In this document: piece by piece, positions 1 to 64,000 of the stretch | Layout: every line of letters starts with the position of its first letter | Position numbering within the stretch: the first letter of the stretch is position 1 | From: an uncultured Verrucomicrobiae bacterium | Lineage (GTDB): Bacteria > Verrucomicrobiota > Verrucomicrobiia > Chthoniobacterales > UBA10450 | Direction: 5' to 3' | DNA length: 64,000 nucleotides | Assembly: GCA_963726745.1 (NCBI GenBank) | Contig: CAVSDR010000003.1 | Location: forward strand, 896,001-960,000 | Translations under genes and position numbers: made by a program | The notes under the pieces: generated by a model | Told to the model about the DNA's origin: nothing | The model's input: the letters and a program-made list of their open reading frames with translations, nothing else | Database searches by the model: none

Positions 1-270
1 AGCGAAGAAACGTGGCCGCTGCAGGTGGACCTGGAGCGCCACGGGGTGCGCTTTCGCCTGGTCCACATCCCGCCGGCAAAACCACCGGCAGCGGTGGACG
101 TCCTCCTGCATGGGCACACGCATGTGCCCCGCGACGAGCGCGTGGGCTCGGTGCGTTTCCTGAATCCTGGCTGCGTCACCCGGCCGAACCGGGGCGCGCC
201 CGCCAGCGTGGCGCATCTCGAAGTTTCGGCAGACGGCCACGTCCGCTGGAACTTGGAGACGACTCGTTAG
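1..270 (+). CDS. Metallophosphoesterase, YfcE/MJ0936 family (5'-partial)
   Basis: Frame is open from base 1; LHGHTHVP and FLNPG motifs typical of the family; TAG stop lies inside the ACTCGTTAGGC motif. Confidence 0.8.
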   Translation, partial: SEETWPLQVDLERHGVRFRLVHIPPAKPPAAVDVLLHGHTHVPRDERVGSVRFLNPGCVTRPNRGAPASVAHLEVSADGHVRWNLETTR

Positions 271-294
271 GCCACGCGGCGTGCGAGCCTCGGC

Positions 295-543
295 TTAACC
301 GCGATCGGCCACCGCGGGATTCCGCGGAGCAGTCTTCGCGACCATGGGGGCCGGCGTGCTCTCGAGGTTGGCGGGCGCCGACGCTTTCGCGGTCATGCCC
401 GGGGTCACCACGGAACTGGAGACGAATTGCCAACCGGAGAAGGCGGTGCAGAGGACCACGAGCGCATAGATGCTGTGCTCGAAGATCGCCCGGCCCTTTT
501 CTTCGGCTTGAAGGAGGATGGAGTAGGTGTTTTTGCTTTTCAT
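295..543 (-). CDS. Small hypothetical single-TM protein
   Basis: ATG at 543 gives MKSKNTYSILLQAEEKGRAIFEHSIYALVVLCTAFSGWQF..., one hydrophobic helix followed by an Ala/Pro tail. Confidence 0.6.
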   Translation of the reverse strand: MKSKNTYSILLQAEEKGRAIFEHSIYALVVLCTAFSGWQFVSSSVVTPGMTAKASAPANLESTPAPMVAKTAPRNPAVADRG

Positions 544-715
544 TTTGTGTGGGTATTGAGCCCACCCATATCGCAGGGTCCGTGCCAGCCGACGTTTTAA
601 GCCGTAAAGCGTGCAAGTCCCGTAACTTACACGCGAGAATGATCTTACGTGCCCAACGGAAGCGTGGCAGCGCTGGGACGCGGCCGTTTCGTTTCCGGGA
701 CGCCCGCATTCGGGC

Positions 716-749
716 AAAAAAATAGCGGCAACCTTTCGGCCGCCGCTAT
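716..749 (-). terminator. Rho-independent terminator downstream of rplQ
   Basis: ATAGCGGC/GCCGCTAT stem followed by a T7 run on the minus strand. Confidence 0.8.
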
Positions 750-774
750 CTTATTTGAACGCTGAAAGCGCTGC

Positions 775-1290
775 CTATTCTTCCGACTTCTCGGCTTTCG
801 GCTCCTTCTTCTTGCGAGCAGGTTTCGCTTCGGTCTCCTTCGAGGCCTTTTCTGGCTTGGAAGGCGACTTGGCGGCTTTGGTTTTTTTCGCCGCGGTGGT
901 CTTCTCGTCGGTCTCCGCTTCGTCCGTGATCAGGGGCGCATCGACCCACTCGATCAAGGCCACGGGCGCGGAGTCGCTTTTGCGCTGGCCGAGCTTGATG
1001 ATGCGGGTGTAACCGCCGTTGCGCTCCGCCGCGCGGGGCGCGATGTCGCTGAATAATTTCTTAACCGCATCGGCCTGGCGCAGGGTCGCCAGCGCGGTGC
1101 GCCGCGCGTGCAGCGAACCTTTTTTGCCGAGCGTGACCATTTTCTCGGCCAACGGACGGACCGCCTTGGCCTTGGCCAGGGTGGTTTTGATCCGCTGGTG
1201 CTCGATCAAGCTGCAAACCTGATTGGCCAGCAGCGCTTTCCGATGCTCTGCCGTGCGGCCGAGCTTGACCGTTTTTTTCTGGTGTCTCAT
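775..1290 (-). CDS. rplQ: 50S ribosomal protein L17 with Lys/Glu/Ala-rich C-terminal extension
   Basis: [23 protein letters not shown]...IKTTLAKAK...[12 protein letters not shown]. Confidence 0.98.
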
Positions 1291-1320
1291 GAGATGATTC
1301 TTTTTCTTCCCTAACGAGTG

Positions 1321-2358
1321 CTATTCCCCGAGGTCGGCGCCATTGGCGCCATCGAGCGGGATGCCCATGGGCGTGTCGACCAAACCTGGATCGAATTTCA
1401 TCCCCAGGCCGAGGCCGAGCTGAAGCAGCTTGTCCTTGATTTCGTTGAGCGATTTCTTGCCGAAGTTGCGATACTTGAGCATCTCCGCTTCCGACTTCTG
1501 GGCCAGCTGGCCCACGGTCGTGATGTTGGCGTTGTTCAAGCAATTCGCCGCGCGGACGCTCAGCTCGATCTCGTTCACGCTCATGTTGAGCAGCTTCTTC
1601 AGCTTCATGTTCTCCTCGGAAACACCGGCCGGCGTTTCGTCGAATTCGATCACGTCTTCGTTGAAGTTCACGAAGACATCGAGGTGATGGCGCAGAATCG
1701 CGGAAGCCTGCAGGAGCGCGTCGTCGGGGGTGAGGCGGCCGTCCGTCCAGACTTCGAGGATGAGCTTGTCGTAATCGGTCCGCTGCCCGACACGGGTGTT
1801 CTCGACCGCGTATTTCACGCGCGTGACCGGCGAGAAAATGCTGTCAATCGGGATCAGGCCAATCGGCTGATCAGCGCGCTTGTTCTCATCGCCGGTGGCG
1901 AAACCGCGGCCGACGCGCACTTCGAGCTCGGCGTCGAACTTGTGCTTCTTGTCGATCGTGCAGATGAGTTGATCGGGGTTCAGGACCTCGAAGCCCTGCG
2001 CCAGCGTGATGTCGCCGGCAGTGACTTCGCCTTCCTTGTTCACCGTGAGGGCGAGCTTGCGGGGTTCGTGCTCGGCGGCTTTGAATTTCACGCGCTTCAG
2101 GTTGAGCACGATGTCGGTCACGTCCTCAACCACGCCCGGGAGGGTGGCAAATTCGTGCTCCGCACCGGTGATCTTGACCGCGGTAATGGCGGCGCCTTCG
2201 AGCGACGAAAGCAGGACGCGGCGCAGGCTGTTTCCGACCGTGTGGCCATAGCCGGCCTCGAAAGGTTCGGCGACAAACTTGGCGTAGGTTTCTGTGGCGC
2301 TGCTCTCCTCTTTGGTGAGCGTTTTCGGCATTTCAAACCGACCGTAACGTACTGGCAT
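1321..2358 (-). CDS. rpoA: DNA-directed RNA polymerase subunit alpha
   Basis: EPFEAGYGHTVGNSLRRVLLSS, DSIFSPV, RVGQRTDYDKL, alpha-CTD ELSVRAANCL/NFGKKSLNEI; GGAGG SD upstream of ATG at 2358. Confidence 0.98.
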   Translation of the reverse strand: MPVRYGRFEMPKTLTKEESSATETYAKFVAEPFEAGYGHTVGNSLRRVLLSSLEGAAITAVKITGAEHEFATLPGVVEDVTDIVLNLKRVKFKAAEHEPRKLALTVNKEGEVTAGDITLAQGFEVLNPDQLICTIDKKHKFDAELEVRVGRGFATGDENKRADQPIGLIPIDSIFSPVTRVKYAVENTRVGQRTDYDKLILEVWTDGRLTPDDALLQASAILRHHLDVFVNFNEDVIEFDETPAGVSEENMKLKKLLNMSVNEIELSVRAANCLNNANITTVGQLAQKSEAEMLKYRNFGKKSLNEIKDKLLQLGLGLGMKFDPGLVDTPMGIPLDGANGADLGE

Positions 2359-2369
2359 AACTGATGGTT

Positions 2370-2456
2370 CCTCCGCGCCGGGTTCCCCCTGGCGAGTGCG
2401 GTTTCCGTCTAGCAACGGAGCCCCAGGGACCTACGGCGCAACGTGTGACGACTCGC
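2370..2456 (-). promoter_or_regulatory. Putative structured 5' leader of rpoA
   Basis: Nested complementary segments 2375-80/2434-39, 2387-92/2423-28 and 2404-08/2415-19, abutting the SD at 2370-74. Confidence 0.45.
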
Positions 2457-2505
2457 TGCGGACGGGCAATGAACACGCTTTGGCCGGAATCGCAAGCGCC
2501 GCGCG

Positions 2506-2943
2506 CTAGCCTTCGACGACCGTGTTCGGAAGCTCGCCACGGAGCTCGTCCTTTGGCGGAAAATGCTGCGCGAGCAATTGCCCCACGCTCCCGATGCCCT
2601 CGATCAAGGCGTCGGTAAACGCTTCGCGTTGGAAATGCCCGCGCATCGTGGCCACAAGTTGCTGCCAAAATTCCTCGCCGCACTTCCGGTGAATCCCCTC
2701 GTCGCCGACCACGGCGAACTTCTGCGCGCGCGGCGCGACCAGGATGAGGACTGCGTTGCGCTCCCGGGTCGCGGTCATGCCGAGCTCGTGGAATTTCGCG
2801 GTCGCGAACTTCAGCGGATCGTCGGCTACTTTGCCGCGCTGCACGTAGACGCGGATCTCGCCGGAAGTGTTCGCCTCCGCTGCGGCGATCGCCGCCTCGA
2901 TCCGCCGGTGGTCCAGCCGAGCCATGAAATCATCGGTCTTCAT
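2506..2943 (-). CDS. TPM domain protein (short type)
   Basis: IEAAIAAAEANTSGEIRV...T.ERNAVLI...GDEGIH...ELPN. Confidence 0.88.
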   Translation of the reverse strand: MKTDDFMARLDHRRIEAAIAAAEANTSGEIRVYVQRGKVADDPLKFATAKFHELGMTATRERNAVLILVAPRAQKFAVVGDEGIHRKCGEEFWQQLVATMRGHFQREAFTDALIEGIGSVGQLLAQHFPPKDELRGELPNTVVEG

Positions 2944-2947
2944 TACC

Positions 2948-3727
2948 TTACCAGCTCGACCCTCCACCGCCGCCGCCGAATCCGCCACCGCCGCCGCTGA
3001 AGCCGCTAAACCCTCCGCCACCTCCGCCGCCGCTGGACCAGCCGCCGCCGCCGCCCCCGCCGCCAAGGAAAAACCCACCGGGAGCTCCCAGTAATCCGCC
3101 CCGACGCCGTCCGCGCGAGAGCTTGCCCATGATCACGAGGAAAATCATGAAGCCGATGAAGAGCACCAGGCACGACACGCCGCTCGAGGTGGTCCCGCCT
3201 TTTTCCCGCGACTCCGCCACGGTTTTGCCGCTGCCTTTGTATTCACCCTTCGCGGCCTTCATCATCAGCTCGATCCCAGTCGCGAGGCCGGCCTCGTAAT
3301 TCCCCTGCCGGAACTGCGGCTTGATGTGGCGCTCGGTAATGTCGAAGGCGGTCACGTCCGGGATCGCGCCCTCCAGCCCGTAGCCGACTTGGATGAACAT
3401 CTTCCGGTCGTCGATGAAGACGAAGAGGACCGCGCCGTTGCGCTTGTCTGCCTGCCCCACGCCCCAGGCTTGCGCGATTCGCTGGGTGTAGTCGGCGATG
3501 TCGGAAGCGCTCTGCATCTTCCGATAGACTGCGACCACGAGCTGGTTCGAGGTCTCGCGCTCGAATTGCGCGAGCTGCTCGTTAAAACGCAGCGCCGTGG
3601 CCGGGGAAACCACGCCGGCCAGATCGTTGAAGTAGCCAGCCGGCTTGGGCGGGATCGCCTCCTGCGCGCGCACCCCGCTTCCCGCGACGAGAAGGAGCGC
3701 GAAAATTAGCCGACGAATTGTCGCCAC
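2948..3727 (-). CDS. TPM domain protein, YgcG-like, Gly-rich C-terminus
   Basis: Signal peptide, WGVGQADKRNGAVL, IQVGYGLEGAIPD, TM helix, GGGGGFGGGGGGSSW end. Confidence 0.9.
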   Translation of the reverse strand: MATIRRLIFALLLVAGSGVRAQEAIPPKPAGYFNDLAGVVSPATALRFNEQLAQFERETSNQLVVAVYRKMQSASDIADYTQRIAQAWGVGQADKRNGAVLFVFIDDRKMFIQVGYGLEGAIPDVTAFDITERHIKPQFRQGNYEAGLATGIELMMKAAKGEYKGSGKTVAESREKGGTTSSGVSCLVLFIGFMIFLVIMGKLSRGRRRGGLLGAPGGFFLGGGGGGGGWSSGGGGGGGFSGFSGGGGGFGGGGGGSSW

Positions 3728-3730
3728 GGT

Positions 3731-4405
3731 CTACGGCGTGGCCGCGGGCGTGGCCACCGGGGCGACCGCGGGTGCAGCGGCCGGCGCGGGCGTATTCCCG
3801 AAGCTCCCGAAGTTCACCTTCGGCGCGGTCTCGGCCCCGGCCTGCGCGGCGAAGAACGGCCGCGGCTGGAAGCCAAACATCTTGTTCAAGAGGTTCGTGG
3901 GGAAGGTTCCCAGCGCAGTGTTGTACTGCTGGACCGCGCCGTTGAAATTATTTCGCTCGACCGAGATCCGGTTCTCCGTCCCCTCGAGCTGCGCCTGCAG
4001 ATTCTGGAAGGCTTCGGTCGCACGAAGCTGCGGATAGTTCTCGCTCACCACCAAAAGGCGCGAGAGCGCGTTGCTCAATTGCCCCTGCGCTTGCTGGAAC
4101 TCCGCCAGCTTGGCCGCGTCCTTCGGCGCATTGTTCGGGTCGAGATTCACCCGGCCGACGCTGGCACGCGCATCGGTCACTTCCGTCAGGGTCGACTTCT
4201 CGAAGTTGGCCGCGCCCTGCACCGTGCTCACGAGATTCGGGATCAAATCCGCGCGCCGCTGGTAGACCGACTGCACGTCGGCCCACTTCTTGTTCACGTT
4301 CTGCTCCAGGCTAACGAGTCGATTGTAGCTCCCGCAGCCAGTCAGGGAAAAAATGAGCGTGAGCGCAAAGAGCGCGCTCGCGAGTTTGGAAGCAGTGGTC
4401 TTCAT
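3731..4405 (-). CDS. lemA: LemA family protein
   Basis: YQRRADLIPNLV, ENYPQLRA, LEGTENRISVER; canonical LemA-TPM-TPM cluster. Confidence 0.93.
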   Translation of the reverse strand: MKTTASKLASALFALTLIFSLTGCGSYNRLVSLEQNVNKKWADVQSVYQRRADLIPNLVSTVQGAANFEKSTLTEVTDARASVGRVNLDPNNAPKDAAKLAEFQQAQGQLSNALSRLLVVSENYPQLRATEAFQNLQAQLEGTENRISVERNNFNGAVQQYNTALGTFPTNLLNKMFGFQPRPFFAAQAGAETAPKVNFGSFGNTPAPAAAPAVAPVATPAATP

Positions 4406-4437
4406 CGTCCGAGAGTCTCCGCTCCGGACCCGGCAAG

Positions 4438-5510
4438 TCAATCCGCGCGCGGACGAACCTCCACCCGCATCGGCAGCCAATGATTCACCATGTAGGTGCC
4501 GTATTCGGCCACGCGTCCCGGCGGCTGGGTGCGCCCGGCCGCGTCAGTCGCGCGCGCCATCAGGACCACGTTCCCGTGCTCCGCCGGCACCTGCCATGGG
4601 CACTCCCAAAAACGCCAGCCAAACGGCGCCGTCTCGCCGGTTAATTCCGCCAGCGGTCCAGCTTTGCCCGCCATCGCTGCTGAACTCCACCTTGCGTCAC
4701 CGGACTCTCGCCGCTCCAGGCCGCGCCGCGCACGGTGTAGCTGCTGCCGGCGTCCACCACCTCGCCAAACTTCGGCTGCGCGATCTGCGCTTTGACCGCG
4801 ATCTCGCTCAGAGGCGTGAGGTCCGGATGATCGCCGCGACGTTCCCAGTAGGCGTAATCAAAGGTCTGGAAGTAGCCGTGGAAGGGCCGCGCCGTGACCA
4901 CGAGGCGCCGAAGCCATTTCACCGAGGCCATGCCGAACCATCCCGGCACGACCGCGCGCAGCGGAAACCCATGCGGCGGCGTCAGCGGTTCGCCATTCAT
5001 CTCCAACGCCAGGAGCGTGTCGCCCATTGCTTTCGCCAGCGGCAGGCTGCGCGTGTAGTGGAAATCGGTCGGCGGCCTTGGCGGTTCGGCGACATTCCCG
5101 CGATCGGCACCCTCCAGGATCACCTCGACCGCGCCCGGCTTGACGCCCGCTTTCTCAAGCACGTCGCGCAGGAGCACGCCGGTCCAGCGCGCGTTCCCGA
5201 CCGCGCCGATGTCCCATTGCACGCCCTTCACCTTCGGCTCGAGATGCGAGCGGCCGTTGCCGGCACATTCCATCGTCGCGATCACCGTGTGCTGCGGCAA
5301 CGCGCGCAATTCCTCGAGGGAAAACGCGAGCTCGCGCTCGACCTCGCCCGCGATCTGGAGGCGGAAGCTTGCCGCCTCCACCTCCGGCACCGGGAAGTGG
5401 CAGCGGATGTAAAAGCGGTCGTTCGGCGTGATCCAATCCTCCAGGGTGGAGAACGGCATCTCGAGGTTCAGCGGCTCCTTGCTGCGGGTGATCAATTCCG
5501 GTTTCGTCAT
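4438..5510 (-). CDS. Sulfite oxidase family molybdopterin oxidoreductase (frameshift near 4690)
   Basis: FYIRCH, ECAGNGR, HGFPLRAVVPGWFGMASVKWL; the dimerisation domain continues in ORF 4438..4674. Confidence 0.85.
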
Positions 5511-5524
5511 AGTTGTCGCGCGCT

Positions 5525-6046
5525 TCAATGCGCCGGCAGTTCCGCGCGGCGTTTCTGGTCGAGCAAAAGGCCCCAGAGCCCATTGTAAGGATGCACCTGT
5601 GCGACCTCGTGGCCCTCGCGAAAAACCGGTCGCCCTTCATTGGCCCACTGGAAGATCGAGCCTTCGAGATTGCGCACCTTCGTGAAGCCGGCCGCGCGCA
5701 GGCGCTGCGCCAGCGCCGCGGAACGATAGCCGACCGAACAGTAGGTCACGATCGCGCGCTCCTTCGGCGCGGTGACCGCCGAAGCTGGAGCTGCGGGATC
5801 GATCCGCTCCGCGCCGCGCAGATGGCTCACGGCAAATTCCTCCGGCGTGCGCACGTCGAGTAGCAAGGGACGGCGCGCTTCCGTTGCCGTCATCTCGCCG
5901 GCTAATTCCGCAGTCGTGATCCGAGGAACTTCGGGAAACTCGCGGCGAATCTTCCCGTTCACCAGTTTCCAGCCGAGGCCCGCTTGGGAATGGGCGCAGG
6001 CCGGCAGCAAACTCATGCAGAGAAGAATCGCGAAGCTCCGTTTCAT
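5525..6046 (-). CDS. Rhodanese-like domain protein, exported
   Basis: LLDVRTPEEFAVSHL, YCSVGYRS, NLEGSIFQW; N-terminal signal. Confidence 0.88.
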   Translation of the reverse strand: MKRSFAILLCMSLLPACAHSQAGLGWKLVNGKIRREFPEVPRITTAELAGEMTATEARRPLLLDVRTPEEFAVSHLRGAERIDPAAPASAVTAPKERAIVTYCSVGYRSAALAQRLRAAGFTKVRNLEGSIFQWANEGRPVFREGHEVAQVHPYNGLWGLLLDQKRRAELPAH

Positions 6047-6137
6047 CGGCCGTGAGAGTCTAACGATCGCGGCGCCGCTGTCACCCGGCGATCAACTTGC
6101 CAAGTCCGCGGGGGCAACGCATAGTCCCGATCGTTTC

Positions 6138-6212
6138 GCGCGGTTAGCTCAGTGGTAGAGCACCTCCCTGACACGGAGGGGGTCACAGGTTCGAAACCTG
6201 TATCGCGCACCA
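6138..6212 (+). tRNA. tRNA-Val(GAC)
   Basis: GCGCGGT/ATCGCGC acceptor stem, TAGCTCAGTGGTAGAGC D arm, CCTCC-CTGACAC-GGAGG anticodon arm, GGTTCGAA T loop, encoded CCA. Confidence 0.97.
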
Positions 6213-6229
6213 TCTCTTTCCCCTCCTGC

Positions 6230-6811
6230 ATGGCTGAACACTCGAGCATTCTGCAGGCAGCGATCGACTCCGCCCGGGAAACGCTCGAGACCCTCGCGGT
6301 CTTGGCGGAGCCGATGGACCGCGCAGCCGCCGCAGTCGAGCGTTGCCTCACCTCGGGGCACAAAATTCTCCTCTGCGGCAATGGCGGAAGCGCGGCTGAT
6401 GCGGCCCATTTTGCGACCGAGTTCGTCATCCGTTTCGTCAATGACCGGCCGGCTTACCCGGCCCTCTGCCTAACGAGCGATGGCGGCACGCTCACGGCCG
6501 GCGGGAACGATTACGGCTTCGACGAAATCTTCGCGCGCCAGGTCGCGGCTTTTGGGCAAACCGGCGACGTCCTCATCGCCCTCAGCACCAGCGGGAATTC
6601 GCGCAACATCGTGCGTGCGCTCGAGGAAGCGAAAGCGCGCGGAGTGCAGACGATCGCGCTTCTCGGCCGTGATGGCGGGAAGACGCGCGGCTTGGCCGAG
6701 ATCGAGTTCCTGGTCGCGGGCCAGGCGACCGCGCGCATCCAGGAAGCGCACATGTTTCTCCTCCACGTCCTTTGCGAGGAGATGGAAGTGCGGCTGGCGG
6801 CCGCTCGTTAG
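6230..6811 (+). CDS. gmhA: Phosphoheptose (D-sedoheptulose-7-P) isomerase
   Basis: CGNGGSAADAAH, GNDYGFDEIFARQV, STSGNS, TARIQEAH. Confidence 0.93.
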   Translation: MAEHSSILQAAIDSARETLETLAVLAEPMDRAAAAVERCLTSGHKILLCGNGGSAADAAHFATEFVIRFVNDRPAYPALCLTSDGGTLTAGGNDYGFDEIFARQVAAFGQTGDVLIALSTSGNSRNIVRALEEAKARGVQTIALLGRDGGKTRGLAEIEFLVAGQATARIQEAHMFLLHVLCEEMEVRLAAAR

Positions 6812-7734
6812 GCGAGCGGCGGCAGGTGGATGGTCGCGAGCATGCAGCGCGCGCTCCCGCCGGCGAGTTCAATCGTCGGCAGATCCAATGGCACCGGCCG
6901 CGCGAAACGCTCGATCGTTTTCCGCTGCTCCGGCGCGAGCGCGGCGAGTGCGCGCGCTGAAAGCACGCAGAGCTTTTCGCCCGCGGCGTTCTCCAGCTCG
7001 AGCGCGTTGCCGGCAAATTCACCGATCTGGGCCGCGCTCAGCGCGAGCACTTCCTTGCCGGTCGACTCGAGTAAATTCTGCACGCCGATGCGCTCCGCTT
7101 CATCGGCGATGAGCGCCGTGCCCAAGAGCGCGAACTCCGTCCCGACACACATCACCACGTTGGTGTGATAAACCGCGCGGCCATCCGGGCTCGCGCTGTG
7201 AAATTTCACCGCCTCGTAGCCGAAGTCGGCGCAAAAACGCTCCAGCACGTCGGGATGCGTCCGCTGCGAAAGCGAGGCGTAAGCCAGCTTATTTTCGTGG
7301 TCGAGCACCAGGCTGCCGGTGCCTTCGAGGCATTGGCCCTGCGCCTCGCACGCGGAATAGTCGACCACTTCCGCAACGCGATAATGCTTTCGCAATTCGT
7401 CGATCACCTCGGTCCGCCGCTCCCGCCGGCGCGCCGGCGAAGCCATCGGATAAAGCGCGACTCGCCCGTCGTGATGTGTCGAGAACCAGTTGTTCGGGAA
7501 AACCGCGTCCGGCTTCTCCGGCGCCGCCGAATCTTCGACCACGTGCACGGTCACGCCAGCGGCGCGCAATGTCTCCACCGCGGCATCGAACTCGCGCTGC
7601 GCCGCAAGAGAAAGAGCCGGCAACTCGCCCGCGGCGACCGCGCGCTGGAAGGCATTGTCGGCCGCTGTTTCGGGGTTCGGATAAAATCGGTGCGGCCGGA
7701 TCATCAGGACTGCGCGGGCGCTTTGTTCGCTCAT
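6808..7734 (-). CDS. Amidinotransferase / CtlX-like citrulline utilization hydrolase
   Basis: MIRP, NPETAADNAFQ, PDAVFPNNWFS, LEGTGS, YHTNV, GGSARCM. Confidence 0.88.
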   Translation of the reverse strand: MSEQSARAVLMIRPHRFYPNPETAADNAFQRAVAAGELPALSLAAQREFDAAVETLRAAGVTVHVVEDSAAPEKPDAVFPNNWFSTHHDGRVALYPMASPARRRERRTEVIDELRKHYRVAEVVDYSACEAQGQCLEGTGSLVLDHENKLAYASLSQRTHPDVLERFCADFGYEAVKFHSASPDGRAVYHTNVVMCVGTEFALLGTALIADEAERIGVQNLLESTGKEVLALSAAQIGEFAGNALELENAAGEKLCVLSARALAALAPEQRKTIERFARPVPLDLPTIELAGGSARCMLATIHLPPLA

Positions 7735-7746
7735 AAGGGAAAGAAT

Positions 7747-9450
7747 TTAGACAGCAACTTGTTCTGGCCGGCTGGCACCATGCCGCCAAATCGCGAGCGC
7801 GACAAAGAGCAGATCGAGCACGACAAAGCCAGCGACGTAAGCCTCGCCGCCCGCGCCGAAGCCGTAACTGTGCAGCCCTTTGCCCAGGAGAAAATTCACT
7901 CCATACCAAGCCATCAACACCGCGAGAAAACAGATCACGCTCGCGACCACCAGGCCGAAGTCCGCCCACCAACCCGCCAGCCGTCCATGCAGCGCGACGA
8001 GATAAGAAAGGAGCGCCAGCAGCGCCCACGTCTCCTTCGGATCCCAACCCCAAAACCGCCCCCAGGAATAGTTCGCCCAAACGCCGCCGAGGATCGTCCC
8101 CGCAGCCAGCAGAAGCACGCCGAGCTGGAGCACGCGACGAAGCCGCAGAGCCAACGCTGGGTCCACCGGCGCCCGCAGCGCGCGCCAGAGCAGGATGTGC
8201 CCGAGACCCAGCGCAAGCGCGAAGGCCGCGTAGCTCAGCGTGATCGTGAGCACATGGATCGTGAGCCAGAAATTATCGCGCAAGACCGGCACCAGCGGAT
8301 CGATGCTCGCCGATAGCGCGACCGGCATTTGGTGCACCAAAAGCAGCGCCACCAGTGCGATCGGCAAGGCCGCGAAGAGGTAGACGAGCGCGCGCGTGCG
8401 CAGGAAAAAAATCATCCCAAAAAGGGCGACCGCGAACGAAACCCAAATGATCGACTCATACATATTCGTCACCGGCGGCCGCCCCGCGACCAGGCAGCGG
8501 AGGACGATCGCGGTGCCGTGAAAGAGCAGCCCGCCGAGCGCGAAACCGACGGCTAAATTTCGCAGGACGCTGCTCCCGCGCATGAAGGCCGCGAAGGCAA
8601 AGAGCAAGAGCGCGAGCCCATACGCCCAAGCCGCGCGGTAAAACCCATCGAAGTCGTGATACCGCACCTCGAGCTTGAGCTGGCGCTCCGTCGGGTAAAT
8701 CGCCGGGCTGAGCGCGCGCAAAGCGCTACGCAATTCCGCCGCGCTGCGTGCAAACTGCGACCGGTCGCCCTGGAGATAACCGAAGGCGAGCGCCTGTAGC
8801 GCGGTCTCCGCGCCGGCGAATTGCTCCGCGGAATAATATTCGCCAAAGGCCGGCGGCACGACCCACGGATCGGTCACGTTCTGCGCCGCGGGCACGATCA
8901 AGAGCGCGCTTCCGTCGAGGATGCGGTTGAGCAGGGTCAGCCGCGCGCTCACCAGGCTCACCTCGGTCTGCAAGCGGTTCAGCGGCTGCTCGGCGCGCTG
9001 GAGCGCGTGCACTTCCGCCGCCAGCTTCTGCAATTCCGCGGAGCCGCTCAGTTCGGTGAAGGAGAAGCGGCGCTGCGACTTCGGCAGCCCCAGCCGCTCG
9101 ACCAACTCGCCTAACGAAACCAAAACCAGCGGTTCGTTTTTCCAATTCCGCGTTTCCAGCAGCGCCGAAAGGAGAAAATCGTTCGCGCTCCAGCGCCTCC
9201 CGCCGGTCAGGCGATAGGTCGAGCGGCCGCTAATTTTAGTCAGCGCCTCGCGCGCGAAAGTGTCGACTGGTTTCCGCCGGCCGCCCTCCTGGATCGCCAG
9301 CATGCGCCACTGCGAAAAATCGAGTCCGCCCGTCTCGGGCACGGGTCGCGGCGCCGTTTGGCCGAAGGCCGGGAGCGCGAGCGCCACCAGGAGCGCGAGG
9401 AAAAGCGGATGCAAAGTCCGGGAATCTAGCGCCCGGCGCCGCGTCGCCAA
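7747..9450 (-). CDS. ccsA: Cytochrome c biogenesis protein CcsA (system II) with N-terminal periplasmic domain; start uncertain
   Basis: GRPPVTNMYES, LVPVLRDNFWLTIHV, WWD domain GGVWANYSWGRFWGWDPKETW, GLHSYG. Confidence 0.9.
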   Translation of the reverse strand: MATRRRALDSRTLHPLFLALLVALALPAFGQTAPRPVPETGGLDFSQWRMLAIQEGGRRKPVDTFAREALTKISGRSTYRLTGGRRWSANDFLLSALLETRNWKNEPLVLVSLGELVERLGLPKSQRRFSFTELSGSAELQKLAAEVHALQRAEQPLNRLQTEVSLVSARLTLLNRILDGSALLIVPAAQNVTDPWVVPPAFGEYYSAEQFAGAETALQALAFGYLQGDRSQFARSAAELRSALRALSPAIYPTERQLKLEVRYHDFDGFYRAAWAYGLALLLFAFAAFMRGSSVLRNLAVGFALGGLLFHGTAIVLRCLVAGRPPVTNMYESIIWVSFAVALFGMIFFLRTRALVYLFAALPIALVALLLVHQMPVALSASIDPLVPVLRDNFWLTIHVLTITLSYAAFALALGLGHILLWRALRAPVDPALALRLRRVLQLGVLLLAAGTILGGVWANYSWGRFWGWDPKETWALLALLSYLVALHGRLAGWWADFGLVVASVICFLAVLMAWYGVNFLLGKGLHSYGFGAGGEAYVAGFVVLDLLFVALAIWRHGASRPEQVAV

Positions 9451-9638
9451 ATCGCATCAGCGCGCGTATTTTTGCTGGTTCACTTCCTGTCCCGGCGCGG
9501 GCCGTGGCCGAATCGCTTTCACGTGAGAGTCAACCAGAACGCCTCGCTCGTGGTCGTGAGCTTTCGCGATCAGCAGCAGCGCCGGATAGAAGCATGGCGC
9601 ACGCTGGAGGCAGCGGCGGATCGCCTCAACTGCGCGGC

Positions 9639-12600
9639 TCAGAGCGCGTGGCCAGCCGCGCGTTTGACCACAGTGCTGTCGCCGGTATTGATCGCGCCAT
9701 CCACGGTCACGTCGCTGCGGAAGTTCCCCTGGTCGACCGCCTGCCCGGAGGCGGATTTGCAGCGGAGGGCATCGCCGGAATTAACCGCGCCATCGCCATT
9801 GGTATCGCCGAGGAGGAAGCTGATCGGGAGCGCGTAATCGCCGCGCGCGGTGCCATCGTCCACTCCGAGAAGCGTGAGCGTGAGCGTCTGTGCATCGGCC
9901 ACGTCCGCGAGCTGGACGGAGATATCATTGCCCGCTGCCTGGCTGCTGGCCACGGAGCCGACGCCAGCGGTGATCTGAGCGCCAGCGAACGTGACCGGGC
10001 CGGCAAAGCGCACCACGATCTCATGGACGCCGCCGCGGCACTCGACGCCGGCGTTGCCGTTCACGGGTAAATCGAGATCGAACGCACCGGCGCTGCCGTG
10101 GACCTTCCGCGAAACAGCGCTGACCGGGCCTGCGGGCGGAGCGATGGAAGTCGCTCCCGGGTTCGGCCGATCGAGCGAACGGACGTAGGCGATAAGTGCA
10201 TCGAGATCCTGCTCGGACAAATGCGAGGTCCGGCCGTGGGTCTCGGTGAGGACGGCCACGTGGTTCGCGGCCAATGCCGGATTGATCCTGCCGTCGCGCA
10301 GCAAGGGCGCAAGGTTGTTCGTCCCGAGCCGATCGATTTGCGCGGACCCATCCGGCAGGATGGTCCACGGGCTGTCGAGGCTCACGTAGATTTCGCCTTT
10401 GCCGTCGCCCGCGAGCGCGCCGGAGCTATCCGCTAAGGTGATCGGAACCTGGGTCGGCAAAATAGGCGCGGCTTGATTCCCCAGGCCGGCGCCGGTGGCG
10501 CGTTGATGGTCGGTGCGCACGGTGCGGAAATTAAAACCGCGTTCGCCAGGTCGAAGGAGCGGGGAATCGGGCGCGAGCAAGACCTCGCGCAAAGTGTGGG
10601 CAAAGCCGTGGTGCAAATAACGCGGGACCGCATCCCACTCCGCGCGCAGATGTTTCGTGTTCCGGCTGCTGAAGTTCTGCGGCGTCCCCACATCCTGCGG
10701 CGGAGCGAAGGCGGTGAAAAAATAGTCGTTCGTCGGGCGGTAGAAGGGTCCGTGACCATCGACAGTCGTCTCGCTGACGACACCCGGTTCGTGAATGTTA
10801 AAATCCTGGAAGGTGTCGTCCGTGACACCATTCGTTAGGGTGTTGCCGTTGTGGTGACAATCAGCACAGCCCGCCCCGCCCTGCGCCACCTTGCTGCTAA
10901 AGAGCAGACGGCCACGGGCGATCTGGTCTTTCTCCGCTGTGCTCGGCGCCTGTCCCAAGGGGTTGGGAAAGAGCCGCGTCTCGTTTTGCGACCAGAGAAT
11001 TTGCAGGTAGGCCAGCTCGTAATAGCCCACCTTGCGGGCTTTGCCGGTTAATTCCGGGCGGCCGATGTTGATCGAGTTTTCCTCCGTTTTCTGGAGGACA
11101 TAATCCTCGCGTGCATGGAAGCGATCGACCGCGTTCGCCTGCGGGAAGAGCGGCGTTGGGGCGCGTTCGCCTAACAAGACCTCGCCGTTGCAGGCGGAGG
11201 CATAGGCCATGAAATCGTTGTTTAAACCTTCATACCATTCCGGCCAGTTATCGGAGATATCCTTGTTTTGCGGGCAGACTTTTACCCCGCCGACGGCATT
11301 CGCGGCCACGTTCCACTGGCAGCCATCCTGCCGTCCATCCCAATGGCAAAAGCCGCACGATTTTTGCGCATCGAAGCCACCCACGGTAAGCCCCGGAATT
11401 GGGCCGTCGTCGGCGTAAGCGGAGCTGAAGAACCAGCGCAACCCTACTTCCTCGTCGGTCGCAAAGAGGCCCTCGCCGTTCCCGCCTTTAACCGGATCGG
11501 GCGTCTCCGGCGTGACTCCGACCGCGAGATGTCCCTGGCGCGTGAGGCCACCGTTCGCGTCCACCGCGAGAAAAGACACATCCTCGGTCTGCATATTCGC
11601 CACGTAGAGGGTGCGGCCGTCGGGCGCGACCTCAAGGCCCTGCGGTGTGATGCCGCCGGTAAACTCAAAACCCGCCGGCGTGAGGATTCCCGCAGGGTCG
11701 GCCGCGTTTTCGTTGACGCGAAAAACCTCCACCTTGTCCGAGTGCAGCATGCTGGCAAAAAGCCAGCCATTGCGTAGGGCCAGCTGCTCCGGGCCGCTGC
11801 CGCGGATGATCTTTTGCGCTTCGGAATGATCGTGGAGATCCACGATCTGGCCGGGAGTGACCAGTTGCGAATAATCGCGCCCTTTGTCGACGTAACGGAA
11901 GACAAAGCGGTTGGTCTGCGTGTCGAAAATATTCAGCTCGCTCCCGATGTCATCGAAGGTGGTAGCCTTCGTCGCGTCGGACATCACCGGGGTGTAGCCG
12001 AGGGGTTGGCCATTGTTTTTCAAGGCTACGCCGTTGGCATCGAGCGTCGGCAGGCCATGCCCGGTCTCGCGTTCGTTTAGGCGGGTGTTCGTTTCCTGGC
12101 CAGAGACGATGCCCCACCGGCCGCTGATCTTTACATCGGTCACCAGGCCGCCGACGGGCAGCGTTTGCCGGAGGACATGGGCATCTCCGGCCACGTCGAT
12201 CGCCGCGAGCGTGTGGCCGAGTGTATTCGCCACGTAGAGCGTGCGTCCATCCGCGCTCAGGGCGAGATCGCGCGGGTTAGTCCGCTCCAACTCGGTCGCG
12301 CCCGTCGGGATCTCCGCGATCTGGAGAAAACGCGGACCCGGATCGACCCGGAAAGCGCGCACGCTGTCGCGGTAGCGGTCGGTTACGTAAAGGCGGGTGC
12401 CGCTGGCGTTGAAGAGTGCTTTCTCGGCGTAGGTCCCGGTCGGAAACTCGCCGATGACCTGGTCGCTTCCCGTATCGATGACGGAAGCGAAATTGGCGTA
12501 CTGATTCAGCACGACCGCATACGGCCGCGGATAGATCGCCGGGTTCGCCGGTGAAACGCGCACACTGATCGGCCGCAAACCGCCGGCGATGCCCGCCGGC

Positions 12601-13170
12601 CGAAGATCGATCCAGCGCGAGACGCTGCCGCGCGGCGGTGTCCACCACCGCTACCCGCCAATCAGGATAACCTTCCCGACCGGGAAGCGTGACGTAGAGC
12701 TTGCGGCCATCGGGGGTGAGCGCGAGCGCGCGCGGCTGGCTGCGGAAAGGCTGCTTGCGATGGGGCCAGAGCTGGTTGCCGCTGCTCACCCGTGGATTAT
12801 TTGGATCGATGCGCGTGCCGGGGTCCGGTCGGCCATCGATGTAGCCCGCGCCAAACATGATTTTGGTGAAGCGCTCCAAGCCGCCGCGTTCGCCCGCGCT
12901 CTCCGGGCCGACGATGCGTTTTACCGGATCGCTGTTCGGCCCGGTAATGATCCGGCCCTGCGAATCCGTTTTGACCGCGGTGGAGAAGAGGCGGAGCGCG
13001 AGCGGCGCTTCTGCCGTGGTCGTGAGGACTTGATAGGTGAATGGCGGGGACAACTGGGCGCGGCGCGAATCGCTCCGCAGGAGGCCGCGTGCGTTTGGCA
13101 GGATGAGAGGAGAGAGCACCGCGAAAACGGCGGCGCCGAGGAGCAGGCCGGCGGATGATGGAGCCTTCAT
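9639..13170 (-). CDS. Large secreted YVTN beta-propeller / di-heme cytochrome c (peroxidase-like) protein with C-terminal dockerin-like domain (frameshift near 12627)
   Basis: Signal-like N-terminus at 13170; propeller repeats (PRALALTPDGRKLYV, PRDLALSADGRTLYVAN); CGFCH and CADCH heme motifs; RYLHHGFA; GDTNGDGAVNSGD and DVTVDGAINTGD dockerin loops. Confidence 0.75.
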
Positions 13171-13296
13171 GGCCCCAAAATAAATCCGCGCCCGCGGGCG
13201 ACGAGTCGGCGATGGTAACGCAGCTGTTACCGCGCGAAAAGAGACGGAGCGTTTTACAGCCCGCGCTTCGAGCAAGCGCGAATCAAGCAAGCAGTC

Positions 13297-15675
13297 ATGC
13301 GAGTAAACAAAAACGCTTCCGCGGCGGCTTTAGCCGGCATTTTCACCGTCGTGCTGACGGCGTTTGTCATCACCGTGCTCTACGTCGGCAAGGAGGTGCT
13401 GATCCCGCTGGCGCTCGCTTCGATGCTGACCTTTCTGCTCTCGCCGCTGGTCGCGCGGGTGGAGCGCTGGATCGGGCGCATCGCCGCGGTCCTGCTCGTG
13501 GTCGTGATGCTTTTCGCGATCATCGGCGGCGCCGGTTGGCTGCTCACCCGGCAAGTGGTCGACCTCGCGGCGAAGCTCCCGGATTACCAGTCGAACATCG
13601 AATCGAAGCTGCGCGCCATCCGCATGCCCACCGGTGGCACGCTCGGACGATTCACCCACAGCGTCGATGAAATCCAGAAGCAGCTGCCTAATGCCGAGGA
13701 GCCTTCGCCGACGCCGACGGAGTTTCCGTGGCGCGCCCGGCTGACCGATGCGAAACCGGCAGCCTCGCCCGTGCCGGTGCGCATCGTGGAATCAACCAGC
13801 AAGCTGCCGCAACTCCTGCAGCTTCTCGGCGGCGCCGTTCTCGGTCCGCTCGGCACCGCTGGCCTCGTGCTCTTGCTCGTGGTCTTCATGCTTTTCAAGC
13901 GCGAGGACCTGCGCGGACGACTCGTTAGGCTAATCGGCCAGGGGCGGATCAGCGCGACCACCCGCGCGCTCGACGATGCCGGCAGCCGCGTCGCGCGCTA
14001 TTTGCGGATGCAGCTTCTGATCAACACTGGCTTCGGCATCAGCATCGCCGCCGGCCTTTATTTCATCGGCCTGCCCAACGCGCTCCTCTGGGGCGCCTTC
14101 GCCGCGATCATGCGCTTCATTCCCTACGTGGGCGCGTGGATCGCGGCCGCGGTGCCCTTGATCTTGTCGGTGGCGGTGTTTACCAACTGGCTGCCGCCGC
14201 TGTTGGTCCTCGGGCTTTTCATCGGGCTGGAGTTGATCAATGCGAACGCGCTCGAGCCGTGGCTCTACGGCGCCAGCACCGGCGTTTCCTCGATCGCGCT
14301 CATCGTGGCGGCTGTTTTCTGGACCTGGCTCTGGGGGCCAGTCGGCCTGCTGCTCTCGACGCCGCTGACGGTTTGCCTCGCGGTCATGGGCCGGCACGTG
14401 CCGAAGCTGCAATTCCTGAGTGTGCTCCTGAGCGAGGAACAGGCGCTCGCGCCGCACGAGGAATGTTACTACCGCCTGCTCCGCCTCGGGCTCGAGGAAG
14501 GGAGCGATTTAGCCGACACCTACCTGAAGTCGCATTCGCTGACTGCGCTCTACGACAGCGTGCTCATCCCCACGATCACCCTCGCGGAAAGCGATGCGCA
14601 ACGGCAGCAGCTCGAGAGCGAGCAGAGGGCCGCGATCCAGCAGCACATCCACGACATGGTCGAGGACCTCGGCTCGATGCCGCAGACGCCCTCGCCCTCG
14701 GAAGCCGACAAAACCGTGGCGGCGAATACCGTGCTCCCCTTGACCGCGCCGACCTGCAGCGTGCTCACCGTGCCGGCGCGTGCTTACCGCGACGAATTAG
14801 CCGGCACCATGCTCACGCAATTGCTCCAGCAGCAGGGCTTCCACGCGGAGAACGCCCGTGCGGCCGACGGCCCGAACGAACTCGTGAAGCTCGCGCGCGA
14901 AGGCGATTGGGAAGCGATCTGCATCTCCGTGGTCGCGCCTTCGACCCACATCCATGCGCGCGCCGTCTGCGCGAAACTGCGCGGCGCGCGGATCAACGCC
15001 AAGATTGTCGTCGGCGTCTGGGGCGCGAGCGAAAACATGATCGAAACGGCCGAGCGCCTGCGCGCCGCGGGCGCGGATGAAGTGGTCATGTCGCTTGCAG
15101 AGGCGGTCGTCCAGTTGGCCAAGTTCTCCGTCAGCATTACCGACGAGATGATCCCGGCGCCCATCCCTTCCAACGAAGACGAGCGGCTGCGCGAGCTCGA
15201 GGCGTTGCAAATCCTGGATACCGCGCGCGAGGAAAACTTCGACCGTATCACCGAAAAAGTGGCCCGGCTCTTCGAGGTCCCGATCGTCCTGATCAGCTTC
15301 ATCGATCGCGACAGGCAGTGGTTCAAATCCGAGGTCGGCCTGCCGCCAGATCTCGCGGCCGCGCGCTCGACCACGCGCGCGGAGTCACTCTGCGGCCACG
15401 TGATTGCGACCGAGCAATCGCTCACCGTCGAAGATGTCGCCCGCGACCGGCGCTTCGCGAACAATCCGCTGCTTAATTCCCGTGGGATTCGTTTCTACGC
15501 GGGCGTGCCACTGCGGATCAACGGCCAGTCCGTCGGCTCGCTTTGCGTGATGGATGTGAAGCCGCGTCGCCTGACCGAGCGCGAACAGCGGCTGCTCGAG
15601 ATCACCGCCGAGGATGTAGTCGACGAGATCAAGCGCCGCACCCGCCGCAGCGGCGCGACTCCGGCGGCGATCTAG
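13297..15675 (+). CDS. AI-2E family transporter fused to a B12-binding-like domain and a GAF domain
   Basis: Multiple TMs, RFIPYVGAW, LEPWLYG, FWTWLWGPVG; C-terminal P.NEDERLREL...RFYAGVPL...GSLCVMD GAF. Confidence 0.88.
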   Translation: MRVNKNASAAALAGIFTVVLTAFVITVLYVGKEVLIPLALASMLTFLLSPLVARVERWIGRIAAVLLVVVMLFAIIGGAGWLLTRQVVDLAAKLPDYQSNIESKLRAIRMPTGGTLGRFTHSVDEIQKQLPNAEEPSPTPTEFPWRARLTDAKPAASPVPVRIVESTSKLPQLLQLLGGAVLGPLGTAGLVLLLVVFMLFKREDLRGRLVRLIGQGRISATTRALDDAGSRVARYLRMQLLINTGFGISIAAGLYFIGLPNALLWGAFAAIMRFIPYVGAWIAAAVPLILSVAVFTNWLPPLLVLGLFIGLELINANALEPWLYGASTGVSSIALIVAAVFWTWLWGPVGLLLSTPLTVCLAVMGRHVPKLQFLSVLLSEEQALAPHEECYYRLLRLGLEEGSDLADTYLKSHSLTALYDSVLIPTITLAESDAQRQQLESEQRAAIQQHIHDMVEDLGSMPQTPSPSEADKTVAANTVLPLTAPTCSVLTVPARAYRDELAGTMLTQLLQQQGFHAENARAADGPNELVKLAREGDWEAICISVVAPSTHIHARAVCAKLRGARINAKIVVGVWGASENMIETAERLRAAGADEVVMSLAEAVVQLAKFSVSITDEMIPAPIPSNEDERLRELEALQILDTAREENFDRITEKVARLFEVPIVLISFIDRDRQWFKSEVGLPPDLAAARSTTRAESLCGHVIATEQSLTVEDVARDRRFANNPLLNSRGIRFYAGVPLRINGQSVGSLCVMDVKPRRLTEREQRLLEITAEDVVDEIKRRTRRSGATPAAI

Positions 15676-15707
15676 ACCTGCGCGCGGAAAGCCGCAACAC
15701 TGCGCGC

Positions 15708-16898
15708 ATGCCCTGGTCGCGCCAGCTCGCAGATTTCTTCGGGCTGAAGCGCAACCTCGTTATCCTGCTCCTGGCGACCTTCGCCATCGGCACGGGCGAG
15801 GAACTTTGGATGCGCTTTCTGCCGAAGTATCTCCAGTCGTTAGGCGCGACCGTTTTTGTCATCGGGCTGTTCGATGCCCTGCGCACGCTGTTGGGCGCGG
15901 TCTACGCCTATCCCGGCGGCGTGCTGGTCGATCGCTGGGGACATCGGCGCGCTTTCCTGGCCTTCAATCTCCTGTCGATCGCAGGCTACGCGCTCGTGCT
16001 CGCAGTGCCGCACTGGGGCGCGGTCATCGCGGGGATGTTTCTTTTTCTCTCGTGGACCAGCTTCTCGCTGCCGGCCTCCTTCTCGCTCATCGGCGCCTCG
16101 CTCGCGGCCAGCCGGCACGCGACTGGGATCGCGGTGCAAGCAGTGATCAAACGCCTGCCGATCATGTTCGCGCCGCTGCTCGGCGGACTCCTGATCGATC
16201 ACTACGGGCTGGTCCCCGGCGTCCGGCTCGCGCTGGCCCTTTCCATTGTCCTCTCGTTAGGCACGCTCCTGCTCCAGCGGGAACTGCGCGACCCGCCGGC
16301 GGAAAGAGACAGCCAGATGGAGCCGTGGAATTTCCGCCGGAGCCTGCGCGCCTTTGACGCGCCGCTGCGCCGCCTGCTCCTGAGCGACATCCTGGTGCGC
16401 TTCTGCGAGCGGATCCCGTTCGCCTGGGTGGTGATCTACGCAATGGACACGCTTGGCCTGAGCGCGGCGCAATTCGGCGTGCTCACGACCGTGGAAATGG
16501 TGGTGGCCTCTGTCTGCCTGCTGCCGGCGGCGCATTTTGCCGACAAGTTCGGCCGCGAACCTTTCGTGCTCGCGACCTTTGTCTTCTTCACTCTCTTCCC
16601 GGTGATGCTGCTCTTTGCCGCCGGTTTCCCGATGCTCCTGCTCGCTTTTGCGGTGCGCGGCCTGAAGGAATTTGGCGATGCCGCGCGCAAGGCGCTGATC
16701 ATTGGCTGCTGCGACCCACAACGTCGCGGGCAAATGGTCGGCACCTATTACCTCATCCGCGACCTCCTGGTGAGCAGCGCCGCTTTCCTCGGCGCCGCCC
16801 TCTGGAAACTCGGCCCGCAGGTGAACTTCCTGACCGCTGCCGCGATCGGTGCCCTCGGGACTTTATTTTACCTCGCCACCCTGCGGCGTGCAGCCTAA
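15708..16898 (+). CDS. MFS transporter
   Basis: About 12 hydrophobic segments; GGVLVDRWGHRR and ADKFGRE motif-A repeats. Confidence 0.88.
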   Translation: MPWSRQLADFFGLKRNLVILLLATFAIGTGEELWMRFLPKYLQSLGATVFVIGLFDALRTLLGAVYAYPGGVLVDRWGHRRAFLAFNLLSIAGYALVLAVPHWGAVIAGMFLFLSWTSFSLPASFSLIGASLAASRHATGIAVQAVIKRLPIMFAPLLGGLLIDHYGLVPGVRLALALSIVLSLGTLLLQRELRDPPAERDSQMEPWNFRRSLRAFDAPLRRLLLSDILVRFCERIPFAWVVIYAMDTLGLSAAQFGVLTTVEMVVASVCLLPAAHFADKFGREPFVLATFVFFTLFPVMLLFAAGFPMLLLAFAVRGLKEFGDAARKALIIGCCDPQRRGQMVGTYYLIRDLLVSSAAFLGAALWKLGPQVNFLTAAAIGALGTLFYLATLRRAA

Positions 16899-16902
16899 CG
16901 AC

Positions 16903-16935
16903 AAAAAAGGCGGAACCTTGCGGCTCCGCCTTTTT
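16903..16935. terminator. Bidirectional intrinsic terminator between the MFS gene and pnp
   Basis: AAAAAAGGCGGA...TCCGCCTTTTT between convergent genes. Confidence 0.85.
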
Positions 16936-16954
16936 GAAAAAATAGCCAGCAGGC

Positions 16955-19150
16955 TTAGCGGCTGGGCTGGTAGTCGTCCTGCATCTGCGGCTGTCCGGAT
17001 GGCGCTTGCTCGCCGCCCTCGGGATTCCCGGCGCCTTCGCTCTCGGCGCGCTCTTTGAGCGCGGCTTTGCGGCTCAATTTCACGCGGCCTTTGTCGTCGA
17101 TGCCGATGCATTTGACCCAGATCATCTCGCCCATCTTGGCGACGTCTTCGGTCTTCTTGACCCGGAAATCGGCCAACTCGGAGATGTGCACCAGGCCGTC
17201 CTTACCCGGGAAGACTTCCACAAAGGCGCCGAATTCCTTAATCGAAACAACCTTGCCGTGGTAGACCTGCCCGACTTCGATCTCGCGCGACATCCCGCCG
17301 ATGATCTCCTTGGCGCGAGCCATGGACTCGGGGTTGTTTGCGTAAATGTGCACGGAGCCGTCGTCCTCGATATTGATCTCGGCGCCGGTCTCGGCCACGA
17401 TGCCTTTAATTGTTTTCCCGCCCGGCCCGATGAGCGCGCCGATTTTATCGGGGTTGATCTTGAGGGTCTCGATGCGCGGGGCGTATTTGCTCAGGTCGGA
17501 ACGCGGTTTGTCGATCGCCTGCGCCATGATCTCGAGGATCTTGGTGCGCGCTTCCTTGGTGCGCATGGTCGCCTCGGCCATGATTTTGTGGCTCACGCCC
17601 GGGAGCTTGAGGTCGAGCTGGAAACCGGTGATGCCATCGGCTGTGCCGCAGACTTTGTAATCCATGTCGCCGAAGTGATCCTCGGAACCGAGGATATCGG
17701 TCAGGAGCTCGTAGCGTTTCATCTGGCCGTGGTCGTCGTTCTCGGTCACCAGGCCGCAGGAAATGCCGGCCACGGGAGTCTTGATCGGGACGCCGGCGTC
17801 CATCAACGCGAGCATGCCGCCGCAAACGCTGGCCATCGAACTGGAGCCGTTCGACTCCATGATCTCGCTGGTTATCCGGACGGCGTAACGGAAATTATCC
17901 GTGCCCGGGACGACCGGCTCGAGCGAACGCTCGGCGAGCGCGCCGTGGCCAATCTCGCGACGGCTGGCGCCGCCAGTGCGGCCGGTCTCACCGACGCTGA
18001 ACGGCGGGAAGCTGTAGTGCAGGATAAAGCTCTTGGAATTCTCGCCGCCACCGTAGGCGTCGATCATCTGGGCTTCCTCGATCGGGGCGAGAGTCACGAC
18101 CGCGAGCGCCTGGGTTTCACCGCGCTGGAAAATCGCGGAACCGTGTGAGCGCGGGAGCACGCCCACTTCGCATTCGATCGGGCGAAGGTCCTGGTAACCG
18201 CGGCCGTCCATGCGCTTTTGCTTGTCGAGCACGCTGATGCGGAAGGCTTTCTTCTGCACGTAGTCGAACGCCTGCGAGATGCTGAACTTGTCGGCTTCCG
18301 GGAATTTCTCGAGCACCGCATTCTTCACTTCGTCCGCGAGGGCGTTCACTGCCTTGGAGCGGTCGACCTTCTTCGCATTGTAGAGCGCGGTTTCGATCCG
18401 GTCGCCCGCGACCTGGTAGGCAATCTCGAGGATCTCGGGATTCACCGTCATCAACGGCATCTCGCGTTTCGGCTTGCCGATCTGCGCGGTCAGTTCTTTC
18501 TGCGCGCGGATCATCTCCTTGGCGTGGCCGTGGGCGAACTCGAGCGCCTTGATGAAGTCGGCCTCGGGAATCTCGAGGGCCGAGCCTTCGATCATGATCA
18601 CGTCGTTCTCGGTGCCCACGTAAACCAGGTCGAGGTCGCTCTCAGCGCGCTCGTCATGCGTCGGGTTGGCGATGAACTCGCCGTTGACCCGGCCCACGCG
18701 CACCGCACCCACCGGGCCAGCCCAGGGGATGTCGGAAACGCTCAGGGCGGCGGAGGCGCCGTTGATCGCGAGAATGTCGGGATCGTTCTGGCCATCCGCG
18801 CTCAGGAGCATGGAAATAATCTGCGTGTCGTAAAGATAGCCGGCGGGGAAGAGCGGACGCAGCGGGCGATCCGTCATGCGCGAAGTGAGCGTCTCCTTCT
18901 CGGACGGGCGGCCTTCGCGCTTGAAGTAGCCGCCGGGAAATTTCCCGACTGCCGCCGCTTTCTCGCGGTAATCGACCGTGAGCGGAAACCAATCCTGGCC
19001 TTCTTTGATTTTCGTGGCCGAGACGGCGCTGGTGAGCACCATGGTGTCGCCGCAGGAGACGATGACCGAGCCGTCGGCGAGCTTCGCGATTTTGCCAGTC
19101 TCGATGGAGATCTGATGGGACCCGATCTGGGCCGTGACCTTGTTTTGCAT
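16955..19150 (-). CDS. pnp: Polyribonucleotide nucleotidyltransferase
   Basis: [40 protein letters not shown] and S1 domains. Confidence 0.98.
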
Positions 19151-19176
19151 AACTGCTTTCTGGAATTTTGGCTGAT

Positions 19177-19263
19177 CCCAGGCCGGTCACCCTGATTGTA
19201 GGTTTTAACCTCGAGCCAGCTCGGAGCTAAAACCTCTAATCAGAGATGGAACGACGGCCTGAG
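19177..19263 (-). promoter_or_regulatory. Long irregular hairpin in the pnp 5' leader (RNase III-type autoregulatory element)
   Basis: CAGGCCG/CGGCCTG, CTGATT/AATCAG, AGGTTTTA/TAAAACCT and CGAGC/GCTCG nested pairs between rpsO and pnp. Confidence 0.65.
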
Positions 19264-19347
19264 GGCCGGGTTACTGTTCTCTTGATCGCGATGGCGCCCA
19301 GCAACTCCACCAAAGGGAGGGAGCGCGCCAGGATCGGCCTGCGAGGA

Positions 19348-19611
19348 TTACTTCCGCAGGTTGAGCTTCTCGAGCAGCTTCTTATAGCGCTCGGAGTTCG
19401 ACTTGCTCAGGTAATCAAGCAAGCTCCGGCGCATCGCCACCATCTTGAGAAGGCCGCGGCGCGAGGAGTGATCTTTGGCGTGACTCTTGAGATGATCGGT
19501 CAACTGCGCGATTCGGCGTGTCAGGAGCGCGACTTGTACGTCCGCGCTGCCTGTGTCCTTGTCGTGGAGTTGGAACTCCGTCATATCCATGGTGTCACTG
19601 CTTTCTGCCAT
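19348..19611 (-). CDS. rpsO: 30S ribosomal protein S15
   Basis: [13 protein letters not shown]...[13 protein letters not shown]. Confidence 0.98.
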
Positions 19612-19623
19612 AACGAAGGGCCC

Positions 19624-19651
19624 ACCTTAGATGCGAAATGCGCATTAGCAA
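19624..19651 (-). promoter_or_regulatory. Putative sigma70 promoter of rpsO
   Basis: TTGCTA-16 nt-TAAGGT ending 12 nt before the rpsO ATG. Confidence 0.5.
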
Positions 19652-19679
19652 GGGCCGCCCCTGAGATTGATTTCGCTGG

Positions 19680-20903
19680 CTAAAAGTAGCTCAGCCAGGC
19701 ATCCCGCCGCCGTTGCTTTAGTGCCGCGAACCAGCGGCAGAGCGGATAGAGCAGCGCGAGCACCAGCCCCCAGACTGCGTAGACCCCAAGCAAGCCATAG
19801 CCGTAATCTAGCGGGAGACCCTTGGCCTCCGGGAAGACCGTGTCGTGCAGGATCCCCTTCGCGTGTCCGTAGCGCAGGAGGGACAGCAGGACCGCAATCC
19901 CGTGGATCAACGGGAGGTGCAGCAGATAATAGAAGAGCGGCACCCGCCCAAAGACGAGAATTGGTTTTTGCCACGCTTGGTTGAGCTCCCGGTCGGCCAA
20001 CGAAAGAAAAATTAGCGCTGGCCCGAGCGTCATCAGGAGATAGAGCAGCGAAGGCGGATACTTCGTGCAATTCACAAACGAAAAGAGCGTGAAGAGCGCC
20101 GAGGCCTGCGGCGCCCAGGGTTTCGGGTCGCCGTAGAGATTGGTCGCGCGCAGCACCACGAACCCCACGCTCAGCGCCAACCCCAACCAGAGCAGGAGTC
20201 GCCGCCGTTCCGCGCGTTCCCGTCTCAAGAGCGCGCCGAAAGCGAAACCGGTGGCCACCACCCCGATCCACGGGATCAGCGGATAGGCGATGAAAACGTC
20301 ATAGCCCGGCGCCGGATTCACCAGGCCCTGGACGTGCAGCATTTTCCAAAGCCCGCTCCACGCACCCCAGCTTTGCGGCGAGATCGGGTCGAGCAGGTTG
20401 TGCCCGGCGATCATGATCAACCCGAAGGCGGCCACGCCCCAAAGCGGCAGATGAATCAGCGCCGCGAGCACGATCATTGAACAGCCGATGGCCCAGATCA
20501 CCTGGAGGAAGAAATTGTGCGGATCGAAAGCGAAGGTCCAGGCCGAGCCGACGAGCGTGAACTCCAGCACGACCAGCCAAAGGCCGCGCGTGACGAGAAA
20601 CCACGAGAGGTCGCGTTTCGTTTTGCCGCGCCCGAGCGAAAGGAAGGCCCCCGTCCCGGCGAGAAAACAAAAAATCGGCGCGCAGAAATGCGTCACCCAG
20701 CGCGTAAGGAAAACCCAGCCATGCGTCATCGAAAGATCGGTCGGGTCGAAGAGCATCGCCTCGTGGCTGAGGAAATCCCGCGTGTGATCCAGCGCCATCA
20801 GGATCATGACCAGCCCGCGCAGGAGATCGAGCTGGTCCAGCCTTGGGCGGCTGCCGGCGGGCCGCAGCGGAATAGCCGACGAGCTCACGGGCGCGGATTC
20901 CAT
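19680..20903 (-). CDS. DUF1624 / heparan-alpha-glucosaminide N-acetyltransferase-domain membrane protein
   Basis: DLLRGLVMILMALDHTRD, TRWVTHFCAP, KYPPSL, GRVPLFYYLLH. Confidence 0.88.
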   Translation of the reverse strand: MESAPVSSSAIPLRPAGSRPRLDQLDLLRGLVMILMALDHTRDFLSHEAMLFDPTDLSMTHGWVFLTRWVTHFCAPIFCFLAGTGAFLSLGRGKTKRDLSWFLVTRGLWLVVLEFTLVGSAWTFAFDPHNFFLQVIWAIGCSMIVLAALIHLPLWGVAAFGLIMIAGHNLLDPISPQSWGAWSGLWKMLHVQGLVNPAPGYDVFIAYPLIPWIGVVATGFAFGALLRRERAERRRLLLWLGLALSVGFVVLRATNLYGDPKPWAPQASALFTLFSFVNCTKYPPSLLYLLMTLGPALIFLSLADRELNQAWQKPILVFGRVPLFYYLLHLPLIHGIAVLLSLLRYGHAKGILHDTVFPEAKGLPLDYGYGLLGVYAVWGLVLALLYPLCRWFAALKQRRRDAWLSYF

Positions 20904-20929
20904 GCGCGCCGAGCTAAGCAAACCACTCG

Positions 20930-21391
20930 TTAGCCGTCGAGCGCCAAGGTGAAGTGATGCGAGGCGATCTGCATCCGCTTGCGCAGGTAAAAGCGATGCG
21001 CGTCGAAGCGTTGCACCCCGGAATCGAGCGTGAAAGCGCGGCACTTCTCGCGCCGCGCCTCCTGCACCAGCCAATCGAAAAGCCGGTCGCCAAAACCGCG
21101 CGAGCGATCCGCGGCCCGCGTCACCAGGTCGTCTACGTAAAGCGTCCGCCCGGAGAAAAGCAGCTCGAGGATCCGGTAGCCCGCGACTGCGCGCACCTCC
21201 CCGTCCGCCTCGAGAAAAGCCAGCCGGTAACCTTCCTTCTGCTGTCGCTGAACTTGCCGGCTAAATTTCGCCCGGTCCGCGTGGTGCGGCCGCAATTCCG
21301 CCATGACCGCGTGGCAGCGGCCGATCTCCGCCGCGGTGCGCGCCTCCCGGATCGTTACGTCGCCGGGCGTTCCCGTTTTCCGTCGTACCAT
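20930..21391 (-). CDS. GNAT family N-acetyltransferase
   Basis: YVDDLVT...RSRGFG, LDSGVQRFDAHRFY. Confidence 0.9.
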   Translation of the reverse strand: MVRRKTGTPGDVTIREARTAAEIGRCHAVMAELRPHHADRAKFSRQVQRQQKEGYRLAFLEADGEVRAVAGYRILELLFSGRTLYVDDLVTRAADRSRGFGDRLFDWLVQEARREKCRAFTLDSGVQRFDAHRFYLRKRMQIASHHFTLALDG

Positions 21392-22074
21392 AAATCAAGC
21401 TTCTCCCGCTTCCGCAGCGCCCGTTGGCCGCCGAAGAAAATGAAAAACGTCTGCCCGAGAACGAAGCGCGCCGAGTGCATTCGCACCTTCCGCGCGGAGG
21501 TCACGATCGGCTCGCGCAGGATCTCGAAGCGGCCGATTTTTTTCAAAGCCAGGGTCAGGAAGACCTCTTCGCCGGCGAAATATTGCTCATCGAAACCGCC
21601 CGCCTGCTCGAAGAACTCGCGCCGGGTGAAGACAAACGCGCCCACCGCCAGTCGCATCCGAAAGTAGATCGCGGAGAAGCAGCGCAGGAAAATGCGCGCC
21701 CAGAGCGCAAGCTCACTATCCATCGCCACGTAGGCGCTCCCGCCCACCGCTCCCTTTGCCAGCGCCGCGAGCGCGCCGGTGACGTGCCCGGGCGCGATCC
21801 GCGTGTCGGCATCCACGAAGAACAGCACCTCGCCCTGCGCCACCCGCGCCCCGGCGTTGCGGGCCGCGGCGATCTGGCGGCGTTCGATCGCAACCACCCG
21901 GGCGCCAAAGCCGCGCGCGATCTCCGCGGTTGCATCGCTCGAGGCGTCGTCCACCACGATGAGTTCGTAGCTTTCGCCGGAGGCATCGGCCGCCACGCGC
22001 AGTGCCGAGAGCGACCCGGGCAACTCGAGTTCCTCGTTGTGGGCCGGGACCACGAAGGAGAGCGCGGGCGTCAT
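21355..22074 (-). CDS. Glycosyltransferase family 2
   Basis: VVPAHNEE, VVDDASSD, AARNAGA, FVDADT, GGFDE. Confidence 0.9.
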   Translation of the reverse strand: MTPALSFVVPAHNEELELPGSLSALRVAADASGESYELIVVDDASSDATAEIARGFGARVVAIERRQIAAARNAGARVAQGEVLFFVDADTRIAPGHVTGALAALAKGAVGGSAYVAMDSELALWARIFLRCFSAIYFRMRLAVGAFVFTRREFFEQAGGFDEQYFAGEEVFLTLALKKIGRFEILREPIVTSARKVRMHSARFVLGQTFFIFFGGQRALRKREKLDLWYDGKRERPAT

Positions 22075-22177
22075 CGGCGGGAGGTTGAGCCCGAATCGCC
22101 CGCGACGAAAGCGATTTTCCTGCCGGCGCGGGCACGACACCTGCACTGCCTAACGAGACTACCTCGTTCCATCTCCT

Positions 22178-22634
<457 letters not shown>

Positions 22635-22645
<11 letters not shown>

Positions 22646-23741
22646 GCTTGCCGGCAAGCAGCGCCTCGGAATCGAGCGTCTGCGGGCCGGCTTCGGTACA
22701 GACAGCAAATTGATTCGGGTAAAGCGCCACGCCCGCGTACTCGCCCTTGGCGTTCAGGATGTAGAAGTTGACGTTAAAATTCGGGAGGCCGCGGCTGTTC
22801 AGGAGACGCTTCTCGATCGTGTTCCCCTGGATGCGCTTGAGCGCTTCCATCCCGGCGTCTTTCGGTGTCATTCCGCGCCGCATGTTTTCCACGATCAGGA
22901 ACGAGCAAAGGCCGTAGAGATTGGCCTCGCCGCGCCCGGTTGAGCCGGCGGCGCCAATCTCGCCATCGACATAAAGTCCCGCACCCAGGATCGGCGAATC
23001 GCCCACCCGGCCGGGAATCTTCCACGCCAAGCCGCTCGTCGTGGTCACGCCGCAGATCTCGCCCTGCGCGTTCACCCCGTTGCAATTGATCGTCCCGGTG
23101 ACGTGCTGCATTTCGATCAGCCCCTCGTTTACCATCGCCACGCGCGCGCGATCGCCCGCCTCGGCGCGTTTCTGCGGGTCGAGCCAATGCTCGGGATCGA
23201 TCCGGCGTTTCCAATCGAGCCAAAGGCGGCGCGACTCCTCGGTGTTCAGGTCCTCCTCGATCTTGAAGCCCATGTCGCGCGCAAATTTCTGCGCGCCCGC
23301 GCCCACCAGCAGGTGGTGATCGGTAAAGTTCATTACCTTTTGCGCAACGTTCGACGGCGTGCGCACGCCCTCGATGCAGGCCACGCCGCCGGCCCGCTTC
23401 TTCGGCCCATGCATGCAGCAGGAGTCGAGCTGGACCACGCCGTCGGCATTGGGCAATCCGCCAAAGCCAACGCTCGTGTCCGCGGGGTCGAGTTCGACGA
23501 TGTTCACCCCGGCGATGAGCGCGTCGAGCACATCGCCGCCCTGCGTCATCAAGGTCCAGGCTTTCTGCACGCAGGTCATCTCGCCGCCGTTCTTGAATTT
23601 GTTTCCGTTCGCCGACGAGATCACCACCGGCTTGCTCGACTTGTTAGGCATAATCTTGGGAGACTGAGCGCGCAGAGCGCGCGGGAGGCTGGCGGCCAGG
23701 CTCGCGGCCGCGGTGGTTTTGACGAAATTGCGGCGATCCAT
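22635..23741 (-). CDS. N4-(beta-N-acetylglucosaminyl)-L-asparaginase family Ntn hydrolase, Tat-exported
   Basis: MDRRNFVK twin-arginine signal, SVGFGGLP, GTI nucleophile, TSGLAWKIPGRVGDSP, TGRGE. Confidence 0.9.
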
Positions 23742-23757
23742 CGCGTGAAAGCGTCGG

Positions 23758-25249
23758 CTATTTCTTCCAGACGTCGCCCACGCCTTCGCCAAGCCAGCGG
23801 GTGCTCACGACTTTTTGCTGGGTGTAAAACTGCACCCCTTCCTTCCCCTGGATGTGGAGGTCGCCGTAGAACGATTCGTCCCAGCCGGTGAACGGGAAAC
23901 ATCGCCATGGTCGCGGGCACGCCGACGTTGATCCCGACCATCCCAGCTTTCACGCGATGCTTGAATTCGCGCGCGGCTTTGCCGGAGTTGGTGAAGATCG
24001 CGGCGCCGTTGCCGTAGGCGGATTTGTTTGCCAGCGCGATCGCCTGGTCGAGGTCGTCCATCCGCATGACGTTAAGCACCGGGCCGAAGATTTCCTCGCG
24101 GCCGATGGTCATTTCGTTCTGCACTTGGTCGACGATGGTCGCGCCAAGATAGAAGCCGTTCGGCGCTTCCGAGACGCGCAGGTCGCGCCCATCGGCGATG
24201 ATCTTGGCGCCTTCCTTCTCGCCGCTAGCCAGCAAGCTCAGGACGCGGTCGCGGTGCTGCGCGGTGATCACCGGGCCCATGTCCGGTTGCGCCTCGGCGC
24301 CATCGGTCGGGCCGACCTTGATCGCGCGCGCGGCCTCGACCAACGACGGCAGCAGATGCTCCGCGGCCTTGCCGACGGTGATCGCAGTCGAGCCGGCCAT
24401 GCAACGTTCGCCGGCGCAGCCAAAGGCGGCGGTCGAGAGCGCCTCGACCGTGCGCGGGACATCGGCATCGGGCATGACCACGATGTAGTTCTTCGCGCCG
24501 CCGTTCGCTTGCACCCGCTTTCCGTGGCGCGTGCCGGTTTCGAAGATGTATTTCGCCACCGGGGAAGAGCCGACGAAGGAAATCGCGCGCACCTTCGGAT
24601 GCGTCAGAAGCGCATCGACGCATTCGCGGCCGCCGTGGACGATGTTGAGCACGCCTTTCGGCAAGCCGGCTTTCTCGAGCAGCTCGATGATCATGACCAC
24701 CGTGAGCGGGACTTTCTCGCTCGGCTTGAGCACGAAGGTGTTTCCGCATGCGAGCGCCAGCGGGAACATCCACATCGGCACCATCGCGGGAAAATTAAAC
24801 GGCGTGATCCCGACGCAGACGCCGAGCGGCTGCAGGAGCGTCTCGCAATCGACCCCGCGCGCGAGATCCGGCAGGTTGTCGCCCATCAGGAGCGTCGGCG
24901 CGCTGCAGGCGTACTCGACATTCTCCAGCCCGCGATAAACGCTCCCGCGCGCTTCCGCGAGCGTCTTCCCGTGCTCGCGCGAAACGCTCGCGCAGATGCG
25001 CTCGAAGTTTTCCTCGAGCAACTGGCGGTAGCGGAAAAACAAACGCGCCCGCTCCACTACCGGAGTGTCGCGCCACGCCGGAAAAGCCGCGTGCGCGGCC
25101 TCGACCGCATCATTCACCCGGTCGGCCCCGCACATCGGGACCTCGGCAATCACTTCGCCGCGGGAGGGATTGTAGACGGGCGAAGTGCCGTTGCCGTCAA
25201 CGGTCTCCCAAGTTCCGCCAATGAAGACCGGGCAGGCTGAAGTAGGCAT
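23758..25249 (-). CDS. mmsA: CoA-acylating (methyl)malonate-semialdehyde dehydrogenase (frameshift near 23890)
   Basis: [46 protein letters not shown]; the true tail FTGW...FYGDLH...FYTQ is in a shifted frame. Confidence 0.9.
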
Positions 25250-25252
25250 GGG

Positions 25253-26382
25253 TTACCCTCGCGCCAATGCGTCGGATTGCTTCACGAAATCGTCGCCGCT
25301 CCACTCGCTGTCGGCCTTGACCATTTTCGCTTCCTCGGCCGCTTTCTGCGCTGCCTTGCGCTCGCCCTGCATGCGCACGAGCTCGGCGTGGGTGGTGAAG
25401 TAATCCAGGCTCTTGCCTTTGAAATCAGCCAGCGTCTCGAAGCTGTGCTTCTCCATGAAGGCGAGCAGCTCGTCCTGCATCCGCTTGACGCATTCGTAGC
25501 CGAACTTCATCACGCCGGTGCAGACCTGGACGGTGTCCGCGCCTAGCAGGATGAACTGCGCGGCGTCGCCGCCGCTTTCCACGCCGCCGATGCCCGAGAG
25601 CGAGCGGCCGGGAAATTCCGTGGCGAATCATGGTCGCGATTTCCATGACCATGCGGAGCGCGATCGGGCGGACCGCCTTGGACGAATAACCGCCCGGCGT
25701 GGTGAAGCCTTCGACCGATTGGCTCCGGCCGGAGCGTCTCGAGGTTCACTCCCATGACACTGCGAATGGTGTTGATCGCCGCCAGTCCCTGGCAGCCGGC
25801 GCGCAGCGAGGCGCGGCTCGGATCGGTGATGCGGGTGACGTTTGGCGTCATCTTCGCCCAGACCGGTTTCTTGGCTGCGCTCATGACCCAGCCGCAGACT
25901 TCCTCGAGAATTTCCGGCACCTGCCCCATGGCCGCGCCCATCTTCCGCTCGGGCAATCCGTGCGGGCAGGAGAAGTTGCACTCAAACGCATCCACCCCCG
26001 CGTCCTGGCAACGCTCGACGATCTCGACCCAGGCGTCCTTGTTGAACTCCTCCATGATCGACGCGATCAAAATTCCCTCGGGAAACTGGTCTTTGATCTT
26101 CTTGAATTCCTCCAGCCAGATCTCGAATTTCCGGTCGCTGATCAGCTCGATGTTTTCCCAGCCGATGACTTCCTTGCGGTCCTCCGAGTAAAGCTTCGCG
26201 TAGCGCGGGGTGACGTTGACCACCTTGCTGGAATCGAGGCTGACGGTCTTCGCGATGACCGCGCCCCAGCCTTCCTTAAAGGCCTTGTTGATCACGTTCA
26301 GGTTCGTCCCCGGAGGACCTGAGCCGATGACGAAAGGGTTGGGTAATTTCAGGCCGTCGACGGTGGTGGCTAGTGTAGGCAT
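25253..26382 (-). CDS. preA: Dihydropyrimidine dehydrogenase FMN subunit, PreA/PYD1-like (frameshifts near 25715 and 25620)
   Basis: NPFVIGSGPP, GWENIELISD, NFSCPHG, WAKMTPN, INT, VQVCTGVM. Confidence 0.85.
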
Positions 26383-26460
26383 AAGCGATGGGGTGGGAGT
26401 CGCTTCTATGCGCCCGGGCCGGAAAACTCAATCCCGAACTCCGCGCGCCCCTGGCGCGCG

Positions 26461-28343
26461 TTACGGCCGCGAGACCTGCAACCGGATGAAGCGCCGCGCC
26501 GCCTCCGCGGTGGAAGCGTTATCATGCGCCTGCAAAAGCGTGAGCGTGTTTTGCTCGATCGTCGTCTCCGCTGCATTCCAGCCCGCGAGGTCGCTCGCTA
26601 CCTCGATCGCAAGCGCGAGATCGGTCGCGGCGGGATTTTTCGCGACCGTCATCCTGAGATGACCCGCCGGATCGAGGCTGGTCGCGACCCCGGTGCCCGG
26701 CGGATAGGCCACCAGCGGATTCAGGCCTAACGAGTACTTGAGCAGATTGGCCAGCCCGTCGCCGCTGGGGTTGGCGGTGTCGGCGGCGTCGCCGGTGTTG
26801 GTCGCGCCGGGCCCAAAATATTGCTGCCGCCAATGATCGACCGTGTCGGTGACCAAGCCGGTGAGCGCGATGACGTGCCGATTCGGATTGCCGCTGGTGT
26901 TCAAGGCAACGGCCGGTTCGTAGCGGTCGTTCGCGGTGAAGCTGAGCGGCGCCTGGTAAAGGCCGCTCGCACTTGCCGAAAGCGTGACGCTAAAGCTGGC
27001 CGACTGGCCGTTGTCCAACGACGCGCTGGGAAAATCCGCGCTGCCGTAGCCGGCGGGGAGCGCAAGATCGGCGAGCATCAGCGGACCGCTGCGCAACGGG
27101 CTGGTTTGGGTGTTCGTGATCGTGATCGTGCGCGCGACCGGCGCATCGAACGGCGTGGCGCCGAAGTCGACTGCCGTGACCACGCTCATTTCCGGCTCGA
27201 TCAACTCGAAGGCGCCAGCATCTGGCAGCGCATGCCGCGGCGCGTCGCGCTGGTCGAGGCTCACGCTCGAGGCGAGCCCTGCCCGCTGCGCAGCCGAGCC
27301 GCGGAGCAGCGCGTGGCTTTTGGTGGAGCCACCGTTGAGCGCGAGCGCGGGGGCCACGGAAGCAGCCAGGTTTGCGCGGCCAAGGCGGTCGCTCCCGCTC
27401 ATGAACTGCGCGCTCGTGACCGTTTCGTCGGTGACGTTTCCGCCTAACGAGGAGTAGCTCAGGGTGAGCGCGCCGGTCGTGTTGCCGGCAAAATTCCGCA
27501 GGGCGCTGGCCGGCGCCTGGTTATTAGCCAGCAGGCTGTTCTTGACGCTGGCGAAGGTGTGATAGCTCGCGGTGTAATTCTCGCGTATCGCCCCGGCCGC
27601 GCCGCTGGCGTCGACATTCGCCACGAAGGTGCAGTGCTCCACGGTAAGCCCGGCCGGATTCGAGGGCGTCGCGCCGTAGTTATAAATCGCGCCGCCGCCC
27701 GGCTGCCCGGTGGCTGCGCCGCTCTGGGTGTTGCCAGAGAAGGTGCAGTTAGTGATCCGGGAAGCGACCGTCGGCCCCAGGCTGAGCGCACCGCCGCCGC
27801 CGTATGTGCCAAAGGCCAGGCCGGTGCTGTTGTTACCGGAGAAGGTGCAGCGGTCCAGGAGGAGGCCGCCGTTGAAGACGTCGACCGCGCCGCCCCAGCC
27901 CGATTGATTATTGCTGAAAGCGCAATCGCGGATCGTGAGTCAATTTCGCCGCGCCGCCGGCGCTGAAGTTGTCGGCAAAAATCGCGCCGCCGGTGTCGAT
28001 GTCCCCGGGGAAGGCCCGGCAGTTGTCGAAAGTGAGGCCGCTGATCGTGCAGCTGGCGTTGGTCAGGTGCAGCGCGCGCGTGGTCGCGTTGGTCGTGATC
28101 GTGAGGTTGGTCGCGCCCGGGCCGGAGAATCGTCAGGTCTTTGCCGTTGACGGCGATTTCACCACTCGTTAGGGCAATCGTCCCGTTGATCTTGAAGGTA
28201 ATCGTGTCGCCATTCGCCGCCGCGGCCAACTGCGCGCGGAGCGAACCGACGCCGCTGTCTGCAGTCGTGCTCACGCTCAGGCTTGCGGCTTGCGCGCCGG
28301 TGCCGGCGAGCAGAAGCGCAAAGATGAGGCGGAGCGTTTTCAT
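26461..28343 (-). CDS. Secreted beta-helix / choice-of-anchor-type surface protein with Verrucomicrobia-type C-terminal domain (frameshifts about 27940-28130)
   Basis: Signal peptide, TTADSGVGSLRA, NGGSTKSHALLRGS, DQR...DAGAFE, WRQQYFG...GDGLANLLKYSLGLNP...RFIRL. Confidence 0.7.
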
Positions 28344-28346
28344 TCG

Positions 28347-30511
28347 TTAGCCACCCATGGTCGCGCCGGGGAAGAAGGGGAGGCTGCGCAGACGCGTGCC
28401 GGTTAATTTCGCGTAGGCGTTCGCGACCGCGGGCGCGATCGGCGGCACGCCCGGTTCGCCGCATCCGCTCATGGGCGCGCCGCTGTTGATGATGTTGACC
28501 GTGATCACCGGCGCCTCGCTCATGCGCAGGACGCGATACTTATTGAAGTTGGTCGCGCCGGGCTTGCCCGCGGTCCATTTGATCTCGCCCCAAAGCGCCG
28601 CGCTCAAGCCGTGGAAAATGCCGCCCTCCATCTGCGCCGCGACGGAGTCGGGATTGACCGCGGTGCCGCAATCGACCGCGCAGGCGACTTTGTAAACGCG
28701 GATGCTGGTTGCCGTGCCGGAGATTTCGACGCACTCCGCGACGATGGTGTTGAACGCCTGGGCCACGGCGAGGCCTCGCGCGCGACCCGCGGGCAACGCC
28801 GTGCCCCAACCGCCGATCGCGGCCGCGCTGTTCAAGCACGCGAGGGTGCGCGCGGCCAGCGGGTCGGTGCTATTGGCCAGCAACTGCTGCCGGAAGAGGA
28901 GCGGGTCGACGTTGGCCGCGAGCGCAAGTTCATCGATCGCGCTCTCGACCGCAAAGGCGTTGAGCGAATAGCCGACGGACCGCCAATAGCCGACCGGGAT
29001 GGGCGACGGATGGATGACGTATTCGACCGTGCGGCTGCCGAAATTATACGGCAGCGTGGTGCTGCCTTCGGTCGCCTGCGAATCGCCCTTCGTGCCGATG
29101 GTCGCGCCGCGTTGCTTCGAAATAGACGGCGAGATGTGCCGGTAATTCCACGCGCTCACGCTCCCGGCATTATCCAAACCGGCGCGCACGCGGATCATCG
29201 CCATCGGGCGATACTGGTCGTTTGCCATGTCCTGCTCGCGCGTCCAGGTGAGCTTCACCGGCGTGCCGCTCGGGAGGGCTTTCGCGACCTGTACCGCCTG
29301 CGAAATAAAATCCTGCTCGATCTTTCGCCCGAGCCCGCCGCCCATGAGCGTGGGGTAGATCGTGATGCTGGTTTTCGGCAATCCCGAGACGTTCGCGACC
29401 GTGGTCAGCGCGCTGTTTGGACCTTGCGTTGGCGCCCAGACTTCGCAGGTCGTGGCGGTCAGACGCACGGTGCACGCGAGCACTTCCATGCAGGCGTGCG
29501 CCAGGTAAGGGAAGTTATAGGTCGCGTCGATCGTCTTCGCAGCACTCGTTAGGGCGGCGGCCGCGTCGCCGGTTTGCTCGGCCATATACGGCGCACCGCG
29601 TCCCATCAATTGCTGGGCCTGGGCGAGGAAGACGTTGCTATCGAGGAGCGCGGCATTCGCCGGCGCGGTCCAATAGTTGTTCGAGATCCCGTTGGCTAAA
29701 TTCTTGGCCTTGTAGGTATCGGTTGAAACCACTGCGACGGCGTTCGCGGTCGTGCCGGAAATCGGGAGCAGCGGGACGAGCGCGATCGCGGAGCTGGGCT
29801 TCGGCGGCGTGGCATTGAGCAAGCCGCCGATGACCGGGCTGTGCTTGACCGCGGCGAAGACCATCCCGGGAAGGAAGGTGTCGATGCCGTACTTTGCCGA
29901 GCCGTTTGTCTTCGGCGGCAGATCGACCCGCGCCGCCGGCGTGCCGATGATCCGATAGTTGGCAGCCGGCGTGAGCGGCGGATTCGTCGGCACTGGAAAG
30001 GTCGCGGCGGTCGCCGCGAGCTGGCCGTAAGTCAGCGACTCGTTCGTCGATGTGTTCCTGACGGTGCCGTTCGTCGCCTGGCAAAGCGCGCGCTCGACGT
30101 TCCAGGTTTGCGCCGCGGCGCTGAAGCAACATCTCGCGCGCGGCCGCGCCGGCTTTCAGGAAGGTGGGCAGGCGCGAGCGAATCCCGCCGCTGCCCTGCG
30201 GAAAGCCAGGAAGAAATGGCGGCGATCGGTTCCACTTTCACCGCGGTCCACGGCACCATCAATTCCTCCGCCGTGGCCATGGCCAGACCGGTGTAAATGC
30301 CCTGCCCCATCTCGCCGCCGCCGACCAGGACGGTGATCGATTCATCCGCGCCGATGCGGATGTAAGTGGTGATGCTGGTCGGTCCGGGCGTTTGGGCGAA
30401 CGCGCGGCTGCCGCCAGCCTCGAGCGTGATCGCGAGGAGGAAGCCGCCGGTGAGCTTGAGAAATTCGCGCCGGTCGAGCGAATTAGCCTTCGAGATGGCG
30501 GGCGCGCTCAT
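28347..30511 (-). CDS. Xanthine dehydrogenase family molybdopterin subunit, IorB-like (frameshifts about 30000-30220)
   Basis: DRREFLK signal, EMGQGIYT, YLAHACME, MGGGLGRK, WRSVG, DCGTAVNP, GEPGVPP. Confidence 0.85.
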
Positions 30512-30517
30512 GACTCG

Positions 30518-30964
30518 TTAGCCGCCGTTGGCCGCGCGATGAATCGCCGCGCGAATCCGCTGATACGTCCCGCAAATGCAGATGTTGTGGATCTCGTTGA
30601 TCTCGTCGTCTGTCGGATGCGGCTTCTGGCGCAGGAGCGCGCACGCGGCCATGAGCATGCCGGATTGGCAATAGCCGCATTGCGGGACCTGCTCGGCGAT
30701 CCAGGCCTTTTGCAACGGATGGCTGGCGCCGTCCGGCGAGAGGCCTTCGATGGTGGTGATCGTCTTCCCGACCGCGGAGCTGACGTCGTATTGGCAGGTC
30801 TTCTCGGCCTGGCCGTTGATCATCACCGTGCAGGCCCAGCAAACCTCGATGCCGCAGCCGTATTTCGTCCCGGTGAGCCCGAGGAGGTCGCGCAGGACCC
30901 AGAGCAACGGCGTGCTGCCCGCGACGTTTACGTCATAGTTCTGCCCGTTAACGTTGAGCGTCAC
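30518..30964 (-). CDS. (2Fe-2S)-binding subunit, IorA-like
   Basis: TGTKYGCG..C.AC, QCGYCQSG, NICICGTY. Confidence 0.92.
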   Translation of the reverse strand: MTLNVNGQNYDVNVAGSTPLLWVLRDLLGLTGTKYGCGIEVCWACTVMINGQAEKTCQYDVSSAVGKTITTIEGLSPDGASHPLQKAWIAEQVPQCGYCQSGMLMAACALLRQKPHPTDDEINEIHNICICGTYQRIRAAIHRAANGG

Positions 30965-31022
30965 GACAGCGCGAGGATAGGACTTCGCTCGCGGAAAGCA
31001 CGCGCCATTTCAAGGCGGCTCG

Positions 31023-32531
31023 TTAGCCGAAACGGCGGAATTTCGGCCAGGCCTCTTCCCAGCGAAAACGCGGCCCGCGGCAGAGAAAAATGTCGGGATG
31101 CTCGGTGGTCTCCTCGTTGGCAACGCCTTCGCGATTGGTGATGTGGCCGACTAATTCGCAAGAGCGGAAACGCGGCTCCAGATCCTCGCGCGAGGCGCCG
31201 AGAATGATGAGGATTTCCGGAGGCGGATCGCCGTAGCCGCGAGCCCAGAAGGAGTTCACCGGAGAAATCGCAGGCGGCAGACCATACCGCGGGCCGTAGA
31301 GGTTGATCGCGCCGGCTTCGCCGTAGTTGCCCGCGAGGATGCGCACGCGCTCGCGGTCGCCGGGCGGGAGGGAATCGCGGATGCGCGCGACGTTCTCCAC
31401 CAACTCCGGCCAGCCGATTTCCTCGCGCAGGTCGCGGTTAATCTCCGAAACGATCTCCCACCAGCGCGAGTGCAGCGGAGCGAGCGGCAGGAAGATCGCG
31501 GAGATGACGACGATGTTCACGCTCACCCCGAGGAAGGCGAGGGCGCCAATGGTGCGTCGCTTCCACGGGCGACTCTGCGCGAGCCATTCCGCCCCGGCGA
31601 CGGCGCCCGCGGCGTAGAGCATCGGGTAAGCCGGCGCGAGGTAGTAGCCGCGGCCCCGGGCGAGAAGGAAAAGGGCGAGCGGCGCCAGATACATCCAGCC
31701 AAGCACGCGGAACCGCCCTCCCCGCGCGAGGAAGCAGAAGCCGAGGCCGGCCAGCGCCAGCGGGAGCGCGGCCAGGGTGAGCAGCAATTGATCCGGCAGA
31801 AAAGAATCGGTCCGCCCGATCGCGATGTCGCGCGCGTGGATCTTGCGCAGGAACTCCAGCGAGATGAAATCGTGCTGCCATTGCCAGAGGAAATTTGGCA
31901 GGAAGATGAGCAAGGCGAGCGCCGCGCCGAGATAGAGCCACCGGCTGCGTAAATGCGCCCGGAGCGGGCCAAGGATCACGCCCACGCCGAGACCCGCGAC
32001 GAGGAAGAGCATGCTGTATTTGCTCATCATCCCAAAGCCGATCGCGCCTCCGACCGCGAGCCACCAGCGTGGGTCGTGCGACCGGCAAAGGCGCGAGACA
32101 AAATAAGCCACCGCCACCCAGGCGAGGTAATCGAAGGAGACGTATTGCATCAGGCTGCCGGCGGCGAGGCTGAAGGGCGCGGTCGCGCAGACGGCCAGGA
32201 GCTGGGCCGTGCGCTGGCCGCCGAGCTGGCGCGCAAGCAGACCAGCCAGCACCATCGCGCCGGCGCTGGCCACGGCCGCGAAGAAGCGAAACCCGGCGAG
32301 CGACGGGCCGAAGAGTTGCCACGAGATCCAGCCGAAAAAAGGGGTAACCGGCGGATAGGCGACATACCCCCAGGCGAGATGCCGCGCGTCCTCCAGGGTG
32401 GCGAGTTCGTCGCGATGAAAGCCGTAGCGATGGCCCACGAGGAGATGGATCAGCACCGTCGCGGCGGCGAGCGCCAGGATCAGGAGAAGCGTGGTGCGCT
32501 CGCGCTGCGGTTCGGTCACGTCGGGGGCCAC
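31023..32531 (-). CDS. Glycosyltransferase family 39 (ArnT/PMT-like) membrane protein
   Basis: YGFHRDE, LAWGYVAYPP, GMMSKY, multiple TMs, NYGEAGAI. Confidence 0.82.
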   Translation of the reverse strand: MAPDVTEPQRERTTLLLILALAAATVLIHLLVGHRYGFHRDELATLEDARHLAWGYVAYPPVTPFFGWISWQLFGPSLAGFRFFAAVASAGAMVLAGLLARQLGGQRTAQLLAVCATAPFSLAAGSLMQYVSFDYLAWVAVAYFVSRLCRSHDPRWWLAVGGAIGFGMMSKYSMLFLVAGLGVGVILGPLRAHLRSRWLYLGAALALLIFLPNFLWQWQHDFISLEFLRKIHARDIAIGRTDSFLPDQLLLTLAALPLALAGLGFCFLARGGRFRVLGWMYLAPLALFLLARGRGYYLAPAYPMLYAAGAVAGAEWLAQSRPWKRRTIGALAFLGVSVNIVVISAIFLPLAPLHSRWWEIVSEINRDLREEIGWPELVENVARIRDSLPPGDRERVRILAGNYGEAGAINLYGPRYGLPPAISPVNSFWARGYGDPPPEILIILGASREDLEPRFRSCELVGHITNREGVANEETTEHPDIFLCRGPRFRWEEAWPKFRRFG

Positions 32532-32538
32532 GAAAATT

Positions 32539-33109
32539 CTAATGCGGCAGACGCGCGAAGAGCGTGGTGATGTATTGCACAAAGGCGATCGCGGTAAAAA
32601 GAGCCAGCGCTTTGTGAAACCATTCCTTCGCCACCAAAATGCCCGCGACCGCGATCGCGATGTAGCCGAGGTGGAAGAGAAAATTCAACCGCTGCGGGAG
32701 GGCGTGATTCAACACGTAATCGCGGCCCAGGCTCAGGAGCGTGGCCACGATCAGCAGGGTGAAGAAGCGCTTTCGCTGCGCGAAATAATGGGCCCGCAAA
32801 TCGACTCGTCTCCCGGTCGGGAAATTTCGGGAAAACCAACCCGGCCAGCAGATAGAGCACGATGGACTGGGCCAGCAGGACAAGGAACTGGCTAAACTCC
32901 CAATCGTGCCGGTTGCGCAGGTCAAACATGGCCCACCAAGTCTGCGCGCAAACCAGCAGGAGCGTGGCCGCCCAAAGCCGCGTTGGCCAATATTCCTGGA
33001 TCCGTTCCCGCGCCAGCATCCGCTCGCGAAATCCCTGGAGAATCTCCGTGAGCGCCAGCCCGATGATGATCGAAAGCAGAACCGAGAGGTAACTGAACTC
33101 GTCCATCAT
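32539..33109 (-). CDS. Hypothetical membrane protein (frameshift near 32810)
   Basis: FSYLSVLLSIIIGLAL N-terminus; hydrophobic helices continue in ORF 32539..32925. Confidence 0.65.
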
Positions 33110-33143
33110 CGCGCCGGCAGGTGACGTGCGAACGGCGGTGCCA

Positions 33144-34409
33144 TCAGGCTTTCCGGCCCGGCCCGTTCTGCGCGATCCAGTTCATCGTCTGGTCGGCTAG
33201 TTTGTCGAAGGCGGTCACGGCCAGCTCGAGGTGCTCCGGCTTGGTGTCCTCGATTTTGTTGTGGCTGATGCCGTGCAGGCTTTGCACGAACATCATGATC
33301 GTGGGCACGCCGGCGCGGGCCACCTCCGCGGCGTCGTGCAGCGGACCGGAGGGCAAACGATGCGGCTGCGCGCCGACCGCGGCGATCGCCTGGTCGCACT
33401 GCTCGATCAATTCCTGGTGAAACAGGATCGGCTCGATGTTCCAAAGCCGTTCCCAGGCCACGGTCACGCCCCCCGCCTGGGCAAAGCGCTCACTCGCGGC
33501 CTGCGCCTCACTTAACATTTTAGCCAGCGCTTTGGCGTCGAGATGCCGCATATCGAGCGTGATCCGGCATTCCTCGACCACGCTGGTGACGATCCCCGGT
33601 TTCGTCAGGCACGAGCCAATGGTGCCGACGCCGCCCCCGCTGCGCGCCGCGATTTCGTAAACTTCCGGGCTCATCCGGGCCGCGGCCAGGAAGGCGTCCT
33701 TGCGGCGATTCATCGGGGTGCTTCCGGAATGCGCCGCCTGTCCCCGGAACGTGATCGCATGCCGCTCGACCCCGAAAGTGCCGAGCACGGTCCCGAGCGG
33801 CCGGTCCAGGTCGAGCAACACCGGACCCTGCTCGATGTGCAGCTCGAGGTAGGCCGCGGCGTTTCGCAGCTCTTCGCCGCACTCCTTCACCTTCTCGAAA
33901 TCGATCCCGCATTCCCGGAGCGCCGCCGGCAGGGTGGTGCCGTCGCGATCCTTGAGCACGCGCGCCTCGTCCATGTCGAGATTGCCCGAGCAGGCGGAGG
34001 AACCGAAAAGGCTTTTGCCGAAACGCGCCCCCTCTTCATCGGCCCAGTCGACCACGCGCACGGTCACGGGCGGACGGCCCTGGTATTGCGCATGGACGCG
34101 GCGCAAAATCTCCACCCCGGCGAGCGTATTCAGGCAGCCATCGAGCCAGCCGCCATTCGGCACCGAGTCGATGTGCCCACCGATCAAAAGCGCCCTCTCG
34201 GATTCCCCGCGCAGCGTCGCCCAAAGATTGCCCGCGGCGTCGCGCTGCACTTCCGCCGGGATCGCTTCCAGCTTTCGCTGCAGCCACTCGCGCGCGCCGG
34301 CCCAGAGGCCGGTAAAGGCGACGCGCTGGGCGCCGTTTTCGTCGCCCGTGAGGGCGCGCAATTCGCGCAGTTCGGCGACCGTGCGCCGCGGATCGAGAAG
34401 GGATTTCAT
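33144..34409 (-). CDS. M20 Zn-dependent amidohydrolase (beta-ureidopropionase / carbamoylase family)
   Basis: GGHIDSVPNGG, DEEGARF, YLELHIEQGP, AHSGSTPM, SGPLHDA, GISHN. Confidence 0.9.
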   Translation of the reverse strand: MKSLLDPRRTVAELRELRALTGDENGAQRVAFTGLWAGAREWLQRKLEAIPAEVQRDAAGNLWATLRGESERALLIGGHIDSVPNGGWLDGCLNTLAGVEILRRVHAQYQGRPPVTVRVVDWADEEGARFGKSLFGSSACSGNLDMDEARVLKDRDGTTLPAALRECGIDFEKVKECGEELRNAAAYLELHIEQGPVLLDLDRPLGTVLGTFGVERHAITFRGQAAHSGSTPMNRRKDAFLAAARMSPEVYEIAARSGGGVGTIGSCLTKPGIVTSVVEECRITLDMRHLDAKALAKMLSEAQAASERFAQAGGVTVAWERLWNIEPILFHQELIEQCDQAIAAVGAQPHRLPSGPLHDAAEVARAGVPTIMMFVQSLHGISHNKIEDTKPEHLELAVTAFDKLADQTMNWIAQNGPGRKA

Positions 34410-34587
34410 ATTGCCGGAAAAACTTTCCTAACAAGTGCGCCCGGCGAAGTCAGGGAGTTTGTTGCGCGCGCGCCCGTCCGGTGAATTTCCCGGCCGCTTT
34501 CCCGTCAGAATTTTCTACGCCCCGGCAGCCGCCCGCAATCGAATCAAAGATGCGGGTTCTCGAACCCAAGCCGTCGGCGCCGTCCTC

Positions 34588-36194
34588 ATGCAAACCAAAA
34601 CCTACCTCGGCCGTTACCTGCTCATGCTGGGCCAAAATAGCCAGCCGCTTCGCCTGCGCCGCGCCGGCCCGGGCGCGACCTACAAAGCCTTCGACTCGCA
34701 GGCCAAGCGCGAGGTTGCCCTCGTGGTCCTGCCCCTGGCGGAAGTAGCCACTGCGCTCCATGGACAACTGGCCGCGGAAGCGAACGCCGCGCAGCGCTTG
34801 CAGCACCCGAATATCCCCGCGCTCTACGATTTCGGGATCGAAGGCGACGAGATCGTTTACGCCTCCGAGTTGGTCGAGGGCCACAGCACTGCCACCTGGG
34901 TCAAAACGCAGAGCCCGCTGCCTATTCCCGCCGTCCTGCGGATCGCCGCGCAGGCTGTGAGCGCCCTCGGTGCGGCCGCTTTTCACGGCATTTTCCATCA
35001 CGCGCTCAACCCGCGAAACATCATCATCCTGCCGGTGGAAACGAATGAGTGGCCGCGGATCAAGGTGACCAATTTCCTCGGCCTGGCGCCGGTTTATTCG
35101 CCCGACCAGGCCGCGGCCGTGGGCACGACCTACGACCCGATCCACTTCGCCAGCCCAGAGCAACTGCACAGCGGCGAAGTCGACTTCGCCTCCGAGGTTT
35201 ACTCGTTAGGCAGCACGCTCTGGTTTTTGCTCAGCGGCACTTTGCCGCTCGGCGGAGCCGCCACCATCGAGACCGCGCAAGGCTTGCCCCCTTCCGTCCG
35301 CCGCCTCCTCCGCGCAATGCTCGCAGCTTCGCCGGCCGATCGCCCGGGCGACCCGCTGGCGCTGCAGGGAGCGATCGAACAAGCGCTGGCCGAAGTGGAA
35401 GCCGGGCCGGTCAGCCTCGCGGCCGTGGCGGCCGCGGAGCCAGTGGTCGTGCGCCCGCCGCGGCGGCCATTCCCCTGGCAGGCTCTGGCCGTGGCTGCGG
35501 TTTTGCTCGCGCTCGCCGGGATCGCGGCGCTCTTCTTTCGCGGAAGTAGCCAGCAACTTGGTGTGCCCGTAGGCGTGCCGGACGAAGTGGCCAACGCCGC
35601 CGCGGCCGCACCGCAGGCGACCCCGCCGCTCATCGCCGCGCAAGGCGTCCTGCAATCCACCGCTGCCGCCAGCGCGGCCGAGGACGAAGCTCCGCTCGAG
35701 GAAGCCCCGCGCGACGAAATGGCCATGCCAGAAGTTGCCGCCAATTCCTCCTCGGAACCCGAGCCCGCGCCGCCTTCCGAAGGTCCGGAGGCCACCGTCC
35801 CGGCCGCGCCCCAAATCGCCGTCGCCACCACCCCCCTCCCGAAGAGCCGATCATCGAGCCCACGCCCGCGCCCGCGCGCCGCACGGAAGTGCGGAAAGCC
35901 GAGCCGGTGGAGGAAGTGGAAGTCGCGGCGCGCCCTCGCGCCGTGCCGCCCAAAACCCGTCTGGCTGCGGGCAAACCCGCGCGTCGCGAACGCAGCGTCC
36001 GCGGCCCGGTGCGCGCGCAATACCTCGGCACATCGCCCGATGGCGAGATGATCTTTGGCCTCCCGAAAGACGAGCGCGGCTACGTCGCTGTGCCCCCGGC
36101 CTCGAGTCGGCAGGAACGCCGTCCCAGTCGCGAAGTGATCTACAAACCCGCTCCGGGGATGCCGGTTTTGCCGGCGCTCCCGGTGGACGAATAG
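34588..36194 (+). CDS. Hanks-type kinase-fold membrane protein, probable pseudokinase 1 (frameshift near 35840)
   Basis: HPNIP.LYDFG, FASPEQ and SEVYSLG kinase scaffold, but HHA replaces HRD and NFLG replaces DFG; TM helix then Pro/Ala-rich tail. Confidence 0.75.
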
Positions 36195-36338
36195 GCGCCG
36201 CGTTCGCGCCCGTAGCCTGCGGTCTTTTGGCTCGCGCCGGTTTTGCGTTATGGTGGGAACCTTGAGCACGATGGACCAGGGTCACGGAAACTCCGCCGCC
36301 ACCACGAGTTTCCCGCCGTCGCGGAGGCTGCTGCGCTG

Positions 36339-36647
36339 ATGCTCGGCTGGGGAAAAAAACGCGCACCGGTGACCGTGCGCCGCGAGATCACGATCCTGAA
36401 TAAATTCGGCATGCACGCGCGCCCCGCGGCCGAGTTTGTCCGCAAGGCGAACAGCTTTCGCTCCGAGATCTCGCTGGTTAAAGATGATCAGCGCTTCGCC
36501 GCCACCAGTCTCATCGATATTCTCCGCGCCAGCCTCGCGCAGGGTTCGCAGCTCACGATCGAAGCTCATGGCCTCGATGCCGAGGAAGCGGTCGCCGCGA
36601 TGGCCCGCCTCCTGGAGAAGTTCCAGGTCGAAGAGGCCAACGTCTAG
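36339..36647 (+). CDS. HPr family phosphocarrier protein
   Basis: ILNKFGMHARPAAEFV (His15 motif), ATSLIDIL (Ser46 region), G.DAEEAV. Confidence 0.9.
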   Translation: MLGWGKKRAPVTVRREITILNKFGMHARPAAEFVRKANSFRSEISLVKDDQRFAATSLIDILRASLAQGSQLTIEAHGLDAEEAVAAMARLLEKFQVEEANV

Positions 36648-36730
36648 GCCCACCCGGCGGCCGTCCGCCGGTCTTTTCGCGCTCGCTTTTGCCGCAGCCC
36701 CTTCGCTAGGGTGTGCGCGCACACAGGTCA

Positions 36731-38396
36731 ATGCACGGGAAAACCTACCTCGGTCGCTACCGGGTGCGCCTCGATCGAATGGGACTTCCGATCGTGCTTC
36801 GCCGTGGCGAAGAGGAGGCCACGCTCCTGGCCGAGAATGCCGAGAGCGGGACGCTGGTCGCGGTGGAATTGCAGCCAGCCGGCGCGCACGCCACCACCCA
36901 ACGCGAACAACTTCGCACCGAGGCCCGCGCCGCGCAGCAGATCGCCCATCCGCACATCCCGCGGCTGCTCGACTTTGGCTTCGACGACGATCAGCTGGTC
37001 TACGTAACCGAATACCTCGAGGGCGAGACGGCGGCGGAGTGGGTCCGGGAGCACGGCGTGCTCCCGCCGGGCGTGGCCTTGCGCGTGGCCGCCCAGGTGG
37101 TCGATGCGCTCGTTGCGGCCAGCCTGCACGGGATCATTCACCACGCGATTCACCCGGGGAATCTCCTCTTCGTTTTCGAAGGCCAGGACCTCGCCGCGGT
37201 GCCGCAGGTAAAGGTCTTGAACTTCCTCGGCCTCGCCCCTTCGCTCGACCCGGCGGAAGGCGCCACCGCGCGCCGGATCGCTCCGGCGGATTTCGCCAGC
37301 CCGGAGCAATTTCAAAATGGCCCGATCACTTTCCGCTCGGAGATCTACTCGTTAGGCAGCACGCTCTGGTTTTTGCTCAAGGGCGTGCCGCTTACCGGAG
37401 GCGCCGCTGCGGTGGCGCAAGCGGTCGGCCTGCGCGCGCCGCTCCGCGCCCTGCTCAGGGAAATGCTCGCGGAAAATCCGGCCGAGCGCCCGTCCGATCC
37501 GGCCGCGCTCCAGCGCCAGATCGAGCATTGCCTGGCCGAGTTCGAGGGCCGGGACCCCGTCGCGCCGCGGCGTGCCGCGGTCCCGGTCCTGGCGAGGTGG
37601 GAGACGCCTCCGCCGCGCCGCCGCTCGGCCTGGAAACCGCTGGCGCTGGCCGCGCTCCTCCTTCTTTTGGGCGCGCTCGCGGTGGTTTTTTTTCGGCCGC
37701 GCCTCTCGCAGGAAATGGCTTTTTCCGCAAGCGCGCCCAGCCCGGCACCACTCGCTTCGCCGCCCGTCGAGACCGAGCTGCCGGCGCCCGATTTGCCGCC
37801 GCTCTCTGAGCTCGCGGTCGCGGAGGAAATTCCGGCCAGAGAAACAGACAGCACTTTCGCTGGTGCGACGCCCGCTGGCGAGGCCGCGCTCGCCGCAGCC
37901 GCGCCGATCGCCGAGCCGGAGAAGACTTCGCCGCCTCCTTCCTTCGCTCGAGCTCGCCTCGCCGCTTATTGCCGGCAATCTCGCAGGCGCGGCGGAGTCG
38001 GAAACCGAACTCCAGCTTCAGGTAGAACCGCTTCCTGCACCGCCCGCGCCACCCGCCGAGGGCCCACCGGAAAACGAGCCGCCGCCGTCGGCCCCCTCTC
38101 CCGCCCGCGAAGCAGCGCCAAGCCTCGAGATTCGCCGGGCGCTCCCGGTGGAGCGCGCGGAGAGCGCGCGCCCCAGGATTACCCTGGCCCGTCCGGCTGC
38201 GACCCCGCCGGAAGCCAAGCCCGCGCCCGCCCCAGCGCCCGCGCGTCGGCCCGCGGGCGGCTATCTTGGGGCCCCGCACAACCGCAGCAGTGTCGTCGGC
38301 CACATCTTCTTCCCCGTCTGGCGCGATCCTGCCCCCGAAGAAAAATCGCCCACGCCCACTCCCACGCCGTCACCCGCGGGCCGCACCACTCGTTAG
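36731..38396 (+). CDS. Hanks-type kinase-fold membrane protein, probable pseudokinase 2 (frameshift near 37940)
   Basis: Paralog of the 34588 gene: KTYLGRY, HPHIPRLLDFG, IIHHAIHPGN, KVLNFLGL, FASPEQ, SEIYSLGSTLWFLL; TM helix and Pro-rich tail. Confidence 0.75.
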
Positions 38397-39676
38397 GCAA
38401 CGTCGCGCGTCCGGGCGAGCCGCGCCTGCCGGTGCCCCAGCCAGAGACTAAGACCGCACCAAGCCGCCGCCAGCGGCGCGGCCGCAAAGGAAATGCCGGT
38501 CAGGCCCAGGCCCAGCCAGGTAAGCAGCGGATAAGACCAGGCACCGATCTGGTCGCCCGCACGATAGACAAACGTGTCCATGAAGCTCTTCGCTTTGTAT
38601 TTGTCCTCCCGGCGCAGGACGGTGAAGAGGACCTCGCGGGCCGGTCGCGAGAGCGCGAAATTCCCCGCGCGCCTTAGCACTTGGAAGAACGCCAGGAAGG
38701 CCAGCACCGGGGCAAAACCAAGGACCAGAAAACCGATCAGGCTAACGAATGGTAGCGCCGCCAGGGTCAGTCCCACGCCGAGCCATTTCAGGAGCCGGCC
38801 AGTGAGGAAAAGCTGCACCGTGATCGTGAGCACGTTCACCCAGACATCGAGCTGCGCGAAGAAAGCCGTGCGCGCCGCGCGGTCGGGAAATTGCGCCCCC
38901 ACGATCTCCGCCTGCTGGAAATAAACCAGCGTGCTCGTGATCGCGTGCAGGAGCATGAACGCGCAAATCCCGAGCAGGTAAGGCGAGCGCGAGACGTGCG
39001 TGATCCCGGACCAGAGCGACCCGCCGATCACCTGGTCACCCTGCGGAGCACGAGAATCGCGCGAGCTTCCGCCTGGGAAAAACCGCACCAGCCAGGCCCC
39101 GCTTTCCAGCATGGCCGCGGAGACCAGCAGGAGATTGGCCGTCCCGATTTGCCTAACGAGTGACGCCGTGAGCAATCCGCCTACGATCCCGCCGAGCGTC
39201 CCGCCCACGCTCACAAAACCGAAGAGCCGCTTCGCTTGCTCGTTGCTGAAGACGTCGGTCATGAAGGCCCAGAAGACGGTCACAACGAAGAGATTGAAGA
39301 CGCTCACCCAGACGTAGAAGGCCGCGCCGACCCAAAACGGCGGCGCGCCGGAGCGGAGCAGAAAATAAAAGCCGACGAGATTGAGCAAGAAGAAGCGGTA
39401 GGCCAGCGGGATGAAGCGCCGCCGCGACATCCGCGCGACGATCGCGGCGAAGAGCGCGTTGGCCACCAGCATCCCGGCGAGCGTGGCGGTGAAGAGCCAC
39501 GAGAGCTTCTCCACCCCGCCGGCCACGCCGATCTCGTCGCGAATCGGCCGGATGACGTAGTAGCTGCCGAGGACGATGAAATTGAAGACGAAAGCAAACC
39601 CGAGCGCGCGACGTTCCGCCGGCCGCACGTCGACCACCTTGCCCCACAACTTGTCGGCTAAATTCCCCACCCGCAC
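38393..39676 (-). CDS. MFS transporter, NTT/TLC (nucleotide translocase-like) family
   Basis: YYVIRPIRD, FYVWVSVFNLF, QAKRLFG, RPAREVLFT, KYKAKSFMDTFVYR.GD. Confidence 0.85.
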   Translation of the reverse strand: MRVGNLADKLWGKVVDVRPAERRALGFAFVFNFIVLGSYYVIRPIRDEIGVAGGVEKLSWLFTATLAGMLVANALFAAIVARMSRRRFIPLAYRFFLLNLVGFYFLLRSGAPPFWVGAAFYVWVSVFNLFVVTVFWAFMTDVFSNEQAKRLFGFVSVGGTLGGIVGGLLTASLVRQIGTANLLLVSAAMLESGAWLVRFFPGGSSRDSRAPQGDQVIGGSLWSGITHVSRSPYLLGICAFMLLHAITSTLVYFQQAEIVGAQFPDRAARTAFFAQLDVWVNVLTITVQLFLTGRLLKWLGVGLTLAALPFVSLIGFLVLGFAPVLAFLAFFQVLRRAGNFALSRPAREVLFTVLRREDKYKAKSFMDTFVYRAGDQIGAWSYPLLTWLGLGLTGISFAAAPLAAAWCGLSLWLGHRQARLARTRDVA

Positions 39677-40810
39677 TCACCCCTGCGCCCGGTGCCACGC
39701 CGCCAGCACTTCCGCTTCCCGCTCCGGCGTCAGTCCTGCCTTCAAAGTTTTCCGCCGTTCCTCCGGCAGCGTCTCGAACCACGCAAGCGTATCGCGTGCG
39801 GTCACCGCCAGCGGCCGGAAGCTCAGGCCCGCCGCGAGCGCCTTCGCATTCGGCGTCCGCCCCATCCCGCCGTCTTCTCCACGCGGCGGCACCCACACCG
39901 GCATGTCCGACCAGGGCGCGACCTTTTGCGCTTCGAGAAAATCCGCGTCCACCCAGGTGAATTTCGCGTCCGCTCCCAGCGCCGTTTTGATCCCGTCGAG
40001 CATCGCGCCCATCTGGATACGGCTTCTCCGGGCCGGTGGCGTTGTAGATCCCGGCCGCGCGTTGCTCGACCATTCGGATGGTCCATTCCGCGAGGTCGCG
40101 CGCATCGATGATCTGCACCGGGTCCGCTGGATTGCCGGGCGCGAGCACTTCGCCGCCGCGCTGGATCCGCACCGGCCAATAGGTGAAACGATCCGTCTGG
40201 TCGCCCGGTCCCACGATCAAGCCCGGGCGAATAATCAGCGCTTTCTTCGGGAACCATTTCTCCGCTTCCGCTTCCGCGAGCGCCTTCAGCGGGCCGTAGA
40301 GTTTGAACCCGGAAGCGACGATGCTTTCGCGCGATTCCTTCATCGCATCCGCGCCTTCGTATTTCGCGAGCGCGCCGCTCTCGTCGTTTGGCGTGGTGTT
40401 GTCTGCGTAGACCGAGATCGAGGAAATGAAAACGTAACGCTCCACGTTTCCCTGGAGGATCTGGGCCACGTCGCGCACCCAGACCGGCGCGCTCGTGGGA
40501 TTGTCGATCGCCACGTCCCACTGGCGATTGCGGAGCGCGTCGAGCTGGCCGTTGCGGTCGCCGATCAGTTGCTCCACGCCCTCGGGCAGTTCGCCCGGCC
40601 GCGTCTTCCCGCGATTAAAAACCGTGACCTCGTGCCCGCGTTCGAGCGCATACTTCACCTGGAACGGCCCGGTAAAACCGGTCCCGCCCAGGATCAAAAT
40701 TCGCAGCCGCTTCGGCTTATCCGCCGCGCGCAGCGCGCAGCGCCCCGAGGCTCACCGCACTACCCGCAAGCGCACAAACTTCGACGAAACTGCCGGCGAG
40801 TTCTTTTCAT
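39677..40810 (-). CDS. NAD-dependent epimerase/SDR family oxidoreductase (frameshifts near 40015 and in the N-terminus)
   Basis: ILGGTGFTG, FNRG, YVFISSISVY, YGPLKA, RPGLIVGP, IDARDLA; C-terminus in ORF 39677..40105. Confidence 0.8.
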
Positions 40811-40811
40811 A

Positions 40812-40896
40812 GGCCACAGGACCGACACGGATGAAAACACGGATGGGGAAAGAAAACCCAGCCTTTATCCGTGTTTCATCCTGTCGATCCGTGGCC
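40812..40896. repeat. REP/MITE-like imperfect inverted repeat
   Basis: GGCCAC...ACACGGATGAAAACACGGAT ... ATCCGTGTTTCATCC...GTGGCC arms with internal ACACGGAT iteration. Confidence 0.65.
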
Positions 40897-40904
40897 AAAA
40901 AAAA

Positions 40905-41963
40905 TCAGGGAGTGAAATCCTGGTCCTGCGGGAGCGAATGGCAAAATGCCGCCAGTAGCCGCGCGGTGTTCTCCAGGTCGACCAGTGACAACAGCTCGTT
41001 AGGCGTGTGCATGTAGCGCAGCGGCACCGAAAGCAGACCGGTCGCCATCCCGCCCCGCGAGAGCTGCATCACATTCGCGTCCGTGCCGGTGCCGCGCGCG
41101 GCCGAAGCCACTTGATACGGAATGTTCTCCGCCTTCGCTGCCGCTACCAGCAACTCGAAGACGCGCGGGTTGATGTTCGCCCCGCGGCAGATGATCGGCC
41201 CGTCGCCCACGCGGAAGTCGCCGGCTTTTTTCTTCTCGATATCCGGCGTGTCCGTCCCGTGGGCCACGTCGAGCGCGATCCCCACTTCCGCCTCACTCGA
41301 GAAAGCGCTCGTGACCGCGCCGCGCAAACCAATCTCCTCCTGCACCGTGGACACGCCGACCACGCCGGCCTCGGAGTTCCGCTCATGCAGGAGCCGCAAA
41401 ACTTCGGTCACGATCCAGGTGCCCATCTTGTTGTCGAAAGCCATCGAGACGGCGCGCTCGTTCGCCAGCTCCAGATACGGCTGCAGGAAAATCCCCGCGT
41501 CGCCGATCGCGACCAGCTCTTCCGCCTCTTCCTTGCTCGAGACGCCGAGATCAACGTAGAGATCCTTCACCTTCGGGACCTTCTTCTTGTCCTCATCGTC
41601 CATCAGGTGGATCGCCTTCCGGCCGATCACGCCGGGCACAAGCCCGTTCGCGGTCTTGATCGAGACCCGCTGCGAAGTCGCCACCACCGGGTCAACGCCG
41701 CCGATCGGCTCGAGGTGGAGAAAGCCTTTCTCGGTGATGTAATTGATGATGAACCCGATCTGGTCGCAGTGTCCCGCGAGCATGATCCGCGGCCGCGCGG
41801 CGGCGTTGCGCAGACCGAAGACGTTCCCCATCACGTCCGTGCGCACGTTCTCGCACCACGGACGCATGCGCTCGCGCACGAGCTTCTGCACGTCGTATTC
41901 GTAACCGGACGGGCTCGGGGTTTCGACCAGGGTCTTGAGGAAGGCTTTGCTTTCGGGATTCAT
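40905..41963 (-). CDS. M42 family metallopeptidase
   Basis: PSPSGYE, AGHCDQIG, IGGVDP, FDNKMG, VQEEIGLRGA, GTD, PLRYMHTP. Confidence 0.92.
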   Translation of the reverse strand: MNPESKAFLKTLVETPSPSGYEYDVQKLVRERMRPWCENVRTDVMGNVFGLRNAAARPRIMLAGHCDQIGFIINYITEKGFLHLEPIGGVDPVVATSQRVSIKTANGLVPGVIGRKAIHLMDDEDKKKVPKVKDLYVDLGVSSKEEAEELVAIGDAGIFLQPYLELANERAVSMAFDNKMGTWIVTEVLRLLHERNSEAGVVGVSTVQEEIGLRGAVTSAFSSEAEVGIALDVAHGTDTPDIEKKKAGDFRVGDGPIICRGANINPRVFELLVAAAKAENIPYQVASAARGTGTDANVMQLSRGGMATGLLSVPLRYMHTPNELLSLVDLENTARLLAAFCHSLPQDQDFTP

Positions 41964-42001
41964 AAAATGGGCGCCGAACTTGTCGGCTAATTTTCTCTGG
42001 T

Positions 42002-43093
42002 TTACCACCGCGCCGCGGCGCCATCGGCGATCCGGCAAACGAACGCGCCCGTGGCCAGGCCGCGCGGCTGGTGGAATTGTTTCGTTAATTCCTCCGCGAC
42101 CGCTTCCGCCTGCTCCACCCGCACGAGCGCGACCGTCCCGCCGCCAAAGCCGCCGCCGGTCAACCGCGCGCCGAGCACGCCCGGGAGGGTGCGCGCGAGC
42201 GTGACCAGCTCGTCCACTTCCGGCGCGCTGTTCTCGAAGTTCACCTGCGAACTTTCGTGCGACGCATTCATCAGCGCGCCCATCGCTGCCACGTCGCCGC
42301 GCTCCAGCGCCTCGAGCGCGCGCCAGACGCGGTCGTTCTCGCCCACGATGTGCGCCGCCCGCCGGTAGAGCACGTCGCCTAACGAGCCGTGCGCATACTC
42401 CAGCGCGTCCGGCGTGAGCTCGCGCAGGCTCTCCAGCCCGAGCGCTTCCGCGGCCGCGGAACACTCCTCGCGCCGGGTATTGTAAAGGCTCTGCAGGAGG
42501 TTGTGCTTCGCGCCCGACTCCGCGATCACGAGCGCGCAATCCGCCGGGAAAGCGAAGGTCCGCACCTCTTCGCTCTGGCAGTCGAAATAGACGACATGAT
42601 CGCGCTTCCCGAAGACGGAGGTCGCCTGGTCGAGCAGGCCCGAGCGCACGCCGACGAATTCGTTTTCCGCGCGCTGGCAAAGCTTCGCCACCTCCAGCGG
42701 CGGCAGGCGAAATTCATTCAGCAACATCAGCAAACCCGCGGTCGCGACCTCCAACGCGGCCGAGCTCGAAAGCCCCGCGCCCGCCGGGACATCGCCGGTC
42801 ACTTCGGCATCGAACCCGCGCACCTCGCAGCCGGCGCGCTGGAATTGCTCGATCACCCCGAGCGGGTAGTTCGCCCAGCGCTGCTCTTCCTGCGGCGCGA
42901 TCTCGCGCAGGGAAAAATGCACCCGGCTGCGCGCGTTCTTCGAAGTCAGGATGACGTTGTCGTCCTGTCGCAGGATCCCCGCGACCGTCAGCCCGCGATC
43001 GATCGCCGCCGCCAGGACCACGCCCTGGTTGTAATCGGCGTGGTTCCCGAGCAATTCGACTCGACCGGGCGCGTAGGCAGCAGCTGGACTCAC
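42002..43093 (-). CDS. galK: Galactokinase
   Basis: APGRVELLGNHADYN, PAGAGLSSSAA, AENEFVG, GARLTGGGFGG. Confidence 0.92.
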   Translation of the reverse strand: MSPAAAYAPGRVELLGNHADYNQGVVLAAAIDRGLTVAGILRQDDNVILTSKNARSRVHFSLREIAPQEEQRWANYPLGVIEQFQRAGCEVRGFDAEVTGDVPAGAGLSSSAALEVATAGLLMLLNEFRLPPLEVAKLCQRAENEFVGVRSGLLDQATSVFGKRDHVVYFDCQSEEVRTFAFPADCALVIAESGAKHNLLQSLYNTRREECSAAAEALGLESLRELTPDALEYAHGSLGDVLYRRAAHIVGENDRVWRALEALERGDVAAMGALMNASHESSQVNFENSAPEVDELVTLARTLPGVLGARLTGGGFGGGTVALVRVEQAEAVAEELTKQFHQPRGLATGAFVCRIADGAAARW

Positions 43094-43185
43094 GCGCGCA
43101 CCATTCCACATCCGCGCCCCGCGCGCCGGAAAACGTCGGCTAAATCGCGCATTGAGCGGAGCCGCCCGGGGACGCATCGTCCCGC

Positions 43186-46100
43186 GTGCCCGCCGCGCCG
43201 CCGATCACCCAGAAGCTCCTCGTGACCGCCGGCGGCTGGCCGGTGATGAAACAGGCGCAGCTGCTGCACGCCGCCGGCCGGGTGAGCGAAGCCGCTTACG
43301 AGCCGCCGATGCTTACCGGCATGGTCCGGGAAGGTCCGCGCAACCTGCGCGCCGGTCTGCGGATCAAGACCGAGACGGACGTGGAGAACCTCTGCACCTG
43401 CCGCGAATCGCGCGAGTGGGGCAAAATCTGCGCGCACTCGTTAGCCGTGGGCGTGGCTTACCTCGCGCCCGCTCCGCCGCCCGCCCCCACGGCCGCTCCG
43501 GCCTTCGCCCGCCGCCGCGAAAACAGCCGGCCCTTTGTTCCTCGAGAACGGGTCGGAAAACGCCAGCCCGCTCGTGCTCCATTTCATCCTCCCGCCAAAT
43601 TTCGCGAGCGCCTGGAGCAAGCCGCAGGTCATGCTCGTGACCGAGGTCGAGCTCGGCGGCGCGCGCGTCCAGCCGGTAGCCTTGCGGCCTAACGAGCGCT
43701 ACGCCTGCGACCCGCACGACCTCGCTGCGCTCGACGGCTTCCGCGAGTTCTTCCCTGAGGACGAACTTCTCGCGGCCATGCGGCTCTATCCGCGCGAGAA
43801 ATTTCTCCGGCTGCTGCGGTCGTTCCGCGGCCATCCGCGGGTCAGTTTTGGCAAAGCGAAGCCGGCGGCCATCGCCGCGGAAAATAGCCGGCCGCTTCTG
43901 CATCTGCGCGCTTCCCTGATGGCCGAACTCTCCGCGCCGCTGCTCATCGCCGGCCCGGAAGCCTGGCTGCTCGAAGGCGAAACGTTTCGGCCGTTGCCGG
44001 AGAATTTTCCGGAGGAGTTCCGCTTCCTGGCCGATGGGCGGATGAAAATTCGCGCCGAACGCGTGGCGTCGTTACGCGAGTGGTTCACGGTCGAGAGCGA
44101 CTTCCCGCTCCCGGAGCCGAAGCTCGCGCGGCCGCAGTTCCTCCTCGCGCTCGAGGGTTCGCTCCGCGAAGTGCGTGCGACCCTGCGCGTGCGCTATGCG
44201 GAGGCGGACTGGGAGGGCCCGCTCGCGCGCGCCAGCGAGCAAGTGCTGGTTTCGCGGGCCGATGCGATTCTCCTGCGCGATCTCACCGCGGAAAGCGCCG
44301 CGCTCGCGCGCCTCGAGCGGCTCGGTTTTGACGAGCGCCTGGTCCTGAAGCGCGAGGAAGCGGTCGCACGTTTCTTTGCCTTCGAATACCCGCGCCTGCG
44401 CGAGCAATGGACGGTCACGCTTTCGGCGCAGGCCACCAAGGCGCAGGCCGAGCTGCAACCGCTCGCGCCGCAGATCGAGGTCGTGGCTTCGGGCGAAAAC
44501 TGGTTCGAGATCCAATACTCGTTAGGCACGCCCGACGGGACCCAATTCTCCGCGGCGGAACTGCAGCGCCTGCTTCGTTCCGGGCAGACGAAAACCAAAC
44601 TGCGTAATGGCCGGACCGCGGTCTTCGACCCGGAAGCGATGGCCGACTTCGAGGAGATGCTGCGCGATACCGACCCGACGCAGAAGCAGCCCGGCCTTTA
44701 CCGGATCAGCCGCGCGCACAGTGATTACCTCGCGACGACCGCGCAGGCGATCGGCGCAGATGTGCGTGGGGCTTTGCAGAGCCTAACGAACGCCGTGGCG
44801 CTGCCGCCGCTTGGCGAAATTGGCGGCAAATTGCGCGACTACCAGCGTGAAGGCGTCGCCTGGCTGTGGCGGCTCGGGCAAGGCGGCCTGGGCGGAATTT
44901 TAGCCGACGAGATGGGGCTAGGGAAAACTGTGCAAACGCTCGCGTTTCTCGAAGCCGCGAAAACGAAGGAGCCGGCGCTGATTGTTTGCCCGAGCTCGCT
45001 CGTGACCAATTGGCGGAACGAAGCGCAACGTTGGACGCCGAGTCTGCGCGTGCTCGTGCTCGAGGGTCCGCAGCGGCACGAACGCTTCGCGGAAATCAGC
45101 CGGCACGATCTCGTGCTCACGAGCTACGCGCTCCTCCAGCGCGACGCCGAGCGCTATCGCGCGCTCCAGTTCTCCACCGTCGTGCTCGACGAAGCGCAGC
45201 ACATCAAAAACCCCGACACGCAAAACGCGCAGGCCGCCTTCGCGCTGCAGGCGCGGCGGCGCTTTGTCCTCACGGGCACGCCGATCGAAAACTCGGTGCG
45301 CGATCTCTGGTCGATCATGAACTTCGCCCTCCCCGGCTATCTCGGGAACGCGGGCCGATTTTCGCGAGCGCTACGAGCAGCCGCTCGCGCGCGGCGAAGC
45401 CCCGGCGGTGCAACAGCGGCTGGCGCGCCGGCTCCGGCCGTTCCTCCTGCGCCGCCGGAAATCGCGAAGTGGCCAAGGATCTCCCGGAGAAGATCGAGCA
45501 ACAGGTGCTCTGCGAACTGACTCCGCCGCAGCGCGCGGCCTACGATGGGCTCCTGCGCGAGATTCAATCCGGCCTCGCGAGCGGCAAAAACGCGAACGAA
45601 GGGGCAGTGCGGATGCAGATGCTGGTCGGCCTGCTCCGGCTGCGGCAGGTCTGCTGCGACCTGCGCTTGCTCGATCGCGCGAAGGCCGGCTCGGCCAAGC
45701 TGGAATTGCTCGACGAGCTGCTCGAGGAAGCGATCGATGGCGGGCATCGCGTGCTCGTCTTCAGCCAGTTCGTCTCGATGCTCGCGCTCATTCGCGAGCG
45801 GCTGGAGGCGCAGAAAATCCCGTATGCCTATCTCGACGGCTCAACCAAGAACCGGCAGGCGGAGGTCGATCGTTTCCAAACAGACAGCAAGTTGCCGCTC
45901 TTCCTGATGAGCCTGAAAGCCGGCGGCGTGGGCTTGAATCTCTCCGCGGCCGACACCGTGATCCATTTCGATCCGTGGTGGAATCACGCGGTCGAAGCGC
46001 AAGCGACCGATCGCGCGCATCGCATCGGGCAGACGCGCGTGGTCACGGCCTACAAGCTGATCGCGCGCGGCACGGTGGAGGAGAAGATCGTGCAACTGCA

Positions 46101-46197
46101 GGCGCGCAAACGAAGCGCGAGCGAGGCGACCATCGGGAGCGAGGAGCCGCTAATGAGCGGCCTTTCGAGCGACGACCTGGCGGAGCTGCTGGCGTAA
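43186..46197 (+). CDS. SWIM zinc finger + SNF2 family helicase (frameshifts near 43520 and 45345-45460)
   Basis: CTC...ICAH SWIM, LRDYQREG, ILADEMGLGKT, LDEAQHIKN, LTGTPIEN, SLKAGGVGLNL, QATDRAHRIGQ. Confidence 0.9.
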
Positions 46198-46264
46198 CGC
46201 CGCGTTCACAGGCCGCTCCCCTGGCGCGCGGGGTCGCAGGCCAACGTTGCGGACGGGAAGATTA

Positions 46265-46328
46265 AATTTGGAAACCAGGAAGCCAGAAAGGGGAGCCTCT
46301 TTCTTTCTGGCTTTCTGGCTTCCAAATT
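46265..46328. repeat. REP-like 26-bp-arm inverted repeat between convergent genes (possible terminator)
   Basis: AATTTGGAAACCAGGAAGCCAGAAAG / CTTTCTGGCTTTCTGGCTTCCAAATT. Confidence 0.7.
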
Positions 46329-46390
46329 CATCCCTTCCCCGTCGCTCCACGGGAGATCACGCCCCAGCCCGGAACCAGTGAAGTTGCCGG

Positions 46391-47494
46391 CTATTTTTTG
46401 TCGACGTCCGGATCTTTTTTCAGCTTCTCGAGGTCGACGTCGTCGTTGCTTAACTTGCCTTCGAAAGCCTTGATGAAGGCGTTGCGGAGGACGTTGAAAA
46501 CGGTGTCCATGATTGCGGGTGCGGGATTGTCGAAGCTGCCGGAAATGGGGACGCGGGTGCCGAAGCGATCCTTCGGGTGATTGCGGATCAAACGCGTGAT
46601 CCCGCCGACGATGCCCTGCCAGATGAAGTCGATCGGGTTCTCGGAATCGTGCGCCGGATCGAAGATCGACATCTGGTCGAAGACCGGCTCGAAGTAGCCG
46701 CGGAATTCGCCCTGCTTCGAGGTTAGCTCGGTCGCGAGCTTGAGCGTGCCACCCTCGAAGGTGATCCCGGCGTAGGCCTTGGCAAAGTCGTTCAGCTTCA
46801 CCAGCGGGATGCCCTCGACCTCGATCTTGCTGCTAAAGGTCGGCTTCGCGGCGTAGGGATCGAGATCGATCTTGGACTTGAACTCGCCGGTGCGCAGCGG
46901 CCGCCCGGAGACCTCGATGTTCGCGTTCATCGTCTTCGAGAGCTTCTCGCTGTTGGTCAGGTTGGTCGCGACCACGTCGAAGCGATCCATGACCACGTCG
47001 ACCTTGGGCGACTTCGAGAAATCGCGGTAATGGATCTCGCCGTTGTTGACCGTGAAGCGGTTGATCTTGAGCGGAAAGAGGTCGCGAATTTTCTCAGTCC
47101 ACGGCTCGTCCAGCGGCGCCTGTTTGCCGGCTTTGCTCGCGCTGTTCACGAGGTTGATCTCGGGATGCTCGAAGTTGATCTCGCCGACAAAGGCGCCATG
47201 GAAGAGCGCCTTCCATTCAACCGAAAGATCGACCGCGGGCGCGGCGAAAAACGGCACCGGCACTTTGCCGTCGGTCTTCTTGATGTCGACGCCGTGGATC
47301 GTGTAGGCGCCGCGCCAGAGGTGAAGATCAACGTCGGCCACATGGCCGCGGTAGCCATCGATCTCGGAGAGTTTGCGGTTCACGTAATCGCGCACCCAGA
47401 TGGGCAACATCGCGCGGACCACCAGGAGGGCGACCAGGAGAATGACGGCGAGCCAAAGGAGTTTGCTGCGATAGAGCGCTTTCATGCTTTCCAT
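46391..47494 (-). CDS. DUF748 (AsmA-like) domain protein
   Basis: N-terminal TM, YRGHVADVDLHLWRGAY, LFPLKIN, LRNAFIKA. Confidence 0.75.
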   Translation of the reverse strand: MESMKALYRSKLLWLAVILLVALLVVRAMLPIWVRDYVNRKLSEIDGYRGHVADVDLHLWRGAYTIHGVDIKKTDGKVPVPFFAAPAVDLSVEWKALFHGAFVGEINFEHPEINLVNSASKAGKQAPLDEPWTEKIRDLFPLKINRFTVNNGEIHYRDFSKSPKVDVVMDRFDVVATNLTNSEKLSKTMNANIEVSGRPLRTGEFKSKIDLDPYAAKPTFSSKIEVEGIPLVKLNDFAKAYAGITFEGGTLKLATELTSKQGEFRGYFEPVFDQMSIFDPAHDSENPIDFIWQGIVGGITRLIRNHPKDRFGTRVPISGSFDNPAPAIMDTVFNVLRNAFIKAFEGKLSNDDVDLEKLKKDPDVDKK

Positions 47495-47534
47495 CGTCTA
47501 ACGAATCGAGCCCGGCTGGTGGCCGTGTCGTCGG

Positions 47535-48920
47535 CTAGCCACCGGGCGTCGCCGACGCGCTGGCGCTGGCCGAAGGCAGCGGGAAAGCAAAGGTCGGCGC
47601 TGGCGAAGGCGACGCGGGCGAGACCGACGGGCTGGGCGACGGAGATGGCGTCGGAGTCGGCGTCGGCGTTGGGGTTGGGGTCGGCGTGGGCGTTGGCAAA
47701 TTGCTGACCCATTGGTGCACCGGCACGCCGGCGCCGCCGATCTCGCCGACTAATTCCGCCGCGCGCGCGTTGATCCGCGCAAGATCGGGCGGACCGAAGG
47801 GCGACTCCGCCGTGCCGGGGAAGATCAAGTAAGTGATCTTGAGCTCGTCTATCGGCCGATTGTTTCCCGACGCGCGCGCGCTGATTTCCTTCGCGATGCG
47901 CAACGATGCTTCGCCCGCCTTATCCGCCGGGCCGACGTCGCCCACGAGGGCGGGATAAATCGCGCTGTCGGAGACGACAACCGCGTAGTCGCCCACCTTG
48001 ACGTTCTCCGCGCGCGTGAAACCGCCGGGAACGACGATGAAAGGATCGTTTGCGCCGATCAGGTAGCTGAAGGCCTTCAAGCTCCCGATGTCGCTGCGCG
48101 TTTGCGCGATCGCATTTTTCAAGTCGCGCTTGCGCTCGGCGCTGGTGGTTTTCGCCGCCATCTCGGTCTCGTAACGGGCGATCTTTTCTTCAAAGACACC
48201 GATGTAGGGATTCGGCACCTTGCCCTTCTTTGGCCAGCGATAGCTGGTGAATGGCTGGAAGGTCGAAGAACCGGCGGCGAGCGTCGGCACGCGGTCGGCA
48301 TCGGAGCCGTCGGTGTCGACGTCCATGTCCGATTGCAAGAGCACCGCCTTTCGTTTCGTCTCCGGATGCCGCAGGCGCAGAACGGTCTGCACGTCGAAGA
48401 AATTGTGCCGCGACAGGAGCTGGTCGAGCCGGCCGAGATCCTGGCGCAGCTCCTTCAGCTTTCCTTCGTAGAACTCGTTGAAGTACGGCGAAAGCGCATC
48501 CGGCGTGATCAACGCCGGCAATCCCGGCAGAAGGCGCGCCAGCTCGCCGTTCGCCTTGGCGAGATCGTCCATGCTGGCGTTGGCCGTGGGCACTCGCACG
48601 CGCAGCTTCAGGTCGAGCACGTAACTCTCGGGGTCGACGCGTTCTTCGGAAGCGGTCCGGCCTGGCGTCGGCTCCACCGCGGCCCGCAGCGTGATCCCGT
48701 TAAAGAGGCGGCTGGTTTCGAGCCGCCCGCCGATCGGTCGCGGCTTCGGTTCGGGCGTGGGGGTCCCTACCAGCTCCGGCACGATCGGGGTGACCAACTC
48801 GTGCTGTTGCGTCCAATGCCAGCGCTCGAGCGAGATCCAGCGCAGGACCACGGCCGCGAAGAGCCCGAGGAAAAGCAGCAACACCAGCCAGCGCAAAGTG
48901 CTCAGGCGAAATCGGCGCAC
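47535..48920 (-). CDS. Glycoside hydrolase family 75 (chitosanase-like) membrane-anchored protein
   Basis: DMDVDTDGS, PFIVVP, GDYAVV, VGDVGP, GEAS motifs; C-terminal PT/PS repeats. Confidence 0.7.
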   Translation of the reverse strand: MRRFRLSTLRWLVLLLFLGLFAAVVLRWISLERWHWTQQHELVTPIVPELVGTPTPEPKPRPIGGRLETSRLFNGITLRAAVEPTPGRTASEERVDPESYVLDLKLRVRVPTANASMDDLAKANGELARLLPGLPALITPDALSPYFNEFYEGKLKELRQDLGRLDQLLSRHNFFDVQTVLRLRHPETKRKAVLLQSDMDVDTDGSDADRVPTLAAGSSTFQPFTSYRWPKKGKVPNPYIGVFEEKIARYETEMAAKTTSAERKRDLKNAIAQTRSDIGSLKAFSYLIGANDPFIVVPGGFTRAENVKVGDYAVVVSDSAIYPALVGDVGPADKAGEASLRIAKEISARASGNNRPIDELKITYLIFPGTAESPFGPPDLARINARAAELVGEIGGAGVPVHQWVSNLPTPTPTPTPTPTPTPTPSPSPSPSVSPASPSPAPTFAFPLPSASASASATPGG

Positions 48921-48935
48921 GCGAGAAAGCGCTGG

Positions 48936-49256
48936 TTATCTTCGCACCAGCGCGGCGATCGCGATGATCAGGCCCATCACGCTCAGGACGGACATCATCC
49001 CGGCCGGCATCACGCCGCCAGTCTTCAGGAAAGCCGGCACGAACCGACCCGCAAGCAGCAGCGAAACCACCGCCGCGAGGATGAGCGCCACCAAGGTTTG
49101 CGAGGGAATGAGAAAGGCCGCGACCAGCAGGAGGACGCCGGAGATGGAGCCGGCGATGATCGAAGGCATGCTGCCCTTGCTCACATAGCCGATGATTCCG
49201 CCGAGGATGGTCAACAGTCCGAAGATGATGAAGTAGATTTTCGCGGGGCCGATCAT
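48936..49256 (-). CDS. TMEM14 family membrane protein
   Basis: GGIIGYVSKGSMPSIIAG...MPAG. Confidence 0.85.
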   Translation of the reverse strand: MIGPAKIYFIIFGLLTILGGIIGYVSKGSMPSIIAGSISGVLLLVAAFLIPSQTLVALILAAVVSLLLAGRFVPAFLKTGGVMPAGMMSVLSVMGLIIAIAALVRR

Positions 49257-49297
49257 TGCGCTGCATCCGTAAACGATGGGCGCGCTTCTGTCGAGGC

Positions 49298-50101
49298 CTA
49301 GCGCAAGCCTGCGAGCTCGCGAAACCAGCGCAGGGCTTCGCGCACCGCGCTACGGCTGACCACATGTCCGTGCGGCGTTGTTTCCAAACGCACGCGGGTG
49401 AAGCCGGCGCGCCCGAGCGCCTGCGTCACTGCTTGCTGCTCGGGCAAGCGCGCCACGCGATCGCTTTGGCCCGCGCTCAGGTAGATCGGCGTGCGCAAGA
49501 ATTCGCGGCCGGGCCGGAACTGCGCGTAACCAGCCGCAAGGCGGTCTTCATTGATCCCGGTGAGGAAGATTCCAATCACCCGATTCCCCGCGAGCGCGAG
49601 CAACGGCGCGAGCGAGCCGGCCCGTTTCGCGCCACCGGAAAATCCCGCGATCGCCACCGGCCAGCGGTCCGAGCCGGGAAAGGAACGGTGCAGCGCATCG
49701 AGCGCCGCGAGCGTGGTCCCGGCGCGCCAGCCGGCGGTATCGCGCGCGGGGTTTTGCTCGCCATCGCCCGCGAGCACCAGCCAGCCCTCAGCGAGCGCAG
49801 CTTGCTGGTAAAAATCGCGCAAGTCATCGCGGTTTTTCCGGCCAAAATCGCTCGTCGAGAGCGAAATCAGGACGGGCCACTTCTTGGCCGGATCGAAACG
49901 AGCCGGCACCGCGAGCACCGCCACCGCCTGGGCCGGGACCGCGTTCCCGCCTTCGGCAAGGTAAGCCCGCTGCTGCGTGCTTAAGGGCACAGCCGCGCGC
50001 ACGCTCGCGCCGGGCTGCAGCGGCACGCCCGCGAAATTTGGCGCAGCCAGGGCGTTCCCTGCCATCAGCAGACAAGCGACCATGAGAATGCGCCGTGGCA
50101 T
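49298..50101 (-). CDS. Exported alpha/beta-hydrolase-like protein
   Basis: Signal peptide, AGFSGG nucleophile elbow, G.SD and H near the C-terminus. Confidence 0.6.
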   Translation of the reverse strand: MPRRILMVACLLMAGNALAAPNFAGVPLQPGASVRAAVPLSTQQRAYLAEGGNAVPAQAVAVLAVPARFDPAKKWPVLISLSTSDFGRKNRDDLRDFYQQAALAEGWLVLAGDGEQNPARDTAGWRAGTTLAALDALHRSFPGSDRWPVAIAGFSGGAKRAGSLAPLLALAGNRVIGIFLTGINEDRLAAGYAQFRPGREFLRTPIYLSAGQSDRVARLPEQQAVTQALGRAGFTRVRLETTPHGHVVSRSAVREALRWFRELAGLR

Positions 50102-50203
50102 CCTTTTGTGCTCGCATCTCGCTGGCAAAATGTCGACGCGGATCACGGCGGCGGTCGACCGCGAGCGGAAAGTGAGGCAGCTTGCGGGCGCATCCGCGCC
50201 GGC

Positions 50204-50815
50204 ATGAAATATCCGCTCTCGAAAAATCCCATCTTCTGGACGCTCCAGGGCGAAGGCCACCTCCGTGGCTTCCAGATGTGCTTTGTGCGTCTTGCCGGCT
50301 GTTCGGTTGGCTGCCCCGCGTGCGATACCGATTACCGCCGCGAGACCACCGCGACCGAGGAGGAGATCGCGCAAAGAGTCGACGAGCTCACGCCGAAGAA
50401 CGCGCGCGATCGCTGGGTCTGGATCACCGGCGGCGAACCGACCGATCACGATCTCGTGCCGCTCATCCGTGCGCTGCGCGCGAAACATTTCGCGATCGCA
50501 CTCGCCAGCAGCGGCCATCGCCGGGTCATCCCGCCGGTCGATTGGCTTTCGATCTCGCCGCACGATCCCTCGAAGTGGATGCAAACCTACGGGAACGAAG
50601 TCAAAATCGTCCCCGGCTTGAACGGCTTCTCGATTGAAGACTTCCGCCGCGCGCATCCGGACGACCAGACCGATTTCATGTATCGCTACGTGCAGCCGCT
50701 CTCGATCGGAAAAACGGAGGACCCGGCGAGTCTTCAGACCTGTCTCGAATTCGTCCGGCAGAATCCAAACTGGGCGCTTTCCCGGCAGGATCACCATTAT
50801 TGGGCGGTCCCGTAG
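50204..50815 (+). CDS. queE: 7-carboxy-7-deazaguanine synthase (radical SAM)
   Basis: IFWTLQGEG, FVRLAGCSVGCPACDT, ITGGEP, ISP, LS.Q.H. Confidence 0.85.
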   Translation: MKYPLSKNPIFWTLQGEGHLRGFQMCFVRLAGCSVGCPACDTDYRRETTATEEEIAQRVDELTPKNARDRWVWITGGEPTDHDLVPLIRALRAKHFAIALASSGHRRVIPPVDWLSISPHDPSKWMQTYGNEVKIVPGLNGFSIEDFRRAHPDDQTDFMYRYVQPLSIGKTEDPASLQTCLEFVRQNPNWALSRQDHHYWAVP

Positions 50816-50860
50816 CCGCGGCTTGCACCGCGCGCTTTCCTGCCAGAGACTCGTCGCCTT

Positions 50861-51160
50861 ATGAGCGGCAAATTGCGCGCCCTCACCGCGACGCTCCTTC
50901 TTGGCGCCGTGGCCCTGGCGATCGGCCTCGCGAGCGCGCCGCAACTCCACGACCGGTTGCACCAGCAACCCGGCGGGCAACACGAATGCGCCGCCACCCT
51001 GCTCGCGCATGGCAATGTGGAGCACGCCCCTAACGACACCTTCGCGGTGCCCGCGGCGCCGCCTCCGCAGCCAGCCGTGTTTCGTTTCCGGCCGCAGGCG
51101 CATCTCGCCCTGCGGCTCGCCTTTTCTCTCCTGGAGCACGCTCCACCCGCTGGGCGTTAA
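50861..51160 (+). CDS. Small His/Cys-containing protein, DUF2946-like putative regulatory uORF
   Basis: Hydrophobic N-terminus, LHDRLH...HEC...H, Pro/Ala linker, C-terminal LLEHAPP. Confidence 0.6.
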   Translation: MSGKLRALTATLLLGAVALAIGLASAPQLHDRLHQQPGGQHECAATLLAHGNVEHAPNDTFAVPAAPPPQPAVFRFRPQAHLALRLAFSLLEHAPPAGR

Positions 51161-51288
51161 CTTGCCGGGAGCCTCCAGGGCAAAAGCGCGCGCGTTTCGC
51201 GCCGTTGCCGCTCCCTCCGCAAGCGCCAGACGCACGGTGGATTGATGATTCGTTAGGCGCGAAAGCGTCGGCAGTTTTCGGGGGAGAA

Positions 51289-52869
51289 ATGATGCAACCA
51301 AAGATTTTGTGCGGACTGGTGCTCGCAGTCGCCTGCGCCTGCTCAGGTGCGGCACAGGCGCAGGAACCGTCCCCGCCGGCGAGCGCCGCCGAGATCCAGG
51401 AATTGCGGGAGCAAGTCCAGGCGTTGACCGCGCTGGTGCAAACGCTCCAGCAACAGGTCCAGGCGCAAACCTCGCCGCCGCCGGCGGCCACGGCCGCAGC
51501 CTCGCCCTTGCCGGCCAATCCCGAGCCGTCACCTCTGCCCGCCGCGAGCGCGCCGCCGCTCTTCCCCACGAGCGACGAGGCGGTGGTCGCAAAAACAGAC
51601 AGCAACCTCTCGCCCGCGCCGCCGGTCAACGCCAACGGCGCCGCCTTTCCCACGAGCGACGCTGCCGTCACCGGCGGCAGTGCGACGAGCGAAACCGGCG
51701 CCGCCCTGGCGCAGCCGATTGCACTCGCCGGGGGTAACGGCGGCGGCGGGAAGACCTACATGAACATTTCCTTCGACGGGCTCTTCACCGTCGATGCTTC
51801 GAGCGCGCGCGACGTCAGCCGTCTCCAGGTGGGCGACCACGATCCGCAGCAGCGCGGCTTCAATGCGCGCAACTCCGAGCTCGCGCTCGATGGCGCGGTC
51901 GATCCGTATTTCGAAGGCTTCGCGAACATCGTTTTCAAACTGGATAACGACAACAACACCGAGGTCGAGATCGAGGAGGCGTTCCTGCAAACGACCAGCC
52001 TGCCTTTCGGTTTGCAGCTGAAAGGCGGGCAATTTTTTGCCGCCTTTGGCCGCCTGAACGCGACCCATCCGCACACCTGGGACTGGAGCGATGCGCCGCT
52101 CGTGCTGGGCCGGTTGCTTGGGCCCGATGGACTGCGCGGAGTGGGCGCGCAGCTTTCCTGGACGCTCCCGGTCTCGTGGTATTCGCAGTTTCTTTTCAGC
52201 GTGCAGAATGGCCGTGGCGGGACCGGCTACTCCTTCCGCAATCCCGGCGAGAACGGCCTGTTCTACGGCCGCCTAACGACCGATCGCGAGGCGCGCGGCT
52301 TGCAGGATTTCGTCTGGATCCCGCGCTGGGAAAATTCTTTCAATCTCAGCAGCACGCAGACGGTGCTCGGCGGGGTGTCGGCTGCTTTTGGCTCGAACGA
52401 GACCGGCGGCACTGCGCGCACGCAGATTTACGGGGCGGACTTGCTCTACAAATGGAAGAGCCCGCGCGCGGAAGGCGGCTTCCCGTTTGTGAAATGGCAG
52501 ACGGAAGCGATGTATCGCCGCTTCGAGGCCGGGCGCGGGATCGACCAGCTCTTTCCGGTCGCGGAAACTTTTCACGATTGGGGGCTTTATTCGCAGGTCA
52601 TGTGGGGCTTTCGGAGAGGCTGGATCGCGGGCGTGCGCGGCGAGCATTTGCACATGCAGGAAAGCGCTTTCACCGACGACGAGGTGCGCCAGACGCGCTC
52701 GAGGGTGTCGGCAAATTTAACCTGGCTGCCGACCGAGTTCTCGCGCCTGCGGCTGCAATACAACCACGATTTCCTCGAGGCGAACGACTTCCTCGCGAGC
52801 CGCGACGAAGATTCCCTCATCCTCCAGTTCGAGTTCATCCTCGGCGCACACGGCGCGCATAAATTCTAA
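51289..52869 (+). CDS. Outer-membrane beta-barrel, metal-uptake-associated porin/receptor
   Basis: Signal peptide, coiled coil, GAVDPYF, EEAF, FGRLNATHPH, C-terminal GAHGAHKF. Confidence 0.75.
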   Translation: MMQPKILCGLVLAVACACSGAAQAQEPSPPASAAEIQELREQVQALTALVQTLQQQVQAQTSPPPAATAAASPLPANPEPSPLPAASAPPLFPTSDEAVVAKTDSNLSPAPPVNANGAAFPTSDAAVTGGSATSETGAALAQPIALAGGNGGGGKTYMNISFDGLFTVDASSARDVSRLQVGDHDPQQRGFNARNSELALDGAVDPYFEGFANIVFKLDNDNNTEVEIEEAFLQTTSLPFGLQLKGGQFFAAFGRLNATHPHTWDWSDAPLVLGRLLGPDGLRGVGAQLSWTLPVSWYSQFLFSVQNGRGGTGYSFRNPGENGLFYGRLTTDREARGLQDFVWIPRWENSFNLSSTQTVLGGVSAAFGSNETGGTARTQIYGADLLYKWKSPRAEGGFPFVKWQTEAMYRRFEAGRGIDQLFPVAETFHDWGLYSQVMWGFRRGWIAGVRGEHLHMQESAFTDDEVRQTRSRVSANLTWLPTEFSRLRLQYNHDFLEANDFLASRDEDSLILQFEFILGAHGAHKF

Positions 52870-52874
52870 ACCAT

Positions 52875-53773
52875 ATGAAGAAACTACTCGTTAGCCTGTC
52901 GGCTATTTTCTGCTGCGCCTGGGCGCGCAGGCCAAGCTCAACGTCGTCACCACCCTGCCGGACCTGGGCGCGCTCGCGCGGGAAATCGGCGGCGACAAAG
53001 TCGACGTCACCACCATGGCCAAGCCGACGGAGGATCCGCACTTCGTCGATGCGCGCCCAAGCTTTGTCGTGCAGTTGCGCAATGCCGACGCCTTGATCGA
53101 AGGCGGAGCGGAGCTCGAGCTCGGCTGGCTCCCGCCGCTCCTGCAAAACGCGCGCAACCCCAAGATCGAAGTCGGCAAGCCCGGGCGCATCCAGGCTTCC
53201 GCCGGAGTCCGCCTGATGAATGTGCCGGCTAATGTCACCCGTGCGGCGGGCGACGTGCACGCGCTCGGCAATCCGCACTTCGCGATCGATCCGATCATTG
53301 CCAAGACGATCGCCGCGCACATCGCGCAATCCTTCGGCGAAATCGATCCGCCAACGCCGCTTCCTACACCGCGAACGCAAAAGAGATTCGAGGAAACGAT
53401 CAACGCCAAGCTGCAGGAGTGGGGCGCGGCCATGCTTCCGTTCAAAGGCCAGCATGTCGTCGCCTATCACGATTCCTGGCCCTACTTCGCGCACCGTTTT
53501 GGCGTCGAGATCGATACCTTCCTGGAGCCGAAGCCTGGCATCCCGCCTTCGCCCTCCCACCTTGCGGAAGTGATCGGGCAGATCAAAGCGCAGAAGATCA
53601 AGGCGATCATCGTGGAGCCTTTCCACGATCGGAAAATTGCCGAGAAAGTCGCGAGCGCGACCGGCGCCAAGGTGGTCGACTTCGCGCAATATCCCGGCGC
53701 GCTCCCGGACACGGAGACCTATGTGAAACTGATCGATGCGCTCGTTAGCCGGCTCTCGTCGGCGATGAAATAG
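52875..53773 (+). CDS. Metal ABC transporter substrate-binding protein, ZnuA/TroA-like (frameshift near 52915)
   Basis: EDPHFV, G.ELE.GWL, GDVHALGNPH, YHDSWPYF, EPKPGIPPS..HL. Confidence 0.88.
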
Positions 53774-53777
53774 CCTT

Positions 53778-54593
53778 ATGTGGGACGTCATGTTCTGGCC
53801 CATCGTGGCCTGCGTTCTTCTCCCCTGGCTCCTGGTCTATCTCGGACTGCACGTGGTCCAGCGGGGAATTATTTTTATCGATATCGCGATGGCGCAGATG
53901 GCCTCGTTAGGCATTTGCGTGGCGCTGCTTTTCCGGATCGATCTCCATAGCCCAATCACCTTCGCGATTGCGCTCGGCTTTACCTTGCTCGCGGCGGCGC
54001 TGTTTTCCTTTACCGGAAAACGCGCCAGCGAAGTGCCGCAGGAAGCGATCATCGGCATCGCTTACGTGGTCGCGGCCGCGGCTGCCGTGCTCATGCTCAG
54101 CCGCGCGGCCGAGGGGGACGAGGAGATCAAGCAGATGCTTGTGGGCAACATCCTGCTGGTCTCACCGAGCGATGTCTGGATTTGCTTTGGGCTCTTCGTG
54201 GCCGTGGGGGTGTTCCACTTTCTCCTGCGGAAGAATTTCCTCCTGGTTTCCTTCGATCGCGATGCCGCCTATCACCGCGGGCTCATCGTGCGCTGGTGGG
54301 ATTTTCTCTTCTACGCCGCCTTCGGCCTGGTCGTGACCAGCTTCGTCCGCATCGCCGGGGTGCTCCTGGTTTTCAGTTATCTGATCGTGCCGGCGGTCTG
54401 CGGGATTACCCTCGCGCGCCGGACCGGGGCGCGCTTGCTCATCGGTTGGCTGGTCGCGCTGATCGGCGGAGTGGCCGGGTTGTTTTTCTCCTTTTACGGC
54501 GACCTGCCCTCGGGCGCCGCGATCGTCTGCACCTTCGGCGCGTTGCTCGTGCTCGTGACCCTGCTCTCGCTCTTCCGGCGAGCGGCGGCCTAG
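53778..54593 (+). CDS. Metal ABC transporter permease, ZnuB-like
   Basis: YLGLHVVQRGIIFIDIA, QEAIIG, GVLLVFSYLIVPA, DLPSGAAIV. Confidence 0.88.
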   Translation: MWDVMFWPIVACVLLPWLLVYLGLHVVQRGIIFIDIAMAQMASLGICVALLFRIDLHSPITFAIALGFTLLAAALFSFTGKRASEVPQEAIIGIAYVVAAAAAVLMLSRAAEGDEEIKQMLVGNILLVSPSDVWICFGLFVAVGVFHFLLRKNFLLVSFDRDAAYHRGLIVRWWDFLFYAAFGLVVTSFVRIAGVLLVFSYLIVPAVCGITLARRTGARLLIGWLVALIGGVAGLFFSFYGDLPSGAAIVCTFGALLVLVTLLSLFRRAAA

Positions 54594-57112
54594 CGCCACT
54601 CGTGCTTCGGGTATTTGCGCTGCAGCTCTTTTTTGAGCTTCGGGTATTGCTCCGCCCAGAAGCCGGCGAGATCGCTTGTGACCTGGATCGGGCGATGATT
54701 CGGCGCCAGCACTTGCATGACTAACGAGACTCGGCCGCGGGCGATCGTGAGGTTGCGCTCGACGCCGTAAAGATCCTGGATGCGCGCAGCCACCACCGGC
54801 GCGCTTGTGAGGTGGTAGGTTATTTTCGCCTTCCGGCCTTTCGGCAACTCCAGCCGCTCAGGCGCGAGTTGATCGACCTGCTGCTGCTGCTCCCAGGTGA
54901 GCCACGATTTCACCGCAGGCCAGACCGGGCGTTCCTTGATTTCCTTGTAACCCAAGGCGCCGCGGCAGACTTCCTCGATCATCAAGCGCTTCTCCGCCTC
55001 GCCCACGGTCGGGAATTGCAACTCCGGAAACCACTGCGCGACGCAGTTCACGCGCACGAGCCATTGCTCGACTGCGTTGTCCCAATTCTTCAGCGGACAA
55101 GCGCCCGCGAGCACCTGCTCCGCGAGCAAGGCCGCCGCCTGCTCCTCGCTGGGATTAGCCGGCGCGCTCCGCAAGACGAGGTCATGAAACGCGGTCAACT
55201 TTTTGCCGACGACGCGCCGCATCGTCGGATCGAACGCGACCTCGATCTCCTCGCGAAACGCCTCGGGGAAAAGCTCGCGCAGCCATTCCTCCTCGATCTT
55301 CGTCCCAAGGGTGAGCAGCGTCTGCAACTCGCCGCCGGTCTCGATCTCGCGGATCTCGGAAGCAACCAGGAGCGGCGCGCGATGGACCACGCTTTCGCGC
55401 GCGAGCACCCCGCGCCGGCCATGCACCAGCGCACAGCGAAGCGTTCCCTGGTCCAGCCGGAGCGCCACTTGATCGGGAAACCCGGCGAGGACGCAGCGCT
55501 GGATCGCGCCCGGCAGCAGGCTCGTTCGGCGAGACGTCGAGGCCTTCCTTGCGCGCGATCTCGAGGAACTGCTCCGCCAGTTGAGCGGCCTCGCGCGCCG
55601 CCGGCGCGTTCACTGAGAGCCGGGCGCAACGCCGCGGATCGAAGTCGTTCTTTTCCGCGAAGCGAAAGGCGCGCGTGAGGATGAAAAGATCCGAATCGTC
55701 GTCGTCGCCTAACAAGTCGTTGCGGTCGTCGCGCGCCTGTTTGCCCTCGGCCCGGCGCAGGAGATTGCGCCCCTGCGTAACCGCGGCGATGAGCGCAATC
55801 GCGCGCACGCAGCGTATTCCTGCGCCGCCAGGAGCATGCGCGCGTAGCGCGGGTGCAGCGGGAAGGCGAGCATCCGCTGGCCGAGCGGGGTGATCTCGCC
55901 GGCTAAAATCGCGCCGAGGTCGCCTAACAAACGCTCGGCGCCCTCGAGCGCGCGCGGGTCGGGCGGCTCGAGCCAGCGGAACTTGCCGACATCTTCCACC
56001 CCGCTGGCCTTGAGCGTGAGCACGACCTCCGCGAGGTCGAGCCGCTTCACTTCCGGCAATTCCTGCGCGGCGCGCTCGAGATGCTCGCGCTCGGTCCAAA
56101 GCCGGAGGCAATGCCCGGGCGCGGTCCGGCCGGCGCGGCCGGCGCGTTGATCGGCCGCGGCGCGGCTGATCTTTTCCACGAGCAAAGTGTTGATCCCACG
56201 CCGCGGATCAAAGCGCGCGATCCGCGCCAGCCCGGCATCGATGACCACGCGCACGCCCTCGATCGTGAGCGAAGTTTCGGCGACGTTGGTCGCGATGATG
56301 ACCTTGCGTTTTTCGTAACGGGCGAGCGCGGCGTCCTGCTCCGCGGGCTGTAACTCGCCATGCAACGGCACGACGACAAAGTGCTGGCTAATCCTGGAAG
56401 CGCGGACGGCGTTGAGGGTGCGGCCGATCTCGTATTTCCCCGGCATGAAGATGAGCACGTCGCCTTCGGTCGAGCGCGCCAGCCTAACGAGTTCTTCCAC
56501 GGCCAGGTCCCAGACCGGGAAGTCGCCGGCTGATTTCGGCAGATACTCGACCGTGACCGGATGCTGCCGCCCGCCAGAGGTAAGGGTGGAGCAGGGCTGG
56601 AGGAATTTCTCGAGCGCGCCGGTATCGAGCGTGGCGGACATGACCACGACCTGGAGATCGGGGCGCGCGGTTTCCTGCAGGTGCAAGGCGCGCGCGAGGG
56701 TGATGTCGCCGTAGAGATGGCGCTCGTGAAATTCGTCGAAGAGGATTGCGGAAACGCCGCGGAGTTGCGGATCCTTGATCAGTTGCCGCAGGAGAATGCC
56801 CTCGGTGACGAAGCGGATGCGCGTGCGCCGGGAGACGACATTCTCGAAGCGAATCTGGTAGCCGACTTCGTCGCCTAATTTGCCAGCACGCTCATGGGCC
56901 ACGCGGGCCGCCAGCATGCGCGCGGCAATGCGGCGCGGCTGCAGAATGACCACCTCGCCTTCGCCGAGCAAATCGTGCTCGAGCAGCATCTGCGGCACCT
57001 GGGTGGATTTCCCGGAGCCAGTCGGGGCCTGCAGGATCAGGCGCGGGCGTTCGCGCAACGCGCTGACGATTTCCGCCTCGAGCTCGTAGATCGGAAGGTC
57101 GCGCGGCGCCAT
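54590..57112 (-). CDS. hrpB: ATP-dependent helicase HrpB (frameshifts near 55810 and 55510)
   Basis: APTGSGKST, DEFHER, MSAT, ATNVAETSLTI, QRAGRAGR; C-terminal LAPNHRPIQVT.DL..FW...YPKHEW. Confidence 0.9.
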
Positions 57113-57115
57113 CGC

Positions 57116-58744
57116 TTAAGGCTGCTCTTTCCGCCGCCGCAGCAAATCGCCCACGGCGTCGACCAGCAAAACCAGTCCGGCGCAGGTGGCGAGCAGGGTG
57201 AAGGAATATTGGAGCATGGTGTAGCGATGGATGTGCAGCGAATGCACGATCGCGGTGCCGAGGCTGTTCCCGAACGGGTAGGCAAAAAGGAAAAGCGTGA
57301 GCAGCGTCAAGGGTCCATAACGTGCCCGCCACCCGGGCCAAAACAGGAGCGCAACAGCCAGGGCGAGCGTGCCCAGGAAGACGACCAGAAAGGCGTGCGC
57401 GAGGAGATTATTTGCCCGGCGCACGCTCCAGGATTGCACGACATCCGCCGGCGTCTGCTGGAGCTCGCGGGAATGCGCGAGGTATTCCTGCAAGGGCGGG
57501 AACGGAGCATTATCCCGCGCGCGGCCATCGAGGACGCGATTGCTTTTCTGGTAGTAGCCGTCAAAGCGCGCGTGCTTTTGCCCGATGAAGGCGGGGTTGT
57601 TCCAGCGATAAAAAATCGCCATCTGGCTGGTTATTTTCCGGAGCATCGCGCCCGGGCGATGGCGCATCGTGCGCCAGAAGTAGTCGCGGAAGAATTGCAT
57701 CTGCAGGTGGTAATCGGGGAAGAAACGCGGCGTCCAACGATGCAAGCCATCGACGTGGAAGAGGAGATAATCCGGGTCGAACCCGAAGGAGCTGTAGTGG
57801 TGGCTGTGGGCCCACGAGCGCGCCATCGCGTCGTGTAAACTCGCGACCACTTCGCCAAACCAGGCGCAGCCTTGGGGCGGGCAAAGCCCGCGCGCGAGGT
57901 CCTCGTCCATCTGCTGCACGATCAGGTTCGCGTGAATCGTGAAGAGGCTTTCGGCCATGATGTTGTGGGCGTCGTCGTCCGGCTCGGCCATTTTGCGCTC
58001 GAAGAGAACGACCGTGAGCGCAGCGGCGAGGCCGAGCGCGAGCACCGCCAAGCGCCGCCGCCAGGTGGCGCGACGATCGAAGAGCGCGACCACGACGAGC
58101 CCCGCGCTGAAGAGCACGCTGATCCCAAAGCTGGTCTTGATCGTGACCAGGAGGACGGAGTTTACGAGCACGCCGCAGGCAAGCGCCGCGGTTCCACGGT
58201 TGAAACCCTGCGCGCGCCAGCGCGCGAAAAAGAGGAGCGAGAGGTAGATGTTCAGAAGCGCGAAAAAAGGCGCGATGCCCTCCGGGCGAATCTGGTGCTC
58301 GAAGACGATCGGCCGATTCGCCAGGAGATAGACCGCGACCATGCCCAGCCCGAGAAAACGATGCCACCAGCGCGGCACGAAACGCAGGAGCGGTGCGAGT
58401 TGATTCCACGAAAGCAGGAGGAGCACGCCGGTCCCGAGCCCGAGAAGATGCTGCACCACACTGAGCGCGCGAAAATCACGCACCGCGCTGAGCACCAGCC
58501 AAACGAAGCCGGGATAGAGGAAGTTTCGCCCGTCGGTGTGTTGAAAGCCGGTGCCGGAAAGCTTCGAGATTGCTGGGTAGAGGTAGCCCCAGGTATCGGG
58601 ATCGGCCAGGGGCCATTGCGGCAGGCGAAAACGCAGAGCCGCGCCGCCCGCGAAGATGAGCGCCAGCAGCAGGCCGTAAAGAACGGCGCGTCCAAGGGCG
58701 AAGCTGCGCGCGTTTGAGTTCACAAGGTGAGCACTGGCTTTCAA
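57116..58744 (-). CDS. Polytopic membrane protein, possibly GT-C-like; start uncertain
   Basis: Many TM segments, DPDTWGYL loop, R..LYP. Confidence 0.6.
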   Translation of the reverse strand: MKASAHLVNSNARSFALGRAVLYGLLLALIFAGGAALRFRLPQWPLADPDTWGYLYPAISKLSGTGFQHTDGRNFLYPGFVWLVLSAVRDFRALSVVQHLLGLGTGVLLLLSWNQLAPLLRFVPRWWHRFLGLGMVAVYLLANRPIVFEHQIRPEGIAPFFALLNIYLSLLFFARWRAQGFNRGTAALACGVLVNSVLLVTIKTSFGISVLFSAGLVVVALFDRRATWRRRLAVLALGLAAALTVVLFERKMAEPDDDAHNIMAESLFTIHANLIVQQMDEDLARGLCPPQGCAWFGEVVASLHDAMARSWAHSHHYSSFGFDPDYLLFHVDGLHRWTPRFFPDYHLQMQFFRDYFWRTMRHRPGAMLRKITSQMAIFYRWNNPAFIGQKHARFDGYYQKSNRVLDGRARDNAPFPPLQEYLAHSRELQQTPADVVQSWSVRRANNLLAHAFLVVFLGTLALAVALLFWPGWRARYGPLTLLTLFLFAYPFGNSLGTAIVHSLHIHRYTMLQYSFTLLATCAGLVLLVDAVGDLLRRRKEQP

Positions 58745-58839
58745 CGGAACGGGAACATTGCAGGGAAACGCCTTTTTGCACTTTCCGCGGAACCGGCGAA
58801 GCTCCCCGCACGCGATGACTCCGAGGGGCTGGCCGCACG

Positions 58840-59976
58840 ATGATTAACGCGCATACACGGCTGCTTTTTTTCGCCCCGCATCCCGACGACGAGAGTCTCG
58901 CCGGCGGCGGCTTGCTGCAACGCGCGGTCGCCGCGGGCGCGGAAGTGCGGGTGGTCTTCGCGACCAACGGCGACAACAATCCCTGGCCGCATCGCCTGGT
59001 GCAGCGGCAATGGAAAATCGAAGTGGGCGACCAGATGCTCTGGGGCATGCGCCGCGCGCAGGAAGCGCTGGATGCGCTCGACATTCTCGGCCTGCCCGCG
59101 AGCGCAGCGGAGTTTCTCCATTTGCCTGACCAGCGCGTGACCGAGCTTTTCCTGCGGAACGATCCGGAGACCGTCCGGCGAATCACGCGGATCGTAGAAC
59201 AGTTTCGGCCGACATTATTGGTCGCGCCGGCGCCGTTCGACATTCATCCCGATCACAGCGCGCTCTGGCTGCTGATTCAGCAAGCCTGCCTGCGCGCGGC
59301 CTGCGCGCCGCCGGAGCAACTGGCCTTCGCGGTGCATGGCCGCGGTTATCATTCGGACTGGCACGCGGAGGAGTTGAACCTCTCAATGCGGGAGCAAATC
59401 GTGAAACGCGCCGCCGTGCTCAGCCATGATTCGCAAATGATCCTGAGCCGCCGCCGTTTCCTCGCGCACGTGACCCCGCGGGAACGTTTTTGGCGTGCGA
59501 CCGCGCCGCGCGAAAACGATCCCGGGCATCCGGTGCGAAGCGCGCGCGTCGAGGCGAATACCCTCGTCCTGCAGCTGCGCCGGCGTCAGCGCGCCGGCAG
59601 TTTTGCGCGCTGCCGCTTGATGCTCGCGCTCGAGCACGGGCTCGCCGGCCGGGCGCAGCGCTGGGTGGTGAGCTTGCCGGCTAATTCCCGCCGCGCCTCC
59701 GTGTGCGAGGCGAGCAGCGGCGCGGAACTGGCCCTGGCCCAGGTGCGCACGCAGGGCGTGCATGCGGAAGTGCGCGTGCCGCTTCCAGCGCCGGAAACGC
59801 TCACCCACGTCTTCGCCAAGCTGCTCGAGCCGGCGCTCTTTTTCGATGTCGCCGGCTGGCGGGAAATCCCCACCGCGCCCACCCTCGCGCCGGCGTCGCT
59901 CAACGGTCACAGCATGTCGCTGGCGCCGCAGCGCCGTCGCCGGTTGCTCCCGCTCAGGGCGAAAGCCGCTCGATAA
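58840..59976 (+). CDS. PIG-L family deacetylase
   Basis: APHPDDESL, ATNGD, DIHPDH, HDSQ. Confidence 0.88.
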   Translation: MINAHTRLLFFAPHPDDESLAGGGLLQRAVAAGAEVRVVFATNGDNNPWPHRLVQRQWKIEVGDQMLWGMRRAQEALDALDILGLPASAAEFLHLPDQRVTELFLRNDPETVRRITRIVEQFRPTLLVAPAPFDIHPDHSALWLLIQQACLRAACAPPEQLAFAVHGRGYHSDWHAEELNLSMREQIVKRAAVLSHDSQMILSRRRFLAHVTPRERFWRATAPRENDPGHPVRSARVEANTLVLQLRRRQRAGSFARCRLMLALEHGLAGRAQRWVVSLPANSRRASVCEASSGAELALAQVRTQGVHAEVRVPLPAPETLTHVFAKLLEPALFFDVAGWREIPTAPTLAPASLNGHSMSLAPQRRRRLLPLRAKAAR

Positions 59977-60610
59977 ACCAGGCAGCGCCGGCTGCTTCGC
60001 GGCGGTAGCGGAAGCGATCGTGCAAGCGGTTCGTGCGGCCCTGCCAAAACTCAATCGTGTGCGGGACCACGCGGTAGCCGCCCCAATGCTCCGGCAGCGG
60101 CACCTCGCTCCCGGCAAAACGCTCCCCGGCCGCGGCCAGCTGCTCTTCGAGCGCTTCCCGGCTCGCGACCACCTCGCTTTGCGCCGAGGCCCAGGCTCCG
60201 AGCTGACTGCCTTTCGGCCGCGAATGAAAATAAGCTTCGGCCTCTGCCACCGAGGTCTTCTCGACCGTGCCTTCGATGCGCACCTGGCGCTCAAGTTGCA
60301 CCCAAAAAAGGATAAGCGCGGCGCGCGGGTTCGCGGCCAGCTGGCGGCCTTTGTCGCTCGCGTAGTTGGTGAAGAAAACGAAGCCGCGCTCGCTGACGCC
60401 CTTGAGCAAAACGATGCGCGCAAAAGGCGCGCCGTCTGGAGAAGCGGTCGCCAGGGTCATCGCATTCACGTCGCGGATCTGCGAAAGGGCGGCGGCTTCG
60501 CCAAACCAAATCTCGAATTGCTTGATCGGGTCCGGATCGAGGTCCGACCGGTGCAGTCCGCGGGCGGTGTAATCTTCGCGCAGCGCCGCCAGGTCGATCG
60601 AGTTGCTCAC
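59954..60610 (-). CDS. pdxH: Pyridoxamine 5'-phosphate oxidase
   Basis: LREDY, NAMTLAT, RIVLLK, FFTNY.S.K, SRP..SQ, EFWQGR.NRLHDR, RLSP. Confidence 0.95.
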   Translation of the reverse strand: MSNSIDLAALREDYTARGLHRSDLDPDPIKQFEIWFGEAAALSQIRDVNAMTLATASPDGAPFARIVLLKGVSERGFVFFTNYASDKGRQLAANPRAALILFWVQLERQVRIEGTVEKTSVAEAEAYFHSRPKGSQLGAWASAQSEVVASREALEEQLAAAGERFAGSEVPLPEHWGGYRVVPHTIEFWQGRTNRLHDRFRYRREAAGAAWFIERLSP

Positions 60611-60685
60611 GGCAGCTAACACGCAGCCAAGGCACGGAGGTGTCAAGCGTGGCCCTCCTCTTGCTTTGAGTCGTTATACCCTCTG

Positions 60686-61372
60686 ATGAAAACGACTCGT
60701 GTCCTTGCTTTCTGCCTTGGGCTGCTGCTGCTCCCGCACACCAGCCGCAGCGCCGTTCTCTATACCTACGATTTCCCAGGCAGCCCGGGGTCGGGGCTGG
60801 CCTCCGCGCAAACCAATCCCCAACCGCCGAAGGCAACTTTTAGCGACTTCACCCGGGCCGCCAGCCTCGCGGCGACGACCAGCGCCAGCGGCAACAACGT
60901 TTTTTCCAGCAATGGCTGGGGCACCGGCGCAGCCTTCGACCCGGCCCAATATGTCGGCTATTCCATCGCCGCGGCGACCGGCTTTGTGCTCAATCTCACC
61001 AGCATTGACTTCCTCGCAGGCCGCTCCGCCACAGGCCCGACAAGCGCCCGCGCGAGCCTTTTCCTGAACGGCGTCGCCACCCCGTACGCCTCGCTGGACT
61101 TTACCCCCGCGACGAGCCTTGGCGCCTTTACGCTCAACTTCCCCGCACTCACCAGCGCCAGCAATGTCAGCTCCGCCGAGATTCGCTTCTACGGGTGGAG
61201 CGGCGGCGGCGGTCGATTGGACTTCGATGATGTCGCGACCAACGGCGCCACCGCCGTGGCGACCGTGCCGGAAGCCTCCGCCATTGTCCCAGTCCTTCTG
61301 CTGCTCGCGGCGATCACGGGCGCCGAGGTCCGCCGGCACCGGCGGGGCGCGTTGCGCCTAACGAGCGGTTAA
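60686..61372 (+). CDS. PEP-CTERM-type sorted surface protein
   Basis: Signal peptide; C-terminal VPEASA + hydrophobic helix + RRHRR. Confidence 0.75.
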   Translation: MKTTRVLAFCLGLLLLPHTSRSAVLYTYDFPGSPGSGLASAQTNPQPPKATFSDFTRAASLAATTSASGNNVFSSNGWGTGAAFDPAQYVGYSIAAATGFVLNLTSIDFLAGRSATGPTSARASLFLNGVATPYASLDFTPATSLGAFTLNFPALTSASNVSSAEIRFYGWSGGGGRLDFDDVATNGATAVATVPEASAIVPVLLLLAAITGAEVRRHRRGALRLTSG

Positions 61373-62697
61373 AGCTGTGAGCGGAACGGGATCGCCAGCC
61401 ACTCGGTGGTCCGTTCCCAGAGACTGCGCCGTTTGAATTGCTCAAGCGTGTAGGGCTGCGACTGCGCCAGGTCGCGCTCAAAGGCCGCTTCCATTTCCTT
61501 TCCGAACCCCTCGTCGTAGATCACCAGATCGATCTCCTCGTTAATCTCCGAGGAACGCGCGTCCAGGTTGGAGGTTCCCACCATCGAGAACATCCCGTCG
61601 GCTACCATCGTCTTCGCGTGGATCATCGTCGGCTGATACTCGAAAATCTTCACCCCGCCCTCGAGCAGTTCGCCATAAGCGGTGCGTCCGGCCGAGCGGG
61701 TGAGCGGCTGGTCGTTATGCGGTCCCGGCAGGAGCAAGCGCACATCGACTCCGCGCCGCGCGGCCTGGCTCAGTAGGCGCACCTGATCCGCGGTCGGAGT
61801 GCAGTAGGGATTGGTGATCCAAATGCGTTGCTCCGCGGCCGCGAACGTCACCGCCTGGATCAACGGTATCGGCGCGATCGAGAAGGAATGCGACTCGATG
61901 ACGCGCGCCTGTTGCGGGCCGGCTTTGGGCAGCCGGGGAAATTGCCCGGCGCCGGTCAGTGCTTCGCCGTAAGTCTTGATCCAGTGGGCTTGGAAAGCGG
62001 ACTGGAGATCGTTCACTACCGGCCCTTCGATCTGCACCTGCGTGTCGCGCCAGTGTTTCGGATCCTGCGCGTGTCCGTCCCATTTGTCCTCGAACGCGGC
62101 GCCGCCGGTGAAGCCCACTTTCCCGTCGACCACCAGGACGCGACGATGCGAGCGACGATTCGTCCGGTCGATCCGCCAGGAAGCCACCGGATGGTAATAG
62201 GAAAATTTGCAGCCGGCTTCCTGCATCATCCGCACATCGGAATTGTCCAGCGACCAGCCGGACCCGATGCCATCCAGCAAGACGCGCACTTCCACCCCGG
62301 CCCGCGCACGCTCGATGAAAGCGTCGCGAAACTCGTGGCCGATGTGGTCCGACGCGAAAATGTAGGAAGCAAAATTAACCGTCTGCTTGGCGCCGCGGAT
62401 GGCCGCCAGCATCGCCGGGAAATAGGTGTCGCCATTCTCCAGCAAGACGATTTTGTTGCCGGCCACCGGGATCGGATCGGTCAGGCCGAGCGCGGAGCCA
62501 AAGAACTCCGCGGAGTGCACGTTGAAAGTGTGCTCGAGATTAAACTCCATCGTCTGCCGACGAATGAAGAAGAGGCAGAAAACCAGGATGACGCCGAGAG
62601 ACGCCAGGGTGGCGCCGATCCATTCGCCCAAGGTGAAGGTGCCATGCTGCTTCTGCAGCTTGTGCCGGACTTTTGCTCTGGTTGCGCCTTTGGCCAT
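61369..62697 (-). CDS. Cardiolipin synthase-like phospholipase D
   Basis: LENG..YF, WRDT, HRRVLVVDG and HAKTMVAD PLD motifs, GTSNLD.RS. Confidence 0.88.
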   Translation of the reverse strand: MAKGATRAKVRHKLQKQHGTFTLGEWIGATLASLGVILVFCLFFIRRQTMEFNLEHTFNVHSAEFFGSALGLTDPIPVAGNKIVLLENGDTYFPAMLAAIRGAKQTVNFASYIFASDHIGHEFRDAFIERARAGVEVRVLLDGIGSGWSLDNSDVRMMQEAGCKFSYYHPVASWRIDRTNRRSHRRVLVVDGKVGFTGGAAFEDKWDGHAQDPKHWRDTQVQIEGPVVNDLQSAFQAHWIKTYGEALTGAGQFPRLPKAGPQQARVIESHSFSIAPIPLIQAVTFAAAEQRIWITNPYCTPTADQVRLLSQAARRGVDVRLLLPGPHNDQPLTRSAGRTAYGELLEGGVKIFEYQPTMIHAKTMVADGMFSMVGTSNLDARSSEINEEIDLVIYDEGFGKEMEAAFERDLAQSQPYTLEQFKRRSLWERTTEWLAIPFRSQL

Positions 62698-62700
62698 CCG

Positions 62701-64000
62701 CTAGTCGCGCTGGACTAACTCCTGCACCTTCCCGAGCAAAGCCGCGCGCGCTTTCTCTTCGTCCTCGTAACCCCAGACTGCAACCTCCAGCATGCGCGCC
62801 CCGATTTCGCGCCGGGCGCGCCAGGCATTGCGCAAGCGGCCCCGGGCGGACCAATCTTCCGTGAGCTCGCTCGGGTCATCGCTAAACGAAGTGCGCCCGT
62901 CCCAATAGCAGTAGAGCACGTCAAGGTTCTGCGCCGGGCCTTGAAAACGATAGGTCCGATACGGCAACCGCACGCCGTGCACCGCGACTGTCTGCAAGCT
63001 CGATTGCCCCTGCATCGTCAGCCCGCTGGCTGGGAGACAAATGTCCGGGCGATGATTTTTCACAAAAAGCGCCGCGGTGCGTCCGGGGAGCCAACGGAAG
63101 TAATACATCAGCCAATCGCGCCCATCAGCCGCTCGCCAGGTCGCGCCGCCCCCTTCGTTGTAAAGCAGAAGCTCCTTGGCCGCCGCCGGCACTTCCGTGA
63201 CGCGGTAGTCATTCGCCTGCACCGGCCAGGCAGCGCTCCAGGAGGGTTGCTTCGAAAGGTCCGGCCCCCGGAAGTGATACCAGGCCGCCGCGCTTCCCTC
63301 GACAAGCAGCATCCAAACAAGCAGCACGCTGGCAAAGCGCAGGGCGCGGGTTTGCACCGGAAGCGGGACCTGTGGCGCGCGCGAAGCTGAAACCGCGGGC
63401 TGCCCACGCACGAGCCAAAGGCTCATTAGCCAGAGTCCAACCAGGCAGATGATGAGGATGGTGAAGCCAGCCGAATCATGCCAGGCGTGGACACCTTCGG
63501 TGCCGGACTTTGCCGCCACGAGACAAAGGATGAGGGTGCGCACCAGGTTGCAGACAAAAGCCAGGACAGCCGCGAGGAAGACCAGGAGGAGCCGGCGCGC
63601 CGCGGTCATGCGATAGAATTCGCCCAGGAAGAGCGCGATCATAAAAGTCGACTGCAACGAGCGCACGCCGGTGCAGGCATCTTCAATTCCAACCAGCCCG
63701 GTAGTCAGCTCGATGACGTTGCCGCGCTGCACCGCGATGGTGCCGATGGCATTCAAGGTTTCGACCACGATCGCGGCATCCGCGCGCATCAGCCCAAGGA
63801 CGATCTGTTGTTCGATCTGTGCCGGCCAGGGCGTGGCCACGAGAAAGAAGACAATCGCAAAGCCGAAGTGCCGGACCCAGGGACGCCCGCCGATGAGATG
63901 CAGCGCGGAAAGCGAAGCAATCACCCCCGCAAGCGAGAGCGCCCAACTCAGCAGCCGCCAATCGGGATTGGCGACGGAAACGATGCGCGCGGGAAGGAGC
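62701..64000 (-). CDS. Exosortase/archaeosortase family protein with C-terminal periplasmic domain (5'-partial)
   Basis: ANPDWRLL, IEDACTGVRS (Cys), NLVRT (Arg), WHDSAG (His); H.PDICLPASG in the C-terminal domain. Confidence 0.88.
   Translation of the reverse strand, partial: LLPARIVSVANPDWRLLSWALSLAGVIASLSALHLIGGRPWVRHFGFAIVFFLVATPWPAQIEQQIVLGLMRADAAIVVETLNAIGTIAVQRGNVIELTTGLVGIEDACTGVRSLQSTFMIALFLGEFYRMTAARRLLLVFLAAVLAFVCNLVRTLILCLVAAKSGTEGVHAWHDSAGFTILIICLVGLWLMSLWLVRGQPAVSASRAPQVPLPVQTRALRFASVLLVWMLLVEGSAAAWYHFRGPDLSKQPSWSAAWPVQANDYRVTEVPAAAKELLLYNEGGGATWRAADGRDWLMYYFRWLPGRTAALFVKNHRPDICLPASGLTMQGQSSLQTVAVHGVRLPYRTYRFQGPAQNLDVLYCYWDGRTSFSDDPSELTEDWSARGRLRNAWRARREIGARMLEVAVWGYEDEEKARAALLGKVQELVQRD

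Follow-up and report, generated by a model that had tools for sequence, protein, structure and literature searches.

A short non-palindromic word enriched throughout a Chthoniobacterales genome as a candidate tag for sequence-specific DNA uptake

Ca. Udaeobacter is among the most abundant soil bacteria. In a genome of its family (order Chthoniobacterales), we analyzed a stretch of 64,000 nucleotides, the window, in which the heptamer CTAACGA recurs so often as to raise the question of what keeps it there. A sequence-only reading had counted 43 copies, 20 forward and 23 reverse, mostly inside genes and against about 4 expected by chance, and had proposed that the word owes its persistence to a sequence-specific system acting by self-DNA uptake, as a nucleoid-protein site or through methylation and repair. 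Our recount gave identical numbers, compared with 3.9 copies predicted when the window is modeled as an order-3 Markov chain. The forward copies of this word, hereafter word A (core CTAACGA, consensus GCCTAACGAG), span 1311..61364 and start at 1311, 4311, 6060, 6470, 9111, 16895, 22150, 26727, 27444, 38742, 39153, 42379, 43689, 44783, 47498, 51030, 52273, 54721, 56484 and 61358; the reverse copies span 264..53910, with leftmost bases at 264, 6805, 10832, 13922, 15837, 16254, 20927, 22639, 28166, 28344, 29546, 30515, 31020, 35203, 37349, 38390, 40996, 43438, 44519, 51250, 52888, 53742 and 53904. A tolerated variant, CCTAACAA, occurs five times within 11170..55930 (11170+, 23648-, 34427+, 55708+ and 55923+), in each case within a base or a word length of where it had first been seen. 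By self-trained gene calls, genes contain 25 of the 43 copies; another 9 run over a stop codon and the remaining 9 fall outside called genes, some genes having been missed by the caller.

The whole genome (G000, 3.41 Mb) holds 2,025 CTAACGA on 7 of 7 contigs, about 0.6 per kb, distributed evenly without regional clustering. The genome-wide logo gives GCCTAACGAG(W..W), a non-palindromic core of 9-10 bp with a weak AT-rich tail, and displays no palindromic octamer with an internal GATC or CGATCG; the flanks in G000 show neither an extended conserved sequence nor a distal partner, so that a longer mobile repeat does not account for the word. Using a motif-masked null for coding DNA, we found 109 CCTAACAA where 10.8 are expected, while one-mismatch variants of the core are mostly at or below background; their apparent depletion under an unmasked null is partly an artifact of that null, since masking puts most of them at background. 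The low CCTAGCGA count can be explained by CTAG avoidance, and the CCTAACGC null is possibly still inflated by unmasked forms of a second word described below. Within the family, 36 of 36 genomes carry word A at densities of 26-559 copies per Mb, a roughly 20-fold spread that includes fragmented assemblies of relatives, compared with 0.4-12.7 in 24 order-level outgroups, and a further genome, G309, carries 5,526 CCTAACGA in 4.3 Mb.

Inside genes, the excess survives a null that preserves codons: 2,657 confident genes contain 1,422 CTAACGA, as against 83-110 (about 98) in five synonymous-codon shuffles, an excess of about 14-fold, and 628 GCCTAACGAG as against 3-7. The word is present on both strands and in all open frames. 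The suggestion that it imposes rare leucine codons held up, with 662 of 2,737 TTA and 301 of 1,224 CTA codons lying within word A and TTA used in just 4 of 940 ALG tripeptides, as did the claim that it encodes SLG and PNE, of which 485/749 and 179/238, respectively, are spelled with it. These tripeptides are about doubled relative to their reversed controls (SLG 749, GLS 404; PNE 238, ENP 133), and a comparable rise of encoded tripeptides has been reported for the uptake sequences USS and DUS (PMC2817400). Word A sits in variable protein segments (tripeptide identity at 61 of 199 sites, compared with a baseline of 46%), and 33 of 199 orthologous sites are shared overall, most being unshared outside word-rich relatives. 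If only sites with a conserved peptide are considered, word-rich relatives have the word at 16 of the 20 that carry it in G000 and at 15 of the 100 that do not; DUS are likewise described as occupying permissive sites and yet being conserved (PMC2397512). Site-by-site mutational drive fits poorly. In 5-kb windows, density rises from 0.21 per kb in the lowest 5% of GC to 0.78 per kb in the highest fifth, and a low-GC island resembling a sugar-biosynthesis locus forms the longest gap. Word A is thus depleted in atypical DNA, GC class being no more than a stand-in for recent acquisition. Contigs from two soil runs were mostly from other organisms and displayed just 40 of the roughly 2,000 differences, and none of the runs listed was an RNA sequencing run containing the organism.

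We then analyzed the spacing of the copies. Pairs of word A 15-300 bp apart number 196 compared with 390 expected, and this avoidance is equally strong for opposite and same orientation; across the first five bins, word A falls below every one of 25 control words. The avoidance is modest in G312, and 60 kb sampled from G309, the densest genome, do not show it clearly (29 vs 31 pairs below 200 bp). Inverted pairs that could serve as terminators are not in excess, with 17 head-to-head and 20 tail-to-tail within 150 bp and no short-distance peak. On the five largest contigs, strand counts are 358/320, 316/305, 117/130, 133/129 and 69/57, giving a plus-strand share of 47-55% per contig, where strand means contig strand rather than replichore, the GC skew being weak. 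These data bear on polar signals for a helicase-nuclease or a translocase. Chi and KOPS are short, non-palindromic, over-represented words, and word A, dispersed and lineage-specific, resembles them in this; moreover, a related word in Haloferula (see below) is skewed 47 to 29 over 200 kb in which the GC skew is strong. However, word A lacks strand polarity, and its redundancy is independent of orientation, opposite neighbors being avoided as much as same-orientation ones. Polar elements thus fit poorly, and we consider such a signal very improbable.

Avoidance that is short in range and blind to orientation would suit any protein with a large footprint, including one that organizes or maintains the chromosome (nucleoid bridging, SMC control or an XerD-like tyrosine recombinase) and whose sites are selected for even spacing. 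The reverse complement of word A also matches the GTTRRRY box of tyrosine recombinases, of which G000 has only two, both XerC/D-like. Yet an essential structural spacing is hard to square with a density of 26-559 per Mb within one family, with whole islands free of the word or with sister lineages that swap words; word A is even along contigs rather than regional, and a search of G000 with dif patterns gave no site containing word A, on which ground we rejected the dif/XerD arm. We regard this explanation as unlikely.

A second word, equal in abundance in the window and missed by the sequence-only reading, accompanies word A. Word B (YGYYGNCTAW, often with an A five bases upstream) has 2,354 copies in G000 and 43 in the window, on both strands of 760..60961: 27 of the form YGYYGGCTAW (for example 3715-, 5896+, 23752+, 41981+, 43134+ and 60952+) and 16 in which N is a different base (for example 769+, 7756-, 42373+ and 56869+). 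Counted in the same way as word A, word B avoids itself (381 pairs vs 471 expected) but not word A (862 vs 822), which implies two readers. In a single-gene tree of 20 genomes, from which 10 of 30 loci were dropped because the gene was missing, G000 fell apart from the remaining word-B genomes, but support is weak. A third word, word C (AAGATCGACAW), marks sister lineages, and one contig, L344, carries A and C together. In the cultured Haloferula chungangensis, we found a related word, YCTAACAR, in 1,781 copies, which makes a test organism available; in its family, 27 of 121 genomes exceed twice their control for this word.

The R'' box of integron attC sites has the consensus RYYYAAC (GTTRRRY on the other strand), which the Haloferula word also fits, and the cassette arrays of two outgroups, G040 and G054, one of them adjoining intI, contain attC sites whose first bases are GCCTAACGA(G/C) and which close with GGTTAGGC some 100 bp further on, so that the first 9-10 bases of word A equal the attC start in integrons of a sister family. 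Word A might thus derive from attC or be maintained by an integron integrase. Unlike attC, a hairpin of the order R''-L''...L'-R' found in arrays with intI, word A occurs as lone half-sites, with neither a hairpin nor L boxes nor a partner, codon-compatible inside housekeeping genes; in G000, an R' partner within 200 bp of a copy is no commoner than chance predicts, and an attC array in the window was rejected for want of a distal partner and hairpin pairing. IntI was not found in G000 or in the word-rich G024, and it occurs in 17 of 36 family genomes and in 12 of 24 outgroups without the word. The integrase, which shows no correlation with the word, is largely refuted as its driver, and an integron origin appears highly doubtful.

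In cyanobacteria, HIP1 (GCGATCGC; the subject also of PMC5861425 and PMC4390886) is described as hyper-abundant, quasi-periodic and raising transformation in a way that depends on methylation (10.1101/2024.09.10.611283; PMC13756078). Word A is similarly hyper-abundant, within genes and more even than random, which invites a model in which an orphan methyltransferase methylates the word and acts after uptake or in repair, promoting the processing or recombination of self-DNA. The sequence-only reading had pointed to such an enzyme as a possible companion, and G000 indeed encodes a family-conserved orphan N6/N4 methyltransferase (C3:981293), for which all three word-rich genomes tested have orthologs at 69-76% and two outgroups have no match as strong; the two other methylase-like genes from a motif search are type I HsdM pieces. 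Companionship with the word did not follow, however, as enzymes of this type (64-78% identity) lie on many metagenomic contigs that lack CTAACGA and carry a different word: among 31 loci of at least 7.5 kb, 12 are free of CTAACGA, and 15 hand-picked word-A-poor loci hold 84 AGATCGAC per 100 kb. The enzyme thus tracks the family rather than the word, and deeper searches gave no cognate site; GTAC, depleted in G000 (0.16), is depleted in outgroups without the enzyme as well. Unlike HIP1, words A and B are non-palindromic with no internal methylase site known, word A having no internal palindrome in its 9-10 bp, and two independent words are not explained by one methyltransferase. We consider this model improbable, if slightly less so than that of a chromosome-organizing protein.

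The closest likeness is to the DUS of Neisseriaceae, whose receptor is ComP, and the USS of Pasteurellaceae, whose predicted receptor is ComN/PpdA (PMC12616744). Judged from sequence alone, word A shares with them a 9-10 bp non-palindromic core with a weak AT-rich tail at about 0.6 per kb, thousands of copies beyond codon and peptide expectation on both strands and in all open frames, permissive sites, doubled tripeptides, depletion in atypical DNA and lineage-specific variants. It differs in sequence and host phylum, in having no terminator pairs (common there, although not required), in that mismatches of its core are not enriched as in the DUES described (PMC1939737), and in that DUS and USS form dialects around one core, as opposed to two independent words in G000 and a third in sister lineages; moreover, uptake bias and a receptor are established or predicted for DUS and USS.

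We therefore favor, at a probability of roughly 0.55, that word A is the outcome of molecular drive by sequence-specific DNA uptake. A protein binding double-stranded DNA would read the word as a tag regardless of orientation, one copy per roughly 300-500 bp sufficing; it would most likely be a receptor on a type IV competence pilus favoring tagged fragments, and homologous recombination would swap untagged alleles for tagged ones, so that the word spreads wherever protein constraint permits, as for DUS and USS. Word B would have a second, independent reader. Of the initial proposal, maintenance by a sequence-specific system stands, in view of both orientations, all frames, site retention and self-avoidance, and uptake is the best of its three options.

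Like hosts of DUS and USS, G000 has genes for a type IV pilus and for ComEC, DprA and ComM, together with PilM, secretins and pilins, with 19 N-methyl matches and, above cut-off, six to the PilT family, while a ComEA search gave no clear ComEA (best E 3e-6); we infer that the cells are competent and that the reader is a pilin acting at uptake. ComEC is present in 22 of 24 outgroups and PilM in 16 of 24, so that uptake genes do not discriminate word-bearers; in 7 of 36 family genomes, among them the word-rich G001, G010, G013 and G030 (73-94% complete), no PilM was found. As for the co-distributed receptor that had been envisaged, none was tied to the word among the pilin candidates profiled. 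PilX-like, PilW-like and GspG-like pilins tracked neither word A nor B, a pilin that scores weakly against ComP_DUS (E 0.0011) is order-wide, and TIGR02596 had no match over cut-off in five genomes. A minor-pilin cassette was not found in the word-rich G013, G024, G031 and G033, and a second one has a distribution unlike that of word B.

According to a 2025 paper, motif-based selection of DNA at uptake is known from no families other than Neisseriaceae and Pasteurellaceae (PMC12616744). The uptake reading, if true, would make the family of Ca. Udaeobacter the third such case, would mean that soil gene flow is filtered by short tags, and would offer a replicate test of molecular drive and a handle for transforming poorly cultivated cells. 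We propose more tentatively, at somewhat less than even odds, that Verrucomicrobia evolved sequence-specific uptake independently of Proteobacteria and in modular form, with exchangeable readers each driving its own word, two tags possible per genome (A and B here, A and C in L344) and sister lineages swapping tags; as the tag seen most often is the same as the R'' end of integrons, cells of this kind would favor cassette DNA at uptake as well. Should the reader be something other than a pilin, an unknown DNA-binding system acting across the genome, strong enough to rewrite codons and residues, would be at work. The related word of cultured Haloferula makes the question testable now, and the words are usable as lineage markers for binning and phage-host prediction. 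In agreement with the initial supposition, searches of abstracts and article text gave no published account of these words.

A PilA-like type IV pilin gene (22199..22645, plus strand) lies in the window as context, with no reader role implied. It is one of four similar pilins of G000, has no close match in G305, G425 or G362, and its TAG stop lies inside a copy of word A. A further observation, absent from the sequence-only reading, is that 167 of the 786 TAA stops form part of word A.

The window holds 43 copies of CTAACGA, the core of word A (20 forward and 23 reverse, versus 3.9 expected under an order-3 Markov model), as well as five CCTAACAA variants, bearing out the counts of the sequence-only reading. 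The source genome (G000; 3.41 Mb in 7 contigs), in which the window is C3:896001-960000 and whose nearest named relatives by RpoA (85-94%) are MAGs of Chthoniobacterales and Ca. Udaeobacter, contains 2,025 copies evenly spread across every contig. Their logo reads G(0.87) C(0.75) CTAACGA G(0.64), with A/T favored at the following base and again three bases later, and no conserved flank past those positions. Among one-base variants at seven positions, counted with the words masked, only CCTAACAA was enriched (109 versus 10.8 expected), the others lying at or below background. Two window copies, at 35203 and 37349, lie at the ends of ORFs of similar length and match each other over ~25 bases; the ORFs are probably duplicated genes.

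Using a self-trained gene caller, which returned 2,657 confident genes in G000, we found 1,422 coding copies of word A, compared with 83-110 in five codon-preserving synonymous shuffles; word A is a DNA-level signal. Copies occur in every open frame of either strand (662, 298, 283 and 173), another 375 lie between genes, and the word takes in 167 of the 786 TAA stops. The link to the tripeptides SLG and PNE, first seen in the window, extends to the genome: 485 of 749 SLG and 179 of 238 PNE are written with word A, in contrast to ALG, where TTA is used in 4 of 940. PNE ranks third and SLG fourth of all tripeptides by excess over dipeptide expectation, with counts ~1.8 times those of reversed control tripeptides. 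Orthologs were compared across 11 family genomes, with 20-100 kb taken from each: overall, 33 of 199 word-A sites were common to orthologs, and the tripeptide was identical at 61 of 199, versus a 46% baseline, which places the sites in variable segments. Where word-rich relatives conserve the peptide, they have word A at 16 of 20 positions where G000 has it and at 15 of 100 where G000 does not.

Pairs of word A 15-300 bp apart number 196 in G000 versus 390 expected from local density, a deficit equal for same- and opposite-orientation pairs; in each of the first five distance bins word A falls under every one of 25 control words, and inverted pairs show no peak. The five largest contigs show no strand bias. 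Redundancy of this kind, indifferent to orientation, is evidence against polar signals as well as against mutation acting on each site separately. The deficit is modest in G312 (120 kb) and not clear in G309 (60 kb), two further genomes, which counts against its generality. Where GC is lowest in G000, density drops to 0.21 per kb, and the longest stretch free of the word (25 kb) is a sugar-biosynthesis-like region of low GC.

SCTAACGAG occurs at 26-559 per Mb in 36/36 genomes of the Ca. Udaeobacter family, a tally that takes in four unpublished genomes (G001, G008, G030 and G035; without them 32/32, 26-545 per Mb), and at 0.4-12.7 per Mb in 24/24 other genomes of the order (outgroups). In family members G002, G003 and G005 it is not above its reversed-word control, an intrinsically commoner word. 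G309 has 5,526 CCTAACGA in 4.3 Mb. YCTAACRA exceeded its own control in 0 of 250 sampled phylum genomes, among them G107, a family member bearing a different word. Word A is real, family-wide and actively maintained.

A HIP1-like origin would tie word A to an orphan methyltransferase, and an SPPY-type enzyme (L138:6293-7042, i.e., G000 C3:981293-982042), 50% like cyanophage methylases and 64-80% conserved across the family, is kept in 3/3 word-rich genomes tested, with no match of similar strength in two outgroups. The co-distribution suggested by the sequence-only reading nevertheless fails, the enzyme tracking the family rather than the word and being carried by word-A-poor contigs too. GTAC and CTAG stand at 0.16 and 0.28 of Markov expectation across G000, and outgroups G039 and G043 are likewise poor in GTAC. 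Contigs with the enzyme often have, in place of word A, a third word, AAGATCGACAW, found at up to 2 per kb in sister lineages of ~55% GC (L316, L322, L332, L344, L349, L368, L372, L376, and L190-L192 of G107). Fifteen loci picked for absence of word A hold 153 AGATCGAC in 182 kb, G000 having 10 per 100 kb; L344 carries both word A and the third word (41 and 13 in 20.7 kb). Word swapping and the 20-fold density range do not fit a nucleoid role for word A, with which its spacing agrees. Integrons offer another link, in that word A starts the ~105-bp attC sites of cassette arrays in outgroups G040 and G054 (L183-L188); yet intI, found in 12/24 outgroups, was not found in G000, whose copies are without an attC partner.

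Word B (YGYYGNCTAW plus an upstream A) has 2,354 copies in G000, 8-13 times the synonymous null, spanning 760-60961 in the window. It avoids itself (381 B-B pairs versus 471 expected) but not word A (862 A-B pairs versus 822), which points to two readers. Of 36 relatives, G011, G015, G017, G009 and G029 show clear enrichment and G018 and G002 a weak one, a patchy distribution within the genus. Cultured Haloferula chungangensis bears a word related to word A, YCTAACAR, genome-wide (L070, L073, L253-L262), with 1,781 copies in 5.2 Mb versus 79 in a Luteolibacter MAG (3.2 Mb). In 200 kb of this genome, TCTAACA occurs 60 times (3.2 expected), and the word forms 0 pairs closer than 200 bp (5.3 expected) and is strand-skewed, 47 to 29. 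In Haloferula's family, 27 of 121 sampled genomes (about a fifth) exceed twice their own control.

G000 has ComEC, DprA, ComM and PilM, three secretin matches, six PilT-family matches over cut-off and 19 N-methyl matches, with no clear ComEA. HhH matches in the family are fusions of a nuclease-like protein to a ComEA-type HhH (L213-L221), present family-wide; the G000 copy (C4:17230-17874) ends before the HhH part. Uptake genes are equally common in outgroups (ComEC 22/24, PilM 16/24), and PilM was not found in 7/36 family genomes. None of three pilin candidates tracked word A or B, and no receptor was identified among them. DUF7305-type minor-pilin cassettes occur in 24/36 family genomes and 2/24 outgroups; two paralogous three-gene cassettes, the DUF7305 protein last, lie at L134:6578-9133 and L133:7383-9936, one of them flanked by a prs-like gene on one side and the rplY/pth/ssb/dprA region on the other. 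A PilQ-like secretin is split over two frames (G000 C6:319701-322374) and HrpB (window 55709-57112) reaches only halfway through its model, suggesting assembly indels.

The signature of word A agrees with that described for the DUS/USS uptake sequences: doubled tripeptides (PMC2817400), sites that are permissive but conserved and missing from recently acquired genes (PMC2397512), and even spacing (PMC1939737). It differs in being without terminator pairs and enriched mismatches, and G000 differs from DUS/USS genomes in its independent words. HIP1 is the nearest other kind, and PMC12616744 names only two families with sequence-selective uptake of this kind. Judged by genomic signature, word A appears to work like an uptake tag, a likeness short of established DUS/USS membership, and an uptake tag is what it most likely is, with a probability of about 0.55. 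The literature searched, main articles outside subscription journals, gave no description of these words, the Haloferula word included, or of independent double words. In the window, ARAGORN also called a tRNA-Ser at 28750-28837, within a molybdopterin oxidoreductase ORF; this call is probably false.
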